Assembly: GCA_031272885.1 (NCBI GenBank)
Contig: JAISSX010000043.1
Coordinates: forward strand, 9,851-73,850
Reading direction: 5' to 3'
Length of the DNA: 64,000 nt
Source: Bifidobacteriaceae bacterium
GTDB lineage: Bacteria; Actinomycetota; Actinomycetes; Actinomycetales; WQXJ01
A model generated the notes under the pieces. The model saw only the letters and a program-made list of their open reading frames with translations, did no database searches and had not been told where the DNA came from. This document shows, in pieces, positions 1 through 64,000 of this stretch. How positions within the stretch are numbered: position 1 is the first letter of the stretch; the number at the start of each line of letters is the position of its first letter. Made by a program: the position numbers and the translations under genes.

Positions 1-869
1 CAGCGCTCCGCGATGGCCAGGGTGGCGTCGCAGGCCTCGGGGTGGTCACGCCAGACGTGCCGCATCTCCTCAGATGACTTGAGGTAGAAATCATCGGCAT
101 CGAAGTGGAACCGAGTTGGATCGGCCAGCGTCTTACCGCTCTGCACACACAGCAGGGCGGCGTGCGCGGCAGCGTCTTCAGGGGCCGTGTAGTGAAGGTC
201 GTTGGTGGCCACCAGGGGTGCACCAATCGCCTTGGCCAGCCGCAGCAGGTCGCCGATGACGCGTTTCTCGATGGCGAGGCCGTGGTCCATCAGTTCGACG
301 AAGTAGTTGTCCCGGCCAAGGATGTCTTGGAATTCCCCTGCCGCCTGCACCGCCTCGTCAAACTGGCCGAAGCGCAGGCGGGTCTGCACCTCGCCGGACG
401 GGCAGCCGGTGGTGCCGATCAACCCCTTGGCGTAGCGGTGGAACAGGTCGCGGTCCATGCGCGGCTTGTAGAACTGGCCCTCCAGCGAGGCCAGGGAGGC
501 CATGCGGAACAGGTTGTGCATGCCGGCCGTCGTCTCAGCCCACAACGTCATGTGGGTGTAGGCGCCCTGCTGCGACACGTCATCGGGCCCGCCATCGCCG
601 AACTGCACCCGGGTGCGGTCCTGCCGGGCCGTACCAGGCGTCAGGTACGCCTCCAGGCCGATGACGGGCTTGATGCCAGCCTTGTTGGCCTTAGACCAGA
701 ACTCGTGGGCGCCGAAAATGAACCCGTGGTCGGTGGTGGCGATGGCCGGCTGGCCCAGTTTGACGGCCCGTTCTAGCAGTTCAGGGATGCGGGCCGCGCC
801 ATCGAGCATGGAGAACTCGGTGTGCACGTGCAGATGGACAAACGAGTTCGCTGGTCCATCGGCAGGCAT
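1..869 (-). CDS. dnaE: DNA polymerase III alpha subunit, 5' part (runs off the window)
   Basis: Minus strand from ATG at 869 reads MPADGPANSFVHLHVHTEFSMLDGAARI, the PHP-domain start of DnaE; absent from the ORF track because it is truncated. Confidence 0.95.
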   Translation of the reverse strand, partial: MPADGPANSFVHLHVHTEFSMLDGAARIPELLERAVKLGQPAIATTDHGFIFGAHEFWSKANKAGIKPVIGLEAYLTPGTARQDRTRVQFGDGGPDDVSQQGAYTHMTLWAETTAGMHNLFRMASLASLEGQFYKPRMDRDLFHRYAKGLIGTTGCPSGEVQTRLRFGQFDEAVQAAGEFQDILGRDNYFVELMDHGLAIEKRVIGDLLRLAKAIGAPLVATNDLHYTAPEDAAAHAALLCVQSGKTLADPTRFHFDADDFYLKSSEEMRHVWRDHPEACDATLAIAER

Positions 870-986
870 GCCAGACACTCTAGTTTGCCCGGCCCGGGAC
901 ACGCCCGATGACGCGCGGAGGGGCCTGGGGCTTAGCCCCTCCATTTCCCGGGCCGGGTGGCTGTGACGGCCCTTGCGGGGCTAGCC

Positions 987-2423
987 CTAGAAGCGCGGCT
1001 CCACCTGCACCGAGATCCACTTTTCGGTGGTGAACTTGCCCACCACCCAGCGGGCGTTGAAGCGGCCCACGCCGGAGCGCTTCTCGCCGCCGAACATGAC
1101 GTGCGACTCGTCGTTGATGGACTGGTCGTTGACGTGCACCATGCCGCTCTCCATCCGCCGCGCCACCTGCATGCCGTGATACAGGTCGCGGGTGAAGACC
1201 GAGTTCGACAGGCCGTACTCGGTGTCGTTGGCGATGGCGATGGCCTCGTCCTCGTCCGCCGCCCGCATGATGCACACCACCGGGCCGAAGCACTCCTGCT
1301 TGGCGGCGGTCATGCCATTGGTGACGTCGCTCAACACCCAAGGGCTGATGAACGGGCCGTCGCGGTGGCCGCGCAGCGACACAGTGGCGCCCTCTTCGAT
1401 GGTCTTGGCGATCAGCGCTTCGATCTTGTCGGCCTGGGAAGCGTTGATGATGGGGCCAACGAAGATGTTCGGATCATCGGTGCGGCCCACCGGCAGGCTA
1501 GCGGCCATGGCCGTGAACGTCTCCACCACCTGCTCGTAGACGCCGGGCAGGCAGATGATACGGTTCAGGGCCATGCAGACTTGGCCCTGGTGGCAGTAGG
1601 CGCCAAACACGGCGGCCGCGCAGGCCTGCTGCACATCGGCATCATCCAGGATGATCATGGTGTTGTTGCCGCCCAGTTCCAGCGACACATCCTTGATCAT
1701 GCCGGTGGCCAGGGCGCCGATATGCCCGCCCACCTCGGTGGAGCCGGTGAAGGACACCAGCGCCGGCACCGGGTGCGTCACGATGTAGTCGCCGATGTCG
1801 CTGCCGCGGCCGGCGATGACGTTGATGACGCCGGGCGGGAAGCCGGCCTGTTCGAACAGTTCGCCGATGACGAAGGCCGAGGCTGGGGTGTCAGAGGCCG
1901 GCTTCAGCACCACCGTGTTGCCGGTGGCGACGGCCGGCACCACCGAGCGCATGGCCAACAGGAACGGGAAGTTGAACGGGGCGATGGTCAGGATGACACC
2001 CTTGGGCGAACGCCAGATGTAGTTCTCCTTGCCCGGAATGTCCGACGGCATGATGGTGCCGTCCATCATGTACGGGTAGTGGGTGGCCTGGGCGATCTCA
2101 TCCAAGGCGCCGCCAAACTCGAAGCCGTACTTGTGGGAGGCCGAACCGGCTTCTTCGATGAAGATCGAGATCAACTCGTCGTGGTAGGCCTCAACGACTT
2201 CGGCCAGTTTCAGCAGCAGCTTGCGCTTAGCGGCCGGCGGCGTGGCGGCCCAGGCGGGCTGGGCGGCCTGGGCGGCGGCGTAGGCGGCGTCGACATCGGC
2301 CCGGCTGGCCGAGCGGTATTCGAAGAGCAACTCGCCGGTGGCCGGGTTGTAGTCCTGCAAGACGGCATCGCCCGTACCCTCGCGCCATTCGCCGCCGATA
2401 AATTGCTTGGTGTATTGCTTCAT
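987..2423 (-). CDS. NAD(P)-dependent aldehyde dehydrogenase, benzaldehyde-DH-like
   Basis: PFNFP, FTGSTEVG, LELGGN, catalytic GQVCM, ECFGP and FGGEKRSG motifs; substrate is inferred. Confidence 0.92.
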   Translation of the reverse strand: MKQYTKQFIGGEWREGTGDAVLQDYNPATGELLFEYRSASRADVDAAYAAAQAAQPAWAATPPAAKRKLLLKLAEVVEAYHDELISIFIEEAGSASHKYGFEFGGALDEIAQATHYPYMMDGTIMPSDIPGKENYIWRSPKGVILTIAPFNFPFLLAMRSVVPAVATGNTVVLKPASDTPASAFVIGELFEQAGFPPGVINVIAGRGSDIGDYIVTHPVPALVSFTGSTEVGGHIGALATGMIKDVSLELGGNNTMIILDDADVQQACAAAVFGAYCHQGQVCMALNRIICLPGVYEQVVETFTAMAASLPVGRTDDPNIFVGPIINASQADKIEALIAKTIEEGATVSLRGHRDGPFISPWVLSDVTNGMTAAKQECFGPVVCIMRAADEDEAIAIANDTEYGLSNSVFTRDLYHGMQVARRMESGMVHVNDQSINDESHVMFGGEKRSGVGRFNARWVVGKFTTEKWISVQVEPRF

Positions 2424-2569
2424 TGCTCCGCCTTTCTGAGGACTAAAGGGCCATCGGGCTAGACCACATTGGCTAGTCGCGATACAATTGGTGTGATGAA
2501 TGTGGGTTCAGGGCACTACACTGTGTCCTGGTTCAACCCTACACCGCCCGGGCGGCGCAGGCCAGGGGT

Positions 2570-2593
2570 CATCCTGCCTGGCCAGGCAGGATG
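2570..2593. promoter_or_regulatory. Perfect 24-bp palindrome in the divergent intergenic region
   Basis: CATCCTGCCTGG|CCAGGCAGGATG is exactly self-complementary; function unknown. Confidence 0.5.
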
Positions 2594-2690
2594 CCGAACC
2601 GCCAAGCGGAACAGGGCCGGGTCTGCACTTTCGGGGTAATCCGTTAGTAGACATTTCCCGGGGGCAGCTAACCTTTCGGATAGGTCCTAT
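2589..2690 (+). ncRNA. Possible degenerate c-di-AMP (ydaO/yuaA)-like riboswitch aptamer
   Basis: Blocks GCCGAA-CC..GGAAC, CGGGGTAATC, GTAG, CCCG, CAGCTAACC and TAGG appear in the order of the ydaO consensus; the GGAACC block is missing. Confidence 0.3.
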
Positions 2691-2919
2691 TGGAGGTATT
2701 CCACGGCACCTGGCGCAGCGGGCCGAAGGTCCCGCTGGAATTATCCGATCAGAGCCTGGTGAGTCTTCTCAAACGCGAGATAGGCTGCCACTGCGCTGAT
2801 GTTCCCTCAGTTGCCGGACAACGTAGTCCGAACCGCTTGACACCTCAGCCCGCCTAACCAATAGCAGCCGGGGGACCAGTGTATCCACCGACCAAGCAAT
2901 AGAGCCCGGAAGGACCAAC

Positions 2920-4020
2920 ATGCAGGTTAAAGCCGCCGTGGCGCCCGCCCAGGGTGCCGATCTGGACATCAGAGAACTAGAACTAGACGACTATCAACCC
3001 GACGAGTTGCGCGTCCGCATGGTTGGCAGCGGCATCTGCCACACCGATGCGATTGTGCGTGACCAGTGGTATCCCGTACCCCTGCCGGCCGTGTTGGGCC
3101 ATGAAGGCTCCGGCGTGGTCGAGGCCGTGGGGGCTAACGTGCAGGGCTTCGCCGTCGGCGACCACGTGGTGTTGGGCCCGGCCACCTGCGGCGACTGCCG
3201 CAACTGCACGGCCGGCCACCCGCAATACTGCGATTACCTGTTCCCCTTCAACTTCGGCGGTTGCCGGCCGGATGGCTCGAAAGCCTTCCGCGATGGGGAC
3301 ACGCCAATCTCATCGCACTTCTTTGGCCAGTCATCCTTCGCCGAGGCCGTCAACGTGCGGGCCCGCAACGCCGTCAAGGTCTCCCCTGAAGTCCCCCTTG
3401 AACTGCTGGGCCCCCTCGGTTGCGGCCTCAACACTGGGGCCGGCGCCGTGCTCAACGTGCTGAAGCCGGTCCCTGGGTCCTCGATTGCCATCTTCGGCAC
3501 CGGCGCCGTTGGCCTGGCCGGCATGCTGGGCGCCATCGCTGCCGGCGCCAGCCAGATCATCATGGTGGACATTGTGCCGTCCCGCCTGGAGTTCGCCCTT
3601 GGCCTGGGAGCCACCGATGTAGTCAACTCCAAGGCCGGCGACCCGGTGGAGGCAATCCGCGAGCTGACCGGCGGCCTGGGCGTCAACCTGGCCCTTGACA
3701 CAACCGGTGTGCCGCAGGTCTTCAGCCAGATGACCAAGGCGCTGGCCGTGCGCGGCCACGGCGCCCTGGTGGGCGCCGCCCCGCTGGGCACCGACGCCGC
3801 CTTCGACATCGGCACCCTGCTGACCAGCGGTATCACCATCTCAATGGTGGTGGAAGGCGACTCGGTGCCGCGCCAGTTCATCCCGCTGCTGATCGGGTTG
3901 TACCAGGCCGGCCGTTTCCCCTTCGACCAGCTGATCAAGACCTACCCGTTCGCCGAGATCAACCAGGCGCTAGACGATTCCCTGGCCGGCGGCACCATCA
4001 AACCGGTGGTGGTGTTCTAG
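2920..4020 (+). CDS. Zn-dependent NAD(P) alcohol dehydrogenase, aryl/benzyl-alcohol DH-like
   Basis: GICHTD, GHEGSG, structural Zn site CGDCRNC..C, GPLGCG and GTGAVG motifs; RBS-like GAAGGA upstream. Confidence 0.92.
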   Translation: MQVKAAVAPAQGADLDIRELELDDYQPDELRVRMVGSGICHTDAIVRDQWYPVPLPAVLGHEGSGVVEAVGANVQGFAVGDHVVLGPATCGDCRNCTAGHPQYCDYLFPFNFGGCRPDGSKAFRDGDTPISSHFFGQSSFAEAVNVRARNAVKVSPEVPLELLGPLGCGLNTGAGAVLNVLKPVPGSSIAIFGTGAVGLAGMLGAIAAGASQIIMVDIVPSRLEFALGLGATDVVNSKAGDPVEAIRELTGGLGVNLALDTTGVPQVFSQMTKALAVRGHGALVGAAPLGTDAAFDIGTLLTSGITISMVVEGDSVPRQFIPLLIGLYQAGRFPFDQLIKTYPFAEINQALDDSLAGGTIKPVVVF

Positions 4021-4068
4021 GCCCGCCGGACTCTGCCTGAGTGGCCGCCCGCCCAGCGCCGCGGGCGG

Positions 4069-4989
4069 TCACCCAGAGCCTGTCGCCACCTGGCGCAGGG
4101 CGTCTAGGGCCGTCGCCAGGTCGGCCGGGTAGGGCGATTCCACCGCCACCGGCAGCCCGGTCACGGGGTGGGCAAACTCAAGGGCGGCCGCGTGCAGCCA
4201 CTGGCGTTCCAGACCCAGCCGGGCGGCCAGCTTCGGGTCGCCACCATAGAACGGGTCGCCCACCAGCGGATGCCCGATGGCGGCCAAATGCACCCGGATC
4301 TGGTGCGTCCGGCCGGTCTCCAGGTGAACCCGCAGCAGGGCGGCCCCCGGCAGCGCCTCGATCAGCTCATAGTGCGTGATCGAAGGCTTGCCGCCGTGCG
4401 TGACGGCAAACTTGAACTCCCCCGGCAGCCGGCCGATCGGCGCGTCGATAGTCCCCACCAGCGGGTCCGGCAGGCCCTGTACCACGGCGTGGTAGATCTT
4501 GTGCACCGCCCGGTCCCGGAACATCTGCTTCAACACCGAGTAGGCCGGTTCGGACTTGGCCACCATCATCAGCCCACTGGTGCCCACGTCCAGCCGTTGC
4601 ACGATGCCGCGCCGCTCCACCGGGCCGGACCGCGCCACCGCCACACCTTGGGCCAGCAGGGAACCGACCACCGTGGGACCGTCCCAGCCCGGGCCGCTGT
4701 GGGCGGCCACACCCACCGGCTTGTCTACCACCACCAGATCATGGTCCTCATAGGCGATGGGCAGTTCGACCACCGGCTCCACTTTGGCGGCCGTCTCCGG
4801 CAGTTCGACCCGCAGCAGCCGGTCCGCCTCCAACCGGTCGGACTTGCCGGCTACCTGGCCGTCCACCGTGATCAGCCCCTGTGCCGCCAGGTCTTGCACC
4901 TGGGTGCGGCTAAGGCCCAGCAGGCGGGCCACCGCCGAATCGACGCGTTCACCGGCCAGGCCCTCCGGCACCGGCAGTTCCCTGATCAC
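4069..4989 (-). CDS. rluD: RluA/RluD family pseudouridine synthase with S4 domain
   Basis: QRLDVGTSG and [11 protein letters not shown] motifs; directly downstream of lspA. Confidence 0.93.
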
Positions 4990-5699
4990 GCGGGCTCAGG
5001 CTCGGGTTCGGTTGCGACGGTGCCGGTGCTCTCCGCCACCTGCCCGATGTCGTCCGGCTCGGTCACGTCAACCGGCTCGTCTGGCTCGCCCGGCTCGTCC
5101 ACCGGCGGGTCGCCCGCGGCATCGGGCGCCTTGTCCCCCACAACCGACGCGGCGTCATCGGCGGCCGCAGCGTCGTCACCCTCATCTTCGGCGACGTCGG
5201 CGCCATCGGCCACCGGCGGGCGGACCGGACCCCAACCCCGCAGTACGGCCACCACCATCAACAACATGGCCACCACGATGGCGATATCCGCCACGTTGCC
5301 AACAAACAGGTTGCCGTAGGCGATGAAATCCACCACATGGCCGCGGCCGGGACCCGGCGAGCGAGCCAGGCGGTCCACCAGGTTGCCGGCCGCGCCGGCC
5401 AGCAACAGGCCGAGGGTGGCGGCGAAGGCATAGCCGGTGACCCGGCGGGCGTAGACAATCACCCCGGCTGTGACGCAAATCGCAAGGATGGTGAAGACCC
5501 AAGTGAAGTTGGAACCCATGGACAGGGCCGCGCCCGAGTTGAAAACCAGGCGCAGGGTCAACCAATCGCCGACCAGATTGACCACCTTGTCGCCGTCCAA
5601 GACGGACAACGCCCATTCCTTGGTGGCCTGGTCAAGACCGACCACAAGCCCTGCCACTGCGAACAGCAAAGCAGGCGCAGGCAGGCGGCGAATACTCAC
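4986..5699 (-). CDS. lspA: Lipoprotein signal peptidase II with acidic C-terminal tail
   Basis: [21 protein letters not shown] and NVAD motifs. Confidence 0.95.
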
Positions 5700-5764
5700 G
5701 GGTGAACAGCCTACCGGCTGATCAGCGGGATCAAACCGATTCAGCTACCAGCATCAGGCCGGCG

Positions 5765-6454
5765 TCAGGCGGCGGCGGGCACCTCGCCCGAGCCGACCTT
5801 GCCGTCGATGTCCGCCAGCAGGTTCTCCAGGTAGGTGCGCAGGCGGGTGCGATAGTCGCGTTCAAAGATGCGCAGCTCATCGATCTTGCGTTCCAGCACC
5901 GCCCGGTCCTGCTCCAAGCGGGACATGGTCCGGGCCGAGGTTTCTTCCGCCTCGCGCACAATGCCGGCGGCCTTCGTCTTGGCCTCGGTCAGAATCTGTT
6001 CGCCCTCTTCCTGGCCGGCGCGCACATACTCGTCATGCAGCTTCTGGGCCAGGGCCAACATGGCGGTGGCCGATTCGGGCTGCGAGTCACGCAGGGCCTG
6101 GAACGGCACGGCCGGGGCGGCCGGGGCCGGAGCGGGAGCTGGGGCCGGCGGGATGATCGGTTCTGGCTCGGGCACCGGAATGGGCGCCGGGGTGGCCACC
6201 GGCACCGGCGCCGGGGCCGGAAGCGGGGCGGGGATGGCGGGCGGGGCCGCGGCGGCCCCCGCTTCCAACTCGGCCACCCGGGCCTCCGCCGCCGCCAGCT
6301 TGGCCTTCAGTTCGGCGTTCTCTTCCGCCAAGGCCCGCATGGCGAGGGCTACCTCATCCAGGAAGTCATCCACCTCAACCTGGTCGTAGCCTTCGCGGAA
6401 CTTTGTGGGCTGGAACTTCTTGAGCACCACATCGTCTGCAGTCAGTTGCGCCAT
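5765..6454 (-). CDS. divIVA: DivIVA/Wag31 polar growth protein
   Basis: LTADDV..KKF..REGYDQVEVDDFLD N-terminus; FERDYRTRLR C-terminal coiled coil. Confidence 0.95.
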   Translation of the reverse strand: MAQLTADDVVLKKFQPTKFREGYDQVEVDDFLDEVALAMRALAEENAELKAKLAAAEARVAELEAGAAAAPPAIPAPLPAPAPVPVATPAPIPVPEPEPIIPPAPAPAPAPAAPAVPFQALRDSQPESATAMLALAQKLHDEYVRAGQEEGEQILTEAKTKAAGIVREAEETSARTMSRLEQDRAVLERKIDELRIFERDYRTRLRTYLENLLADIDGKVGSGEVPAAA

Positions 6455-6561
6455 TTCTCCACCTTATTCCCAGCGCACCCCGGGCTCGGGGTTCGCACTG
6501 CCTATACGCTAGCCGATGAACGGCCCAGCTTGGCCCACTTCCCTTTGGCGCGCCGTGTTCT

Positions 6562-6849
6562 TTAGATCAACCAGGTGGCGAAGTAGGACACGGCGCTGAC
6601 AGCGATCACAACCACCAGGAAGCCAAGATCAAGCCCGATGCCGCCAATACGCACAGTGGGCAGAATCCTGCGGCAGGCCCGGATGGGTGGATCGGTCACT
6701 GTGAAAATGATTTCGGCGGCAGCCGCCACCCGGCCCCTGGGTCGCCAATCACGCGCAAACACCATCGCCAGGCTGAGCACCATACGGGCCAGCAGCACCA
6801 GCAGATAGAGCTGCGCCAGCGCCCACACAATGGTGGCGGCCAGCGCCAT
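6562..6849 (-). CDS. yggT: YggT/YlmG family membrane protein
   Basis: TDPP..R..LP..RIG..LDL motif; lies between sepF and divIVA. Confidence 0.9.
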   Translation of the reverse strand: MALAATIVWALAQLYLLVLLARMVLSLAMVFARDWRPRGRVAAAAEIIFTVTDPPIRACRRILPTVRIGGIGLDLGFLVVVIAVSAVSYFATWLI

Positions 6850-6854
6850 GGCTG

Positions 6855-7295
6855 CTACTCGCCGTCGAAGCTCCGGCGGTGGAAGTCCCCGCTGACCTCG
6901 CTCACCTCATAGGCGGCAGGCGAAAGCAGGAAGACCCTGGACGTGATGCGCTCGAGGCGACCGTGCAGGGCGTACGTCAAACCACCCGCAAAATCGACCA
7001 GCCGCTGCGAATCGGCATCGGACGCCTCGGTCAAGTTCATGATGACCGGGACGCCTTCGCGATACGGGCTGCCCACCGTCTTAGCCTCGTTGTAGCTGCG
7101 CGGACGCGCCGTCACGATGCGCTGCATCTGATCGGCGGCTTGCATCGCACCGACCCTCATGTTGCCTCCGTGAATTGGCACAACGTCAGCCGAGACCTCT
7201 TCGGGCTGCTCGTCGTAGTAGTAGTCATATTCTTCCGCTGGAACGGCGGACACAAGGCCCAGGCGTTCTGCAACCTTGCGCGCGGTACTAGGCAT
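6855..7295 (-). CDS. sepF: Cell division protein SepF
   Basis: PRSYNEA..PVIMNL..RLVDFAGGL..VFLLSP. Confidence 0.95.
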   Translation of the reverse strand: MPSTARKVAERLGLVSAVPAEEYDYYYDEQPEEVSADVVPIHGGNMRVGAMQAADQMQRIVTARPRSYNEAKTVGSPYREGVPVIMNLTEASDADSQRLVDFAGGLTYALHGRLERITSRVFLLSPAAYEVSEVSGDFHRRSFDGE

Positions 7296-7375
7296 CTGAA
7301 AACTCCTTTACTTGGGCGGGGAAGTGGCCCACGTCCAAAACGCTACGGGGCGGCCATACAGGTAGGCAGGACATT

Positions 7376-8077
7376 TCACGGCGTGTCGGAAGCGACACGC
7401 GCCACAATGCCGCCCTGACGGCCCGCTTTGGGCCCTTGGACGCGGTAGGAGTAGTAGCCGGGCGACGTGGCGGTGCAGACCTTGACGTCTGTGACGTGCT
7501 CCAGGCCCAGGCTTGTCAGTTGCTGCACGGCCGAACCGGCCAGGTCCAAGTAGGTTTGGCCAAGACTGGTGCGCATCACCCGGTGGCCGGCCGCGGCGGC
7601 CGGCCTGGCCACGTCCTCCCCCACTTCGTAGCAGCGGCCGCAGATGCCGGGGCCCACCGAGGCGTACAAGCCGGCCGGGGTAGCCCCCGCCGCCACCAGT
7701 TCTTCCACAACCCGGGGCAAGATGCCGCCCAACAGGCCGCGCCAACCGACGTGAACGGCTGCAACCAGGCCGGCCGCGACATCGGCCATAAGGACCGGCA
7801 GGCAGTCCGCCGTACGGATGACCAGGGCCACCCCGGGCAGGCGGGTGGCGAGGGCGTCACCGTGGCCGGCCACGGTGACCTGGGCGGTGGGTACGGCATC
7901 AACCCAGATCAGGTCGGTGCCGTGGACCTGGTCGGCAAAGACGGTGGGCACGCCAAGGTTGTGGGCCAAGGTGAAACGGCCGGCCATGGTGCCCAGGTCA
8001 GGTTCCGTGCCGGTGAAGAACGCCGGGCCGGGGAAACCGTCCGCGCTCGGGAACCGCCCTAGTCTTCCTTCAGCCAA
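7376..8077 (-). CDS. pgeF: Polyphenol oxidase/YfiH family peptidoglycan editing factor (start uncertain)
   Basis: [27 protein letters not shown] and YSYR motifs; downstream of ftsZ. Confidence 0.9.
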
Positions 8078-9372
8078 TCCGGCACATCCAGCTCTTCCGG
8101 CTTGCGGGCCAGGCGCTCATGGCGGATGGTGTCGTAGATCGACCCGGCCGGCTGGACCGGCACGGCCGCCGTCGGCACGTCACCCTCATCCACCCCCTTG
8201 GGCGGGGTGACCACCGGGGCCGACTCGGCCGTGGTGTCGGCCCCCGGAACGGGCACCGGGGCCGGCTCCGACAACCGGGCGGCCAGGGCCTGCAGGCTGG
8301 GCGGCGCGGCGGGGAGCGTCATCGGGCGCGGGGTGGGCACGGACACCGGCGGGATGGCGATGGGCGAAGAACCCGTGGCCGGCAGTACCGAAGCCTGAAC
8401 CGGCGCGGGGGCCGGCGTGGGCTTCGGCGTGGGGTCGAAGCCGGCCGCGATCACGGTCACGCGCACCTCGTCGCCAAGGGCATCGTCGATGATCTGGCCG
8501 TAGATGATGTTGGCGTCCGGGTGGGCGGCCTCTTGCACCAGGCGGGCGGCCTGGTTGATTTCCTGCAGGGCGATGTTGGACCCGGCCTGGATGCACAACA
8601 ACACGCCCAAGGCGCCGTCGATCGAAGACTCCAGCAGTTGCGAGTTGATGGCCGCCTCCGTGGCCTTCAACATGCGGTCCTCGCCGGAGGCAAAACCGAT
8701 GCCCATCAGGGCGCTGCCGGCGCCCTTCATAACCGACTCGACATCGGCAAAGTCGACGTTGACCAGGCCCGGCGTGGTGATCAGGTCGGTGATGCCCTGC
8801 ACACCGCTGAGCAGCACCTGATCGGCCGCCCGGAAGGCGTCCATGATGGTGATGCCCGGGTCACTGATCTGCATCAGGCGCTCATTGGGGATCACAATCA
8901 GCGTGTCCACCTCTTGGCGCAGCTTCTCGATGCCGGCATCGGCCTGGGCCTCGCGGCGCCGGCCCTCGAAACCGAACGGACGGGTCACCACGCCCACCGT
9001 CAAGGCGTCCAGCTCGCGCGCGATCCGTGCCACCACTGGGGCACCACCGGTGCCAGTGCCGCCGCCCTCGCCGGCGGTGACAAACACCATGTCCGCGCCC
9101 TCCAGGACCTCGCGGATCTGCTCCACGTGGTCTTCCGCCGCCCGGCGGCCCACCTCGGGATCAGCCCCGGCGCCCAGGCCGCGGGTCAGTTCACGGCCCA
9201 CGTCCAGTTTGACGTCCGCATCCGACATCAACAGCGCCTGGGCATCCGTGTTGATGGCGATGAACTCCACGCCCTTGAGGCCCGATTCAATCATCCGGTT
9301 GACGGCGTTGACACCGCCACCGCCAATGCCAACCACCTTGATCACAGCCAGGTAGTTCTGGGGTGCCGCCAC
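8059..9372 (-). CDS. ftsZ: Cell division protein FtsZ
   Basis: GGGTGTG tubulin signature; likely GTG start ([15 protein letters not shown]) at 9372 behind GGAGG; C-terminal LDVPDWL. Confidence 0.98.
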
Positions 9373-9664
9373 TGGAGCCTCCGATGTGTCGAGTGACATG
9401 GGTATACATCAATGACGTTAGGCCAGCATCCCCGCCGAAACAATCACCACGGCCGCGTGTTGGCCTAACAGGCGATTCATGTTTCCCCGCCTGGAGCGGG
9501 AGTAGCGGGGGTGGCGGGGGTGGCGGGGCTAGACGTTACGCTGGGCCGGAAGTTGCCCTCAGGCCGACGGCCTGTGGGCAACCTGGGAACGAAGCGAGGT
9601 GCTCGTCGACCCCGGCGCCCGCACCATTGCTGTGCCTGGCCCTGCCACGCGCGCTCGGGCCCTT

Positions 9665-9886
9665 GGGTAGAGACTTGTTGCAGTCCGGAGGCGTCATCGA
9701 CCCCTTGGGTAGAGACTTGTTGCAGTCCGGAGGCGTCATCGGCCCCTTGGGTAGAGACTTGTTGCAGATTTTCGGGCCTGGAAGAGCAACATCTCTCTAC
9801 CCCATGCCCGAAACCGGCCGATCAAGTGCAACAAGTCTCTACCCGGCGATCGTCCTGGGCTCCGGTGGTGCAACAACTCTCTACCC
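9665..9886. repeat. Palindromic array A: 18-bp motif, 3 forward then 3 inverted copies, 42-bp period
   Basis: GGGTAGAGACTTGTTGCA at 9665, 9707, 9749; reverse-complement variants at 9785, 9827, 9869. Confidence 0.9.
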
Positions 9887-9916
9887 GGATGCCCGATAGC
9901 GTCCGCCCCGGCGAAC

Positions 9917-10176
9917 CGGAGAGACTTCCGGCGGTCAATCAGACCCAATGCGGCCATCCGGAGAGACTTCCGGTAGTTCTGAAGCCCGATCCGGCCAGGT
10001 GGAGAGACTTTCGGTAGTCAGACAGGCCCAATCCAGCGATCCGGAGAGACTTCCGGTAGTTCTGGAGCGCCAGAACTACCGGAACTCTCTCCGCTTGATC
10101 GATCTGGGCCCGAAAACTACCGCAAGTCTCTCCGGATCGGGTTTGACGGGTGCTGGAACAACCGAAAGTCTCTCCG
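9917..10176. repeat. Palindromic array B: 20-bp motif, 4 forward then 3 inverted copies, 41-42-bp period, variable spacers
   Basis: Consensus CGGAGAGACTTCCGGTAGTT at 9917, 9959, 10000, 10042; inverted variants at 10074, 10115, 10157. Confidence 0.9.
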
Positions 10177-10306
10177 CTTCGTTGACCAGGCCGCTGGCTG
10201 GGCACGTCTCCGCGACCGCTTTGCGGTCCGCGTCGACACGCGCGGGTTAGCCGGAGCCGGGCCAACGACACCGCCCCAGGCGCTACCACAAACCGCCTGT
10301 CACACT

Positions 10307-10620
10307 GTCGAAACTGCACTGGCAGGGAACCGGACGCCATCGGACACGGGCCTGTGACCTGGACAAACGCGCAGGCCCGGAGGCTTGGCGGGGCTCAGGT
10401 CGTGTCGAAACTGCACGGATTTACGGACCGGCGCAAGTCCGCGCAATTCTGCACTGGCACGGAACCGGACGTCGTCGGACGCGGACCTGTGACCTGCGGA
10501 AACGCTTCCGCTCCGAAGGTGGGTAGGGCTGAGGTCGGGTCGAAACTGCACGGATTTACGGACCGGCGCAAATCCGAGCAATTCTGCACTGGCAGGGAAC
10601 TGGACGCCATCGGACGCGGC
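10307..10620. repeat. Tandem repeat C: 135-bp unit, about 2.3 copies
   Basis: CTGCACTGGCA.GGAAC.GGACG at 10314, 10449, 10584; GTCGAAACTGCACGGATTTACGGACCGGCGCAA at 10404 and 10539. Confidence 0.9.
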
Positions 10621-10635
10621 CCAGGGACGGAGTCA

Positions 10636-10955
10636 TCCAATCCGCCAAATCCGGTGTTTCGGGTCATCGAGTCCGCTTGTTTCGGTGGGGTTTGCCGTCG
10701 AGTCCATCAAATCCGGTGCTTACGGGCTCGGCCGAGACAGTGAAAGCCCAGGTCACAGGGTTGAGGCCGGATCGGGCAACACCGGAAAAAGCGGACTCGA
10801 CGCGAAACCACGCCAGATCTGGCGGACTCGATGACCTCAAACACCGGATCTGGCGGACTCGATGACCTCAAACACCGAATCAGGCGGACTCGATGACCGC
10901 AAACACCACAATTAGCGGACTCGATGACCCAAGACACCAGAATTGACGGACTCAA
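10636..10955. repeat. Palindromic array D: 10-bp core, 31-bp period, 3 left and 6 right copies around a central CAGGTCA motif
   Basis: TCGAGTCCGC-like at 10636, 10667, 10698; GCGGACTCGA-like at 10791, 10822, 10853, 10884, 10915, 10946. Confidence 0.9.
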
Positions 10956-11056
10956 CAACCGTCAGGTGGTCGAACCACCCCCGCCCAAGCCGCTGGGCGC
11001 GGCCAGCCGTACCAGGTTGGGGCACCGCGCGTGCTCGGTGTCGGAGAGGTACAAGA

Positions 11057-11093
11057 TGTCATCCCCGGGGTGCAAATGAAGCCTGGGATGACA
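11057..11093. repeat. REP-like hairpin
   Basis: TGTCATCCC...GGGATGACA inverted arms. Confidence 0.55.
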
Positions 11094-11185
11094 CACACTG
11101 GTTGAAGGGATGCGGAGGTTCCCCGTCGTGACCAGGGACGATGCTGAGGTTCCTGGTCGTGACCGACGCCTGCCCGTTGGGCGGG

Positions 11186-11357
11186 CGAGATGCCGGGTCA
11201 AGCGCGGGATGAAGAACAACCAAGCCAGGTATGACCCTTTAGGGGAAGGCCGCGCCGGCGGGGTGCCCGCGGGGCCGAGATACCGGGTCAAGCGCGGAAT
11301 GAGGAACAACCAAGCCAGGTATGACCCTTAAGGGAGAAGGCCCCGCCGGCGGGGCGC
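11186..11357. repeat. 90-bp tandem duplication carrying a REP-like palindrome (GAT.CCGGGTCAAGCGCGG.ATGA)
   Basis: Units start at 11186 and 11276; a related palindrome occurs at about 19373-19396. Confidence 0.8.
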
Positions 11358-11370
11358 CGGCGGGGCCTTC
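11336..11370 (-). terminator. GC-rich hairpin downstream of YDG protein 1
   Basis: Perfect 15-bp stem GAAGGCCCCGCCGGC/GCCGGCGGGGCCTTC. Confidence 0.75.
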
Positions 11371-11397
11371 GGTTAGGGCAGGGTCAGGATTCAGCCG

Positions 11398-14322
11398 TCA
11401 GTTCTGCTCCGGGTCGGTGGCCGATGCCGGGGCGTCAGCCACGGCATCGGCTGCGGCACCGGCTTCGGCCGGCTCAACCACGGGCTCAACCACCGGCCCG
11501 GCATCGACCGGCTCAGAACCGGCCGGATCAACCGCCGGCTCTGCCTCAAGCTCGGCCTCACCGGCCGGGTCCGGCTCCGGCTCACCCTCGTCCCCGCCAA
11601 CCGGCAGGGCATCGGGCGCCACGTCCTCTTCGCGAGCCGCCTCGTCAGGCGCCGACACGGCATCGGCCACCGGCTTGACGTCTTCCTGCGGGTCCGATGG
11701 ATCACCCACCGGAACCACGTCATCGGCCACCGGCTCGTCAACCGGCCCACCAACAGAACCCAGCGGCGCGGTGTTCGCCCCAACGTTAACCGGCTCCAGG
11801 ATCACCATGATGACGGTGACGTTCGCGGAGGGACTGTTGTAGTTGTTCACCCGCGGTGTGCCGTCTGAATACCGCGTGGAGTAGACTCCGAAGCCCTTTG
11901 CAGTGCCCTGGTAGGTGCCGGGATCGGCACTCGGATAGGCCGAAATGCTCCCGGTGTCCAGAATCAGGTACAGCCCGCCCACATCCACCGGCGCGAGGCC
12001 GTCCTCCGAATGGCCGGTCCGCACAATTGAGGCGCCAGACAACGACGTGTTGCCGTCCCAGGCCTTGGTGACCGTGTACTCCACGGTGGCGCTCCAGTCC
12101 CGCTTGGCGATGGATGCCGTGGCAGTGGGCGCGCCAGCCAGCTTGTAGTTGCCGGCCGCCGTCCCTTCCAACTGGTAGCCCCCAAGGAGCACCGGCAGGT
12201 CATTGCCGGCATACCCCTTGGTGAAATAGGCCCACGCTTCGCTGGTGTCCAGGGTCACGTTGTCGTTGCCCACGATGCCGCTCGCGTCGAGCGAGCCCCA
12301 GTCACTCATCGTGACCGAAGGAGTACCGTCATAAACCCGGTCCTGCGCCACGGCGCCAATCACCGACAACGGCTTCGGCGTGATGACCGCGGTCATGGTG
12401 AACGTTTCAGGCAGCTCGTAGTTGCTCGCGCTACCCTCCGTAAAGGAGGCGATCAGGTCCGCACCGGTGACGCCAGACCCAGCATCGTGACTGCCGGCGT
12501 TAGCGTCGACGGACCAGAGGCTCGGGAACACATAACCGACCGTGAACTGATCGTTGCCAACCAGACCGCCAACAGTCACCTGGCGTTCATTCAATACCCA
12601 ATGAAGCAAGCCGTCGCCGTCATACACCTTGGTCAAGGTCAGGTCGATGGTGAGCGGCTTGGGCTGGATGACATCCTGGCGGGTGAAGGTAGACGCCAGG
12701 ACGTAGTTGTGGCCACCGTTGTCGCTGCCGCCTGTAATCTGCAGCAAGCCGCCATTTGGCTCACCTTCGGAGAGGTAGGTGCCGACCGCCGTCGAACTGG
12801 CATACCAAGGCACTGGCAGACAGCTCACATCCAAGGTGTCGCCGCTGACCAGGCCGTCCGTCACCTCGACCCGCTGATCGTAGCTGGGCGACATGAACGA
12901 GTAGCCGTCGTAGAACTTGGTCCGGATAACCTTCGCCTGGACTTCCTTCGGGTCGATGCCGGCCTGCAGCGGCTCGACCGCCAGACGGTAGTTGGCGGCA
13001 TCGTCACCCGTCAGCGACAGCCCGGTCACGGTGACCGGCTTGTCTTCGCCGGCGTTCTTCGTGTCGAACTGGCCGATGGCGTCCCCCACCAGGTCAACTT
13101 CGTCCGGCTCGATGACGCCCACCAGGTCGCCGTCACCGGTCACATCGGTGGTGGTGTCGCCGTCGTAGGTCTTGTTCTGGGCCGTCAGGCCGGTCACGGT
13201 CACCGGCTTCTGGGTGATGTTGCCAACCGGTTGGGTCACCGTGAAGTAATACTTGTGGGCGTCGGCGCCGGTCAGGCTGAACTGGCCTGGGTCAACCGTG
13301 ACGCCGATCTCGTTGCCGGCGTTCGGGCTGGCAAACTCGCCTTCCAGGGTGGCCTGGACGGTTTCGACCGTGACGTCGTCGCCGTCTTGGATACCGTCCA
13401 CGAACTCGCTGGTGGAGGCGAAGACGATGCCGTCCGCGGCGGTGGCGCCATCGTACGTTTTGTCTTCTACCTGCGGGTTCAAGGTCAGTTCGTAACGCTG
13501 GTCAACCGCTTCGACCGTGTAGGTCAGGTGGAACGAATCCACAGCCGTATTCGGGTCGATGGTGGCGGTCAGGGTGCCGTTGACATGGCCGGTGCCGTCC
13601 GGGTTGTCAACCGACATGACCGGGGCCAGGTCACCGGTGAGTGGCTGCCCGTCCACCGCGAAAGTGATGCCGGCGGGGGCGTCGATCCGGCCTTGCACCC
13701 CGAAGTAGGTGGACGCGCCCGGCAGGTCAACCGTGAAGTTGGCCTGGCCGTTCAGGGCTTCGGCTTTGTCGATGGTGATGACAATGTCACCGTCGGTTTC
13801 GACTGTGCCCGCCGTGCCGGCCGGTTCGGCCGCCCAGGCGGTGAACGAACCGGCCACTGCCAGGCCGGCCGCGCCGGCCACGATCAGGGCCGTCTTGGGC
13901 AGGAAGGTCTTGCCGTCGTTCTTGCGCTTGGCGCCCCACAGCAGCAGGCCACCGGCCGCCAGCGCGCCCAGGCCGAAGGCGCCCAGGCGCGGGTCGAAGC
14001 CCGTGTAGGGCAAGCTGCCGGTGGTGCCGGCCGTGTCGGCAGTGTCCGTGCCGGCAGTGTCCGTGCCGGCCGGGTCGGTGCCGGCCGCGCCGCCGCTGAC
14101 GCCGGCATCAGGGTCATTGGTGTCAGTGATAGTAGTGCCGGCGTTCTGGCCGGACGTGTCGCCGCCTTGGGCGGGTTGTTCTCCGGGTGGGGTCGAATCG
14201 ATGACGTTGACCACCACGTCAAGGTCTTGGCTGGTGCCGTCGCCGGCGGCTGTGGCTGCTTGCGCAGTCAAACCGACCAGACCAGCGGCCGCCAGAGCTA
14301 GGCCTAACAGTTGCTTCCTCAT
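11398..14322 (-). CDS. YDG-repeat surface protein 1 with N-proximal LPYTG sorting signal and second signal peptide
   Basis: Signal peptide; LPYTG at 13999-14013 followed by TM and KRK; second hydrophobic segment ending TAWA; about 6 (K/R)xYDG-type repeats; acidic tail. Confidence 0.85.
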   Translation of the reverse strand: MRKQLLGLALAAAGLVGLTAQAATAAGDGTSQDLDVVVNVIDSTPPGEQPAQGGDTSGQNAGTTITDTNDPDAGVSGGAAGTDPAGTDTAGTDTADTAGTTGSLPYTGFDPRLGAFGLGALAAGGLLLWGAKRKNDGKTFLPKTALIVAGAAGLAVAGSFTAWAAEPAGTAGTVETDGDIVITIDKAEALNGQANFTVDLPGASTYFGVQGRIDAPAGITFAVDGQPLTGDLAPVMSVDNPDGTGHVNGTLTATIDPNTAVDSFHLTYTVEAVDQRYELTLNPQVEDKTYDGATAADGIVFASTSEFVDGIQDGDDVTVETVQATLEGEFASPNAGNEIGVTVDPGQFSLTGADAHKYYFTVTQPVGNITQKPVTVTGLTAQNKTYDGDTTTDVTGDGDLVGVIEPDEVDLVGDAIGQFDTKNAGEDKPVTVTGLSLTGDDAANYRLAVEPLQAGIDPKEVQAKVIRTKFYDGYSFMSPSYDQRVEVTDGLVSGDTLDVSCLPVPWYASSTAVGTYLSEGEPNGGLLQITGGSDNGGHNYVLASTFTRQDVIQPKPLTIDLTLTKVYDGDGLLHWVLNERQVTVGGLVGNDQFTVGYVFPSLWSVDANAGSHDAGSGVTGADLIASFTEGSASNYELPETFTMTAVITPKPLSVIGAVAQDRVYDGTPSVTMSDWGSLDASGIVGNDNVTLDTSEAWAYFTKGYAGNDLPVLLGGYQLEGTAAGNYKLAGAPTATASIAKRDWSATVEYTVTKAWDGNTSLSGASIVRTGHSEDGLAPVDVGGLYLILDTGSISAYPSADPGTYQGTAKGFGVYSTRYSDGTPRVNNYNSPSANVTVIMVILEPVNVGANTAPLGSVGGPVDEPVADDVVPVGDPSDPQEDVKPVADAVSAPDEAAREEDVAPDALPVGGDEGEPEPDPAGEAELEAEPAVDPAGSEPVDAGPVVEPVVEPAEAGAAADAVADAPASATDPEQN

Positions 14323-14372
14323 GGCTCGCTTTCTTGTAGATGGAAACTGCCATTACCCACAACTGCGCCTTG

Positions 14373-14448
14373 GCGGCCAACATTCCCGCCAGCGAACAGA
14401 TATTCCTACAGGCGAACACACCGCCACTACCAGGGCAAAGAAGCAGCC
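14373..14448 (-). promoter_or_regulatory. Upstream block conserved between YDG genes 1 and 2
   Basis: Closely matches about 18511-18588; GCGAACA direct repeats 20 bp apart in both copies. Confidence 0.6.
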
Positions 14449-14471
14449 CCGGAACCGTCTCCTGGAGCCAA

Positions 14472-14510
14472 GAAGGCCCCGCCGGTGCTTGGTGCACCGG
14501 CGGGGCCTTC
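14472..14510 (-). terminator. GC-rich hairpin downstream of YDG protein 2
   Basis: Perfect 17-bp stem GAAGGCCCCGCCGGTGC/GCACCGGCGGGGCCTTC. Confidence 0.78.
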
Positions 14511-14523
14511 GGTTAGGGCTGGG

Positions 14524-17500
14524 TCAGGATTCAGCAGTCAGTTCTGCCTCCAGGGCGGTGGGCGATGGCGCGGCCTCGGCCACGGCATCGACCGCCACAC
14601 CGGTTTCGGTTGGCTCAGGGTCGACCGACTCAGGTGCCGGCTCGGTGGCGGCCGGCGCCGGGTCAGCGCTGCCCTCCCCCTCCGGCACGGCATCGCCTTC
14701 CGGCTCTGGATCCGGCTCGCCCTCGTCCCCACCAACCGGCAGGACGTCAGGCTCCACATCCTCTTCCCGGGCCGCCTCGTCAGGCAACGAGGCGCCATCG
14801 GCCAACGGCTTGACGTCCTCCTGCGGGTCCGACGGATCCCCCGCCGGCACCACGTCATCGACCACCGGCACGTCCGCCGGCGCCAACGTCAAACCCATCG
14901 GCGTTATCGCAGCCAGGCTCTGCACCGGGGCCGGATTGATGATCATGGTCAGGGCGAAGTAGAAGGTGGGCCAGTTGTAAGAGTCGTAAATGAAACTGCC
15001 GTCCGGGCGGTAGGTCCCCCACACCGTGCAGTGCTCAACGCCGCCTTGGTAAGTGCCGACCTCGGGACTCGGGAACGGGAAGATGTACTTGAGCTCGAGG
15101 TACCCCCACATCCTGCCTTCATCCGCCGGCGCCAGGCCAGAGGTGGAATGGCTGGTCTGAACCAGTTCAGCGCCATCCACCGACGTGTTGCCGTCGTATG
15201 TCTTGGTAAGGGTGTAGGCCACGTTGATGGTCCAATCCCGTTTGGCGATCGAGGCCGTGGTAGTGGCGGTGTCCGCCAACTGGTAGTTGCCGGCCGCAGT
15301 CCCTTCCAGCTTGTAACCCGTCAGGGCCACCTGCCTGTCGTTACCGGCGTACCAGTTGACGAACCGAGCCGTCACGCCGCTGGTCACCAAGGTCACATCA
15401 TCGCTGCCGACAACGCCACCGTCTTCCAAGGTGCCGCGGTTGGTAATCAGGTTGGTGGCCTCATCGGTGCCGTCATAAACCCGGCCGTTCACGGCGGCGC
15501 CAACCACCGACAAGGGCTTCCGCGTGATCACCTCGGTGTGAAGGAAGGTGGACGCTAGAACGTAGTTGTTGGTTGCGTTCTCACTGCCACCCACCACCCG
15601 CAGATCGATGTCCGAAGGACCGGACCAAGTGTAGGAACCGACGTTGGGTGAACTCCCCCAACCTCCGGCGATGCAATCCACCTGCAAGGTGTCGTTGCCG
15701 ATCAGGCCAGACGCCACCTTGACCTGCTGGTTGTCGGTCGACCGGAGCCAAATGCTGCCGTCGTAGACCTTGGTCCGAGTGACCTCCACCTTGACTTCCC
15801 TTGGCTTGATGTCACCGGTCAACACGGCGCTGTTGCTCACCAACCGATAGTTGCCGCTGGCGGCGCCTTGCAGCGAAATACTGGACACGTCAACGCTCTT
15901 GCCGTCACCGGCGTTGGCGTCCCTGAACTGGGCTGCCTGCGCCGATGCCGCTATGGAAACCTGGCCGCGATCCTGATCGAACAGGCCGTTGATCTCCGCG
16001 TTGGCCGTCACCAAAGTGGCGCTGGTAGTGCCGTCATACGTCTTGTTTTCAGCCGACAACCCCGACACAGACACCGACCGTTTCGTGATCTGGCCAGTGA
16101 ACAACGTGTAAGAGTCATCCAACCTGTAGTTCTTCGCCTGATCACCAGTCAAAGACAAACCCGTATAAGTAACCCACTTGTTGGAGCCCACGTTCTTGTC
16201 GTCAAACGTCGCTACCGGGCTACCAGTCAACCCCACAGTCTCGCCCTTGACCACACCAGTCAACGACGGTGAACCCTGCAGGGACGCAACCCTGGTCCCG
16301 TCATATGTCTTGGACACCGGCGTGTAGCCATCGATGCCCAAAGACTTCTGCCAAATGGTCCGCTGGAACGTCAACGTCTGCAACGCATAGTTACCAGCAT
16401 CGTCACCCTCAAGAGACAGGCCAGTCACAGTGACCGTCTTGTCCTCACCCGCATCCTTGGTGTCGAACGTGCCCACTGCGTAGCCTTCCACCGTCACCTT
16501 GTCGTTCGTCACCACACCATCCAGACCGGGCAGGCCGAACATCGAAGCCTCCCGGGTGCCGTCATAGGCCCGGTTCGACACTTGCACACCAGTCACCGTG
16601 ACCGGCTTCTTCGTGATATCAGCCCGCAGAGTGAGTTGCTCCAACTCATAGTTGCCGGCGTCATCGCCCTCCAACGACAAACCAGTCACAGTGACCGTCT
16701 TGCCCGTAGCGGCCTGCTTGTCACCGAACGTGCCCTCAGGGGTGCCCACCAGGTCGACGTGGTCTTGCGGGACCGCACCCACCAAGGCTGCGTCACCATC
16801 CAAACTGGCTGTGGTGCCGCCGTCATAGGTCTTGCTGTTGGCCCGCAGGGCATCAACCGTGACCGGCTTCTTCGACACATCCGCACCGGACTGCGGCAAA
16901 GTCAAGAAATAGTTGTGGGCGTCCGGGCCATCAAGCTCCAAACCACTGACCGTGACCGGCTTGTTTTCACCCGCGTTCTTGTCATCGAACTGGCCGACAG
17001 CGTGACCCACCAGACCAACCTCGTCCGGTTCGATCACACCCACCAGGCCGCCATCACCCAACACCGTTGCGTCGGTGCCACCGTCATAGACCCTGTCATC
17101 AGCCTGCAAACCCGTAACCGTCAACTCGGCCGGGTCGATGACCGCCATGTTCGAATCAATACCTACCAGTTCATAGTTGCCGGCCTGGGCACCCACCAGG
17201 ACACCCCCTTCGTCGTCCCCAGACAGGACACACTCGGTGGCATGCTCACCCGCGTCCTCACCGTCAAGGTCTTCCGTACCGACATAGACACAAGCCACGC
17301 CATCAGACACCGCGACCTCGTCCTCACCGACAATGCCATCAAGAACCAGGCCACCCCGGTCTGCCCGGTTGTTACCGTCATAGGTTTTCCCGAACACCTC
17401 AGTCGTGGCCGTGACCGGTTTCGGTGTGATCCGGCCCTCCGGTTGAATGACCGTGAAGAAATACTTGTGGGCGTCCGCACCGGTCAAGCTGAACTGGGAA

Positions 17501-18459
17501 GGGTCCACCGTGACGCCGATGCCGCTGCCCGCGTTCGCGTCAGCGAACACACCCTCCAAGGAGTCCCCAGCCTCGACCGTCACCTGGTCGCCGTCTTGGA
17601 TACCGTCCACGAACTCTGCCGTGGAGGCGAACACGACCGTGTCCGTGGCGGTGGCGCCATCGTACGTTTTGTCTTCTACCTGCGGGGTGAGGGTCAACTC
17701 GTGGCGTTGATCAACCGCTTCGACCGTGTAGACGAGGTGGAACGAATCGACTGGCGTGTCCGGGCCGATCATCGCCACCAGGGTGCCCTCGACATGGCCC
17801 GTCGCTTCCGGGTTCTCGACCAACATGACCTGGCCTAGGTCACCCGTAACCGGCTGCCCACCCACCGTGAACTGGACACCCTCCGGGGCGTTGATCCGGC
17901 CTTGCAAACCAAAAAACGTCGAAGCGCCCGGCAGGTCGGCTTCGAAGACTGCCTGGCCGGTCAGGGTTTCGGCCTTGTCGATCGTGATAAGCAGGTCACC
18001 GTCCGTGTCGACCGTGTTGTTCTGGTCAATCGCCCACGACGTGAACGAACCAGCCGCGACCAGACCGGCCGCACCAGCCACGATCAACGCCGTCTTAGGC
18101 AAGGACCTTTTCCCGTTGTTCTTCCGTTTCACACCCCACAACAACAGGCCACCAGCCGCCATCGCCCCTAAACCCAGCACACCCAGACGCGGATCAAACC
18201 CCGTATAGGGCAGGGCCCCGGTCGTGGCCGAACCGCCCTCGCCCGTCCCAGTAGACGCGTCGCCGGCGCTGCTGGGGTTGGCGTCTTGACCAGACTTATC
18301 GCTATCCGGTTCGAGTTCTTCAGGTGGGGTCGAATCGATCACGTTGACCACCACGTCAAAGTCCTGACTGGTGGCGTCATCCGCAGCGGTGGCTGCCTGC
18401 GCGGTCAAACCGACCAGGCCCGCGGCCGCCAACGCTAGACCCAACAAATGCTTCTTCAC
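14524..18459 (-). CDS. YDG-repeat surface protein 2 with N-proximal LPYTG and second signal peptide
   Basis: Likely GTG start (VKKHLLGLALAAAG) behind AAGGGAG; LPYTG at 18199-18213; about 10 YDG repeats. Confidence 0.85.
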   Translation of the reverse strand: MKKHLLGLALAAAGLVGLTAQAATAADDATSQDFDVVVNVIDSTPPEELEPDSDKSGQDANPSSAGDASTGTGEGGSATTGALPYTGFDPRLGVLGLGAMAAGGLLLWGVKRKNNGKRSLPKTALIVAGAAGLVAAGSFTSWAIDQNNTVDTDGDLLITIDKAETLTGQAVFEADLPGASTFFGLQGRINAPEGVQFTVGGQPVTGDLGQVMLVENPEATGHVEGTLVAMIGPDTPVDSFHLVYTVEAVDQRHELTLTPQVEDKTYDGATATDTVVFASTAEFVDGIQDGDQVTVEAGDSLEGVFADANAGSGIGVTVDPSQFSLTGADAHKYFFTVIQPEGRITPKPVTATTEVFGKTYDGNNRADRGGLVLDGIVGEDEVAVSDGVACVYVGTEDLDGEDAGEHATECVLSGDDEGGVLVGAQAGNYELVGIDSNMAVIDPAELTVTGLQADDRVYDGGTDATVLGDGGLVGVIEPDEVGLVGHAVGQFDDKNAGENKPVTVSGLELDGPDAHNYFLTLPQSGADVSKKPVTVDALRANSKTYDGGTTASLDGDAALVGAVPQDHVDLVGTPEGTFGDKQAATGKTVTVTGLSLEGDDAGNYELEQLTLRADITKKPVTVTGVQVSNRAYDGTREASMFGLPGLDGVVTNDKVTVEGYAVGTFDTKDAGEDKTVTVTGLSLEGDDAGNYALQTLTFQRTIWQKSLGIDGYTPVSKTYDGTRVASLQGSPSLTGVVKGETVGLTGSPVATFDDKNVGSNKWVTYTGLSLTGDQAKNYRLDDSYTLFTGQITKRSVSVSGLSAENKTYDGTTSATLVTANAEINGLFDQDRGQVSIAASAQAAQFRDANAGDGKSVDVSSISLQGAASGNYRLVSNSAVLTGDIKPREVKVEVTRTKVYDGSIWLRSTDNQQVKVASGLIGNDTLQVDCIAGGWGSSPNVGSYTWSGPSDIDLRVVGGSENATNNYVLASTFLHTEVITRKPLSVVGAAVNGRVYDGTDEATNLITNRGTLEDGGVVGSDDVTLVTSGVTARFVNWYAGNDRQVALTGYKLEGTAAGNYQLADTATTTASIAKRDWTINVAYTLTKTYDGNTSVDGAELVQTSHSTSGLAPADEGRMWGYLELKYIFPFPSPEVGTYQGGVEHCTVWGTYRPDGSFIYDSYNWPTFYFALTMIINPAPVQSLAAITPMGLTLAPADVPVVDDVVPAGDPSDPQEDVKPLADGASLPDEAAREEDVEPDVLPVGGDEGEPDPEPEGDAVPEGEGSADPAPAATEPAPESVDPEPTETGVAVDAVAEAAPSPTALEAELTAES

Positions 18460-18684
18460 GGCTCTACTCCCTTGTGGTTGGACACTTCCGCCAGCCACAA
18501 CCACACCCCGGCAGCCAACATTTCCCCAAGCGAACACATATCCCTACAAGCGAACACGCCACCACCACCAGTGCAAAGAAACAGCCCCAGCCAGACAATT
18601 CCCGGCGTTGCAGGCGAGCACCTGGCTCCCCAATGCGTGTCGACGCAGCGCAGCGGAGGAGACGCGCCAGGCAAGCATGGCGCC

Positions 18685-18783
18685 CTTCGGGTTCCGGGGC
18701 TCCGCCCCGGAACCCGTGCGGGCAAGCACCACCTGGCAGCCACCCAAGGAAGATCACGCACCTTGGGTGCACCAAGCCAGGTG
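18685..18783. repeat. Two small palindromic elements
   Basis: CGGGTTCCGGGGCTCCGCCCCGGAACCCG hairpin and CACCTGGC..CACCCAAGG...CCTTGGGTG..GCCAGGTG inverted repeat. Confidence 0.6.
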
Positions 18784-18955
18784 ACCACATCCTCTAGGTG
18801 CGCGTTGACGTGTTGGGTGGCCGCCCGGCGCTGTTGGCAGGGTGAGAGGGTACGAACAGGAACCCTGACAGGCCATCCCAGAACAACCGAGAGGCCTGGT
18901 CGCCTTGGGGCACGCAACGGTCTCCACTGTTGGGCCCAACCTGCCCCATGGCTCA

Positions 18956-19181
18956 TCGACTCCGCCCTATCTGGTGTTTGCCGTCATCGAATCCGCCGAA
19001 TTCGGTGGGGTTTCGCACCGATTCCATCAAATCTGGCGTCGCCGAACCCAACCTAAGAAGTGAAACCCCAGGTCAGAGACTCGGGCCGGCATCGGGCAAC
19101 ACCGGAAAGGCGGACTCGACGCCAAACCCCGCCAGATCCGGCGGATTCGATAACCCGACACACCACAATTGACGGACTCGA
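18956..19181. repeat. Second copy of array D (3 left and 3 right copies, 31-bp period)
   Basis: Left cores at 18956, 18987, 19018; centre TGAAACCCCAGGTCA; right cores at 19110, 19141, 19172. Confidence 0.88.
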
Positions 19182-19243
19182 TCACCGCCAGCGCCAGGGT
19201 TCGTCCGATTGGGCCACTTGGCCCAGCCGGGCGGTTCCACGGG

Positions 19244-19312
19244 TTACGGGGGACGGTTCCGCGTAACGTGGGCGACGGGGTCGCCCGGGTTACACGGAAC
19301 CGTCCCCCGTAA
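19244..19312. repeat. REP-like inverted repeat with 24-bp arms (1 mismatch) and inner hairpin
   Basis: TTACGGGGGACGGTTCCGCGTAAC / GTTACACGGAACCGTCCCCCGTAA enclosing GGGCGAC-GGG-GTCGCCC. Confidence 0.8.
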
Positions 19313-19335
19313 TGCCCCCTGCGCCCTGCATGTGA

Positions 19336-19396
19336 AAGGCCCCGCCCGTGCTTGATGCACTGGCGGGGCCGAGATCCCGGGTCAAGCCCGGATGAC
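19336..19396 (-). terminator. Terminator-like hairpin plus REP-like palindrome downstream of YDG protein 3
   Basis: GGCCCCGCC.GTGC...GCAC.GGCGGGGCC followed by GATCCCGGGTCAAGCCCGGATGAC. Confidence 0.65.
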
Positions 19397-19419
19397 CTTA
19401 ATTGATGACCGGGATGACC

Positions 19420-28544: not shown

Positions 28545-29626
28545 CGCGCCACGACCCATTCGGCGTAGAACAAGGCAATGCCAGCGCCCACAAACAGGGC
28601 CGAGATCAGCCAGAAGCGCATCACGATAGTGACCTCGCCCCAGCCGGACAGTTCGAAATGGTGGTGCAGCGGCGCCATCTTGAAGACGCGCTTGCCGCCC
28701 GACAGTTTGAACCAGCCGATCTGGATGATGTCGCTGCCCACCACCAGCACAAACAGGCCGCCGATGATGGCGGCCAGCAGTTCGGTGCGGGTGACAATGG
28801 ACAGGCCGGCGTAGGCGCCACCCAGGGCCAGGGCGCCGGTGTCACCCATGAAGATCTTGGCCGGGGAGGCGTTCCACCACAGGAAGCCCAGGCAGGCGCC
28901 CACGATGGCGGCCGCGACCATGGCCACGTCCAGCGGGTCGCGCACCTGGTAGCAGTGGCGCAGGGCGCCATCGGGCGAACAAAGATGGTTGGTGGCCCAC
29001 AGCGGCACCAGCACGTAGGCGGCGAAGGTCATGGCGCTGACGCCGGTGGCCAGGCCGTCCAGGCCGTCCGTCAGGTTGACGGCGTTGGTCCAGGCCGTGA
29101 TCAGGAAGTTGGCCCAGATGACGAACAGGAAGATGCCCAGGCCGCGGCCCGCCCAACTGAGGTCGATCGAGGTGTCACGCAGGAACGAGATCTTGAACGA
29201 TCCCGGTGTCCAACCCTGGCGGCCCGGGAAATTGATGGCCAGCACGGCGAAGGCGATACCCACCGCGCCCTGGCCGATGAACTTCCACGACGGCCGCAGG
29301 CCCAGCGAGCGCTGGCGGCGGATCTTGATGAAGTCATCCAAGAAACCCACCAGGCCCATGCCCACAAACAGCAGCAGCACCAGCAGCCCGGACAGGTTGG
29401 GGCTATGGCCGGTGGCCAGACAAGAGACGAAATAGCCCACCAGGGAGGCCAAGATGATGACGACGCCGCCCATGGTGGGGGTGCCGCGCTTGGTGAAGTG
29501 GGCCGTGGGGCCGTCCTGGCGGATGAACTGGCCGAACTGTTTGGCGATCAGGAAACGGATAAACAAGGGCGTGCCGAACAGGGCGATGACCAGCGCAATG
29601 ACGGCAGCAAAGAGTAGGTTCAGCAT
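28541..29626 (-). CDS. mraY: Phospho-N-acetylmuramoyl-pentapeptide transferase
   Basis: KRGTPTMGG, NAVNLTDGLDGL, FMGDTG and MAPLHHHFE motifs. Confidence 0.97.
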   Translation of the reverse strand: MLNLLFAAVIALVIALFGTPLFIRFLIAKQFGQFIRQDGPTAHFTKRGTPTMGGVVIILASLVGYFVSCLATGHSPNLSGLLVLLLFVGMGLVGFLDDFIKIRRQRSLGLRPSWKFIGQGAVGIAFAVLAINFPGRQGWTPGSFKISFLRDTSIDLSWAGRGLGIFLFVIWANFLITAWTNAVNLTDGLDGLATGVSAMTFAAYVLVPLWATNHLCSPDGALRHCYQVRDPLDVAMVAAAIVGACLGFLWWNASPAKIFMGDTGALALGGAYAGLSIVTRTELLAAIIGGLFVLVVGSDIIQIGWFKLSGGKRVFKMAPLHHHFELSGWGEVTIVMRFWLISALFVGAGIALFYAEWVVAR

Positions 29627-31044
29627 CAGGCGTTCCCCTCCCCGGCCAGGTCCGCCAACTGGCCCGCCACCCGCCACAGGCCGGTGCCGTGGGACCCCTT
29701 GATCACGATGTGCTCCTGACCGGCCGCCTGGGCCAACGCCCCAGCCAGATAGGCGGCCAAACCTTCGGCTTCCGGCCAGAACTCTACGGCCCCGGGCGCC
29801 ATTCCGGCGCCTGCCGCGCCCGACAGCACCGGACGGGCCCCCTCGCCCACCACGAACAGGCGGGCGTAGCCCAGTTCCGCCACCAGTTGCCCGACGGCGC
29901 GGTGCAGTTCGGGGGCGGCCTCGCCCAGTTCCAGCATCTCGCTCAGCACGGCCCAGGCCTCGTGGCCGGCCGCCTTGGCCATGGCCGCCGTGGCGCGCAG
30001 GGCCCCTTCGACCGAGGCCGGGTTGGCGTTATAGGAGTCATCCACCAGGGTGGCGCCGGCGCTGAGCGGCTTGACGACCATGCGGCCGGGACTGGCCGGG
30101 CCGGCGCCCCGCAGCGCCTGGACAGCCTTGGCTGGGTCGACGCCGGCGGTGGCGGCCGCCGCCACCGCCGCCGCCACGTTGATGGCTAGATGCTCCCCCA
30201 CCAGTTGGGTCTGCAAGGGTTGCCCGGCGATGGTCAGTGCCAGGTACCCGCCTGGGCCGGTTGTGATGTCTTCGGCCCTGAAGTCCGCCCCCGGTCCCAG
30301 GCCGAAGGTGACAACCTTGCCGGCGGCTTGAGCGGCCATCGCCATGACCAGCGGGTCATCCGCGTTCAGCACCGCCATACCGCCCGCGGCCAGGCCCTGG
30401 ACCAGTTCCGCCTTGGTGGCGGCGATGGCCTCGATCGAACCGAACTCGCCCAAGTGGGCGGCCGTCACGCCCAACACCACGGCCACGTCCGGTGGGGCGA
30501 TGACGGTCAGGGCGGCAATCTCGCCCACGTGGTTGGCGCCCATCTCCAGCACCAGGTAGCGGGTGGCCTGGTCCGCCCGCAGCACCGTTAATGGCAGGCC
30601 CAGATGGTTGTTGAAGGACCCGGCCGGCACCACGGTGTTGCCTTGTGCGGCCATGATCCGGCCCAGCAGATCCTTGGCGGTGGTCTTGCCCACCGAGCCG
30701 GTGATGGCCAGGACGGCGGGTGGCTCTTGGCCCTGCCGCAGGCCGGCCAGCGTGGTGCGAGCCAGAGCACCCAGGGCCGCCACGGCATCGGGCACCAGCA
30801 CACCCGGCGCCCCTACCGGGTGGCCCACCAGCACAAACGGCGCCCCGGCGGCCACCGCGGCCGGCGCGTAATCGGCGCCATCGGCGTGCTCGCCCGGCAC
30901 GCCCACAAACAAGGTGCCCGGGCCGGCCAGGCGCGAGTCGATGACGGCACCGGTCACCGTGGGGGCGTCCGGGCCGGCCGGCGTACCCGGCAGCAGGCTG
31001 CCGCCCGTGGCCGCCGCCACCTGGGTTGGGGTCATCGGCTTCAC
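29626..31044 (-). CDS. murF: UDP-MurNAc-tripeptide--D-Ala-D-Ala ligase
   Basis: TGSVGKTT, SFNN..G.P.T, DDSYNANP.S and MLELG motifs. Confidence 0.96.
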   Translation of the reverse strand: MKPMTPTQVAAATGGSLLPGTPAGPDAPTVTGAVIDSRLAGPGTLFVGVPGEHADGADYAPAAVAAGAPFVLVGHPVGAPGVLVPDAVAALGALARTTLAGLRQGQEPPAVLAITGSVGKTTAKDLLGRIMAAQGNTVVPAGSFNNHLGLPLTVLRADQATRYLVLEMGANHVGEIAALTVIAPPDVAVVLGVTAAHLGEFGSIEAIAATKAELVQGLAAGGMAVLNADDPLVMAMAAQAAGKVVTFGLGPGADFRAEDITTGPGGYLALTIAGQPLQTQLVGEHLAINVAAAVAAAATAGVDPAKAVQALRGAGPASPGRMVVKPLSAGATLVDDSYNANPASVEGALRATAAMAKAAGHEAWAVLSEMLELGEAAPELHRAVGQLVAELGYARLFVVGEGARPVLSGAAGAGMAPGAVEFWPEAEGLAAYLAGALAQAAGQEHIVIKGSHGTGLWRVAGQLADLAGEGNA

Positions 31045-32585
31045 AGGCCCACGCCCCTCGCCTTGTCGAGAGCAGCCTGCGCCACCGCCCGGTCCGAGTG
31101 CTCCACCAGGATGCCGGAATAGTCGATGGTGGTCTCGTGGCCCTTGCCCAGGATCGCCACCGTGTCATCCGGCCCGGCGGCGGCGATGGCCTGCTCGATG
31201 GCCTCGGCCCGTTCCGCCACCTCGAAAACCTGCCCCTGGGCGGGGCCATGGTGGCGCATGGCCCGGCTGGCGCCCTCGAAGACGGTGGCCCGGATGGCGG
31301 CCGGAGACTCCGACCTGGGGTTGTCATCGGTGACGTAGACCAGATCTGCCCCGGTGGCCGCCGCCGCACCCATCAACGGGCGTTTACCAAGGTCACGGTC
31401 GCCGCCGGCACCAACCACGGCGATCAGACGGCCCTTCGTGTGGGGCCGCAGGGCGGCCAGCACCTGGGCCACCGATTCGGGCGTGTGGGCGTAATCAACC
31501 ACCACCATGGGGGCGTGGACCGGACCCGGCACCTTCTCCATCCGGCCCGGCACACCCGGCAGGCGGGCAATGCCCTGGGCGGCCGCGGCCGGCTCGGCCC
31601 CGGCGTGCACCGCCACCAGCAGGGCCAAGGCGGCGTTGGTGACGTTGTAGTCACCCGGGATGTCGACCGCCCCCGCCAGATGGGCGCCGGCGGGCCCATC
31701 CAGGGTGAAGGCGGTGTGGCCGCGCGACGGCGCACCCGGGCGCAGGCGCCAATCCGCCCCGGCATCCTGCGACATGGTGACGGTTGGCACGGTGGCCAGG
31801 CGGGCCAACGTGGCGCCCCAGGCGTCCTCCAGGTTGATCACCGCCTGTTTGGCGTGGTCCGGCGTGAACAGGGCGGCCTTGGCCTGGAAATAGGCGTCCA
31901 TGGTGCCGTGATAGTCCAGGTGGTCGCGGCTCAAGTTGGTGAAGGCCGCGACATCGAACTGGAAGCCGTCCACCCGGTGCTGGTCGATGGCGTGCGACGA
32001 CACCTCCATGACACAGGCCGCCACGCCACGTTCCCGCATGGCGGCGAAGGCGGCCTGCAGCTCCGGCGCCTCCAAGGTGGTGCGCTGGGAGGCGATGTGG
32101 ACGTCACCCACCGCCACCATGATGGTGCCCAGCAGGCCCACCAGGCCCATCTGTTCAGCCAGGGCGGCCTGCACCATGTGGGCCACCGTGGTCTTGCCGT
32201 TGGTGCCGGTCACACCCACCACCACCAGATCTTCGGCCGGGTGACCGTAGAACCAGGCGGACAGGGCGCCCAGGCGGGACCGGACGGCATCGACCACTAC
32301 CATGGGGACGCCATCGGGCACCGCCGGCGCTCCCTCGGTGTCCGTCAACACGGCCGCCGCCCCCTCCGCGATGGCCGCCGCGGCGTAGCGGGCGCCGTGC
32401 GTCTTCAAGCCCGGCAGGGCGGCAAACAGGTCACCCGGCTGGACCCGGTTCGATGACAGGGTGAGACCACTGACGATGGCGTCCGCCGGGCCCCTGACCT
32501 GGGCACCCGGCAACTGCGCCGCCACTGCGGCCACCGAGTGGTGGGGCGGGGCGGCCGGTACCAGGCTGGCCAACGAAGCGGTCAC
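31041..32585 (-). CDS. murE: UDP-MurNAc-dipeptide--diamino acid ligase
   Basis: TGTNGKTT, MEVSSH, DHLDYH, DYAHTP and DNPR motifs. Confidence 0.96.
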   Translation of the reverse strand: MTASLASLVPAAPPHHSVAAVAAQLPGAQVRGPADAIVSGLTLSSNRVQPGDLFAALPGLKTHGARYAAAAIAEGAAAVLTDTEGAPAVPDGVPMVVVDAVRSRLGALSAWFYGHPAEDLVVVGVTGTNGKTTVAHMVQAALAEQMGLVGLLGTIMVAVGDVHIASQRTTLEAPELQAAFAAMRERGVAACVMEVSSHAIDQHRVDGFQFDVAAFTNLSRDHLDYHGTMDAYFQAKAALFTPDHAKQAVINLEDAWGATLARLATVPTVTMSQDAGADWRLRPGAPSRGHTAFTLDGPAGAHLAGAVDIPGDYNVTNAALALLVAVHAGAEPAAAAQGIARLPGVPGRMEKVPGPVHAPMVVVDYAHTPESVAQVLAALRPHTKGRLIAVVGAGGDRDLGKRPLMGAAAATGADLVYVTDDNPRSESPAAIRATVFEGASRAMRHHGPAQGQVFEVAERAEAIEQAIAAAGPDDTVAILGKGHETTIDYSGILVEHSDRAVAQAALDKARGVGL

Positions 32586-32593
32586 GGGACGTC

Positions 32594-34816
32594 CTACCAG
32601 GTCAGAGGGAGTTGAACGGGATCGGTGGTGGAGGGCGGCACGCCCAGGCGTTCCAGGGCGTTGGCGGTGATTTCCTTGAACACCGGGCCGGCCACCGTGG
32701 AGCCGTACTCGGTGGTGCGCGGTTTGAAAATGAAGACACCCACGGCGATGCGGGGGTTCTCGGCCGGGGCCAAGCCCACGAACGAGCCGACGTGCCAGGT
32801 GATCAGCGAGCCGTCTTCGGCCGTCTCCAGGATCTGCGAGGTGCCGGTCTTGCCGGCCACACGGTAGCCCTCGATCTGGGCGGTGGTGCCGGTGCCAGAA
32901 TCAACCACCGACTCCATCATCTCCACCACTTGGCGGGCCGTGTCCGCGCTGACCACCCGGTTGCCGCTGCCCACGTCGTTGGCCTGGAACTCGCCATCGG
33001 CGCAGGTGTAGCCCTTAACCAGGTGCGGCGCGATGGCCACGCCGTTGTTGCCCAAGGTGGCGAACACCTGGGTGGCCTGCAGGGCGTTGACGGACACGCC
33101 CTGGCCGAACAGCACCACGTAGCGGGTGCGGCCATCCCAGGCGGTGGTACCCGGCTTGTGCAGAATGCCGGGCGATTCGTTGGGCAGCTCGACACCAGTG
33201 TTCTTGCCGAAACCGAAGCGGGACATGAACTCCCACTTGGTTTCATCCGGCACGTTCTGGCCGGCCATGACCGTGCCCACGTTGGAGCTTTCCGCCAGCA
33301 CGCCGGCCAGCGTCAACTGCTCCACACCGTGGGGGTGCGAGTCGATGTAGGTCTGGCCCTTGTAGGTCCACTCCGACGGCACCGAATACTGGCTGGCCGG
33401 GGTGGCCTCGCCGGTTTCGATCAGCATCGACATGGTCAGGACCTTGCCGGTGGAGCCGGGTTCGAAAATGGTCTCGATGGCGCGCGAACCAACCTTGTCG
33501 CCCTCTTGGATGTTGCCTGGGTCGATGGTGCCGGAATCCGCCAGAGCCAAGATTTCACCTGTTGGGATGTCGATCACCACGGCCGCGCCGGCGTCTGCCT
33601 GCGTGGCTGCCACCTGGGCGTCGATGGCCTGTTGGGCCTGCCACTGCAGGTCCGAGTTGATGGTCAGGGTGACCTCGCAGCCCACTTCGGCTGGGTCCTC
33701 CACCGTCTCGCCGCCCGGAATCGGCTGGCCCAGCGCGCCCACCTCGATGGTGGTCTGACCGGACTTGCCGGTCAGCCAATCGTTCTGGGTCTCCTCGATG
33801 CCGGTGTAGTGCTTGGCCGCGCCCGCCGCGTCATCCTCGAGTTCATACGGGTAGCCGATCAGGTTGCCGGCCAGCGTGTGGGCCGGGTACTCGCGGACAT
33901 AGGACTTCTTGCCGTAGATGCCGTCGATGCCGAGGGCCTCGATGGCGTCCCACGTGGCCTGGTCGGCCTGTTTGATCAACTGGACGTACGTCTCGGTGCC
34001 ATCCAGTTTGGCCTTGGTCTCTTCTTCCGTCAGGTCCAGGAAGGGGGCCAGCAGCTTGGCGGCGGCTTCCGCTCCTTCGCCCAGTTTGTTGCCGTCCTCA
34101 TCGCGCCAGACCCAGCCGGCGATGTAGACCTGGTTGGCCTGGACCTCATAGCGCACCACGTCGGCCGCCAGGACGGTGCCATCGGCCGAGACGATGGCGC
34201 CACGCTGGGCCGGCTCCTCGACTATTCTCAGGCGGCTTTGCTGGCCTTCGGCCGCCACGGCGGCGGCGTCCAACACCTGGATGGTGACCAGCTTGGCGGC
34301 GAAAGCCACCAGGACCAGGCCCAAAGCGACCTTGATGATGGCCTGGCGGGTGCGTGGCCGGCCCAGGCCGCGGAACCAGCCGGTGGGCGGGGCTTTGGGC
34401 TGGGGGGCGGCTTTCGGTTGGGTGGTGGCCTTGGGCTGGGCGGCTGCTTTCGGTTGGGCGGTGGCGGCGAGCGCCCGGGCTTGAACGGCCTTTGGCGAGG
34501 CGGCGGACCTGGCGGGGCGAGCCGAAGGGGCCTGGTCAGCAGCCTGGGTGGCCCGGAGGGAAGCCTGGCCGGCGGCCTGGGCGGCGGCCTGGGCGGGCCG
34601 AGTCCGGCGGGGCCGGGCGGCTTCGCTGGGCTGGGCAGCCTCGCGGGGCTTGGCAGCCTCGCGCGGTTTGGCAGACCGGCCGGGTTGGGCTGCCTGGCTC
34701 GATTGGCCGGTCTGGCTCGATTGGCCGGCCTGGCCGGCCTGGCGCGCGGCGCGGCGCGGTTGGCGGCCTGCGGGCGGTTCGCGGCCTTCCGGCGGTTGGC
34801 GGCGCGGCGGTGTCAT
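32594..34816 (-). CDS. ftsI: Class B penicillin-binding protein FtsI with ~150-aa low-complexity N-terminus
   Basis: EPGSTGK (SxxK), SSN and KTGT motifs. Confidence 0.95.
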   Translation of the reverse strand: MTPPRRQPPEGREPPAGRQPRRAARQAGQAGQSSQTGQSSQAAQPGRSAKPREAAKPREAAQPSEAARPRRTRPAQAAAQAAGQASLRATQAADQAPSARPARSAASPKAVQARALAATAQPKAAAQPKATTQPKAAPQPKAPPTGWFRGLGRPRTRQAIIKVALGLVLVAFAAKLVTIQVLDAAAVAAEGQQSRLRIVEEPAQRGAIVSADGTVLAADVVRYEVQANQVYIAGWVWRDEDGNKLGEGAEAAAKLLAPFLDLTEEETKAKLDGTETYVQLIKQADQATWDAIEALGIDGIYGKKSYVREYPAHTLAGNLIGYPYELEDDAAGAAKHYTGIEETQNDWLTGKSGQTTIEVGALGQPIPGGETVEDPAEVGCEVTLTINSDLQWQAQQAIDAQVAATQADAGAAVVIDIPTGEILALADSGTIDPGNIQEGDKVGSRAIETIFEPGSTGKVLTMSMLIETGEATPASQYSVPSEWTYKGQTYIDSHPHGVEQLTLAGVLAESSNVGTVMAGQNVPDETKWEFMSRFGFGKNTGVELPNESPGILHKPGTTAWDGRTRYVVLFGQGVSVNALQATQVFATLGNNGVAIAPHLVKGYTCADGEFQANDVGSGNRVVSADTARQVVEMMESVVDSGTGTTAQIEGYRVAGKTGTSQILETAEDGSLITWHVGSFVGLAPAENPRIAVGVFIFKPRTTEYGSTVAGPVFKEITANALERLGVPPSTTDPVQLPLTW

Positions 34817-35559
34817 TCGATCACCTCACCCGTTGCGCCATCGGTGGTCACTTCGCCGGTGCCGGTTTCGCCAGCACCAACCTCACCGGCGGTGGCGTCA
34901 TCGGCCACAGCGTCACCGGCCAGGGCGTCATCGGCGGACGCGGCGTCATCGGCCACAACCCCGCCGGAAGCGTCGTCGACCACCGTCTCACCAGTGGCCG
35001 CCGCGACATCGGCCGCCACCTCGTCTTCAATTACGCCACCGGCGGCCACAGCGTCACCGGCCAGGGCGTCATCGGCCACGTAGCCGTCGCCAACCACCTC
35101 ACCGGTGGCGCCGTCTGCACCTTCGGCGGCCGCGTCATCGGCCACTGTGCCAATGGCTGCCGGGGCCGAACCGACAATCTTGCCCTCCCCCAACAGCAGG
35201 TAGGCCGTGCCTTCAGACGGCACCATGCCCAGTTCGACCGCGCGGGCGGCCAGCCAATCCGGCGCCGAACGCAGGGTGAGCTGCTCCTCCAGTTCGTAGT
35301 AGGTGGCCTCGGCGCGGCTGAGCTGCTGCTCCAGTTCGTGGATCTCGAAGGCGCCGGCCGCCAGTTCGGTGCGCAGGTACAAGACACAGGTGAGGCCGCC
35401 CACCAACAAGGCGATCAGGCTGGACAGGTACAGGACATAGCCTCGGCGGCGCTTCGGGGGGGCTACCAGGCGAAGGGCCGGCGGCGTGGCCACAGCCACC
35501 CCACCGGCCGGAGTGGCGGACGGGCTGCGGCGCACGGCCACGGCCGGGACGGCGCTCAT
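34813..35559 (-). CDS. ftsL: FtsL-like protein with long acidic repetitive tail
   Basis: TM, coiled coil and A.ELGMVP motif; lies between rsmH and ftsI. Confidence 0.8.
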   Translation of the reverse strand: MSAVPAVAVRRSPSATPAGGVAVATPPALRLVAPPKRRRGYVLYLSSLIALLVGGLTCVLYLRTELAAGAFEIHELEQQLSRAEATYYELEEQLTLRSAPDWLAARAVELGMVPSEGTAYLLLGEGKIVGSAPAAIGTVADDAAAEGADGATGEVVGDGYVADDALAGDAVAAGGVIEDEVAADVAAATGETVVDDASGGVVADDAASADDALAGDAVADDATAGEVGAGETGTGEVTTDGATGEVIE

Positions 35560-36725
35560 CGGCTCACCCCCTGGCGTGAACGGGTGGCACGGGTCTTGGC
35601 GGACTGGACTGACGGGCGGGGGCGCGACGGACGGGTCTTGACCGCCGCCCGCAGGCGCAGCGGGGCTGACCTGGGATTGCGGGCCTGTTCGGCCGGGCCG
35701 GCCGGCTCGGCGCCACGTGTCAGCAGGCGCAGGTACGGCTTAGTCGCCTCCGGCTCCACCGGCAGACCGGCCGGGGCGGCCGAGGTGGCGGCATCTTGAA
35801 GCACGCGCTTGGCAATGGCGTCCTCCAGCGACTGGTAGCTCATCACCACGATGCGGCCACCCACCCTGAGGAGGTCAATCGCCTGGGGCAGGGCCGCCTC
35901 CAGGGCGGCCAGTTCACCGTTGACCTCGACCCGTAGGGCCTGGAAGGTGCGTTTGGCCGGGTTGCCGCCGGTGCGGCGGGCCGGCGCCGGAATGGCCTGG
36001 CGGATCAACTCCACCAACTGGGCGGAGCGTTCGATCGGCTGATCGGCCCGGGCATTGACGATGGCGGTGGCGATGCGCCCGGCGTAGCGTTCCTCGCCGT
36101 AGCGGGCCAGGATGCGGACCAGTTCGGCCCGCGGGTAGGTGGCCAGGATCCGGGCCGCCGTCAACTCCTGGGTGGTGTCCATGCGCATGTCAAGGGCCGT
36201 GTCACGCGAATAGGCGAAGCCGCGCTCATCCAGATCCAACTGGGGCGAGGAGACGCCCAGGTCGAACAGCACGGCATCGGCCGCTGCAACGCCAAGATCG
36301 TCACAGACCTGGTGGAGTTGGTCGTAGTTGGCGTGCACCACGGTGGTGCGCTCGGCATGGTTGGCGAGGCGTTGTTGGGCCGCCTTGACGGCGGCCGGGT
36401 CCCGGTCCAGGCCGATGATCCTGACCTGCGGAAAAGCCTCGGCTATGAGCCAAGCGTGGCCGCCCAGGCCGATCGTGGCATCGACGTAGACCGGGTGGTC
36501 TTGGCTTTCGATGGCGGGGCCAAGGAGTTCGAGGACCCGCTCGGGGGCAACCGGTACATGAGCGGGCACCACAGGGGCTGCTGATGTTGCGGGGGCCGCG
36601 GATGCTGTGGGGGCTGCGGGGGCTGCAGGGGCCGCGGGCGCCATCGGGCGGGCAGCCGAAAATGGCGGAGCCGGTGCCGGCATGTCCGGAGACACGGGCA
36701 CCAGTCCCGTGGCTCCGTGATCCAT
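35556..36725 (-). CDS. rsmH: 16S rRNA m4C1402 methyltransferase
   Basis: HVPV, DATIGLGGH, DLGVSSPQLD and FQALRVEVN motifs; likely ATG at 36725 behind GGAGAGGA. Confidence 0.96.
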   Translation of the reverse strand: MDHGATGLVPVSPDMPAPAPPFSAARPMAPAAPAAPAAPTASAAPATSAAPVVPAHVPVAPERVLELLGPAIESQDHPVYVDATIGLGGHAWLIAEAFPQVRIIGLDRDPAAVKAAQQRLANHAERTTVVHANYDQLHQVCDDLGVAAADAVLFDLGVSSPQLDLDERGFAYSRDTALDMRMDTTQELTAARILATYPRAELVRILARYGEERYAGRIATAIVNARADQPIERSAQLVELIRQAIPAPARRTGGNPAKRTFQALRVEVNGELAALEAALPQAIDLLRVGGRIVVMSYQSLEDAIAKRVLQDAATSAAPAGLPVEPEATKPYLRLLTRGAEPAGPAEQARNPRSAPLRLRAAVKTRPSRPRPSVQSAKTRATRSRQGVSR

Positions 36726-36844
36726 ATCGCCGGTTCCTCTCCGCTCAAGACTCGGACTTGGTGGGGACGGCCGGCGGGCTTCCTTGGCCCGCCCGCCGCT
36801 CCCGCCACAAAAGGCTGGTCGGGGGCCCTCCTCCACCCGACCAG

Positions 36845-36915
36845 ATCCCCAACCCGCCCAGGGAAACTGGCGCCGGGGAAGTGGCGTCAGGGTCCGGGGC
36901 GGGGCGGAGATCAAG
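36845..36915 (-). ncRNA. mraW RNA motif (actinobacterial cis-element upstream of rsmH/mraW)
   Basis: Minus-strand hairpin CTGACGCC-A-CTTCCCC-GGCGCCAG carries the characteristic CUUCCCC loop in the expected location; boundaries approximate. Confidence 0.8.
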
Positions 36916-36945
36916 CCGTGCGGCCGGAGGGATAGTCGCTGGGGC

Positions 36946-37371
36946 TTACCTCACCCCCTCTTCCAGTGCGGAGTACAGCTCGGTGTACTGATCCAGGTAG
37001 GCCTGCCAGGTGGCGGCGGCCCAAACTTCAAGCCGTTCCTCGAGGCCGATCACGGCCAGGTCGCGCTCCAGGCCGGCGTACTGGCGCAGCGCGGGAGGAA
37101 TGGTGACGCGGCCCTGCCGGTCCATCTCTTGGGCGCTGACCGAGGAATAGAAGATGCGGTCGAAGGCGATGGCGGGCATGCCCTCAGGGGCACGGGCACG
37201 GTTGGCCAGACGGTAGGCCTCGAACTGGGTCTTCGAGAAGAGGAAGAGGCACTGGTTCTGGCCGCGGGTCAGGTAGACGCCATCGGCCAGCGCGGCCCGC
37301 GCGTTGGCCGGCACGATGATGCGGTTCTTGTCATCCAGCTTGATCAGTGACTCGCCGTAGGCATCACTCAT
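36946..37371 (-). CDS. mraZ: Division/cell wall cluster transcriptional repressor MraZ
   Basis: KLDDKNRI.VP, DRQGRVTIP and RLEVW motifs; ATG at 37371 behind AAGGAGG. Confidence 0.95.
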   Translation of the reverse strand: MSDAYGESLIKLDDKNRIIVPANARAALADGVYLTRGQNQCLFLFSKTQFEAYRLANRARAPEGMPAIAFDRIFYSSVSAQEMDRQGRVTIPPALRQYAGLERDLAVIGLEERLEVWAAATWQAYLDQYTELYSALEEGVR

Positions 37372-37384
37372 GGCTCCACCTCCT

Positions 37385-37505
37385 TCCCCTAGCTCACCAG
37401 CGCGCTCCACTTTACTCCACGAATTGGCAGATGATGCTGGGACTTACGGGAAATTTGGCGAGATTGGTCACAAATGTGCTGATCCAGCGGTGGAGCGAAG
37501 TGGAG
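37385..37505. promoter_or_regulatory. MraZ operator boxes (GTGGAG, 10-bp period)
   Basis: Minus-strand GTGGAG at 37415-20 and 37405-10 plus degenerate copies; plus-strand GTGGAG at 37490 and 37500. Confidence 0.75.
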
Positions 37506-37820
37506 TACTACTCAGTGATCCGGGGCACAAGCGGGTCCTGGAGCGTTTCGTTGTGTGTTCAGGCGGACCGGGGGTAGTGGCGTTCCGCCCCTTCGCGACC
37601 GGCGGCGGCCTCGCGGCCGCCACCGCTGCTCAGATGCCCGTGCGCCGAACCCTGAACACCACTACCCCCGGCCCGCCTCTAGCGTCGCCTTGGGCGCATG
37701 GCAGGTTGGGCGGCGCCGCAAACCAACAGTCACGAAGGGGTACTGAGGGGGCCAGGATGACTGAGCGGCCGGGATGACTCAATCTCCAACCCGTGCCGTC
37801 ACCCTTGGTGCGACAGCAGG

Positions 37821-38219
37821 TCAGTAGTCGCGGCGGTGTTCCCAGCGGCGTTCAAGGCGCTCGGTCAGGCTGGGGCGCTTGGTCTTGGCGGCCTTGGTGG
37901 GCCGGCCCGGTTCGCCACCATCGCCGGCGTCCGATGCGTCATCGGCCCCGGCCAAACCGCGTTGGGGGGAACTGAAGGCGAGGTAGGCGCCGGCGAACAT
38001 GATCAAGAAGCCGGCAATCGAGACCCACAGTTGGGGGATGGTGATGCCCAACAGCATCACCGCCAAACCGACCACCACGATGCCGATACCCAGGGCGATA
38101 CGACCACGGCGCGGGCTGACGGGCCCGGCCGCCATGCGGGAGCCCAATTTGGGGTCCTCAGAGGCAAGTTGCTGCTCCAACTGGTCAAGCACGCGTTGCT
38201 CGTACTCAGAGAGGGGCAT
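37821..38219 (-). CDS. DUF3040 family membrane protein
   Basis: MPLSEYEQRVL.QLE..L..EDP start, two TMs, C-terminal RLERRWEHRR; usual position between dinB and mraZ. Confidence 0.9.
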   Translation of the reverse strand: MPLSEYEQRVLDQLEQQLASEDPKLGSRMAAGPVSPRRGRIALGIGIVVVGLAVMLLGITIPQLWVSIAGFLIMFAGAYLAFSSPQRGLAGADDASDAGDGGEPGRPTKAAKTKRPSLTERLERRWEHRRDY

Positions 38220-38224
38220 TGCCA

Positions 38225-39451
38225 TCACCTCCGTTCCTGACGGTCGTCCTCTAAGCATAATGTGTCAACCAGAGTGCCGGGCCTGACAGCTTTCGGCCCA
38301 AAGCGCAACCGCACTTGATCGGCCGCGGCCTCGGCCGCCCGCAGGGCGGCCGGTTCGCGCGGCCCGGCGGCCTGGTCCAACGTCAGTTGGACCGCCTGGC
38401 CCTCGCCTTGGACCAGGTTCTCCAGCCGCACGCCGATCAGGCGGACGGGCAGCCCGTGCAGGTTGACGGCCGCCAATAGAGATTCGGCCACCGCCAGCAC
38501 GGCCTTGGCCGAATCGACCGGCGAGTCCAGGGTGCGGGCGCGGCTGACCGTGGTGAAATCGCTGGTACGGACCTTCAGGCCAACCGTGCGGCACATCAGG
38601 CCCTGGGCCCGCAGGCGTTGGGTGGAGCGTTCAACCAGTTGCAGCAGGGCGCGGCGCAGTTCCGGCCCGCGCGGCAGGTCGGTGTCGAACGTCACTTCCG
38701 CACCCAGGGATTTCTCGTCCCGTTCCGGTACCACCGGTGCGTTGTCCTGACCGTTGGCCATGGCCCTCAGGTGCATGGCGTTGGCCTGTCCGATGGCGCG
38801 CACCAAGGTTGGTAGCGGGCTGTCCGCCAGGTCACCGACCGTCACAATGCCGAGACGGGCCAAGGCGGCCTCGGTCTTGGCGCCGACGCCCCACAAGGCG
38901 TTGATCGGTAACGGGCGCAGGAAGGCCAACGTCTGGTCCGGTGGCACCTCCAGCAGGCCATCCGGTTTGGCCCGAGTCGAGGCGATCTTGGCCACCGACT
39001 TGGAGCGGCCGATACCCACCGAACAGGTGATGCCGAAACCCTGCCGCACCTGGGCCCGGATCCGTTCACCGATCTGCCGAGCCGGGCCAAGGCGGCGCAG
39101 CGCCCCGGTGACGTCCAGAAACGCCTCATCGATCGAAACCTGTTGCACCAATGGCGTGACCGCCCGCAGCAACTCCATGACCCCATGTGAGACTTCGGCG
39201 TAGACCGCCCGGTGCGGTTCGATCCACACCGCCTGCGGGCATAGGCGCCGAGCCTGGCCCACCGGCATGGCCGAATGGACGCCGAACGCCCGCGCCTCAT
39301 AAGTGGCGGCCACCACCACACCGCGCTCCCCCGCCCCGGCCACCACCACTGGCTGCCCGCGCAACTCGGGGCGGGTGCGCAGTTCCACGGAAGCGAAGAA
39401 CGCGTCCATGTCGACATGCAGCACCGTGCGGGTGACGCCGGTTTCGGCCAT
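38225..39451 (-). CDS. dinB: DNA polymerase IV (Y family)
   Basis: HVDMDAFFASVE, YEAR.FGV, SIDEAFLD and KPDG motifs; probable ATG at 39451. Confidence 0.96.
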   Translation of the reverse strand: MAETGVTRTVLHVDMDAFFASVELRTRPELRGQPVVVAGAGERGVVVAATYEARAFGVHSAMPVGQARRLCPQAVWIEPHRAVYAEVSHGVMELLRAVTPLVQQVSIDEAFLDVTGALRRLGPARQIGERIRAQVRQGFGITCSVGIGRSKSVAKIASTRAKPDGLLEVPPDQTLAFLRPLPINALWGVGAKTEAALARLGIVTVGDLADSPLPTLVRAIGQANAMHLRAMANGQDNAPVVPERDEKSLGAEVTFDTDLPRGPELRRALLQLVERSTQRLRAQGLMCRTVGLKVRTSDFTTVSRARTLDSPVDSAKAVLAVAESLLAAVNLHGLPVRLIGVRLENLVQGEGQAVQLTLDQAAGPREPAALRAAEAAADQVRLRFGPKAVRPGTLVDTLCLEDDRQERR

Positions 39452-39457
39452 GACGTC

Positions 39458-39479
39458 ATTATCCAACCGACCGCTGACA
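39458..39479 (-). promoter_or_regulatory. PafBC-type (RecA-NDp) promoter of dinB, leaderless
   Basis: TGTCAG-N10-GATAAT-N6-ATG versus consensus TGTCGG-N10-TANNNT. Confidence 0.55.
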
Positions 39480-39508
39480 CCCACCCGCCCCCACCCCTCG
39501 CGCATCGT

Positions 39509-39644
39509 CCCTCCCTCCTCCCGAAAGGTCACTTTCCCAGCCCGAGAGGTCAATTCCGGGCCAAATTGGGGCTGTGTTACCGGTCACAACCACCCCAAAT
39601 TGACCTCTCGGGCTGGGAAAGTGACCTCTCGCGAGGAGGGGGGA
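39509..39644. repeat. ~135-bp inverted-repeat element with 21-bp internal period
   Basis: Arms CCCTCCTCCCGAAAGGTCACTTTCCCAGCCCGAGAGGTCAATT / AATTGACCTCTCGGGCTGGGAAAGTGACCTCTCGCGAGGAGGG. Confidence 0.9.
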
Positions 39645-39646
39645 GA

Positions 39647-40513
39647 ATGGGCGGCATGGGGTCGAATCAGCGCCAGACTGAACGGAGCGGGCGGACCGGA
39701 CGGCGCCGGCCGGCCGTAGTGCCACCGCCCACCGACGCCTTCGCCATCGACACCGGCACGGCCAGCTTCTTGGCCGATCCCCATCGGCCCGGCACCGTAA
39801 CACTGCTGGTCAACGGGGCCCACTCATCACCTTTCAACCTCCACGACCCGGCCGAACTGTACTTCGAGTACATGCAATGGATGCTGGCAGTGCTGCGCAG
39901 CCTCTACCCACCCGAGACGCCGCTGCGGGGCCTGCACCTGGGCGGCGCCGCCTGCGCCCTGCCACGCGCCATCGGGCACCTGTGGCCGGACAGCCGCCAT
40001 CTGGCCATTGAGATCGACGCCAAACTGGCCGAAGCCGTGCGGGCCCACCTGCCGCTGCCACGCGCACCCAAGCTGCGCCTACGGGTGGGGGATGCGCTGG
40101 CGGCACTGGCCGGCAAGACGCCCGCCACCTGCGACATCATTGTGCGGGACGTGTTCGATGGCGTCCGGGTACCGCCCCACGTGGCCGGCACCGAAGCCGC
40201 TCGGCTGGCGGCCCAAGCCCTGGCGCCCAGCGGTGTCTACCTGGTCAACTGCGCCGACCAGCCCGGCCTGCCGGTGGCGAGACGCGAGGCGGCCACCCTG
40301 GCCACCGCCTTCCCCTACGTGGCGGTGATCGCCGAACCGGGCCAACTGCGGGGCCGGCGGCGGGGCAACGCGGTGCTGGTGGCGCGGCACCAAGCCACCA
40401 CACCGGAAACAGAAAGCGACCTCGCACGCCTGCTGCGGGCGGACGCCTTTCCCGCCCGGCTGATCACCGGGGAGGAGACGCCCACCTGGGCAGGCGGCGC
40501 GAGGCCGCTATGA
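39647..40513 (+). CDS. Spermidine-synthase-like SAM-dependent protein
   Basis: L.FEYM, LHLGGAAC.LPR, AIEIDA, DIIVRDVF and G.YLVN motifs. Confidence 0.8.
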   Translation: MGGMGSNQRQTERSGRTGRRRPAVVPPPTDAFAIDTGTASFLADPHRPGTVTLLVNGAHSSPFNLHDPAELYFEYMQWMLAVLRSLYPPETPLRGLHLGGAACALPRAIGHLWPDSRHLAIEIDAKLAEAVRAHLPLPRAPKLRLRVGDALAALAGKTPATCDIIVRDVFDGVRVPPHVAGTEAARLAAQALAPSGVYLVNCADQPGLPVARREAATLATAFPYVAVIAEPGQLRGRRRGNAVLVARHQATTPETESDLARLLRADAFPARLITGEETPTWAGGARPL

Positions 40514-40553
40514 GTTCAGGTAGCCGCAACGGCCACCTGGCTGGGTTGGGGAT

Positions 40554-40757
40554 CTAGAGAACCCGGACGTTGGACGCCTGGGGACCCTTCTGGCCTTCGG
40601 TGATGTCGAATTCGACCCGCTGGCCTTCTTCCAGGTTGCGGAAACCATCGGCCTGAATGGCCGAATAGTGGACGAAGACGTCCTGGCCGCCACCATCTTG
40701 CTCAATGAAGCCGTAACCCTTTTCCGAGTTGAACCACTTCACGCTGCCTACTGCCAT
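40554..40757 (-). CDS. cspA: Cold-shock protein
   Basis: [22 protein letters not shown] and KGPQA motifs. Confidence 0.95.
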
Positions 40758-40951
40758 GTACTGCATTCCTTCCGGGACATAAGGTGGCGCCGGGTGCACC
40801 GCCTCCTACTGCCGCGCCGTCATGAAAACCTTGGACGGGGTTCCGGAACGGTTCCAGCCAGGTGTTTCTTATACGTCACTGCTGCACCGACCATCCTGGC
40901 ACGAGCGGGCGCAACCATCAAATGAGGTTACCCGGCGGGGCCCAGGGGCGG

Positions 40952-41935
40952 TCAGGAGAATTCCGGCCCGGCGGGGCCGTCCTGGCCGTTCGGGCCGCCC
41001 TGGCCGTCCTGGCCGTCCTGGCCGTCCGCCTGGTCTGTCTCACCCAAGGCGGCAAGGTACTTTTCGAACTCGGCAGCCAGTTCGTCGCCGGTGGGCAGAG
41101 CCTCGGCCTCCAGTTCGCCGGCGGCCCGGCGCTGCAGCGCCTGGTCGTAGCGATCCTCCATGCGGCGCACCGCGTCTACCAGATCGGGCGAGCTAGCCAC
41201 CTGCTGGTCGATCTGCGCCCGGGCCTCCGCGCCAGCCTTGATCAGGCGTCCCAGTTCGAAGTTGAGGCCCGTCACGCCGCCGATGACGCGCAGCAGTTGG
41301 GCGGCCCCACCCGGGCAGGGCGTGGAGGCCAGGTAGGCCGGCACCTGCAGCGAATAGGTCGAGGCCTGACGGCCGTTCTCCTTCAGCTTGATCTCGACCA
41401 AGCCCATGGCGGAGCCCGGCAGATGGATGCGGCCTTCGTGGCCGGTCAGTTCCTTGACCAGGGATTCCGGCTGGCCCGGGCCGGAAACCCGCCACGGGCG
41501 GGTGTGGGGCACCGGCACCGGGATGCCGTGCATGCCGATGGCGTGGCCGATGTCGAAGTGATCCGCTAAATCAACCATGGCGCCAGCGAAGGCCTCCCAC
41601 TTGAAGTCGGGTTCGGGGCCATACATCAAGAGGAGCGGCGCCCCCTCGGCATCGTGTACAACATCGATGCCGAGGTCCGGCTGACTGACCCCCAACCAGC
41701 CGTTAGGCCCATATGACATGGGCGGGCGCCTCGAGCGGTAATCCAACAAGTCATCGGTGCGGAAGCTCACCAGACGCTGGGCGTCCCCGTGAGTGACCAG
41801 GTCATTGATGGCCAGGCCAGCCACTACTCCAGCGTCCACAAACCCATCGAAGGCATACAGCAGCCGAGGTGGCTCTCCCCATGATTCAAGCCCCTCGGCC
41901 ACCTCGCGGTGGATTGTGTACAGCTCCTCTTGCAT
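40952..41935 (-). CDS. PAC2 family (proteasome assembly chaperone-like) protein
   Basis: GFVDAG, DYRSRRP, GPEPD..W, VPHTRP and QVP.Y motifs; likely ATG at 41935. Confidence 0.88.
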   Translation of the reverse strand: MQEELYTIHREVAEGLESWGEPPRLLYAFDGFVDAGVVAGLAINDLVTHGDAQRLVSFRTDDLLDYRSRRPPMSYGPNGWLGVSQPDLGIDVVHDAEGAPLLLMYGPEPDFKWEAFAGAMVDLADHFDIGHAIGMHGIPVPVPHTRPWRVSGPGQPESLVKELTGHEGRIHLPGSAMGLVEIKLKENGRQASTYSLQVPAYLASTPCPGGAAQLLRVIGGVTGLNFELGRLIKAGAEARAQIDQQVASSPDLVDAVRRMEDRYDQALQRRAAGELEAEALPTGDELAAEFEKYLAALGETDQADGQDGQDGQGGPNGQDGPAGPEFS

Positions 41936-42216
41936 CGTTTCCCTTCCTTGTCCGGGCCGAGCCGGCACCAGCCGGCCCCCATGAGGCCGGCGCGATGCGG
42001 CGGTGGCAAGCGTCAAGACACGGGACCTGGGGCGGCGCGCCGATGGCGGCCTGTCCCCAGGGACCGGTTGATGCCCGCTCGTACTACCGTCAACAACACG
42101 GCTACCGGATTCATTCCAAGGGTTCCACACCGTTTGGGGCTTTCGCCGTCCACCCTTCAAGCAATAGTATGGATGGCCGCGTTTTCTTCCCTGTTACCTG
42201 AGCCCTGGAGGCGCGC

Positions 42217-44544
42217 GTGTCCGACGCCTACCGCGACCAAGTCGCGGCCGAACAGGCTCACGTGACGCGTGCCTACCGCCGCCTCGACACCCTGCGCCAC
42301 CAGGCTCGCGAGCGCCTTGACCAGGTGCGGCGCGGCCGGGCCGGCGGCTCACCCCAAAACCGGTCCGAACGCGATTCGTTCGCGGCTTTACATTCGGACC
42401 GGCTGGCCCAACTGGAGTCGGTCGAAGACCGGTTGGTGTTTGGCCGCCTGGACCTGACCGATGGCGAAACCCGGCACATCGGCCGGATCGGCCTGCAGGA
42501 CGGCGACCTGACAGCGCTTCTGACCGACTGGCGGGCACCGGCCGCCGAACCGTTCTACCAGGCCACCTCGGCCCGGCGGCTGGGGGTGCGGCTGCGCCGA
42601 CATATCACCACCACCGGCCGGCAGGTCACCGCCATCGAAGACGAACTGCTCGATGTCGCGGCCGACCCTGGGGCGGCGGCCGCGCTGTCGGGCGAGGGCG
42701 CGTTGATGGCGGCCTTGGCGGCCGGGCGGACCGGCCACATGGGCGACATCGTCGCTACGATCCAGGCCGAACAGGACCGCATCATCCGGTCCGACCTGGC
42801 CGGGGCGCTGGTGGTGCAGGGCGGGCCGGGCACGGGCAAGACCGCGGTGGCGCTGCACCGGGCGGCCTACCTGCTCTATTCGCATCGGGAGCAGTTGGCT
42901 GCCAGGGGCGTGCTGGTGGTGGGACCGAGCCGTATCTTCCTGCGCTACATCGACCGAGTGTTGCCGTCACTGGGCGAGACGGGCGTGGTGGCCTCGACGC
43001 TGGGAGACCTGATCCCAGGCCTGTCGGTAGAGCGCCCGGAGGAGCCGGCGGTGGCCGCCATCAAGGGCCGGGCCGAGATGGCCGACGTGGTCAAGGCCGC
43101 CGTCCTGGAGCGCCAACGGCTGCCGCGACGCGACATCGTGCTCAAAGTACTGGGCCGCAGCGTGGTGCTGCGGCGGGCGGACGTGGTAGCAGCGCGGGGG
43201 GCGGCGCGGACCTCCGGCAAGCCGTACAACCAGGCCCGCGTGGTGTTCGTCAAACAGATTCTCGAACGCCTGGCGGCCCAGATGGTGCAGCAACTGGGCG
43301 ACGGCCTGGTGGCAGAGGACTACACCGAGGTGGTGCAGGACCTGCGGGCGGCCCGCGAGGTACGCACCGCCGTCAACCTGTGCTGGATGCCGATGACGCC
43401 CGAACACCTGATAGCCGACCTGTACGCCAAACCGTACCTGCTGGAGCACTGCGCGCCCCAGTTGACCGCCGCCGAGCGGGCGATGCTGGTCCGCCCGGCC
43501 GAAGCTCCCTGGACGGTGGCGGACGTGCCCCTGCTGGACGAGGCGGCCGAACTGCTGGGCGAGGACGACCAGGCCGCCCAGGCTTTGCGGCGCGAAGAGG
43601 CGGCCCGGCGGCGGCGCGAGATCGAATACGCCCGAGGCGTGTTGTCGCTGCACGGGATAGAACAAGAATTGGCCGAACGGGTGGTGGACCGGTTCGCCGA
43701 CCAGGGACCATCACTGACCGTGGCGGAACGGGCCGGGGCAGATCGAAGCTGGACCTACGGCCATATCGTGGTGGATGAGGCCCAGGAACTGTCCCCCATG
43801 GACTGGCGCATGCTGCTGCGCCGCTGTCCGTCGCGCTCTTTGACGATTGTGGGCGACGCCGGCCAGACGCGGGCGGCGGGGGCCGCCGGTACCTGGGAGG
43901 CGTCCCTTGGACCGGTGCTTGGGCCAGCGGCCGGCCGCACGCCGGGCCGAACCTCGGAGCGGCGCGGCGCTAAGCGAGTTGGTCCCAAGCGAACCGGCGC
44001 CGGTTGGCGGCTGGAACAACTGACCGTCAACTACCGGACGCCCGGTGCCGTGGTGCGGGCCGCCCAGGCGATGGCCCGGGCGGCCGGGCTGCCGGTCGGT
44101 TCGGACACGGCCGCGCGGGACGTCGAAGACGCCTTCACGGTGATGCAAGTAGCCGATCCGGTCGCGGAGGCCGTGGCCCTGGCCACCCGCTACGCCCCCG
44201 AAGGCCCGGCCGGACGGCTCGCCATCGTGCTGGCGCCCGGCGAGGTGGCGGCCGCCCTTGAGGCGATCCGCCGCAGTCCGCTGGCCGCCCGGGTAGCCCG
44301 GCCGGGCGAGAATCCGCTGGACCTGCCGGTAGCGGTGCTGGCAGCCGGCGATACCAAGGGGCTGGAGTTCGACTACGTCTTGATTGTGGAGCCGGCCCAC
44401 ATTGTGGGCGACAGCGCCGACCCGCTGGTCCGGCGGGCCGGGGCGGCCGATCTCTACGTGGCGATGACGCGGCCCACCCAGCGGCTGTGGCTGCTCTACT
44501 CGGCAGACCTGCCCCCCTTCCCTCGCGAAAGTACGGTTATGTAG
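42217..44544 (+). CDS. HelD-family RNA polymerase recycling ATPase/SF1 helicase-like protein
   Basis: DWRAP, DIVATIQ.EQD, GGPGTGKT, VVDEAQE, KGLEFD and LYVAMTR motifs. Confidence 0.9.
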   Translation: MSDAYRDQVAAEQAHVTRAYRRLDTLRHQARERLDQVRRGRAGGSPQNRSERDSFAALHSDRLAQLESVEDRLVFGRLDLTDGETRHIGRIGLQDGDLTALLTDWRAPAAEPFYQATSARRLGVRLRRHITTTGRQVTAIEDELLDVAADPGAAAALSGEGALMAALAAGRTGHMGDIVATIQAEQDRIIRSDLAGALVVQGGPGTGKTAVALHRAAYLLYSHREQLAARGVLVVGPSRIFLRYIDRVLPSLGETGVVASTLGDLIPGLSVERPEEPAVAAIKGRAEMADVVKAAVLERQRLPRRDIVLKVLGRSVVLRRADVVAARGAARTSGKPYNQARVVFVKQILERLAAQMVQQLGDGLVAEDYTEVVQDLRAAREVRTAVNLCWMPMTPEHLIADLYAKPYLLEHCAPQLTAAERAMLVRPAEAPWTVADVPLLDEAAELLGEDDQAAQALRREEAARRRREIEYARGVLSLHGIEQELAERVVDRFADQGPSLTVAERAGADRSWTYGHIVVDEAQELSPMDWRMLLRRCPSRSLTIVGDAGQTRAAGAAGTWEASLGPVLGPAAGRTPGRTSERRGAKRVGPKRTGAGWRLEQLTVNYRTPGAVVRAAQAMARAAGLPVGSDTAARDVEDAFTVMQVADPVAEAVALATRYAPEGPAGRLAIVLAPGEVAAALEAIRRSPLAARVARPGENPLDLPVAVLAAGDTKGLEFDYVLIVEPAHIVGDSADPLVRRAGAADLYVAMTRPTQRLWLLYSADLPPFPRESTVM

Positions 44545-44630
44545 GCCAGGCACGCCGGGCGGATTGCGTTTTCGCAGGTCAAATGGTTGGGCTTGGTGGG
44601 CTGCAGCTACATAACCGTACTCTCGCGAGG
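44521..44630. repeat. 110-bp inverted-repeat element with central CAGGTCA motif
   Basis: 24-bp arms CCTCGCGAAAGTACGGTTATGTAG / CTACATAACCGTACTCTCGCGAGG (1 mismatch); centre GCGTTTTCGCAGGTCA. Confidence 0.88.
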
Positions 44631-44636
44631 AGACTA

Positions 44637-45845
44637 TTAGTAGAGGACGCGGAGGCGGATGGTCTCCGGGAGGCCTGCCAGGTATTCCAGCCCGGCGGCA
44701 TCGGCCGGTGAACCGACATCGGTCAGCACGTAACCCAGTTCGCCCAAGGTGCCCAACACCTGACCCACGATGTTGACGCCGCGGCCGGCCAACGCCTGGT
44801 TGATCGAGGCCAGGACACCCGGCACGTTGCGGTGGATGTGGGCCACGCGGTGGTCACCCTTTCCACCCGGGGCGGCCTCCAGCGCCAGGCGCGGCAGGTT
44901 GACCGACATCAGGGAGGCGCCCGTCAGGAGGTAGTCCCTTAGTTTGGTCGAGACGAAACGGCCGATCGACTCTTGGGCCTCCTCCGTGGAACCGCCCACG
45001 TGCGGGGTCAAGATGACGTTGGGCAGGCCACGCAGCTCGGACGCGAACGGGTCGCCGTTGGCCTTCGGCTCCGTGGGGAAAACGTCCACCGCGGCACCGC
45101 CCAGGTGCCCACCGGCGATGGCGTCCCGCAGCGCCTCGATGTCCACCACGTGGCCGCGCGACAGGTTGATGAAAATGGCGCCCGGGCGCATGGCGGCGAA
45201 CTCTGTGGTACCGAACAGGTCGGTGTTGGCGGCCCGGCCGTCCACGTGGACGCTGACGACATCGGCCGCTGCCAGCAGGTCTTCCAGGGTGTCGACGCGG
45301 CGGGCGTTACCGAGCGACAGCTTCTCGTCGATGTCGTAGAACACCACCGTCATACCCAAGGCCTCGGCCAAGACCGACAGTTGGGCGCCGATGGAGCCGT
45401 AGCCGACAATGCCGAGGGTGCGGCCCCTGACCTCGTGGGAGCCGGCGGCGGACTTGCGCCACACGCCGCTGTGCAGCGAGCGGTCGCGGTCGGTCAGGCG
45501 GCGGGTCAGGGCGATTATCTCGGCTACTGCCAGTTCCACCACCGAGCGGGTGTTCGAGTATGGCGCGTTGAACACGGCCACACCCTGGCGGGAGGCGGCC
45601 TGCAAGGCGATCTGGTTGGTACCGATGCAGTAGGCGCCGATGGCGAGCAGGTTGGGCGCAGCCGCCAGGACGTGCTTGGTGACCTGGGTCTTGGAACGGA
45701 TGCCCAACAAATCACAGCCTTGGACGGCCTGAGTCAGTTCGTCCTCATCCAGGGCGGCGGCGTAGGTCTGGACCTCGAAGCCGGCGCGCTGGAGGATGTC
45801 CACGCCAACCGGGTGGATGTTCTCAACCAGTAGTGCCTTGACCAC
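44637..45845 (-). CDS. serA: D-3-phosphoglycerate dehydrogenase with C-terminal ACT domain
   Basis: GIRSKT, CIGTNQ, GYGSIG, TPHVGGST and H.NVPG motifs. Confidence 0.95.
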   Translation of the reverse strand: MVKALLVENIHPVGVDILQRAGFEVQTYAAALDEDELTQAVQGCDLLGIRSKTQVTKHVLAAAPNLLAIGAYCIGTNQIALQAASRQGVAVFNAPYSNTRSVVELAVAEIIALTRRLTDRDRSLHSGVWRKSAAGSHEVRGRTLGIVGYGSIGAQLSVLAEALGMTVVFYDIDEKLSLGNARRVDTLEDLLAAADVVSVHVDGRAANTDLFGTTEFAAMRPGAIFINLSRGHVVDIEALRDAIAGGHLGGAAVDVFPTEPKANGDPFASELRGLPNVILTPHVGGSTEEAQESIGRFVSTKLRDYLLTGASLMSVNLPRLALEAAPGGKGDHRVAHIHRNVPGVLASINQALAGRGVNIVGQVLGTLGELGYVLTDVGSPADAAGLEYLAGLPETIRLRVLY

Positions 45846-45919
45846 CCGAACAGACTAACCCGCCGCTGACCGGCTGCGACCCGCTTGCCATCTGCGACCC
45901 GCTTGCCAGCCTCAACCCG

Positions 45920-48748
45920 TCAGCTGCAACCCGAGGTGGCGCCGCAGCCTTCACAGACGTGGCAGGAGCCCGAGGGCCGCATCTTGGTGCCGCAGGTCAT
46001 GCAGATGGGAGCGTCCGCCTCGCGGCCCTGCATGGCCTCGAACAGTTCGGCTGTGGAGTGGACCGACGCCAACGGCTTGGCCGCCGCCGGGGTTTTCTCC
46101 AAGGCAACATCCTGGCTGGCCGCCTCGGTGTCCAGTTCTTCTTCCATGTCCTCGTAGGAGCCGGTCTCCAGTTGGCGTTCACGTTCCGTGGCGGTGTAGA
46201 TGCCCAGGGCCGCGCGGGAATCGAACGGCAGGTGGTCAAGGGCCAGGCGGCGGAAAATGTAGTCCATGACGGACTGGGCCATGCGGACATCTGGGTCATC
46301 CGTCAAACCGGCCGGCTCGAAGCGCTGGTTGGTGAACTTCTGAACAAACGTCTCGAGCGGCACGCCGTACTGCAGGCCGATGGAGACGGCGATGGAGAAG
46401 GCGTCCATGACGCCGGCCAGGGTGGAACCCTGCTTCCCCAGCTTCAAGAACACCTCGCCCAGTTCCTTGTGGTCGGTGTCGAAACAACCGGCGGTGATGT
46501 AGCCCTGGGCGCCGCCCACCGAGAAGGAGGTGGTGATGGAGTAGCGCCGCTTAGGCAGCCGGCGCCGGGCCGGCTTGACCACCACGGTGGTGGCGCCGGC
46601 GGCGGATTCGTCCGCCTCTGCGCCCGTCTTGGCCTTGTCCGCCTTGGCGTCCGACAACGGCTGGGACACCTTGCAGTTGTCGCGATAGATGGCGATGGCC
46701 TTCAGACCCAGCTTCCAACCCTGCAGGTAGACGTCTTCAATCTCCTCAACCGTGGCCGTTTCGGGCAGGTTGACCGTCTTCGAGATGGCACCGGACAGGA
46801 ACGGCTGGGCGGCCGCCATCATGCGGACGTGGCCCATAGGGGCGATGGAGCGCTTGCCCACCGCGCAATCGAAGACGGCGTAGTGTTCGGGCTTCAGACC
46901 GGGGGCGTCCACCACGTGGCCGTTCTCCATGATGTACTCGACGATCGCCTCGATGGTCTCTTCGGCGTAGCCCAGCCGGCGCAGCGCCATCGGCACCGTC
47001 CGGTTGACGATCTGCATGGAGCTGCCGCCCACCATCTTCTTGTACTTGACCAGCGAGAAGTCCGGTTCGATGCCGGTGGTGTCGCAGTCCATCATGAAAC
47101 CGATGGTGCCCGTGGGCGCCAAGACCGAAGCCTGGGCGTTGCGCCAGCCGTGCTCCTTACCCTTGGTCAGCACGTCCTCCCAGGCCCGGGCGGCCGCCTG
47201 CTGCACGTCGCCATCGAGCGTGGAAGACGGCACCAGGGCGTCATTGGCGGCATGGTGCTTGCGCATCACCTTCAGGTGGGCGGCGGCGTTCTGGGCGTAA
47301 CCCTGGTAGGGGCCCACCGCCGCTGCCAGCTCGGCCGAGCGGCGGTAGGCGGTGGCCGTCATCAGCGACGTGATGGCGCCGGCCAGGGACCGCCCGCCAT
47401 CCGAGTCATAGGCCAGGCCCGAAGCCATCAACAGGGCTCCCAGGTTGGCGTAGCCGATGCCCAGTTGGCGGAAGCGGCGGGTGGTCTCACCAATCGGCTT
47501 GGTGGGGAAGTCCGCGAAGCAGATCGAGATGTCCATGGCCGTGATGATCAGCTCGACAGCCCGCTCGAAACGGACCGTGTCGAACGAGCCGTCCTCACGC
47601 AAGAAGGCCAACAGGTTGAGCGAGGCCAGGTTGCAACTGGAGTTGTCCAGGTGCATGTACTCGGAGCAGGGGTTGGAGGCCGTGATGCGGCCGGTTTCGG
47701 GCGAAGTGTGCCAGGCGTTGATGGTGTCGTCGTACTGGATACCGGGATCGGCGCACTCCCAGGCCGCCCGAGCGATCTTGTGGAACAGGCCGCGGGCATC
47801 CACCTCTTCGATGATCTCCCCACTGACCCGGGCCCGCAGGCCAAACGGTTCGCCGGCCTCAACCGCCCGCATAAAGGCATCCGACACCCGCACCGAGTTG
47901 TTGGCGTTCTGGTACTGCACGGAAGAGATGTCGCGGCCATCCAGGTCCATGTCGAAGCCGGCGTCACGCAGCGCCCTGATCTTGAGTTCTTCCCGAGCCT
48001 TGGTCTCGACGAACTCCTCGATGTCCGGGTGGTCGATGTCCAGCACCACCATCTTGGCGGCCCGCCGCGTGGCGCCGCCTGACTTGATGGTGCCAGCCGA
48101 AGCATCCGCGCCGCGCATGAACGAAACCGGGCCGGAGGCAGTGCCGCCAGACGAGCGCAGCAGTTCCTTGGATGACCGGATGCGGGACAGGTTGACGCCG
48201 GCACCTGAGCCGCCCTTGAAGATCATGCCTTCCTCGTGGTACCAGTTCAGGATCGATTCCATCGAGTCATCGACCGACAGGATGAAGCAAGCCGAAACCT
48301 GCTGCGGCGAGGCCGTGCCGACGTTGAACCAGACCGGCGAATTGAAGCTGAAGTGTTGGTGCAGCAAGAGCCAGGTCAGTTCGTCTCCGAAGACCGCGGC
48401 ATCAGCCGGCGTGGCGAAATAGCTGTGCTCAAGCCCGGCCGCCACGTAGGTGCCCACCACCCTGTCGATCAACTGCCGCAGGGAGTATTCGCGAGCCGGG
48501 GTGCCCACCGCGCCCCGGAAGTACTTGGTAGCCACGATGGTGGAGGCGTTGACGGACCAGAAGTCGGGGAACTCGACACCGTGCTGGGCAAAGACCGTCT
48601 CACCAGTTTTCCAGTTGGTCTGCACCACGTCACGCAACTCCCACGTGACTTGCTCGTAGGGATGGACCCCTTCGGTGGTGAAGACGCGCGGGATGGTCAG
48701 CCCCGAAGTGGTGATATGCGCTGGGGCGGACTTGGCGGTCTCGGTCAT
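45920..48748 (-). CDS. nrdJ: Class II B12-dependent ribonucleotide reductase
   Basis: FNSPVWFN, SACFI, NPCSE, APTGTI and C-terminal CxxC..CxxC. Confidence 0.96.
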   Translation of the reverse strand: MTETAKSAPAHITTSGLTIPRVFTTEGVHPYEQVTWELRDVVQTNWKTGETVFAQHGVEFPDFWSVNASTIVATKYFRGAVGTPAREYSLRQLIDRVVGTYVAAGLEHSYFATPADAAVFGDELTWLLLHQHFSFNSPVWFNVGTASPQQVSACFILSVDDSMESILNWYHEEGMIFKGGSGAGVNLSRIRSSKELLRSSGGTASGPVSFMRGADASAGTIKSGGATRRAAKMVVLDIDHPDIEEFVETKAREELKIRALRDAGFDMDLDGRDISSVQYQNANNSVRVSDAFMRAVEAGEPFGLRARVSGEIIEEVDARGLFHKIARAAWECADPGIQYDDTINAWHTSPETGRITASNPCSEYMHLDNSSCNLASLNLLAFLREDGSFDTVRFERAVELIITAMDISICFADFPTKPIGETTRRFRQLGIGYANLGALLMASGLAYDSDGGRSLAGAITSLMTATAYRRSAELAAAVGPYQGYAQNAAAHLKVMRKHHAANDALVPSSTLDGDVQQAAARAWEDVLTKGKEHGWRNAQASVLAPTGTIGFMMDCDTTGIEPDFSLVKYKKMVGGSSMQIVNRTVPMALRRLGYAEETIEAIVEYIMENGHVVDAPGLKPEHYAVFDCAVGKRSIAPMGHVRMMAAAQPFLSGAISKTVNLPETATVEEIEDVYLQGWKLGLKAIAIYRDNCKVSQPLSDAKADKAKTGAEADESAAGATTVVVKPARRRLPKRRYSITTSFSVGGAQGYITAGCFDTDHKELGEVFLKLGKQGSTLAGVMDAFSIAVSIGLQYGVPLETFVQKFTNQRFEPAGLTDDPDVRMAQSVMDYIFRRLALDHLPFDSRAALGIYTATERERQLETGSYEDMEEELDTEAASQDVALEKTPAAAKPLASVHSTAELFEAMQGREADAPICMTCGTKMRPSGSCHVCEGCGATSGCS

Positions 48749-48770
48749 GATGCCTGTACTCCTGATATGG

Positions 48771-49241
48771 CTAGTTGTTCGGTTGTGTCAGTGGGGCGGA
48801 GCGGTCCTTAAGGGCCGCAATTTCGGCCTCGAAATCCGCCAGCGAGTCGAACGAGCGGTAGACCGAGGCGAACCTCAAGTAGGCCACTTCGTCCAACTCA
48901 CGCAACGGCCCGAGGATGGCCAGGCCCACCTCTTGCGAGTCCACCTCCGCTGCGCCGGTGGCGCGGATACGTTCCTCGACCTGGTGGGCCAACTGCGCCA
49001 GTTGATCGTCGGTGACGGGCCGGCCTTGGCAGGCCCGGCGCACGCCGGCGGCAACTTTGTCGCGGCTGAACGGTTCGGTCACCCCGCTGCGCTTGATCAC
49101 GCTCAAGGCAGCCGTTTCGACCGTGGTGAAGCGCTTGCCGCACTCTTGGCATTGCCGCCGGCGCCTGGTGGAGGTGCCGTCTTCCGCCGTGCGTGAGTCG
49201 ATCACGCGGCTCTCTTCGTGGCGACAGAACGGACAATGCAC
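48771..49241 (-). CDS. nrdR: Transcriptional repressor NrdR
   Basis: GTG start (VHCPFC), RRRRQC..C..RFTT, ATP cone, YLRFASVY. Confidence 0.97.
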
Positions 49242-49253
49242 GCGGAACACTGT

Positions 49254-49299
49254 AACAAGATGTGGGGCGCGATGGTGCAACACGCCACAACATCTTGTG
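49254..49299 (-). promoter_or_regulatory. Tandem NrdR boxes
   Basis: AACAAGATGTGGGG (49254) and CACAACATCTTGTG (49286), 32 bp apart, directly upstream of nrdR-nrdJ. Confidence 0.8.
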
Positions 49300-49307
49300 A
49301 TTGCATC

Positions 49308-49673
49308 TCATTTGATGGGCACCAATAGCACATCCCCTCCCCGAATGGAAGAGGACGAAAGGCCATTCAGTTCCATGATCAGGTTCAGCGTGTGGCGGAC
49401 ATCCTCCCCTTCGGCCGTGGCTGCCTGAGCGATAGTCCACAGAGAGTCTCCCTGGTGGACCACGACCGTCTCAGTTGGCACGTAGCTGACGGTGGTGCCG
49501 GCGCCGCCCGCCAGCCCAACGGCGTAGGCCACCAAAGCCAACGCCATCACCAGGCCAAACAGGGCCAACCAACCGCGGCGCGTCAGGCCGGCCACACCGC
49601 CTTTACCCCGAGCCTGAGCGCGAGTCCGCGCACGCACCCCCAGGCCAACTGCCGGAATCGCCATTGCACTCAT
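49308..49673 (-). CDS. LysM membrane protein, SOS division-inhibitor-like (YneA/ChiZ type)
   Basis: TM followed by VVHQGDSLWTIA...IMELNGL..L.VP; divergent from lexA. Confidence 0.85.
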   Translation of the reverse strand: MSAMAIPAVGLGVRARTRAQARGKGGVAGLTRRGWLALFGLVMALALVAYAVGLAGGAGTTVSYVPTETVVVHQGDSLWTIAQAATAEGEDVRHTLNLIMELNGLSSSSIRGGDVLLVPIK

Positions 49674-49698
49674 GGTGTTGCTCCTTCCCTCCCAACAC

Positions 49699-49728
49699 GC
49701 CGGATTCAAACACCTGTTTGAATCCGGC
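49699..49728. promoter_or_regulatory. LexA (SOS) box variant within a 30-bp palindrome
   Basis: TCAAAC-ACCT-GTTTGA at 49706-49721 versus actinobacterial TCGAAC-N4-GTTCGA; lies between lexA and the LysM gene. Confidence 0.65.
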
Positions 49729-49861
49729 ACCGAGATTCACTACGCTTAGGAGTCAACACCCCACCACTGACATTCTAAGCGAAAGCCCAGTTCAGGGGCC
49801 ATAAACTGAGAGTTTCAGGGGGGATGGCGGGGTCCGCACCGAGAGCCGCAAGGAGGTTGGA

Positions 49862-50536
49862 ATGAGCCCACAAGCCACCCGAAGCCGCGTCCAACGCGGC
49901 ACCAAGGGCCTGACCCCGCGCCAGCGCGCAGTCCTGGATTGCATCATGGAATCGCTGGACCGGCGCGGTTATCCGCCGTCGATGCGTGAGATCGCCGCGG
50001 TCGTCAACCTGAAAAGCCCGTCCAGCGTCAAACACCAGTTGCTGGCCCTCGAATCCAAAGGCTACCTGCGGCGCGACCCGCACATGCCGCGCGCCATGGA
50101 AGTGATGGACCCGGATGCGGACGTGCCCCAACGGTTGCGCTTCCTGCAGGCCACCGGTCCCCGGCCGCGCTACGTGCCCCTGGTGGGCCGCATCGCCGCG
50201 GGTGTGCCCATCCTGGCCGAGCAGATGGTGGACGGCCTCTATCCGCTGCCACGGGAGATCGTGGGCGACGGCGAGGTCTTCATGCTGAAGGTGCAGGGTG
50301 ACTCGATGATCGGGGCCGCCATCGCCGACGGTGACATGGTGGTGGTACGGGCCCAGCCGTCAGCCGAGAACGGTGAGATAGTGGCCGCGTTGCTTGATGA
50401 CGAGGCCACCATCAAGACCCTGTCGGTCAAGGACGGCCGGGTCTGGCTGGTGCCGCAGAACCCCGCCTACCAGCCCATCGAGGGCCACAAGGCCACCATC
50501 TTGGGCAAGGTGGTGTCGGTGGTGCGGTCGCTCTAG
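49862..50536 (+). CDS. lexA: SOS repressor LexA
   Basis: [16 protein letters not shown] cleavage site, GDSM and TIK catalytic motifs. Confidence 0.97.
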
Positions 50537-50627
50537 GTCCGCCGCAAGCGCTGCAGTCCAACTGGAAGCGCTCTCGCCCGGCGTGGCACAGGTCGCGGTA
50601 AAGGTCGCGGTACAGGTCCAAGCCGGC

Positions 50628-52082
50628 TCAGACGGCCGCGGCAGCCAATTCCGCCGCTAGGCCCTGCCCCACCAAGGCCACCAGGTGCGTGCCGGACTCC
50701 AGGTAAGACTCCTCCAGCAACTCGCCTTCTTGGTGGGCCCGGCTGACCAAGTCGCCGCGGGCATAGGGCACCACCAGGTCAACCCTGACCGGCGGACGCG
50801 GTAGCGCGGCCGTCAGCCGGTCCCGCAGTTGGTCCAGACCGGCGCCTGTGGCGGCCGAGACGGCCACGCCCTCCGGGTGCTCGGCCAGCAACGACACCAG
50901 CGCTTCAGCCGGAGCAATGTCGGCCTTGTTGAACACCAGCAGTTCACGGGCCTGCACGGCGTCATCGGCCCCCACCTCGCGCAAGACCTGGCGCACCGCC
51001 GCGATCTGGCCCTCGGGATCATCGTGGGAGGCGTCGACCACGTGCAGCAGCACGTCTGCATCCAGCGATTCCTCCAGGGTGGACGCGAACGCGGCCACCA
51101 GTTGGTGGGGCAGGTTGCGCACAAAACCCACCGTGTCGGTCAGCGTGAAGGTGCGGCCATCCGCCGTCTGCGACGCCCGCACCGACGTGTCCAGCGTGGC
51201 GAACAAGGTGTTATCCACCATCACGCCGGCGCCGGTCAGGGCGTTCAACAGCGAAGACTTGCCGGCATTGGTGTAGCCCACAATCGCCACCGACGGCACG
51301 CCACCCCGCACCCGGGAGGCCCGCCTGGCGGCCCGGCCGGGCGCCATCGCCCGCAACTCGCGACGCAACTTGGCCATGCGGGCCCGGATGCGCCGACGGT
51401 CCAACTCGATCTTGGTTTCGCCAGGGCCACGCGAGCCGATGCCGGCGCCGCCCGCCACGCGGCCACCGGCCTGGCGCGACATCGAGTCGCCCCAACCACG
51501 CAGGCGCGGCAGCAGGTATTCCAGTTGCGCCAACTCAACCTGCGCCTTGCCTTCGCGGGACTTGGCGTGAGCCGCGAAAATGTCCAAGATCAGGGCCGTG
51601 CGATCAACCACCTTGACCTTGACCACATCCTCAAGGGCGCGGCGCTGCGAGGGACCCAACTCGCCATCGGCAATCACCGTGTCGGCCTCGAGGGAAGCCA
51701 CGACATCGGCCAGCTCCATCGCCTTGCCGGAACCGAAATAGGTGGCTGGATCCGGTGCCGGCCGGCGCTGCAGCAGGCCGTCCAAGACCTGTGAACCGGC
51801 CGTCTCGGCCAGGGCCGCCAGTTCGCGCAGCGAGACCTCAGCCGCCGCCCGCGTCACCTGCCCGCCATACAGGCCGATCAACACCACCCGCTCCAGGCGC
51901 AACTGCCGGTACTCGACCTCGGTGACGTCCTCCAGTTCGGTCGACAAGCCGGGCACACGGCGTAAGGCGGTGCGTTCCTCCAACTCAAGCTGGTCCCACG
52001 CATCGCCTGCCACCGTGGCCTCATCCTGCAGGGCAGTGCCTGCCCGGGAGAGGATCCGGTCAACTGGGTCGGTCGATGTCAC
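50628..52082 (-). CDS. hflX: GTPase HflX
   Basis: GPGETKIE, GYTNAGKS, LFATLD, DTVG and NKAD motifs; probable GTG at 52082. Confidence 0.96.
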   Translation of the reverse strand: MTSTDPVDRILSRAGTALQDEATVAGDAWDQLELEERTALRRVPGLSTELEDVTEVEYRQLRLERVVLIGLYGGQVTRAAAEVSLRELAALAETAGSQVLDGLLQRRPAPDPATYFGSGKAMELADVVASLEADTVIADGELGPSQRRALEDVVKVKVVDRTALILDIFAAHAKSREGKAQVELAQLEYLLPRLRGWGDSMSRQAGGRVAGGAGIGSRGPGETKIELDRRRIRARMAKLRRELRAMAPGRAARRASRVRGGVPSVAIVGYTNAGKSSLLNALTGAGVMVDNTLFATLDTSVRASQTADGRTFTLTDTVGFVRNLPHQLVAAFASTLEESLDADVLLHVVDASHDDPEGQIAAVRQVLREVGADDAVQARELLVFNKADIAPAEALVSLLAEHPEGVAVSAATGAGLDQLRDRLTAALPRPPVRVDLVVPYARGDLVSRAHQEGELLEESYLESGTHLVALVGQGLAAELAAAAV

Positions 52083-52204
52083 GGGAGCCAAGCCTACTGG
52101 CCGCCGCCACCCTCTGTCTGTGAGGCGGCAGCGGCGCCGCAACCAGGGCGGCTCCGTCGACCGGGGCAGCCGGTTCAGCCCGGGCGGCCATTACCCTGGG
52201 AGGC

Positions 52205-52834
52205 GTGGAGCACTACTTCGCGGCCGATGCCGCCCCGCTGGACCCGGCCGAACTCACCACCCGGCACGTCCGCCTGGCCGGCTTCGAGGTGGATGTAGTG
52301 ACCGCCCCCGGTGTCTTCTCCGCCCACCGGGTTGACCTGGGAACGTCGGTCCTGTTGCGCACCGTGGCTGGCGAAGCGGGTGGCCTACCCCCCACCGGCA
52401 CGCTGGTAGACCTGGGCTGCGGCTGGGGTCCCCTGGCCATCACGATGGCGCTGACCTGCCCGGACGCCCAGGTTTGGGGCATCGACATCAACCCCCGGGC
52501 CCTCGAACTGACACGGTTAAACGCCGGGCGCTTGAACCTCGCCAACCTGCAAGCGACGGTGCCCAACGACGTCCCTGAAGGTTGGATGCAACACCCAGCC
52601 GGCGCCATCGACGTCATCTGGTCGAACCCACCCATCCGGGTGGGCAAAGAGGCGCTGCATGAGTTGCTGACCACGTGGCTGGCCCGGCTGACCGCCACCG
52701 GCCACGCCGATCTGGTGGTGCAGAAGAACCTCGGCTCCGATTCACTGCAAAGCTGGTTGACCGACCAGGGCTACCCCACCGAGCGCCTGGCCAGCGCCAA
52801 GGGCTACCGGGTGCTGCGGGCAACCAAGGCGTGA
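52205..52834 (+). CDS. Small class I SAM methyltransferase (RsmC/MTS-like)
   Basis: GVFS..VDLGT, DLGCGWG and SNPP motifs. Confidence 0.88.
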   Translation: MEHYFAADAAPLDPAELTTRHVRLAGFEVDVVTAPGVFSAHRVDLGTSVLLRTVAGEAGGLPPTGTLVDLGCGWGPLAITMALTCPDAQVWGIDINPRALELTRLNAGRLNLANLQATVPNDVPEGWMQHPAGAIDVIWSNPPIRVGKEALHELLTTWLARLTATGHADLVVQKNLGSDSLQSWLTDQGYPTERLASAKGYRVLRATKA

Positions 52835-52843
52835 AGTCTGAGG

Positions 52844-52909
52844 CCTGAACAAGGCGGCCTGAACAGCGACACCTGAACAGCGACACCTGAACAGTGACAC
52901 CTGAACAAG
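52844..52909. repeat. 14-bp tandem repeat, about 4.7 copies
   Basis: CCTGAACAGCGACA-like units at 52844, 52858, 52872, 52886, 52900. Confidence 0.85.
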
Positions 52910-52913
52910 AGCC

Positions 52914-53819
52914 CTAGAGCAACTGCCCCCGTGCCACCAGTTCGGCCGGACCCGTCAACTCCACCACGTCATCGAGCATCCGTACCCGCAAGCGGCCGCC
53001 CGGCACATTGACCGTCCAAGTGGTAGGGCCCGCCGGCCCTGACCAAGCCCAAGCCGCCAAGGCGGCAGCGCACGCGCCGGTGCCGCAGGACAGGGTCTCG
53101 CCCACGCCGCGCTCATAGACTCGCATCGTGATTTCGCCCTCCGTATCACCCACCGAAACAGGCGACAACACCACGAACTCGACATTGGTGCCGTTCTTAG
53201 GCGCCGGCGTCACCTGCGGCATCTCCCGCAGCGACAAGGCAGCCAGTTCTTCCGCCGTCACCGACGCCACCACGTGCGGATTGCCAACACTGACCGACAA
53301 GCCACCCAAAGGCCGCTCCACGCCATCGGCAAACACCTGCACGTCGCAGGACCGCCGCACCGCCGCCTGGCCACCCGGGAACTTCCAAGCCCCCAGGTCA
53401 GCCGCGTACTCGTGACCGTCACAACGCACCTCGCAGACCCCCGCCCGGGTACCCACCGACACCGTGTCGCCATCGCCCAACGTCACCAGACCCTGGTCTT
53501 GCAGGAAGGCCACGAAAACACGTACGCCGTTGCCGCACATCTCCGCCAACGAGCCATCCGCGTTGCGATAGTCCATGAACCACTCGGCCGCCGGGTCTAG
53601 GGCCAGAACCGTCTGCCCCTCTTCGACGTGCTCCGAACGAACCGCCCTGATCACGCCATCGGCGCCGATGCCAAACCGCCGGTCCGCCAGGCCGGCCGCC
53701 AGTTCGGCCGTGAAGTCGATCACGCCGTCGGGGTCGGCAAACAACACAAAATCGTTACCGGTGCCGTGGCCCTTGGTGAACTGCAGGCCCGCCGGGGCAC
53801 CCTCCATGCTTGTAGGCAC
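52914..53819 (-). CDS. dapF: Diaminopimelate epimerase
   Basis: KGHGTGNDF, EMCGNG, GNPH and ERGVGET.SCGTG motifs. Confidence 0.96.
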   Translation of the reverse strand: MPTSMEGAPAGLQFTKGHGTGNDFVLFADPDGVIDFTAELAAGLADRRFGIGADGVIRAVRSEHVEEGQTVLALDPAAEWFMDYRNADGSLAEMCGNGVRVFVAFLQDQGLVTLGDGDTVSVGTRAGVCEVRCDGHEYAADLGAWKFPGGQAAVRRSCDVQVFADGVERPLGGLSVSVGNPHVVASVTAEELAALSLREMPQVTPAPKNGTNVEFVVLSPVSVGDTEGEITMRVYERGVGETLSCGTGACAAALAAWAWSGPAGPTTWTVNVPGGRLRVRMLDDVVELTGPAELVARGQLL

Positions 53820-53828
53820 CCGCAAAGC

Positions 53829-54920
53829 CTAGCCCAACACCGCCAATGCCTGATCCACCACGCTCTGGCCGGCACCGTCCAACCAGGTGATACGGGGGTC
53901 ACGGCGGAACCATTTGCGCTGGCGGCGAGACAGTTGGCGGGTGGCAAGGGCGATCTGATCCGTCGCCTGTCCCAGGTCTAGGAGACCGTCCAACACCGCC
54001 AGAGCCTGGCTGTAGCCGATGGCCCGCGAGGCCGTCTTGCCTGCTCGCAACCCCTGATCGGCCAGGCGTGCAGCCTCTTCCACCAGGCCGGCGGCCATCA
54101 TGGCGGTGGCCCGTTGGCTGATGCGCTGGTCCAGGACGTTGTTGTCCAGGTCCAGTCCAACCAGATGCAAAGGGCGCCACGGCGTATAGGCGGGCAGGTG
54201 GGCGCTGAAAGGCCGGCCTGTGATCTCGATCACTTCCAGGGCGCGGACCAGCCGGCGCAGATTGCCGGGCAGAATCGCTTGGGCCGCCGCTGGATCCTGC
54301 TCTTGTAGGAGGTGGTGCAGGTGTTCGGGGCCCTTAGCTTGGCCCAGTTCCTCCCAGCGACGACGCACCACGGGATCGGTGCCGGGGAAGTCGATTTGGT
54401 CCGTCACCGCCCGCACATAGAGGCCCGAACCGCCTACCAAGATGGCCGCCTTGCCGCGCCCCCAGATCTGCTCGATGTCGGCCCTCGCCTCCCGCTGGTA
54501 GGTCGCCACCGAGGCTTCCTCCGTCACCTCGAGGACGTCCAACTGGTGGTGCGGAATGCCCCGCCGATCCTTGACGGGCGTCCGAGCAGTGCCGATCTCC
54601 ATGCCCTTGTACAGGGCCATGGCGTCGGCGTTGACGATCTCGCCGTCCAGAGCTTCGGCCAGATCAAGCGCCAGGGCTGACTTGCCGGTGGCCGTGGGGC
54701 CAACCACAGCGATCAGTCGGCCGGCGGGCGCGGGCAGTGCGGGCGATGCCGACGGCGGGTCCGGCGGGCGTGGAAGGTGTGGCAGGTGTGGCAGGTGTGG
54801 CAGGTGTGGCGGGTCCAGCGAGGACGTTGCCGACGGCTCAGACAGAGCAGACAGAGGAGACGGCGCAGGCAAAGCAGGCAGAGCAGGCAGGGCAGACAGC
54901 GCAGACTGATCAGGCGGCAT
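53829..54920 (-). CDS. miaA: tRNA dimethylallyltransferase with repetitive N-terminal extension (start uncertain)
   Basis: GPTATGKS, NADAM, VGGSGLY and AIGY motifs. Confidence 0.95.
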   Translation of the reverse strand: MPPDQSALSALPALPALPAPSPLSALSEPSATSSLDPPHLPHLPHLPHLPRPPDPPSASPALPAPAGRLIAVVGPTATGKSALALDLAEALDGEIVNADAMALYKGMEIGTARTPVKDRRGIPHHQLDVLEVTEEASVATYQREARADIEQIWGRGKAAILVGGSGLYVRAVTDQIDFPGTDPVVRRRWEELGQAKGPEHLHHLLQEQDPAAAQAILPGNLRRLVRALEVIEITGRPFSAHLPAYTPWRPLHLVGLDLDNNVLDQRISQRATAMMAAGLVEEAARLADQGLRAGKTASRAIGYSQALAVLDGLLDLGQATDQIALATRQLSRRQRKWFRRDPRITWLDGAGQSVVDQALAVLG

Positions 54921-57900
54921 CGGACGCGGCCGCCTCCAGTAGCACCTGGGCCAGATGCTTGCCCTGCACGCCCGCGAGGTCGGCCGCCTGAGTGCGGCAG
55001 GAAAACCCGTCCGCCAGGAAGACAGCGCCTTCGGGGGCTTCAGCCAAGGCGGGCAGCAGCGAACGCCGCGCCACGGCCAACGACATCTCGTAGCGGCCTT
55101 TCTCCATGCCGAAGTTGCCGGCCATGCCGCAGCAACCGGCCAGCGCCTTGACCTGGGCACCCAAACCGCGCAGCAGATCCAAGTCAGCCTGGTAGCCCAT
55201 CACCGAATGGTGGTGACAATGGGGCTGAACAATGATCTTGGTGCCGGCCAGCGCGGGCCCCCGCCAATGCCCCGCCGCCTTGGCCGCCTTGAGGAGTTCG
55301 GCCAGGGTGTGGGTGTGGGCGGCCACCGCCGCGGCCCTCGGATCATCCGGCAACAGGTCAAGCAGGTCCGACCGCAAGACCGCCGTGCAACTTGGTTCCA
55401 CTCCGACAATCGGGACACCGTTGACCGCAAACGGGCCCAAGGTGTCCATCAGGGCACTGAGGTGCTTCTTGGCGCCCCGCAGTTGGCCGGTGGTGATCCA
55501 GGTGAGGCCACAGCAAACGTCCGGCGGCACCAGAAACACCTGGTAACCGGCGGCCGAAAGGACCTCAGCCACTGCCAGATCGATTTCGGGCGCCAAGGTG
55601 GAACTGAACGAGTCGGCCCACAGCAGCACGGGGCCGGCAGGGGGCTTCTCGGCGCCAGGAGTCTCGACGTCAGGCATCTCGACGCCAGGCATCTCAGCTG
55701 TGGGTGTCTCCCCCGATGGCGCGCCGGCAGTCGGCGCACCCGCAGTCGGCGCACCCGCAGTCTGCGCACCCCAGAACGGCGTCCCCGCTGATGGTGCCCC
55801 AACGTCATCGGCGGTACTTGGCTGACCGACCCCACCCGCCAGCCCACCACCTGGCCCCGCAGACAGAGGTGGCCACCCGGCATCGGCCGCCTGGACAGCA
55901 AAACCACGGGCAGCAAACCTGGGCAGCGAACGGCGGGAGTCCATGCCTCCGGCACGCAACACAGCCTTGCCCAGCAGCGGTGCATGTAGAACCAGGTTCG
56001 CTGCCCACGGCATTTTCGTCGCCAGGCGGGTCCAACGCGGCAGCCAACCCAGCAGGTAGTGCACCCTTGGGCGCAGGTGGCCGGCGTAGCGGCGATAGAG
56101 CGACTCGGATTTGAGGCGGGCCATGTCCACCCCGGCCGGACAATCGGACGAACATGCCTTGCAGGCCAGGCACAACGACAGGGCTTCGGCCAGTTCGGGG
56201 GCAGCGAAACCACCGCCGATCAGCGAGCCATTGGCCAATTCCTGCAGCACACGCGCCCGGCCCCGGGTGGAGTCCTTCTCCTCCAGCGACGCCAGGTAGG
56301 ACGGGCACATGAAGGCGCCCACATCCGCGTGGCATTTGCCCACGCCGGTGCAGCGGTGCACCGCCTTGGTCAGGTCGCCACCGTCCTCCCGGAACTGGAA
56401 ACCGCGACGGGCCTTCTGGGGGCGGGCCGCCGGGCGGCGCAAGTGATCATCTAAGGCCGCTGGAGCCACAATCACGCCTGGATTGAGCAGGCCATCTGGG
56501 TCAAACAGGTCCTTGAACTGGGCCATGATGTCTTGGGCCGTGGGCGAGTACATCGCCGCCAGCAGTTCGGAGCGGGCCCGGCCGTCGCCGTGCTCCCCAG
56601 ACAGCGAACCCTCATGGTCAACCACCAGACGGGCCGCCGCGGTCATGAAGTCCCTAAACGTGGTGGTGTCACGGTCAAACGGGAAGTCGATCCGGATATG
56701 GACGCAGCCGTCACCCAAGTGTCCATAGGGCAGACCCTCCAATCCGAACTCCTGTAGCAGTCCCTCCATGGCGCGCAGGTAGGAACCCAGGCGGGCAGGC
56801 GGCACAGCGGCGTCCTCGAAACCGGGCCAGGCCTGATTGCCCGATGGCGTCCGGCCGCCCAAGCCGGCGCCGTCCTCCCTGATCCGCCACATGGCACTGG
56901 CCTCGGGGCCCCGGCGCAGGACGCGGACCGCTAAGGCCGGCGAGGCGGTCTCCATCGCCAGACTGGCGCCCTGCTGGGCGGTCTCGACAGTGTCAAATTC
57001 GAGCATCAGCCAAGCGGCGCCATCGGGCAGTGGAGGTACAGAACCGGCCCCCTTCGCCCGGCGCAGGCCATCCACCAGACGGGCGTCCATGCCCTCCAAC
57101 GCCAGGGGGTTGAGTGGCAGCAGAGCGGGCACGGCATCGGCCGCCTGTGCCATGTCGGCATAGCCCAAGACAACCAGCACTGGCGCCGCGGCGAGCGGAA
57201 CCAGCCGCACGGTGGCCTCGGTCACAAGGCCGCAGGTACCTTCTGAACCAACCAGCGCCTTGGCCAGCCTGTGGTTCTTCTCCGGGAGCAGGTGTTCCAG
57301 GCCGTAACCGGACACTTGCCGGCCGAAGCGGCCAAACTCGGTGCGCAAAGTGGCCAGATTCTGGTCGACCAAGTCTTGGAGGCCGGGTACTGCCGACAGG
57401 TCCGTGCCAGCTCGAAGGTGGCGCCCGTGGCCGTCGATCAGTTCCAGTGCCTCCACATTGTCGCTGGTACGGCCGTAGGCGATGGCGTGGTTGCCACAGG
57501 CGTTGTTGCCAATCATGCCGCCGATGGTGCAACGCGAATGGGTGGACGGGTCCGGACCGAAGCGCAGTCCGAATGGCCGGGCGGCCGTTTGTAGTGCGTC
57601 GAGTACCACGCCGGGCTCCACCCGGGCTTTGCGGGACTCCGGGTTGATGTCCAGAATTCTGGTCAAGTGCCGACTGGTGTCCACCACTACACCTGGTCCG
57701 ATGGCGTTGCCGGCGCAGCTGGTGCCGGCTCCACGCATGGTGAGAGGTACACCCAGGCCGCGGGCGACATCGGCCACACGGGCTAGGTCGTGCCCATCCA
57801 CCGGGTAGACCACCGCTTGTGGTACCACTCGGTAGTTGGACGCATCAGTGGCGTACATGCCGCGGGTCAGGGTGGTCACATCGACTTGGCCTTTGACTGC

Positions 57901-57957
57901 CGCCCGCAGAGCAGCCGCCAACTGTTCCACCGACGGCAGATGTGGGGCTGCACTCAT
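54910..57957 (-). CDS. FAD-linked, Fe-S-binding oxidoreductase (D-lactate/glycolate dehydrogenase-like fusion)
   Basis: DASNY, GPDPST, GSEGT, SGEHGDG, CTGVGKC, CLACKAC..DCP and CCG motifs. Confidence 0.9.
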   Translation of the reverse strand: MSAAPHLPSVEQLAAALRAAVKGQVDVTTLTRGMYATDASNYRVVPQAVVYPVDGHDLARVADVARGLGVPLTMRGAGTSCAGNAIGPGVVVDTSRHLTRILDINPESRKARVEPGVVLDALQTAARPFGLRFGPDPSTHSRCTIGGMIGNNACGNHAIAYGRTSDNVEALELIDGHGRHLRAGTDLSAVPGLQDLVDQNLATLRTEFGRFGRQVSGYGLEHLLPEKNHRLAKALVGSEGTCGLVTEATVRLVPLAAAPVLVVLGYADMAQAADAVPALLPLNPLALEGMDARLVDGLRRAKGAGSVPPLPDGAAWLMLEFDTVETAQQGASLAMETASPALAVRVLRRGPEASAMWRIREDGAGLGGRTPSGNQAWPGFEDAAVPPARLGSYLRAMEGLLQEFGLEGLPYGHLGDGCVHIRIDFPFDRDTTTFRDFMTAAARLVVDHEGSLSGEHGDGRARSELLAAMYSPTAQDIMAQFKDLFDPDGLLNPGVIVAPAALDDHLRRPAARPQKARRGFQFREDGGDLTKAVHRCTGVGKCHADVGAFMCPSYLASLEEKDSTRGRARVLQELANGSLIGGGFAAPELAEALSLCLACKACSSDCPAGVDMARLKSESLYRRYAGHLRPRVHYLLGWLPRWTRLATKMPWAANLVLHAPLLGKAVLRAGGMDSRRSLPRFAARGFAVQAADAGWPPLSAGPGGGLAGGVGQPSTADDVGAPSAGTPFWGAQTAGAPTAGAPTAGAPSGETPTAEMPGVEMPDVETPGAEKPPAGPVLLWADSFSSTLAPEIDLAVAEVLSAAGYQVFLVPPDVCCGLTWITTGQLRGAKKHLSALMDTLGPFAVNGVPIVGVEPSCTAVLRSDLLDLLPDDPRAAAVAAHTHTLAELLKAAKAAGHWRGPALAGTKIIVQPHCHHHSVMGYQADLDLLRGLGAQVKALAGCCGMAGNFGMEKGRYEMSLAVARRSLLPALAEAPEGAVFLADGFSCRTQAADLAGVQGKHLAQVLLEAAASDAA

Positions 57958-58101
57958 GCTGTTCAGTTTCTCACGCCGAGTCCTGTCTGGCTGGATTGCC
58001 AGTCAAGGCCCGCCCACAAAGGGCGACGGGATTGTGGGCAAAGCCTGCTTATTATTGACCCGACCGATCGCCGTCTGCCGGGAAGGCACCGACAAGGAGA
58101 C

Positions 58102-58665
58102 ATGATGTCAGACCCCACGCCGAACAGCGCCTCTGCTAACGATCCCACCGATCACACCGATGCCACCGGCTTGCAGGCGCAAAGTGGCGACCCTGCACCG
58201 GCGCCCAGCGCCTCGGCCGCCCAGCCGTCGGCCGATGGCGCCACCCCACCGCCTGGGTACGCTCAACCCGGCTACGGGGCTACCCCGCCGCCTGGGTACG
58301 CTCAGCCCGGCTACGGCGCCACCCCACCGCCTGGGTACGCTCAGCCCGGCTATCCACCACCTGGCTACGCCCAACCCGGCTACGGGGCTACCCCGCCGCC
58401 AGGCACCGTCTACACGCCCGCGCCGCCCGGCTGGACACCCAAGTCAAAGCTAGCGGCCGGCCTATTGGGCATCTTCTTGGGCGGGTGGGGAGTGCACAAC
58501 TTCTATATCGGCAACACCCAGCGTGGTGTCATTCAGATTGTGGTCACCATTGTCACGTTGGGCATTGGCAGCATCTGGGGTTTTGTCGAGGGCATCTTGA
58601 TTCTGGTGGCACAGCCTGGCACCAAGTGGGCTTTCGACGCCCATGGCTGGCCGCTGACGCAATAG
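58102..58665 (+). CDS. TM2-domain membrane protein with 13-aa PPGYAQPGYGATP repeats
   Basis: KSKLAAGLLGIFLG..GVHNFY.G TM2 motif; RBS AAGGAG before ATG at 58102. Confidence 0.9.
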   Translation: MMSDPTPNSASANDPTDHTDATGLQAQSGDPAPAPSASAAQPSADGATPPPGYAQPGYGATPPPGYAQPGYGATPPPGYAQPGYPPPGYAQPGYGATPPPGTVYTPAPPGWTPKSKLAAGLLGIFLGGWGVHNFYIGNTQRGVIQIVVTIVTLGIGSIWGFVEGILILVAQPGTKWAFDAHGWPLTQ

Positions 58666-58740
58666 GCCCAGCGGAAACTGACAGGTAGAGGCAACCAATC
58701 AGGCCCCAGGATGACGGCAAGAATGACGACCGGCATTGCC

Positions 58741-60540
58741 TTACGTTTGGATGGCCCAGGCCTCAGCTGCAGCGCGATTGGCTACCGCCCCATCTGCCAA
58801 GCCAACTGACCTCGCCGCCGCCGGCACTGCCATCGCCCCAGCCGCCTCAGGCACCACCTGCTCAGGCACCACCGGCTCAGGTGCGACCATCCCCGGGATC
58901 ACCGCCGCCGGCACCGTGTAGGACTCACCGCCTGGCGCCACCCAAGTGGTAACCCCCGTGGCCGAGTCGCGCGACACCCGCCACAGCGGATCACCGTATC
59001 CGTCCAAGTCATGCTTGACCAGGTGATGGGCCTTGCAGAGGGCATGCAGGTTCGAAGCAACCGTCTGTTCAACAGCGGGGCGCCACCGCCAGAATGGTTC
59101 GATGTGGTCAAGTTCGCATTCAAAAGCGGGCACACTGCACCCAGGGAACCGGCAGGTCTGATCACGTAGGCGCACCACCAGTGCCAGGAAGCTTGAGGGG
59201 AACCTCGAGTCGGTGGCCAGCCGTTCCGACATCCAGGATGATGGTTCGGACAATTCCCACTCTGGCTCGACCCGCGGCAGCGGCAGCCAGTCCCCAACCT
59301 TGCCGGGGGACGGCCCCTCTGTCGCCCCAGGCTCGTTCCCATCACTCGCGCATGCTGCTTCTGTAGCCTTGGCCCCCTTGGCCCCCTTGGCCGCCTTAGT
59401 CACCTTGGCCGCCTTTGCCGCCTTGGCTGAAGCGACCGACGTAGGACTCAGCGCGATCAACCGACCAGAGGCAGGATCCACCACTGCTCCATGCAGTCGC
59501 CGCGACATCAGCAGGTCTGCCTCGGCAACAAGCCCCAGCGACTCGCCATGGTCCTCGCCTTGGCTCCCATCGGGGGCTGGTTCGGTTGGGCGACCCCCAG
59601 CCGTCTCGATCCACTCATCGGCGGTACAAGTCACAACAGTGCGGACAGCCGCCAGGCCCGTCGCTCGGCCTCGGTTGGGGCTTACCACCCCGACTGTTTC
59701 CCCTGGCTCCAAGACCAGGCTCACAAGGAGATCAGCTTCCCGTTGGGCTTGAGTCCGATGGTCCTTCGCAAGGCTGCCGGTGCGAGTGCCACCAGCACCA
59801 CCCGCATTATCGGTCCCGCCGCTAGCAGGCGCAGCCATTGCCCCAACGCCAACCCTGGCCCGCGAGGTCAGTTCCGCCTTCAGTGCCCTGGCATGCTCGG
59901 TCCTCAGATAGGCCTTGAACCAGGACATGCCATCGCGACCCTCTTCAACCATGACATGGCGCCGCTGCGGTGCCTCCAACACCCGACGCCGTTCCGCCTC
60001 ACGATCGGCCTGCGCGGCGGCTGCCCGAGCCGCAGCTTTGGCTTCACGCACCGAGCCCTGTTCGATCTGCCCCCACACTGCACCGGCCACCTCGGCTGCC
60101 CGCTCGGGTGCCAAGCATTTCAACTCTTCCGCCACCACCGTGGCCTTGGCGGCGGAGACCACCCCCTGGCACATGGCCTCCTTCAGGCCGGGCAGTTGGT
60201 TGCGAGCCTGACCAAGCTCGGCCACTCGCCGGGCCTCCCCGGTCGACATCCCGCCAGCCAGGGCAACTTGCTGCACCATCGAGTACCGCTCGGCTGGATT
60301 CGCCGCGGCCGCCACCGCCTGGCTGGCCAGGTCAGCCGCCCGCCCTTGGCAATAGGTCGCGATCTGGGCATAGATACCTTGTGCCGCGGCCAGTTGGATT
60401 GGACTTAGCTCGCCGCCATCGACCAACGCCTCCAAACGCCCCAGACAAGCAGCGTTCTTGGGCGCCCTCCGCAGCGCAGCCAGGACCTCATCCGGCCCGC
60501 CCTCTGGCTCGGTATAGTCCCAGTTCACATCCACTTCCAT
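58741..60540 (-). CDS. DUF222/HNH endonuclease-domain protein (13E12 repeat family)
   Basis: RT.AQR.AD.L, RDQTCRFPGC, ELDH..P and NL..LC..HH..K motifs. Confidence 0.88.
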   Translation of the reverse strand: MEVDVNWDYTEPEGGPDEVLAALRRAPKNAACLGRLEALVDGGELSPIQLAAAQGIYAQIATYCQGRAADLASQAVAAAANPAERYSMVQQVALAGGMSTGEARRVAELGQARNQLPGLKEAMCQGVVSAAKATVVAEELKCLAPERAAEVAGAVWGQIEQGSVREAKAAARAAAAQADREAERRRVLEAPQRRHVMVEEGRDGMSWFKAYLRTEHARALKAELTSRARVGVGAMAAPASGGTDNAGGAGGTRTGSLAKDHRTQAQREADLLVSLVLEPGETVGVVSPNRGRATGLAAVRTVVTCTADEWIETAGGRPTEPAPDGSQGEDHGESLGLVAEADLLMSRRLHGAVVDPASGRLIALSPTSVASAKAAKAAKVTKAAKGAKGAKATEAACASDGNEPGATEGPSPGKVGDWLPLPRVEPEWELSEPSSWMSERLATDSRFPSSFLALVVRLRDQTCRFPGCSVPAFECELDHIEPFWRWRPAVEQTVASNLHALCKAHHLVKHDLDGYGDPLWRVSRDSATGVTTWVAPGGESYTVPAAVIPGMVAPEPVVPEQVVPEAAGAMAVPAAARSVGLADGAVANRAAAEAWAIQT

Positions 60541-60546
60541 ACAACA

Positions 60547-60575
60547 ACTGTACCAGACATCTCAACCCCTGACAA
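60547..60575 (-). promoter_or_regulatory. Sigma-A-like leaderless promoter of the DUF222/HNH gene
   Basis: TTGTCA-N17-TACAGT-N6-ATG. Confidence 0.55.
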
Positions 60576-60916
60576 CCCGCGCCCCAGACCGCCCCCGTCC
60601 AGCATCCCAACCAGCATCCCAACCAGCATCCCGCCCAGCCCCCCAACCAGCGCCCCCATCCAACCCCCCAGTTCGCGCCAACCACCCTCGCTACCGAACC
60701 GTAACCCCCACCACCGACATTCAGGCCGGATAGCCCCGGCGGCCAAACCCGCCGCAACCAACCCAAACCCCGCCCAACCCCCGCCCAAACCCCACCTCAC
60801 CTTGTGGCTTCCAGACAACCCCCATCCACCATTCCTGCACGTTTCACCAGGTGCCGCCCAACCTACGCCACCGTAGGCTGCCATTCAGTTGTAGGAATCA
60901 ACCGAAAGGAAGGCCT

Positions 60917-62533
60917 GTGGCGGCCATACACCCGAACCATCCCGTGACGGCCCAGCACGCCCTGGGTGACATTCCCCACCGCTCGGCCGCGCGCCACGGC
61001 GACAAGCCGGCCATCATTGACGGCGACGTCACCCTCTCCTACCAACAGTTCGCCCAACGGGTCGATGCCGTGGCCGCCGCCCTCCAGGCTCAGGGCCTGG
61101 TCAAGGGGGACGTCCTGGCGGTCCTCTCCCGCAACAACTGGCAGATGGCCGTCCTCCCTTTCGCCGCCGCCCGGGCCGGTGTCATCCTGGCCCCCATCAA
61201 CTTCCTACTCTCCGCCCCGGAAGTGGCCGCCATCATCAAACTGGCCCAGCCGAAGGCCTTCATCGCCGAAGAGCACCTGATTGAGGTGGCCCACGGCGCC
61301 CTCACCCTCGCCGCCGCCACCACCACCGCCGCCACCGCCGCCACCGCCACACAGACCGAACCCATCCTCCACCTGGCCATCAACCCCGGCCCTCGCGCGA
61401 CAGCCCACAAGTGGCCGGATGCCGCCCCATGGTTCGAACCCGGTCCCACCCCCCAACCAGTCACCATGGCGGACGATGACGTGGTCCGCCTCATGTTCAC
61501 CAGCGGCACCGAGGCCCTCCCCAAGGGCGTCATGTTGACCAGCCGTTCCCTGATGTGGCAGTACATCTCCACCATCTTTAGCGGCGGCTTCGAAACCACC
61601 GATGTCGACCTGCACTTCATGCCGCTGTACCACTGCGCCCAACTTGATGTCTTCCTCAGCCCGGACCTCTACGTCGGCGCCACCTCGGTCATTCTCCAGT
61701 CCGCCGGCCCGGGCCGCATCATCCAAGCCATCGAACAGCACGGCGTCAACAAGATGTTCGCCACGCCGTCCAAGTGGATCGAACTGCTGCACTCCCCCGC
61801 CTTCGACCCCGCCAAACTGGCGGCCGTCACAAAGGGCTACTACGGCGCCTCCCCCATGCCGGTGCCTGTCCTTCTGGAACTACAACAGGTCATGCCCCAA
61901 CTACGCCTGTGGAACTTCTACGGCCAAACCGAAATGTCCCCGGCCGCCTGCATCCTGCCACCGGAGGACCAACTCACCTACGCCGGCTCGGCCGGCAAAC
62001 CCGCCTTGAACGTCGAACTCGCCATCCTGGACCAAGACTGCCAGCCTGTGCCCGATGGCGTGGTGGGCGAGGTCGCTTTCCGCTCACCGCACGCCTGCCT
62101 GGGCTATCTCGGTAACCCAGAAGCCACCGACGAGTTGTTCCGCGGCGGCTGGCTGCACACCGGTGACCTGGGTTATCGCTCCGAAACCGGCCGGCTCAGT
62201 TTTGTCGACCGGGTCAAGGACACCGTCAACGTGGGCGGCGAAAAGGTCTCCTCGCGCGAGGTTGAAGAGGTCATCTACAAGCTCCCCGGGGTGCAGGAAT
62301 GCGCCGTCATCGGAGTGCCGGACCCGCGTTTCAACGAGGCCGTGGTGGCGGTGGTGGTGCCAAAGGATGGCGCCACCGTTACGCCCGATGGCGTCCAGGC
62401 CCACGTCCGCGCCGCGCTGGCCCGCTTCAAGGCCCCCAAGTTCGTCATCATCGCCGAGTCCCTGCCGAAGAACGCCTCCGGCAAGATCCTCAAGCGGGAT
62501 CTGCGAGATCAGTATCAGGCCGTGGCGTTGTAG
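60917..62533 (+). CDS. Acyl-CoA synthetase (AMP-forming)
   Basis: [21 protein letters not shown] and LPKNASGK motifs; GTG at 60917 behind AAAGGAAGG. Confidence 0.92.
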
Positions 62534-64000
62534 CTGGACCCAGGTTGAGTTTCAGCCCCGCCGCCCGGCGCGGTTCGGGCAGGCCGGTCTGGGCCCGTTG
62601 CCAGGCGTCTCCCGCCCGGGTGCGCCGCACCTCGAATAGACCGCCGGGCGCCAGGACAGAGTCGGCCATCAGGTGGTGGGGGGCGGCATCGGTCACTTCT
62701 ACCTGCACGATGTCGCCCGGTCGCGGTTCGGCGCGTCCGTCCCCGGAAGCGGGTAGCGCCAGGTGGACCAACCGGCCGTCCCGGGCGCGCCCGGAGACCC
62801 GCCGGGTGGCGGCGTCCTTGCGGCCTTCCCCCTCGGCCACCAGCACCTCGACCGGCCGGCCGATCTGCTTGTCGTTCTCTTCTTCCGAGATGGCGTTCTG
62901 CAGCGCCACCAGCCGGTCGAACCGTTCGGTCACCACCGCCGCCGGCACCTGGTCAGGCATCGTGGCGGCGGGCGTGCCCGGCCGAATCGAGTACTGGAAG
63001 GTGAAGGCGCTGGCGAACCGCGCCGCCCGCACCACCGCCATGGTGTCCGCGAAGTCGGCCTCGGTCTCCCCGGGGAAACCGACAATAATGTCGGTGCTGA
63101 TGGCGGCTTCGGGCAGAGCTGCCCGCACCTTGTCCAGCACCTCAAGGAAGCGTTCCGCCCGGTAGGAGCGCCGCATGGCCCGCAACACGGCATCGGACCC
63201 GGACTGGAGGGGCATATGCAGCTGGGGCGCCACCGCCGGTGTCCCGGCCATGGCCTCGATCACATCGTCGGTGAAGGCGGCCGGGTGGGGCGAGGTGAAA
63301 CGGAGCCGTTCCAGGCCATCCACGGTCCCCGCGGCCCGCAGCAGTTTGGCGAAGGCGCCCCGGTCGCCGAACTCAACCCCATAAGAGTTGACGTTCTGGC
63401 CCAGCAACGTCACCTCGATGGCGCCTTGGTCCACCACGGCCTGGACCTCGGCCAAGATGTCGCTCGGGCGGCGGTCGCGTTCCCGGCCGCGCAGCGACGG
63501 CACAATGCAGAAGGTGCAGGTGTTGTTGCAGCCCACCGAGATTGACACCCAGGCCGAATAAACCGACTCGCGCTTGGTGGGCAGCGTCGATGGGAAAACG
63601 GTCAGGGCCTCTGCGATCTCCACCTGGGCAGCCTGGTTGTGGCGAGCCCGCTCCAGCAACACCGGCAGCGACCCCAGGTTGTGGGTACCGAACACCACGT
63701 CCACCCAGGGGGCTTTGGCGACGATGCCGTCCCGGTCCTTTTGGGCCAGGCAGCCGCCGACGGCGATCTGCATCCCGGGGCGTTCGGCCTTGATGGCGCG
63801 CAATTGGCCCAGGTTGCCGTACAGCCGGGTGGCGGCGTTCTCGCGCACGGCACAGGTGTTGAGCACCACCACGTCGGCCACCGGGATGCCTTGGGCGTGG
63901 ATGGCGCCCTGGCCGGCGTGGCCTTCGGGCGCCGGGGCGGGCACGTAGCCGGCCGCCTCCAAAACCCCGGCCATGTGCTCGGCATCGTGCACGTTCATCT
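62490..64000 (-). CDS. miaB: tRNA-2-methylthio-N6-dimethylallyladenosine synthase (5' end outside the window)
   Basis: [15 protein letters not shown], radical [11 protein letters not shown] and C-terminal TRAM domain. Confidence 0.96.

Follow-up and report, generated by a model that had tools for sequence, protein, structure and literature searches.

The mirror-image arrays in the 64-kb window (the whole stretch of DNA analysed) are best explained as copies of several lineage-specific, non-autonomous intergenic repeats of the REP/TIR-cluster/MITE class, whose arms would be iterated protein recognition sites; we put the probability of this reading at about 0.55. The elements look like a kind already known in general, gene-less mobile repeats, with an unusual, strictly spaced build.

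An earlier note on this DNA had described such arrays at six places, and all six are present, displaced by no more than about 5 bp. None of the features below is assigned to a strand as a whole. The family A array (9660–9890) contains three forward and three reverse copies of the core GGGTAGAGA(C/G)TTGTTGCA, starting at 9666, 9708 and 9750 (+) and at 9785, 9827 and 9869 (–), with a period of 42 and a junction of 35. Beside it lies the family B array (9915–10180), with four forward (9918, 9960, 10001 and 10043) and three reverse (10076, 10117 and 10159) copies of CGGAGAGACTTCCGGTAG, a period of 41/42 and a junction of 33. A tandem repeat of a 135-bp unit occupies 10193–10620 (2.3 copies plus a partial copy) and is a recurrent island module. 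Each unit carries a motif, M, on the – strand (10352 and 10487), and a 136-bp analogue, also with M, is found in genome G007. Family C is represented twice. Copy 1 (10630–10958) comprises three forward and six reverse 31-bp units with the core TCGAGTCCGCC (10636, 10667 and 10698 (+), and six from 10790 to 10945 (–); period 31) and has M at 10749 in its centre; copy 2 (18950–19185) has two or three forward copies (cores at 18956 and 18987) and three reverse copies (19109, 19140 and 19171), again with a period of 31, around a centre with M at 19069. The family E element (39512–39641) has 2+2 cores of the CGA(G/A)AGGTCA type at 39520 and 39541 (+) and 39601 and 39622 (–), with a period of 21 and complementary arms of 42 nt. 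In the family F element (44521–44630), 24-nt inverted ends, CCTCGCGA(A/G)AGTACGGTTATGTAG, flank a centre in which an M-like motif lies at 44575, and there is one core per arm, at 44526 (+) and 44607 (–). An independent TRF run returned periods of 42, 42 and 31 for the arrays of the window. A palindrome at 19230–19320 with the core GGGGACGGTTCC belongs to a sixth family, H, which has the same layout as families A–F elsewhere in the genome.

The common array grammar that had been proposed for five elements with different cores was confirmed, except that the arrays at 10636 and 18956 belong to the same family. Shared core heads were also recovered: AGAGA(C/G)TT is common to A and B, whose cores are identical at 12 of 18 positions in a hand alignment, and CCTCGCGA(A/G)AG is common to E and F. 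The element at 44521 does have one copy per arm, as described, and it is no lone case but one of 48 complete family F copies. The genome of the window, G000, is that of an uncultured gut actinobacterium, probably one of the Bifidobacteriaceae in a gut metagenome. When the whole of G000 was scanned for each core, as the earlier note had recommended, every element proved to be a member of a dispersed family. Family A has 81 cores in 26 clusters or loci, family B 109 cores in 31, family C about 48 loci and family E 57 elements; family F has 98 cores in 50 clusters, 48 of which are complete pairs with arms 80–82 bp apart.

Spacing and polarity are nearly invariant throughout the genome in families A, B, C and E, and the description of a core that recurs at a fixed period and then in the opposite orientation therefore holds well beyond the window. 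Neighbouring cores in the same orientation are separated by 42 bp in 37 of 42 cases in family A (41–44 bp in 41 of 42), by 41 or 42 bp in 60 of 61 in family B and by 21 bp in 64 of 67 in family E; for family C, where the search pattern was noisy, the spacing is 31 bp in 45 of 55. Junctions of the '> then <' type outnumber those of the '< then >' type by 14 to 0 in A, 19 to 0 in B and 57 to 0 in E. The heads always face outward and orientation is block-wise (>>> then <<<), without a single '< then >' arrangement among 90 opposite-orientation A, B and E junctions within 200 bp. Depending on the locus, an arm holds between one and six cores, each 17–26 bp long and arranged head to tail. The arms abut in A and B, and those of C, F and most E elements enclose a short centre with conserved motif M.

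The view that the periods approach whole helical turns is borne out for A, B, C and E (21, 31 and 41/42 bp) but not for family H, in which they range from 16 to 38. Complementarity between arms is 0.88 in the cores, and 0.36 (A) and 0.46 (B) in the spacers; at nearly all loci the cores are strongly conserved and the spacers about 50% diverged. Conserved cores, diverged spacers and a fixed unit length fit phased protein-binding sites. Pure parasitism would account less well for the contrast between cores and spacers than selection acting at each locus would, a point against our preferred explanation. Because the units keep a length of 21, 31 or 41/42 bp although their spacers diverge, the data suggest that a protein recognising families A, B, C and E would bind on one face of double-stranded DNA.

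The arms might instead exist to form RNA stems, the elements being structured RNAs that serve as long hairpin sRNAs or as 3′-UTR stabilisers or terminators. This alternative, raised in the earlier note, is disfavoured by our results and we regard it as highly improbable. As single strands the elements do fold better than shuffled sequences, with z = –8.1 for the family A array, which forms a long interrupted hairpin, –12.1 for the family E element and –7.5 for the family F element. Family F is moreover enriched downstream of genes: of 42 placeable elements, 16 have convergent and 3 have divergent neighbouring genes, against a background of 311 and 317 of 1928. Between species the arms differ in sequence yet stay complementary around the same centre, but this is equally expected of any inverted-repeat DNA element. 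No Rfam 15 family matched the 64-kb window at the gathering score, and lax thresholds gave just generic hairpin-like matches to microRNA models, far below the cut-off. The centres show no strand bias relative to flanking co-directional genes (13 with versus 8 against for F, 5 versus 11 for E). In two polymorphic stem pairs of family F no double, compensating changes were seen (0/47 each), whereas mismatched combinations occurred in 13/47 and 14/47. If transcribed, the spacers of A and B would form internal loops of 24 × 24 nt.

Families A, E and F were found in G000 alone, and family B is shared with the congener G001 (completeness 95% for G000 and 69% for G001). The family A core, with up to one mismatch, occurs 65 times in G000, compared with 0 for a reversed-pattern control, and 0 times in 40 relatives. 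For the family E core the counts are 127 in G000, 0 in the control and at most one in any other genome; whole F elements are confined to G000 among the genomes searched. Family B arrays are present at a minimum of eight loci in G001, where same-orientation spacings are 41/42 in 36 of 37 cases. Comparison of empty and filled sites, another check that had been proposed, showed that orthologous sites in G001 are differently filled or empty. Upstream of the same phosphoglucomutase-family gene there is an A array in G000 and a 5+5 B array in G001, and three array sites of G001 have no array at their G000 counterparts. The G000–G001 comparisons yielded no clean filled/empty site with exact boundaries; the flanks of A–B composites are unique sequence, and their outer boundaries are not fixed to the base. 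Motif M was enriched in all 18 same-family genomes searched, in which it is accompanied by different arms, with 77 occurrences in G000, 91 in G017, 37 in G014 and 33 in G009 compared with 0–4 in controls. Its count in most of 22 genomes from other families of the order was equal or close to that of the control. Across genera the centre is kept and the arms change; MITEs usually show the opposite, and this counts against our preferred explanation.

Such a distribution of M would be accommodated if the elements were nucleoprotein platforms used by the host, with a conserved host protein on M and a fast-evolving partner on the phased arm cores, along one face of double-stranded DNA. The platforms would organise or regulate nearby promoters, any mobile origin being secondary. 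We consider this rather unlikely. It would explain why unit lengths are kept despite spacer drift, and why the same spacing of family B is found in two species. The distances between inner cores of family E point the same way, falling into classes of 88, 98–100, 109–111 and 119–120 bp despite differing centre content, with the strongest periodicity signal at 10.5–11 bp; however, these classes could be inherited by descent, and the test is weak because there are few independent centre types. A–B arrays are found 54–260 bp upstream of the genes for FtsZ (ftsZ), topoisomerase I, SHMT, SufB and a phosphoglucomutase-family enzyme, but the A end is toward the gene start in just 11 of 14 composites, which by our own reading is not significant. 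The earlier note had suggested testing neighbouring genes for enrichment; those flanking arrays (ftsZ, YDG-domain proteins, dinB, a helicase, serA) are non-recurrent. No candidate protein for a platform was found, family H follows the same layout at periods from 16 to 38, and arrays are different or absent at the orthologous sites of G001.

A further reading, which we hold to be decidedly unlikely, is that there exists a Bifidobacteriaceae-wide class of palindromic elements that is not of REP, TIRYT or DDE type. Its centre M, about 23 nt long, would serve as the working site, where a conserved protein binds or cuts, and its arms would be lineage-specific phased arrays co-evolving with a changing partner protein that binds double-stranded DNA. 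If this were true, the A/B, C, E and F arrays would be local two-protein nucleoprotein platforms or a new kind of transposon end.

Correia, RUP and ERIC elements are MITEs, that is, small non-coding inverted-repeat elements present in tens of copies between genes. Families A–F are likewise small, non-coding, intergenic and built of inverted repeats in tens of copies. Terminal inverted repeats bound these short elements (24-nt ends in F, 21–42-nt arms in E), and their internally repeated arms resemble those of eukaryotic foldback or IR/DR transposons, as far as the available descriptions go. They differ from MITEs derived from a DDE insertion sequence in that neither a target-site duplication nor an autonomous partner was found. 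Among the 48 family F copies, 45 have no flanking direct repeat that reaches 3 bp, just as in shuffled flank pairs; in family E (n = 57), 4-bp matches numbered 6 compared with 1 in the shuffled control, a small excess that is not convincing. Metagenome, plasmid and phage collections contained nothing with the same ends that could be an autonomous partner, and a scan of viral contigs gave three single-copy matches, within chance. A CRISPR array was also rejected, as the arrays invert, their spacers are partly conserved between loci and the genes beside them are those named above (ftsZ to serA).

REP/BIME sequences with RAYT, in the available parts of their descriptions (PMC2817692, PMC3733652), resemble A–F in being extragenic and high-copy, in forming mosaic islands with other short motifs and in often lying downstream of genes; GTAG is also found within the cores of A, B and F. 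It does not stand at a hairpin foot there, however, and BIMEs alternate in orientation whereas A–F form blocks. Neither the A nor the B core is palindromic in itself: that of A has no self-complementarity, and the 5-bp stem of B is not kept in G001 variants. Of the features of a REPtron, we found neither a 20–40-nt imperfect palindrome with an unpaired GTAG/CGTC end tag, nor a RAYT gene, nor alternation.

Parallels are also offered by the TIR families of TIRtrons/TIRYTs (Di Nocera et al. 2013, PMC3733652), which, in the part of that account available, are dispersed, moderately abundant inverted repeats occurring as dimers or clusters. Gene-less copies of A–F are dispersed similarly, as singles, dimers or clusters, and F and E are also without target duplication. 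In relatives of G000, Y1_Tnp genes lie inside iterated copies, with a direct pair upstream and an inverted pair downstream, and GGGGACGGT, the family H core of G000, is inside the Y1-flanking repeats in three of four loci inspected. The GGGGWSAS-type motif of PMC3733652 is missing from the A–F cores, and the strict 21/31/42-bp phasing and shared centre motif of A–F are not mentioned for TIRtrons in the available part of that paper. No A–F repeats were found to flank a Y1 gene in G000, G001 or 24 other genomes searched, and association with Y1 genes is confined to the family H motif. Y1_Tnp (PF01797) had no match in either G000 or G001, a difference from TIRtrons, and was likewise absent from the M-element-rich genomes G017, G009, G014 and G007; of 14 control genomes, 6 gave a match in the same search.

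Tn7 and Mu have transposon ends with several transposase sites. IS21 ends carry L1/L2 and R1/R2 sites, as described in PMC11208146. The resemblance of such ends to A–F, direct sites at one end and inverted sites at the other, is one of architecture only. Seven transposase families were searched for in G000; Y1_Tnp, DDE_Tnp_1, IS110, TnpB, IS256 and ISL3 had no match, and the seventh, of IS21 type, gave one element, the sole DDE element found. At one end this element has 37-nt repeats in direct orientation, a pair 63 bp apart that matches the L1/L2, R1/R2 type of end, but its ends are unrelated in sequence to A–F, which have no gene between their arms, have up to six equally spaced copies per arm and, in E and F, lack a target duplication. 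No transposase is beside the elements, as had been noted, nor does any gene recur there, and no cognate gene for A, B, C, E or F was found in G000. The suggestion that the arrays are protein platforms or non-autonomous mobile elements is supported as regards dispersed, non-coding, lineage-specific families; the cognate protein that it places elsewhere was not found.

In our preferred explanation, that of non-autonomous repeats, the cores of each family would be recognised by a DNA-processing protein of their own, either a transposase or a recombinase, whose gene would formerly have lain between the arms, in the layout seen around the Y1 genes of relatives (direct copies, gene, inverted copies), and gene loss would leave centre-inverted arrays. 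We infer that these arrays could then spread in trans, settle beside one another to give mosaic islands and change in copy number by slippage. Against this explanation stand the failure to find a cognate gene, a target-site duplication, an element with a gene between A–F arms or a clean filled/empty site, and the lack of Y1_Tnp matches in genomes rich in M-centred elements.

The arrays do cluster as mosaic intergenic islands of recurring modules. These islands, the centre motif M common to C, E and F, family H and the gene-containing counterpart in relatives did not figure in the earlier note. At 59 of 162 contig ends a core is found no more than 300 bp away, and just 6.8% of the genome is that near a core. 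Together with the mosaic islands and the preference of F for sites between convergent genes, this is how REP and MITE elements typically behave. Very probably wrong, in our judgement, is the idea that the elements are passive by-products, palindromes multiplied by slippage, template switching and recombination, with gene conversion between islands and no dedicated protein. The variable copy number per arm would suit such an origin, as would the failure to find a transposase, but slippage does not carry sequence to 26–57 unlinked loci, nor does it account for families limited to one species, for cores that stay conserved as their spacers diverge or for outward polarity without exception. Two features of family F would also suit such an origin: its right flanks often contain 12–13-bp tandem reiterations of terminal bases plus flank, and F elements lie at two points where G000 and G001 are rearranged with respect to each other. 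The sole half F element adjoins a truncated gene.

The arrays that the earlier note had read by eye were all recovered when cores, the short repeated units, were located by pattern. Family A (9660-9890) has three forward and three reverse cores, GGGTAGAGA(C/G)TTGTTGCA, with a period of 42 bp and a junction of 35 bp. Family B (9915-10180) has four forward and three reverse cores, CGGAGAGACTTCCGGTAG, with a period of 41/42 bp and a junction of 33. Family C is present twice with a 31-bp unit, at 10630-10958 (three forward, six reverse) and at 18950-19185 (two to three forward, three reverse). The family E element (39512-39641) carries two plus two cores spaced 21 bp apart, the family F element (44521-44630) has a 24-nt inverted end on either side, and a palindrome of a further family, H, lies at 19230-19320. 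A short centre motif, M, is found at 10352, 10487, 10749, 19069 and 44575, and occurs in every unit of a 135-bp repeat at 10193-10620. Array periods reported by Tandem Repeats Finder were the same as those obtained by eye and by core location. The likeness noted between core heads is genuine: AGAGA(C/G)TT is common to A and B, which match at 12 of 18 core positions in a hand alignment, and E and F have a common terminal CCTCGCGA(A/G)AG, with the identical A/G polymorphism in both.

The window's own genome (G000; 2.95 Mb, 81 contigs, 67.5% G+C, 95% complete) was scanned for each core. This yielded 81 A cores in 26 clusters (up to three mismatches), 109 B cores in 31 clusters, 78 C cores in 48 clusters (up to one mismatch), 226 E cores in 57 elements, and 98 F cores in 50 clusters, with 48 complete pairs 80-82 bp apart. 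Reversed-pattern controls gave no matches, against 65 for A (at most one mismatch) and 127 for E. The window elements, first described from this stretch alone, are single copies of dispersed families. Spacing between same-orientation neighbours was 42 bp in 37 of 42 cases for A, 41 or 42 in 60 of 61 for B, 31 in 45 of 55 for C and 21 in 64 of 67 for E. Where A, B or E cores of opposite orientation met within 200 bp, the junction was head-outward in all 90 cases and never head-inward. A scan of G000 for tandem arrays accompanied by an inverted counterpart gave 76 among 817 arrays of period 15-150; it found A, B, C and E again and uncovered H as a large sixth family, whose core is GTTAC(A/T/G)GGGGACGGTTCC and whose periods range between 16 and 38. 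On many contigs A, B, the 135-bp repeat, C and other short modules co-occur, frequently in the same order, as mosaic islands. Of the 162 contig ends, 59 have a core at most 300 bp away, although just 6.8% of the genome is so close to one. The repeats break the assembly at about one third of contig ends, and copy numbers are therefore lower bounds.

Conservation in A and B is confined to the cores. Those of opposite arms are 88% complementary, whereas the spacers of opposite arms reach a complementarity of 36% in A and 46% in B, which is near chance, and identity between adjacent spacers within an arm is just 51-54%. Unit length showed no drift in two species, G000 and its congener G001. Since the spacers diverge while unit length is fixed, the conserved object is a set of equally spaced cores and not a continuous hairpin. 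A C/G asymmetry between A arms, present at most loci, did not hold for every B array of G001 and was left aside.

These features bear on the alternative that the elements are structured RNAs. Single-strand folding of F, E and A was strong relative to shuffled sequence (z = -7.5, -12.1 and -8.1 respectively), as is expected for any inverted repeat. Among 47 F elements aligned in the orientation of M, the stem had two polymorphic positions (GC 22, AC 13, GU 11 and UU 1 at one pair; AU 24, AC 14 and GU 9 at the other) and no double changes, so pairing is not restored by paired changes. The orientation of the M centre is unrelated to gene direction: between co-directional genes it was the same in 13 and opposite in eight cases for F, and the same in five and opposite in 11 for E. 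No Rfam family was found at gathering thresholds across the whole window or at lax thresholds on the islands and F. The core and spacer anatomy, the lack of double stem changes and the lack of a strand relation all weigh against structured RNA, which we disfavour. Recognition of the cores by protein is the reading that their anatomy favours, and the spacing hints that A, B, C and E may be bound on one face of double-stranded DNA. In E the distances between inner cores fall into classes of 88, 98-100, 109-111 and 119-120 bp, though the content of the centre differs, with the strongest periodicity at 10.5-11 bp; as there are few independent centre types, these classes are only suggestive of phasing.

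The F elements prefer convergent intergenic regions (16 of 42, against a background of 311 of 1928) and avoid divergent ones (three of 42, against 317 of 1928), with contexts assigned by a crude GC3-based gene caller. Comparison of flanks revealed no target duplication for F and none that was convincing for E. The left flank of F is rich in C and the right flank in G. At right flanks the last 5-6 bases of the end, together with adjacent flank, are reiterated two to six times with a period of 12-13 bp (for example on contigs C40, 42430-42500, C70, 11745-11790, and C66, 70615-70640, of G000), which may be the footprint of a process acting on the end.

C, F and most E elements surround the same M, approximately (A/G)CGTTTnCGCAGGTCA(G/C)AG(C)GTTG, in either orientation. 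At up to two mismatches M was enriched in all 18 genomes searched from the same bacterial family, with counts of 77 in G000 and 91, 37 and 33 in the relatives G017, G014 and G009 (controls 0-4); in most of 22 genomes from other families of the order it was near or at control level. Its surroundings differ between genera. In G017 M is flanked on each side by two 21-nt cores with a spacing of 31 bp, in G009 it lies between arms that consist of a single 25-nt inverted end, and in G007, another relative, within a 136-bp tandem unit. The centre is therefore conserved and the arms are lineage-specific. The C variant of M contains GTCACAGCG, a string reported as an MtrA recognition motif in mycobacteria (PMC2945938); this match of strings is a possible lead only.

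The arms have a narrow distribution. The A core was absent from 40 relatives, the E core had at most one copy in any relative, and complete F elements were found only in G000 among the relatives searched. B arrays also occur in G001, at at least eight loci, with up to 5+5 copies, a junction of 33 and same-orientation spacings of 41 or 42 in 36 of 37 cases. A genome-contig scan with a loose three-core pattern detected B arrays in Bifidobacteriaceae MAG records, and its remaining matches were mostly unrelated and AT-rich. Among sequencing runs, the one that matches best carries the label termite gut metagenome; the likely source run breaks at the repeats, a second DNA run with matches has a depth of only about 2x in short contigs, and no RNA run was listed. 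Three unrelated MAGs, titled Prevotellaceae, unclassified bacterium and Oceanispirochaeta (loci L074, L054 and L115), have long arrays of 41-42-bp period fitting AGAGA(C/G)TT, which may be coding repeats or chance. Two metagenome-contig scans, one for the B double core and one for the F end, were without matches, a viral-contig scan with the A core gave three single matches, within chance by estimate, and BLAST of 9600-11000 against plasmids and phages gave none.

The two species do not carry the same elements at orthologous sites. One phosphoglucomutase-family gene is preceded by an A array in G000 and by a B array in G001, three array sites of G001 have no array at their G000 counterparts, and other orthologous sites have F or H elements instead. 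Such differences argue against static inheritance and for arrays being gained, lost and replaced. Filled and empty sites, which the earlier note had proposed to compare between strains, were compared with G001 and a further relative, G004; a clean boundary with exact ends was not obtained, and at one F site the G001 counterpart holds an unrelated 160-bp filler. Repeats are also located at rearrangement breakpoints. The F site of the window (44545-44636) is the exact breakpoint of an inversion of serA, which is co-directional with a helicase gene in G001 (L028) and G004 (L029) and inverted in G000. A segment of approximately 19 kb in G000 (contig C26, 7780-26915; L034) is inverted relative to G001 (L039), with an F element at one end and no repeat at the other.

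We also searched for a cognate protein. No gene was seen between the arms of any A-F element, and no cognate enzyme was found. The sole half F element in G000 abuts a truncated gene, and no autonomous copy was seen there. Profiles for Y1_Tnp, DDE_Tnp_1, IS110, TnpB, IS256 and ISL3 had no match in G000. The earlier note had proposed a test for enrichment of particular neighbouring genes, and none was seen: BLASTP did not connect any of the 45 genes at the flanks of 28 A/B islands with one another, and these neighbours are diverse, non-recurrent housekeeping genes. The sole transposase-like genes detected in G000 among seven transposase families searched are an IS21 pair (contig C21, 21840-24300; L157; IstA 440 aa, IstB 315 aa). 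Its ends are unrelated to A-F. At the IstB end a 37-nt terminal repeat occurs twice in direct orientation, with 63 bp between the copies' positions, matching the repeated ends described for IS21 (PMC11208146).

Gene-containing counterparts were found in a sister genus, where four of five genomes have Y1_Tnp; G001, like G000, had no match to this profile. At three of four inspected loci the Y1 gene is flanked by repeats containing GGGGACGGT, the core of family H: two direct copies stand upstream of the gene, and the copies downstream of it are inverted. These loci present the array grammar with a gene in the middle, and they correspond to the TIRtron/TIRYT arrangement of Di Nocera et al. (PMC3733652). 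Together, the Y1 loci and the IS21 ends indicate that mirrored, iterated recognition sites are a known property of transposon ends. Deletion of the gene from between such arms would leave a centre-inverted array. A link between M-rich genomes and the Y1 transposase was ruled out, as Y1_Tnp is absent from those genomes, and any Y1 link is therefore confined to H.

Of the interpretation offered by the earlier note, the dispersed, lineage-specific and non-coding nature of the families stands, with equally spaced cores as their conserved parts, and the cognate protein was not found. We consider it somewhat better than even (roughly 0.55) that A-F are non-autonomous repeats of the REP, TIR-cluster or MITE class, in which each arm would be a series of recognition sites for a protein that has been lost or has its gene elsewhere. 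Taken feature by feature, membership in REP-RAYT, TIRYT, DDE-MITE or CRISPR was not supported. Literature searches on Bifidobacterium MITE/REP elements, the M motif string and bacterial MITEs with subterminal repeats returned nothing relevant in the texts covered. Descriptions of REP, TIRYT and MITE elements leave unexplained the exact unit length despite spacer drift, and the conservation of M throughout the bacterial family even as other arms take the place of the old. These two features, together with the length classes of E, leave room for a genuinely new type of element, which we think improbable; fixed unit length and conserved M provide a testable case for binding of double-stranded DNA. 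If A-F are indeed non-autonomous repeats, one small genome would harbour at least six gene-less families built on one plan of iterated outward-facing cores in two mirrored arms, and the gene-containing prototype in relatives would point to a concrete way in which a transposase gene with repeated ends could give rise to an orphan phased array.

Some repeats lie directly upstream of core genes, for example ftsZ and topA. In the E element of the window, GAGGAGG closes the right arm and is followed within a few bases by an ATG at 39648, the possible start of a downstream frame that had no Pfam match, and the left arm is the complement of this end; a ribosome-binding site at 39622-39650 could thus be either masked or provided by the element. 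The cell-division/cell-wall gene cluster is broken up over 8059-36914. Three large YDG-domain genes (11398-14322, 14524-18537 and 19420-22281), which probably encode surface proteins, separate ftsZ (8059-9399, minus strand) from the point at which the cluster resumes (22336 onward, minus strand) with what we take to be mur/fts genes, and repeat islands are placed after the first and between the second and third. A 90-bp tandem repeat at 11186-11367 and a related stretch at 19350-19420 are each directly downstream of a YDG gene. Both contain a hairpin module, P, of the type CCCGG..TTGA..CCGGG, which is also found paired around M within many E elements.

Follow-up and report, generated by a model that had tools for sequence, protein, structure and literature searches.

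Three tandem genes in the window (the whole stretch of 64,000 nucleotides of DNA analysed here, from an uncultured actinobacterium) encode large surface proteins in which an LPXTG-type sorting signal lies near the N-terminus and is followed by a second hydrophobic helix, a conserved domain and a long repeat region. We propose, as a reading with an even chance of being correct, that sortase and signal peptidase would together excise the membrane hairpin of these proteins, and that the strand linked to the wall would then hold the passenger non-covalently.

According to this proposal, the product of each gene would be a single precursor, passed through the membrane two times. A short β strand and an acidic linker would be exported by the first signal peptide, LPYTG and helix 1 would stop the transfer with the basic loop remaining in the cytoplasm, and helix 2 would restart export, delivering an Ig-like β-sandwich domain and then the long YDG-repeat passenger with its acidic tail. 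On the outer side of the membrane, the sandwich would take up the N-terminal strand as a strand of its own, and the membrane hairpin would in effect be an insertion in a loop of the β-sandwich domain. Sortase, most likely the class E enzyme of the bacterium's own genome, would cut LPYT↓G and join the linker of the strand to peptidoglycan, while signal peptidase would cut behind helix 2, after a small-x-small site. The two cuts would excise a hairpin of 56 residues, and strand complementation, which is non-covalent, would keep the passenger on the wall. The N-terminal end of the passenger would lie close to the wall and its C-terminus would be free, opposite to the orientation of ordinary LPXTG proteins.

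Architecture of the three paralogs

Ordinary sortase substrates are attached to the wall by their C-terminus. The ORF list and translations gave three intact ORFs on the minus strand (Table 1) with a different layout. In all three, the N-terminal order is a signal peptide, QD(L/F)DVVV(N/H)VIDS, a linker rich in G, T, A, D and E (39–87 aa, with 0–1 K+R), LPYTG, a hydrophobic segment of 23 aa, KRKN(D/N)GK and a second hydrophobic segment of 21 aa ending in AWA, SWA or AFA; there follow a conserved β domain of about 100 aa, YDG repeats and an acidic tail (34–37 D+E vs 2 K+R in the last 130 aa). An earlier note on this DNA had described this order of elements, including the acidic tail without a C-terminal anchor, and the ORFs, translations, Pfam matches and hydropathy bore it out. 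In the hydropathy scan, each paralog had three hydrophobic segments near the N-terminus, with LPYTG between the first and the second, and no hydrophobic segment or anchor at the C-terminus; one further segment was a borderline hydrophobic 19-mer inside the last domain of paralog 2.

Canonical C-terminal LPXTG substrates have the same order of pentapeptide, hydrophobic segment and basic residues as the paralogs, where it reads LPYTG, 23-aa segment and KRKN. In the paralogs, however, the signal is not C-terminal: the chain continues with the second helix and the whole passenger, and the proteins would be oriented the other way round on the wall. The sorting signal lies at residues 82–135 in proteins of 929–1311 aa, and a regex scan of the bacterium's own genome placed 764–1194 residues downstream of it in the three ORFs and 173 in a divergent fourth member on contig C35. 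The distance from the G of LPYTG to the putative second cleavage site is 56 residues in all three paralogs. Since paralog 1 has no in-frame ATG, GTG or TTG from LPYTG to the core of helix 2, it is one polypeptide.

The YDG stretches (PF18657) number 4, 9 and 3 in paralogs 1, 2 and 3, respectively (E 6e-49, 4e-132 and 9e-42; 164.6, 431.1 and 141.7 bits vs a cut-off of 25), and P0005, P0006, P0007, P0011 and P0012 likewise score above the PF18657 gathering threshold. Going by the type of repeat only, the passenger is presumably an adhesin.

The bacterium's own genome has three matches to PF04203 above the cut-off. One of these sortases is of class E (175.7 bits vs a cut-off of 160), and the other two are nearest to class F, with scores below the cut-off for that class. 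The N-terminal position of the signal is more than chance: by our reading of the regex scan, the same genome has nine long ORFs with an LPx(T/S)G signal 1–11 residues from the C-terminus, and only the three paralogs continue for 764–1194 residues behind the signal.

Table 1. Positions in the window of the three paralogs and their parts.
Feature	Positions	Strand	Basis
Paralog 1, whole gene (974 aa, P0001)	11398..14322	(-)	ORF list, translation
Paralog 1, first signal peptide, about residues 1-25, ending ATA↓A	14248..14322	(-)	read from sequence; hydrophobic 19-mers at 4-26
Paralog 1, conserved β strand DLDVVVNVID, residues 31-41	14200..14232	(-)	AlphaFold2, invariant columns, co-fold
Paralog 1, acidic low-complexity linker, residues 44-103	14014..14193	(-)	sequence; pLDDT <50
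Paralog 1, LPYTG sortase motif, residues 104-108	13999..14013	(-)	sequence; family conservation
Paralog 1, hydrophobic helix 1, residues 109-131	13930..13998	(-)	hydropathy; helix H111-134 in AlphaFold2 model
Paralog 1, basic loop KRKNDGKTFLPK, residues 132-143, net +4, presumed cytoplasmic	13894..13929	(-)	sequence
Paralog 1, hydrophobic helix 2 ending AWA, residues 144-164, putative internal signal peptide	13831..13893	(-)	hydropathy; cleavage inferred
Paralog 1, conserved β-sandwich domain (predicted), residues 178-276, ITIDKA ... EAVDQR	13495..13791	(-)	AlphaFold2
Paralog 1, passenger with YDG repeats	11791..13494	(-)	Pfam
Paralog 1, acidic proline-rich tail, no anchor	11401..11790	(-)	last 130 aa: 34 D+E, 2 K+R, 21 P
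Paralog 2, whole gene (GTG start, 1311 aa)	14524..18459	(-)	identical to database protein P0004
Paralog 2, strand	18331-18366	(-)	
Paralog 2, LPYTG	18199-18213	(-)	
Paralog 2, end of SWA	18031	(-)	
Paralog 3, whole gene (929 aa)	19420..22209	(-)	
Paralog 3, strand	22081-22116	(-)	
Paralog 3, LPYTG	21805-21819	(-)	
Paralog 3, end of AFA	21637	(-)	

Conservation of the family and predicted fold of strand and domain

A HMMER search over 1.84 billion representatives (E ≤ 0.001) matched 11 proteins, the query included, and whole-genome searches added further members in relatives. Among the genomes searched, the layout was confined to one small family labelled Bifidobacteriaceae. The family alignment (A3) had 14 rows from at least six genomes plus metagenomes, with identity to paralog 1 down to 26%, and its invariant columns were V36 and V40 in the strand, T107 and G108 in the motif, and D185, G192 and G225 in the domain. 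At the motif position, which lies at the exact edge of helix 1, T and G were conserved in 14/14 and L in 13/14 members (LPYTG in four, LPVTG and LPFTG in two each, and LPLTG, LPPTG, MPFTG, LALTG, LAATG and LVTTG in one each). The linker varied from 3 to 137 aa and showed no other conservation, and the loop after helix 1 had a net charge of +3 to +6 in all members.

The earlier note had held the in-frame junction in the three copies to be genuine, and had named loss of LPXTG from homologues as a test of the layout. The junction proved to be real, in frame and under selection; when that test was run, the LxxTG type of motif was retained in all 14 aligned homologues, and the layout was not refuted. 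The accompanying model, in which sortase attaches a short N-terminal stalk and an internal signal peptide exports the rest, gains from the conserved junction, the basic loop and the class E sortase of the genome, and weakly from the small-x-small site behind helix 2, but it left the passenger unattached.

The strand and the domain occur together, in that no member with a readable N-terminus is without the strand. This comparison covered 14 members; P0012 is cut just before the strand, and the sequences of P0008 and P0009, which begin only within helix 2, are uninformative on this point. One member, P0014 (389 aa), consists of little beyond strand, hairpin and domain. The first signal peptide is not evident in L013 (from genome G010) and is a poor one in L026.

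Profile searches matched the domain to no Pfam or NCBIfam family, and its fold was predicted with AlphaFold2 for paralog 1 from an alignment of nine rows and for the member L012 (34% identical) from one of 14 rows; these alignments are shallow and overlap, and the two runs are therefore not independent. In the paralog 1 model, the strand at residues 31–41 is assigned E by DSSP (block pLDDT 91), the domain strands lie at residues 180–274 (block pLDDT 81–95), and residues 1–26 and 58–111 are mostly below pLDDT 50. In the L012 model, residues 25–36 are E at pLDDT 81–85, the domain has pLDDT 93–97, and two helices span residues 53–77 and 84–99. Since the sole other strands in either model belong to the domain, the N-terminal strand must, as deduced from DSSP and pLDDT, be paired with domain strands in these predictions.

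We also co-folded the peptide of residues 27–62 with the domain of residues 165–289 of paralog 1, in three runs and with three controls. The ipSAE was 0.58 (0.56, 0.59 and 0.58 in the separate runs) vs 0.01 for the best of the three controls, in a benchmark where the mark was reached by 58/80 solved complexes and 2/110 mismatched pairs, yet where the range up to 0.60 held just 7/80 solved complexes and both of the mismatches that passed. The runs agreed in at least 86% of contacts, and the pLDDT of the partners was at least 59. By the grading of the tool, the co-fold weakly supports binding between the predicted partners.

The top fold matches of both models were chaperone-usher pilins, with Z-scores all below 8, values that are common for unrelated β-sandwiches. 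For the paralog 1 model they were 5n2b (Z 7.1), 8ehs (6.9), 4hji (6.5) and 3f85 (6.5), with pilins at Z 5.3–7.1, and for the L012 model 8ehs (7.2), 4hji (6.9), 3f85 (6.7), 3f83 (6.6), 5n2b (6.6) and 3f84 (6.6). EcpA (3qs2_A, E 7.7e-4) was the top Foldseek match, and CBM, GOLD and viral jelly-roll folds were among the fold matches too. The aligned ranges include the N-terminal strand (from residue 23–29); they do not give its position in the sheet.

The earlier note had listed the peptide before LPXTG and the domain after the helices as separate elements. Both are indeed conserved, and they are predicted to be parts of one β-sandwich, which would explain how the passenger is retained. The family alignment shows no invariant lysine or asparagine in the strand. 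It is therefore unlikely that an isopeptide bond locks the strand covalently, and non-covalent binding alone would have to retain the passenger.

Related layouts in other bacteria

The earlier note's suggestion of a candidate for an undescribed display mechanism is not supported, as the same layout has already been published for the streptococcal Zmp/IgA1 proteases. In the published passages, the order in these enzymes is a signal peptide, LPXTG near the N-terminus, a pair of hydrophobic segments and another site for signal peptidase (PMC3518915), and the IgA1 protease (ZmpA), ZmpB, ZmpC and ZmpD (M26 family, 'atypical N-terminal LPXTG') share this layout with the paralogs, in which the second cleavage site is putative. 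A passage on the mature Zmp enzyme states that it starts 56 residues after the motif (PMC9637739), a span equal to that in the paralogs. The two groups are unrelated in sequence and belong to different phyla (Bacillota for Zmp, Actinomycetota for the paralogs), and the passenger of the paralogs is no protease: Pfam at E ≤ 0.01 gave PF18657 YDG only, with no M26 or G5 domain in the paralogs.

This reversed layout is rare; the pneumococcal IgA1 protease and its paralogs have provided known examples for some twenty years, and the passages on these enzymes give no structural reason for the retention of the enzyme after cleavage, whereas the present family has a conserved strand and domain that are predicted to provide one. 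Thus, the layout itself is already known, and the predicted retention mechanism is what this analysis adds. A non-covalent hold may already have been proposed in the founding Zmp paper of Bender and Weiser from 2006. A family in another phylum, unrelated in sequence, would offer a compact and testable answer in the form of a strand of 10 residues and a domain of 100 residues. Should retention by the strand fail, the family would still be a first example of the Zmp-type layout in Actinomycetota.

Strand complementation with sortase was reported in October 2026, as separate genes, for the enterococcal Elr pilus, in a preprint that describes the Elr system from Bacillota only (bioRxiv 10.64898/2026.10.17.759780). 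There, ElrB of the Elr/WxL pilus is a short secreted peptide whose donor strand lies at the N-terminus, with LPXTG, a helix and a basic tail behind it. The peptide is predicted to supply what is missing from an incomplete Ig-like domain in a different subunit, and it is fixed to the wall by sortase. By analogy, ElrB would be the nearest functional counterpart of the proposed sortase-anchored donor strand, but it is encoded by a separate gene, whereas in the paralogs anchor and acceptor are on one polypeptide, joined by a membrane hairpin. In profile searches, the part before helix 2 of two members weakly matched NF053819, the family of small LPXTG proteins that includes ElrB (EF2685/EF0750), both below the cut-off (E 0.031 and 7e-4; 14.8 and 20 bits vs 47); across the family, 2/14 members matched it at E ≤ 1. 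The WxL acceptor domain PF13731 had no match in the bacterium's own genome, which is 95% complete, and the paralog domain has no Pfam match.

A broader reading, which we offer tentatively and regard as rather doubtful, is that sortase and signal peptidase would convert one precursor, with a β-sandwich split by an excisable membrane hairpin, into a complex of two chains, the strand on the wall holding a large adhesin by strand complementation, as a single-gene, chaperone-free counterpart of ElrB, and that the same principle could explain the retention of the streptococcal proteases with N-terminal LPXTG. If confirmed, sortase-coupled strand complementation would have arisen more than once in Gram-positives, and the strand and domain would constitute a natural two-piece tag/acceptor pair for N-terminal display on the wall.

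The shared idea with the chaperone-usher pilins (CfaB, CooA, CS17, EcpA and FimA) is an Ig-like fold that is finished by a strand from elsewhere, at Z 5.3–7.2 and an identity of 7–15% among the pilin rows. The paralogs differ in coming from a Gram-positive organism, in being without chaperone or usher, and in that the strand would come from the same precursor. NF033207 ('midcut-by-XrtH protein'), by name a non-terminal sorting signal, had a chance-level match in one member (E 0.074); we take it to belong to an exosortase system and not to sortase.

Alternative fates of strand and passenger

It is conceivable, though unlikely, that helix 2 is an uncleaved signal anchor, and that after sortase has cut LPYT↓G the passenger is held in the membrane by G, helix 1, loop and helix 2, with the strand bound to the domain and bridging wall and membrane. 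Helix 2 is long enough to span a membrane (18–24 aa across the family, with a mean hydropathy of 1.3–2.2), and the two helices are packed as a hairpin in the L012 model. The putative cleavage site is a small-x-small motif, identified by eye, and such motifs are common in Ala-rich sequence like this. Its occurrence behind helix 2 in 14/14 members is weak evidence for cleavage, and the reported start of the mature Zmp enzyme at the same distance from the motif (PMC9637739) also argues for cleavage.

We consider it improbable that both cuts occur and the strand does not hold the domain, in which case the YDG protein would be secreted and the acidic peptide on the wall would have a role of its own or none. 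The weak co-fold signal and the lack of a C-terminal anchor are consistent with such a release, and passages on IgA1 protease state that it can be released from cells (PMC7939560, PMC9637739). Release would, however, leave unexplained why strand (V36 and V40 invariant) and domain are conserved together while the linker varies so widely, why the strand is modelled inside the sheet at pLDDT 81–91, and why P0014 has retained little more than strand, hairpin and domain.

Under the proposed retention, each strand would fill the domain of its own precursor. Exchange between molecules, where a paralog donates its strand to the domain of a different paralog to give mixed assemblies or short fibres like those of donor-strand exchange pili, seems very improbable to us. 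In favour of exchange, pilins that donor strands complete head the fold matches, the strands of the three tandem paralogs are nearly identical, and the Elr pilus shows that Gram-positives have donor-strand exchange (bioRxiv 10.64898/2026.10.17.759780). After both cuts, however, the passenger would be without a strand of its own to donate, and chains therefore could not grow; the aligned ranges do not place the strand in the donor position, and the WxL-type chaperone (DUF916/DUF3324; PF06030, PF11797), which was matched in control genomes, had no match in the 95% complete genome.

Least probable of all is that the motif is not used by sortase and that the helices are a plain membrane hairpin anchoring the adhesin, its first domain completed in cis: curated LPXTG-anchor models stay below their cut-offs on these modules (PF00746 at best 14.7 bits vs 20; TIGR01167 at best E 0.21, in 3/14 members) and LVTTG in one member is unusual, but T, G and nearly always L are kept at the edge of helix 1 beside an otherwise unconserved linker, and the conventional C-terminal signals of the same genome use the same motif types, LPYTG among them. 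The presence of proteins with the Zmp layout on cells is, moreover, sortase-dependent, according to passages on an srtA knockout, where ZmpB was consistently depleted and at least one of two datasets showed less IgA1 protease (PMC13604702).

Architecture of the YDG-repeat surface proteins

When the translations of the three minus-strand surface protein genes (paralogs 1, 2, and 3) were compared, all the elements listed in an earlier note on this DNA were present in the same order in each of them. The signal peptide is followed by a strand element, QD(L/F)DVVV(N/H)VIDS, an acidic linker of 39–87 aa with 0–1 basic residues, the LPYTG motif, a 23-aa hydrophobic segment (helix 1), a basic loop, KRKN(D/N)GK(T/R)(F/S)LPK, with a net charge of +4 to +6, and a 21-aa hydrophobic segment (helix 2) ending in AWA, SWA, or AFA. 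In all three proteins helix 2 leads into a conserved domain (ITIDKA ... EAVDQR), and Pfam recognized 4, 9, and 3 stretches of YDG repeats (PF18657) in paralogs 1, 2, and 3, respectively. The acidic tails contain 34–37 D+E against 2 K+R in the last 130 residues, and a hydropathy scan found no C-terminal hydrophobic anchor in any paralog, as the note had stated. By eye, the tails (window 11401–11790, 14527–14916, and 19423–19812) have the conserved stretch DPSDPQEDV.P..D in common, and paralog 3 and several relatives carry G/N-A-N at the extreme C-terminus, which may be a terminal motif.

The genome to which the window belongs (G000) comprises 2.95 Mb in 81 contigs and is 95% complete; its three sortase-domain proteins include a class E sortase above the curated cut-off. 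By our own reading of regular-expression output, nine conventional G000 proteins carry LPx(T/S)G with its hydrophobic segment and R-rich tail 1–11 residues from the C-terminus. The same kind of scan found 764–1194 residues beyond the sorting signal in the three window genes only, and 173 in P0014, a divergent fourth family member.

Coordinates of the family members and of the genes flanking the window tandem (identities of ftsZ and ftsQ read from their translations)
Feature	Location	Coordinates	Strand	Length	Remark
ftsZ	window	8059–9399			flanks the tandem on the paralog 1 side
Paralog 1	window	11398–14322	minus	974 aa	
Paralog 2	window	14524–18459	minus	1311 aa	GTG start
Paralog 3	window	19420–22209	minus	929 aa	
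ftsQ	window	22336–23391			flanks the tandem on the paralog 3 side
P0014 (locus L029)	G000 contig C35, outside the window	518–1687		389 aa	fourth and minimal member
L014 and L027	G014 contig C87	10476–17570		2073 and 1914 aa (open frames)	two tandem family members
L013	G010	964–1572			first signal peptide not evident in the open upstream frame
L026	G005	1501–2130			poor first signal peptide in the open upstream frame

The earlier note had also argued against an artefact of assembly or read-through at the in-frame junction, and we reject such an artefact: the frame is kept in the three diverged window copies, in the fourth copy on another contig, and in members from five other genomes. Production of two proteins by way of an internal start was rejected for paralog 1, as the frame holds no ATG, GTG, or TTG from LPYTG up to the point where the hydrophobic core of helix 2 begins. 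Profile searches revealed no stand-alone anchor or domain forms among proteins of 30–95 aa, only the family member P0010 among those of 96–644 aa, and four known members among those of 565–2000 aa; the absence of split forms weighs little, since scoring was limited to the 8000 candidates with most words in common with the query.

Family members and distribution

An exhaustive HMMER search with residues 1–289 of paralog 1 against 1.84 billion representatives gave no more than 11 proteins at E ≤ 0.001, one of them the query itself. Another, P0013, was rejected as an unrelated protein matched via its C-terminal anchor. P0008 and P0009 start within helix 2 and are hence cut, and the remaining matches keep the layout. 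Among the 19 genomes of the window's GTDB family, extra full modules were found in G016, G003, G005 (two), G010, and G014 (two, in tandem). The tandem arrangement in G014 is like that of the window paralogs, and tandem duplication thus seems recurrent in the family.

A search across 24 families of the order (401 genomes) gave matches at E ≤ 1e-10 in seven genomes, six of which (G000 included) belong to the window's own family. The seventh (G247) holds a doubtful partial match that covers only profile positions 24–122 and has an in-frame TGA; we take it as a likeness of the linker or signal. A six-row alignment, scanned against a contig database, gave 118 matching stretches, of which one, from a same-genus MAG, was confirmed. 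This locus and two of the database members carry the NCBI label ‘Bifidobacteriaceae bacterium’ (‘MAG: ...’).

Pfam placed YDG repeats next to the domain in every scanned member that reaches past the domain, with PKD thereafter in P0011 and P0012; P0010, a partial record that stops soon after the domain, had no Pfam family. The complete protein P0014 consists of a signal peptide, the strand DLPVVVHVVDS, a 137-aa linker, LAATG, two helices, and the domain, after which there is just a short acidic tail without YDG repeats. Its neighbours appeared unrelated by eye: one ORF resembles an aldo-keto reductase, another a peptidase, and a third encodes a small membrane protein.

Predicted fold and possible route of wall attachment

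The module of paralog 1 (residues 1–289) was modelled with AlphaFold2 on a nine-row alignment (mean pLDDT 61.8, pTM 0.46). The signal peptide, linker, motif, and loop were of low confidence, residues 31–41 formed a DSSP strand (block pLDDT 91), and residues 180–274 formed an eight-strand domain (pLDDT 81–95). A second model was made of L012, a member that is 34% identical to paralog 1 and has a linker of 7 residues, from 14 rows (mean pLDDT 77.3, pTM 0.58); it showed a strand at 25–36 (pLDDT 81–85), helices at 53–77 and 84–99, and a domain with pLDDT 93–97. The two models share most alignment rows, and the strand pairing was deduced from DSSP rather than from coordinates. DSSP assigns a strand only where it is paired, and all remaining strands of either model lie in the domain; the N-terminal strand is thus predicted by both models to belong to the domain's sandwich, and the membrane hairpin (helix 1, loop, and helix 2) would therefore be an insertion in a loop of the domain.

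Co-folding of peptide 27–62 with domain 165–289 gave an ipSAE of 0.58 (0.56, 0.59, and 0.58 in the separate runs; best of three controls 0.01), a contact agreement of at least 86%, and a partner pLDDT of at least 59, a result graded as ‘weak support’. In the calibration, 58 of 80 solved complexes attained the mark, as did two of 110 mismatched pairs, but scores of 0.60 or less include only seven of the 80 solved complexes, yet both passing mismatches. A SpyTag-like isopeptide lock between strand and domain was set aside, as the strand has no invariant Lys or Asn and K186 is replaced by R or L in two members.

In fold searches, the aligned ranges took in the N-terminal strand (start residue 23–29), and chaperone-usher pilins were at the top for both models. 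The matches were 5n2b (Z 7.1, rmsd 5.3, 108 aligned), 8ehs (6.9), 4hji (6.5), 3f85 (6.5), 3f83 (6.3), and 3f84 (6.3) for the first model, and 8ehs (Z 7.2, rmsd 3.0, 98 aligned), 4hji (6.9), 3f85 (6.7), 3f83 (6.6), 5n2b (6.6), and 3f84 (6.6) for the second. Foldseek ranked EcpA (3qs2_A, E 7.7e-4) first; PliG and carbohydrate-binding modules came next, and GOLD-domain proteins lower. Because all Z values are under the tool's bar of 8, we treat the predicted pilin likeness as a lead.

We propose that the strand and linker would be exported first, that helix 1 would stop transfer, and that helix 2 would re-start export, after which the strand would fold into the sandwich. Sortase would then cleave T107|G108 and transfer the chain to peptidoglycan, signal peptidase would cleave after A164, and the 56-residue hairpin would stay in the membrane. 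The product would be a YDG-repeat passenger whose N-terminal domain holds it to the wall and whose acidic C-terminus is free. Of this scheme, the sequence features alone are shown and the fold is predicted; we infer both cleavages, the topology, and passenger retention from the motifs and, by analogy, from the streptococcal zinc metalloproteases (Zmps), and we consider the whole mechanism, from export and strand folding to the two cleavages and wall retention, about equally apt to prove right or wrong.

The family alignment bears on the rival reading that the sorting motif is inert. Its 14 rows, with identities to paralog 1 as low as 26%, are invariant at V36 and V40 of the strand, T107 and G108 of the motif, and D185, G192, and G225 of the domain; L104 of the motif is kept in 13 rows and is M once. 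The condition set to refute the earlier proposal, homologues that do not conserve LPXTG, is thus not borne out. Position 2 is P in 11 rows, A in two, and V in one, P0007 has LVTTG, and the curated LPXTG models all scored below their cut-offs on the family modules. Linker length varies from 3 to 137 aa and the net loop charge from +3 to +6. In L013 and L026 just 5 residues separate the strand from LPVTG, and the deficit in their signal peptides may reflect a wrong start site, a fault in the MAG, or genuine variation.

Further rivals are an uncleaved helix 2, release of the passenger, and strand exchange between paralogs. A small-x-small site follows helix 2 in 14 of 14 rows by eye, which in such Ala-rich sequence is weak evidence for cleavage. 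For a Zmp-type enzyme, cleavage is reported 56 residues past the motif (PMC9637739), and the G of LPYTG is likewise 56 residues from the end of the small-x-small site in all three paralogs. ZmpB is described as tethered with its carboxyl end exposed (PMC7939560), and in an srtA knockout it is reported as consistently depleted, with IgA1 protease lower in at least one of two datasets (PMC13604702); passages from PMC7695701 and PMC6722419 hold nothing further on retention.

Relation to known systems and genomic setting

The central claim of the earlier note, that the display mechanism is undescribed, does not stand, as the same layout is already in print for streptococcal Zmps: PMC3518915 extends the N-terminal LPXTG arrangement to all four Zmps and regards the second segment as possibly a second ‘signal peptide’. 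The enterococcal Elr/WxL pilus is, according to a preprint (10.64898/2026.10.17.759780), assembled by donor-strand exchange and found only in Bacillota; its 13-kDa LPXTG protein ElrB is predicted to supply a WxL domain with its N-terminal strand and to be anchored by sortase. We rejected membership of the WxL/Elr system, as neither WxL domains nor WxL chaperone domains were found in G000. Two of the modules resemble the ElrB family model, far below its cut-off. The paralogs are thus members of neither the Zmp nor the Elr family by descent. They share the Zmp layout and, if the models are right, would combine it with the anchoring principle of ElrB in one gene.

A literature search by exact wording found neither the layout outside streptococci nor an account of it by strand complementation. 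As far as this search shows, the new points are the first such layout outside Bacillota, its occurrence in an unrelated protein family that is limited to a single small lineage, and a mechanism, concrete and testable, by which the passenger may be retained.

The tandem lies within a division and cell-wall gene cluster, with murC and murG (identified from their translations) beyond the flanking ftsQ and ftsZ; the interposed segment (window 9400–22335) comprises the three paralogs and ~2 kb of non-coding DNA. A conserved linkage between the family and the division cluster was rejected, as ftsZ and the family members are on separate contigs in G014, G010, G005, and G003, and the placement beside ftsZ and ftsQ is thus particular to G000. 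An Rfam scan of the window, its repeats included, gave no matches, and the top feature score from the ESM Atlas was 0.77, under that tool's bar. The gap between ftsZ and paralog 1 (window 9496–11367) contains several distinct tandem repeats, with periods of 42, 41, 135, 31, and 90 bp and 2–4.5 copies of each.
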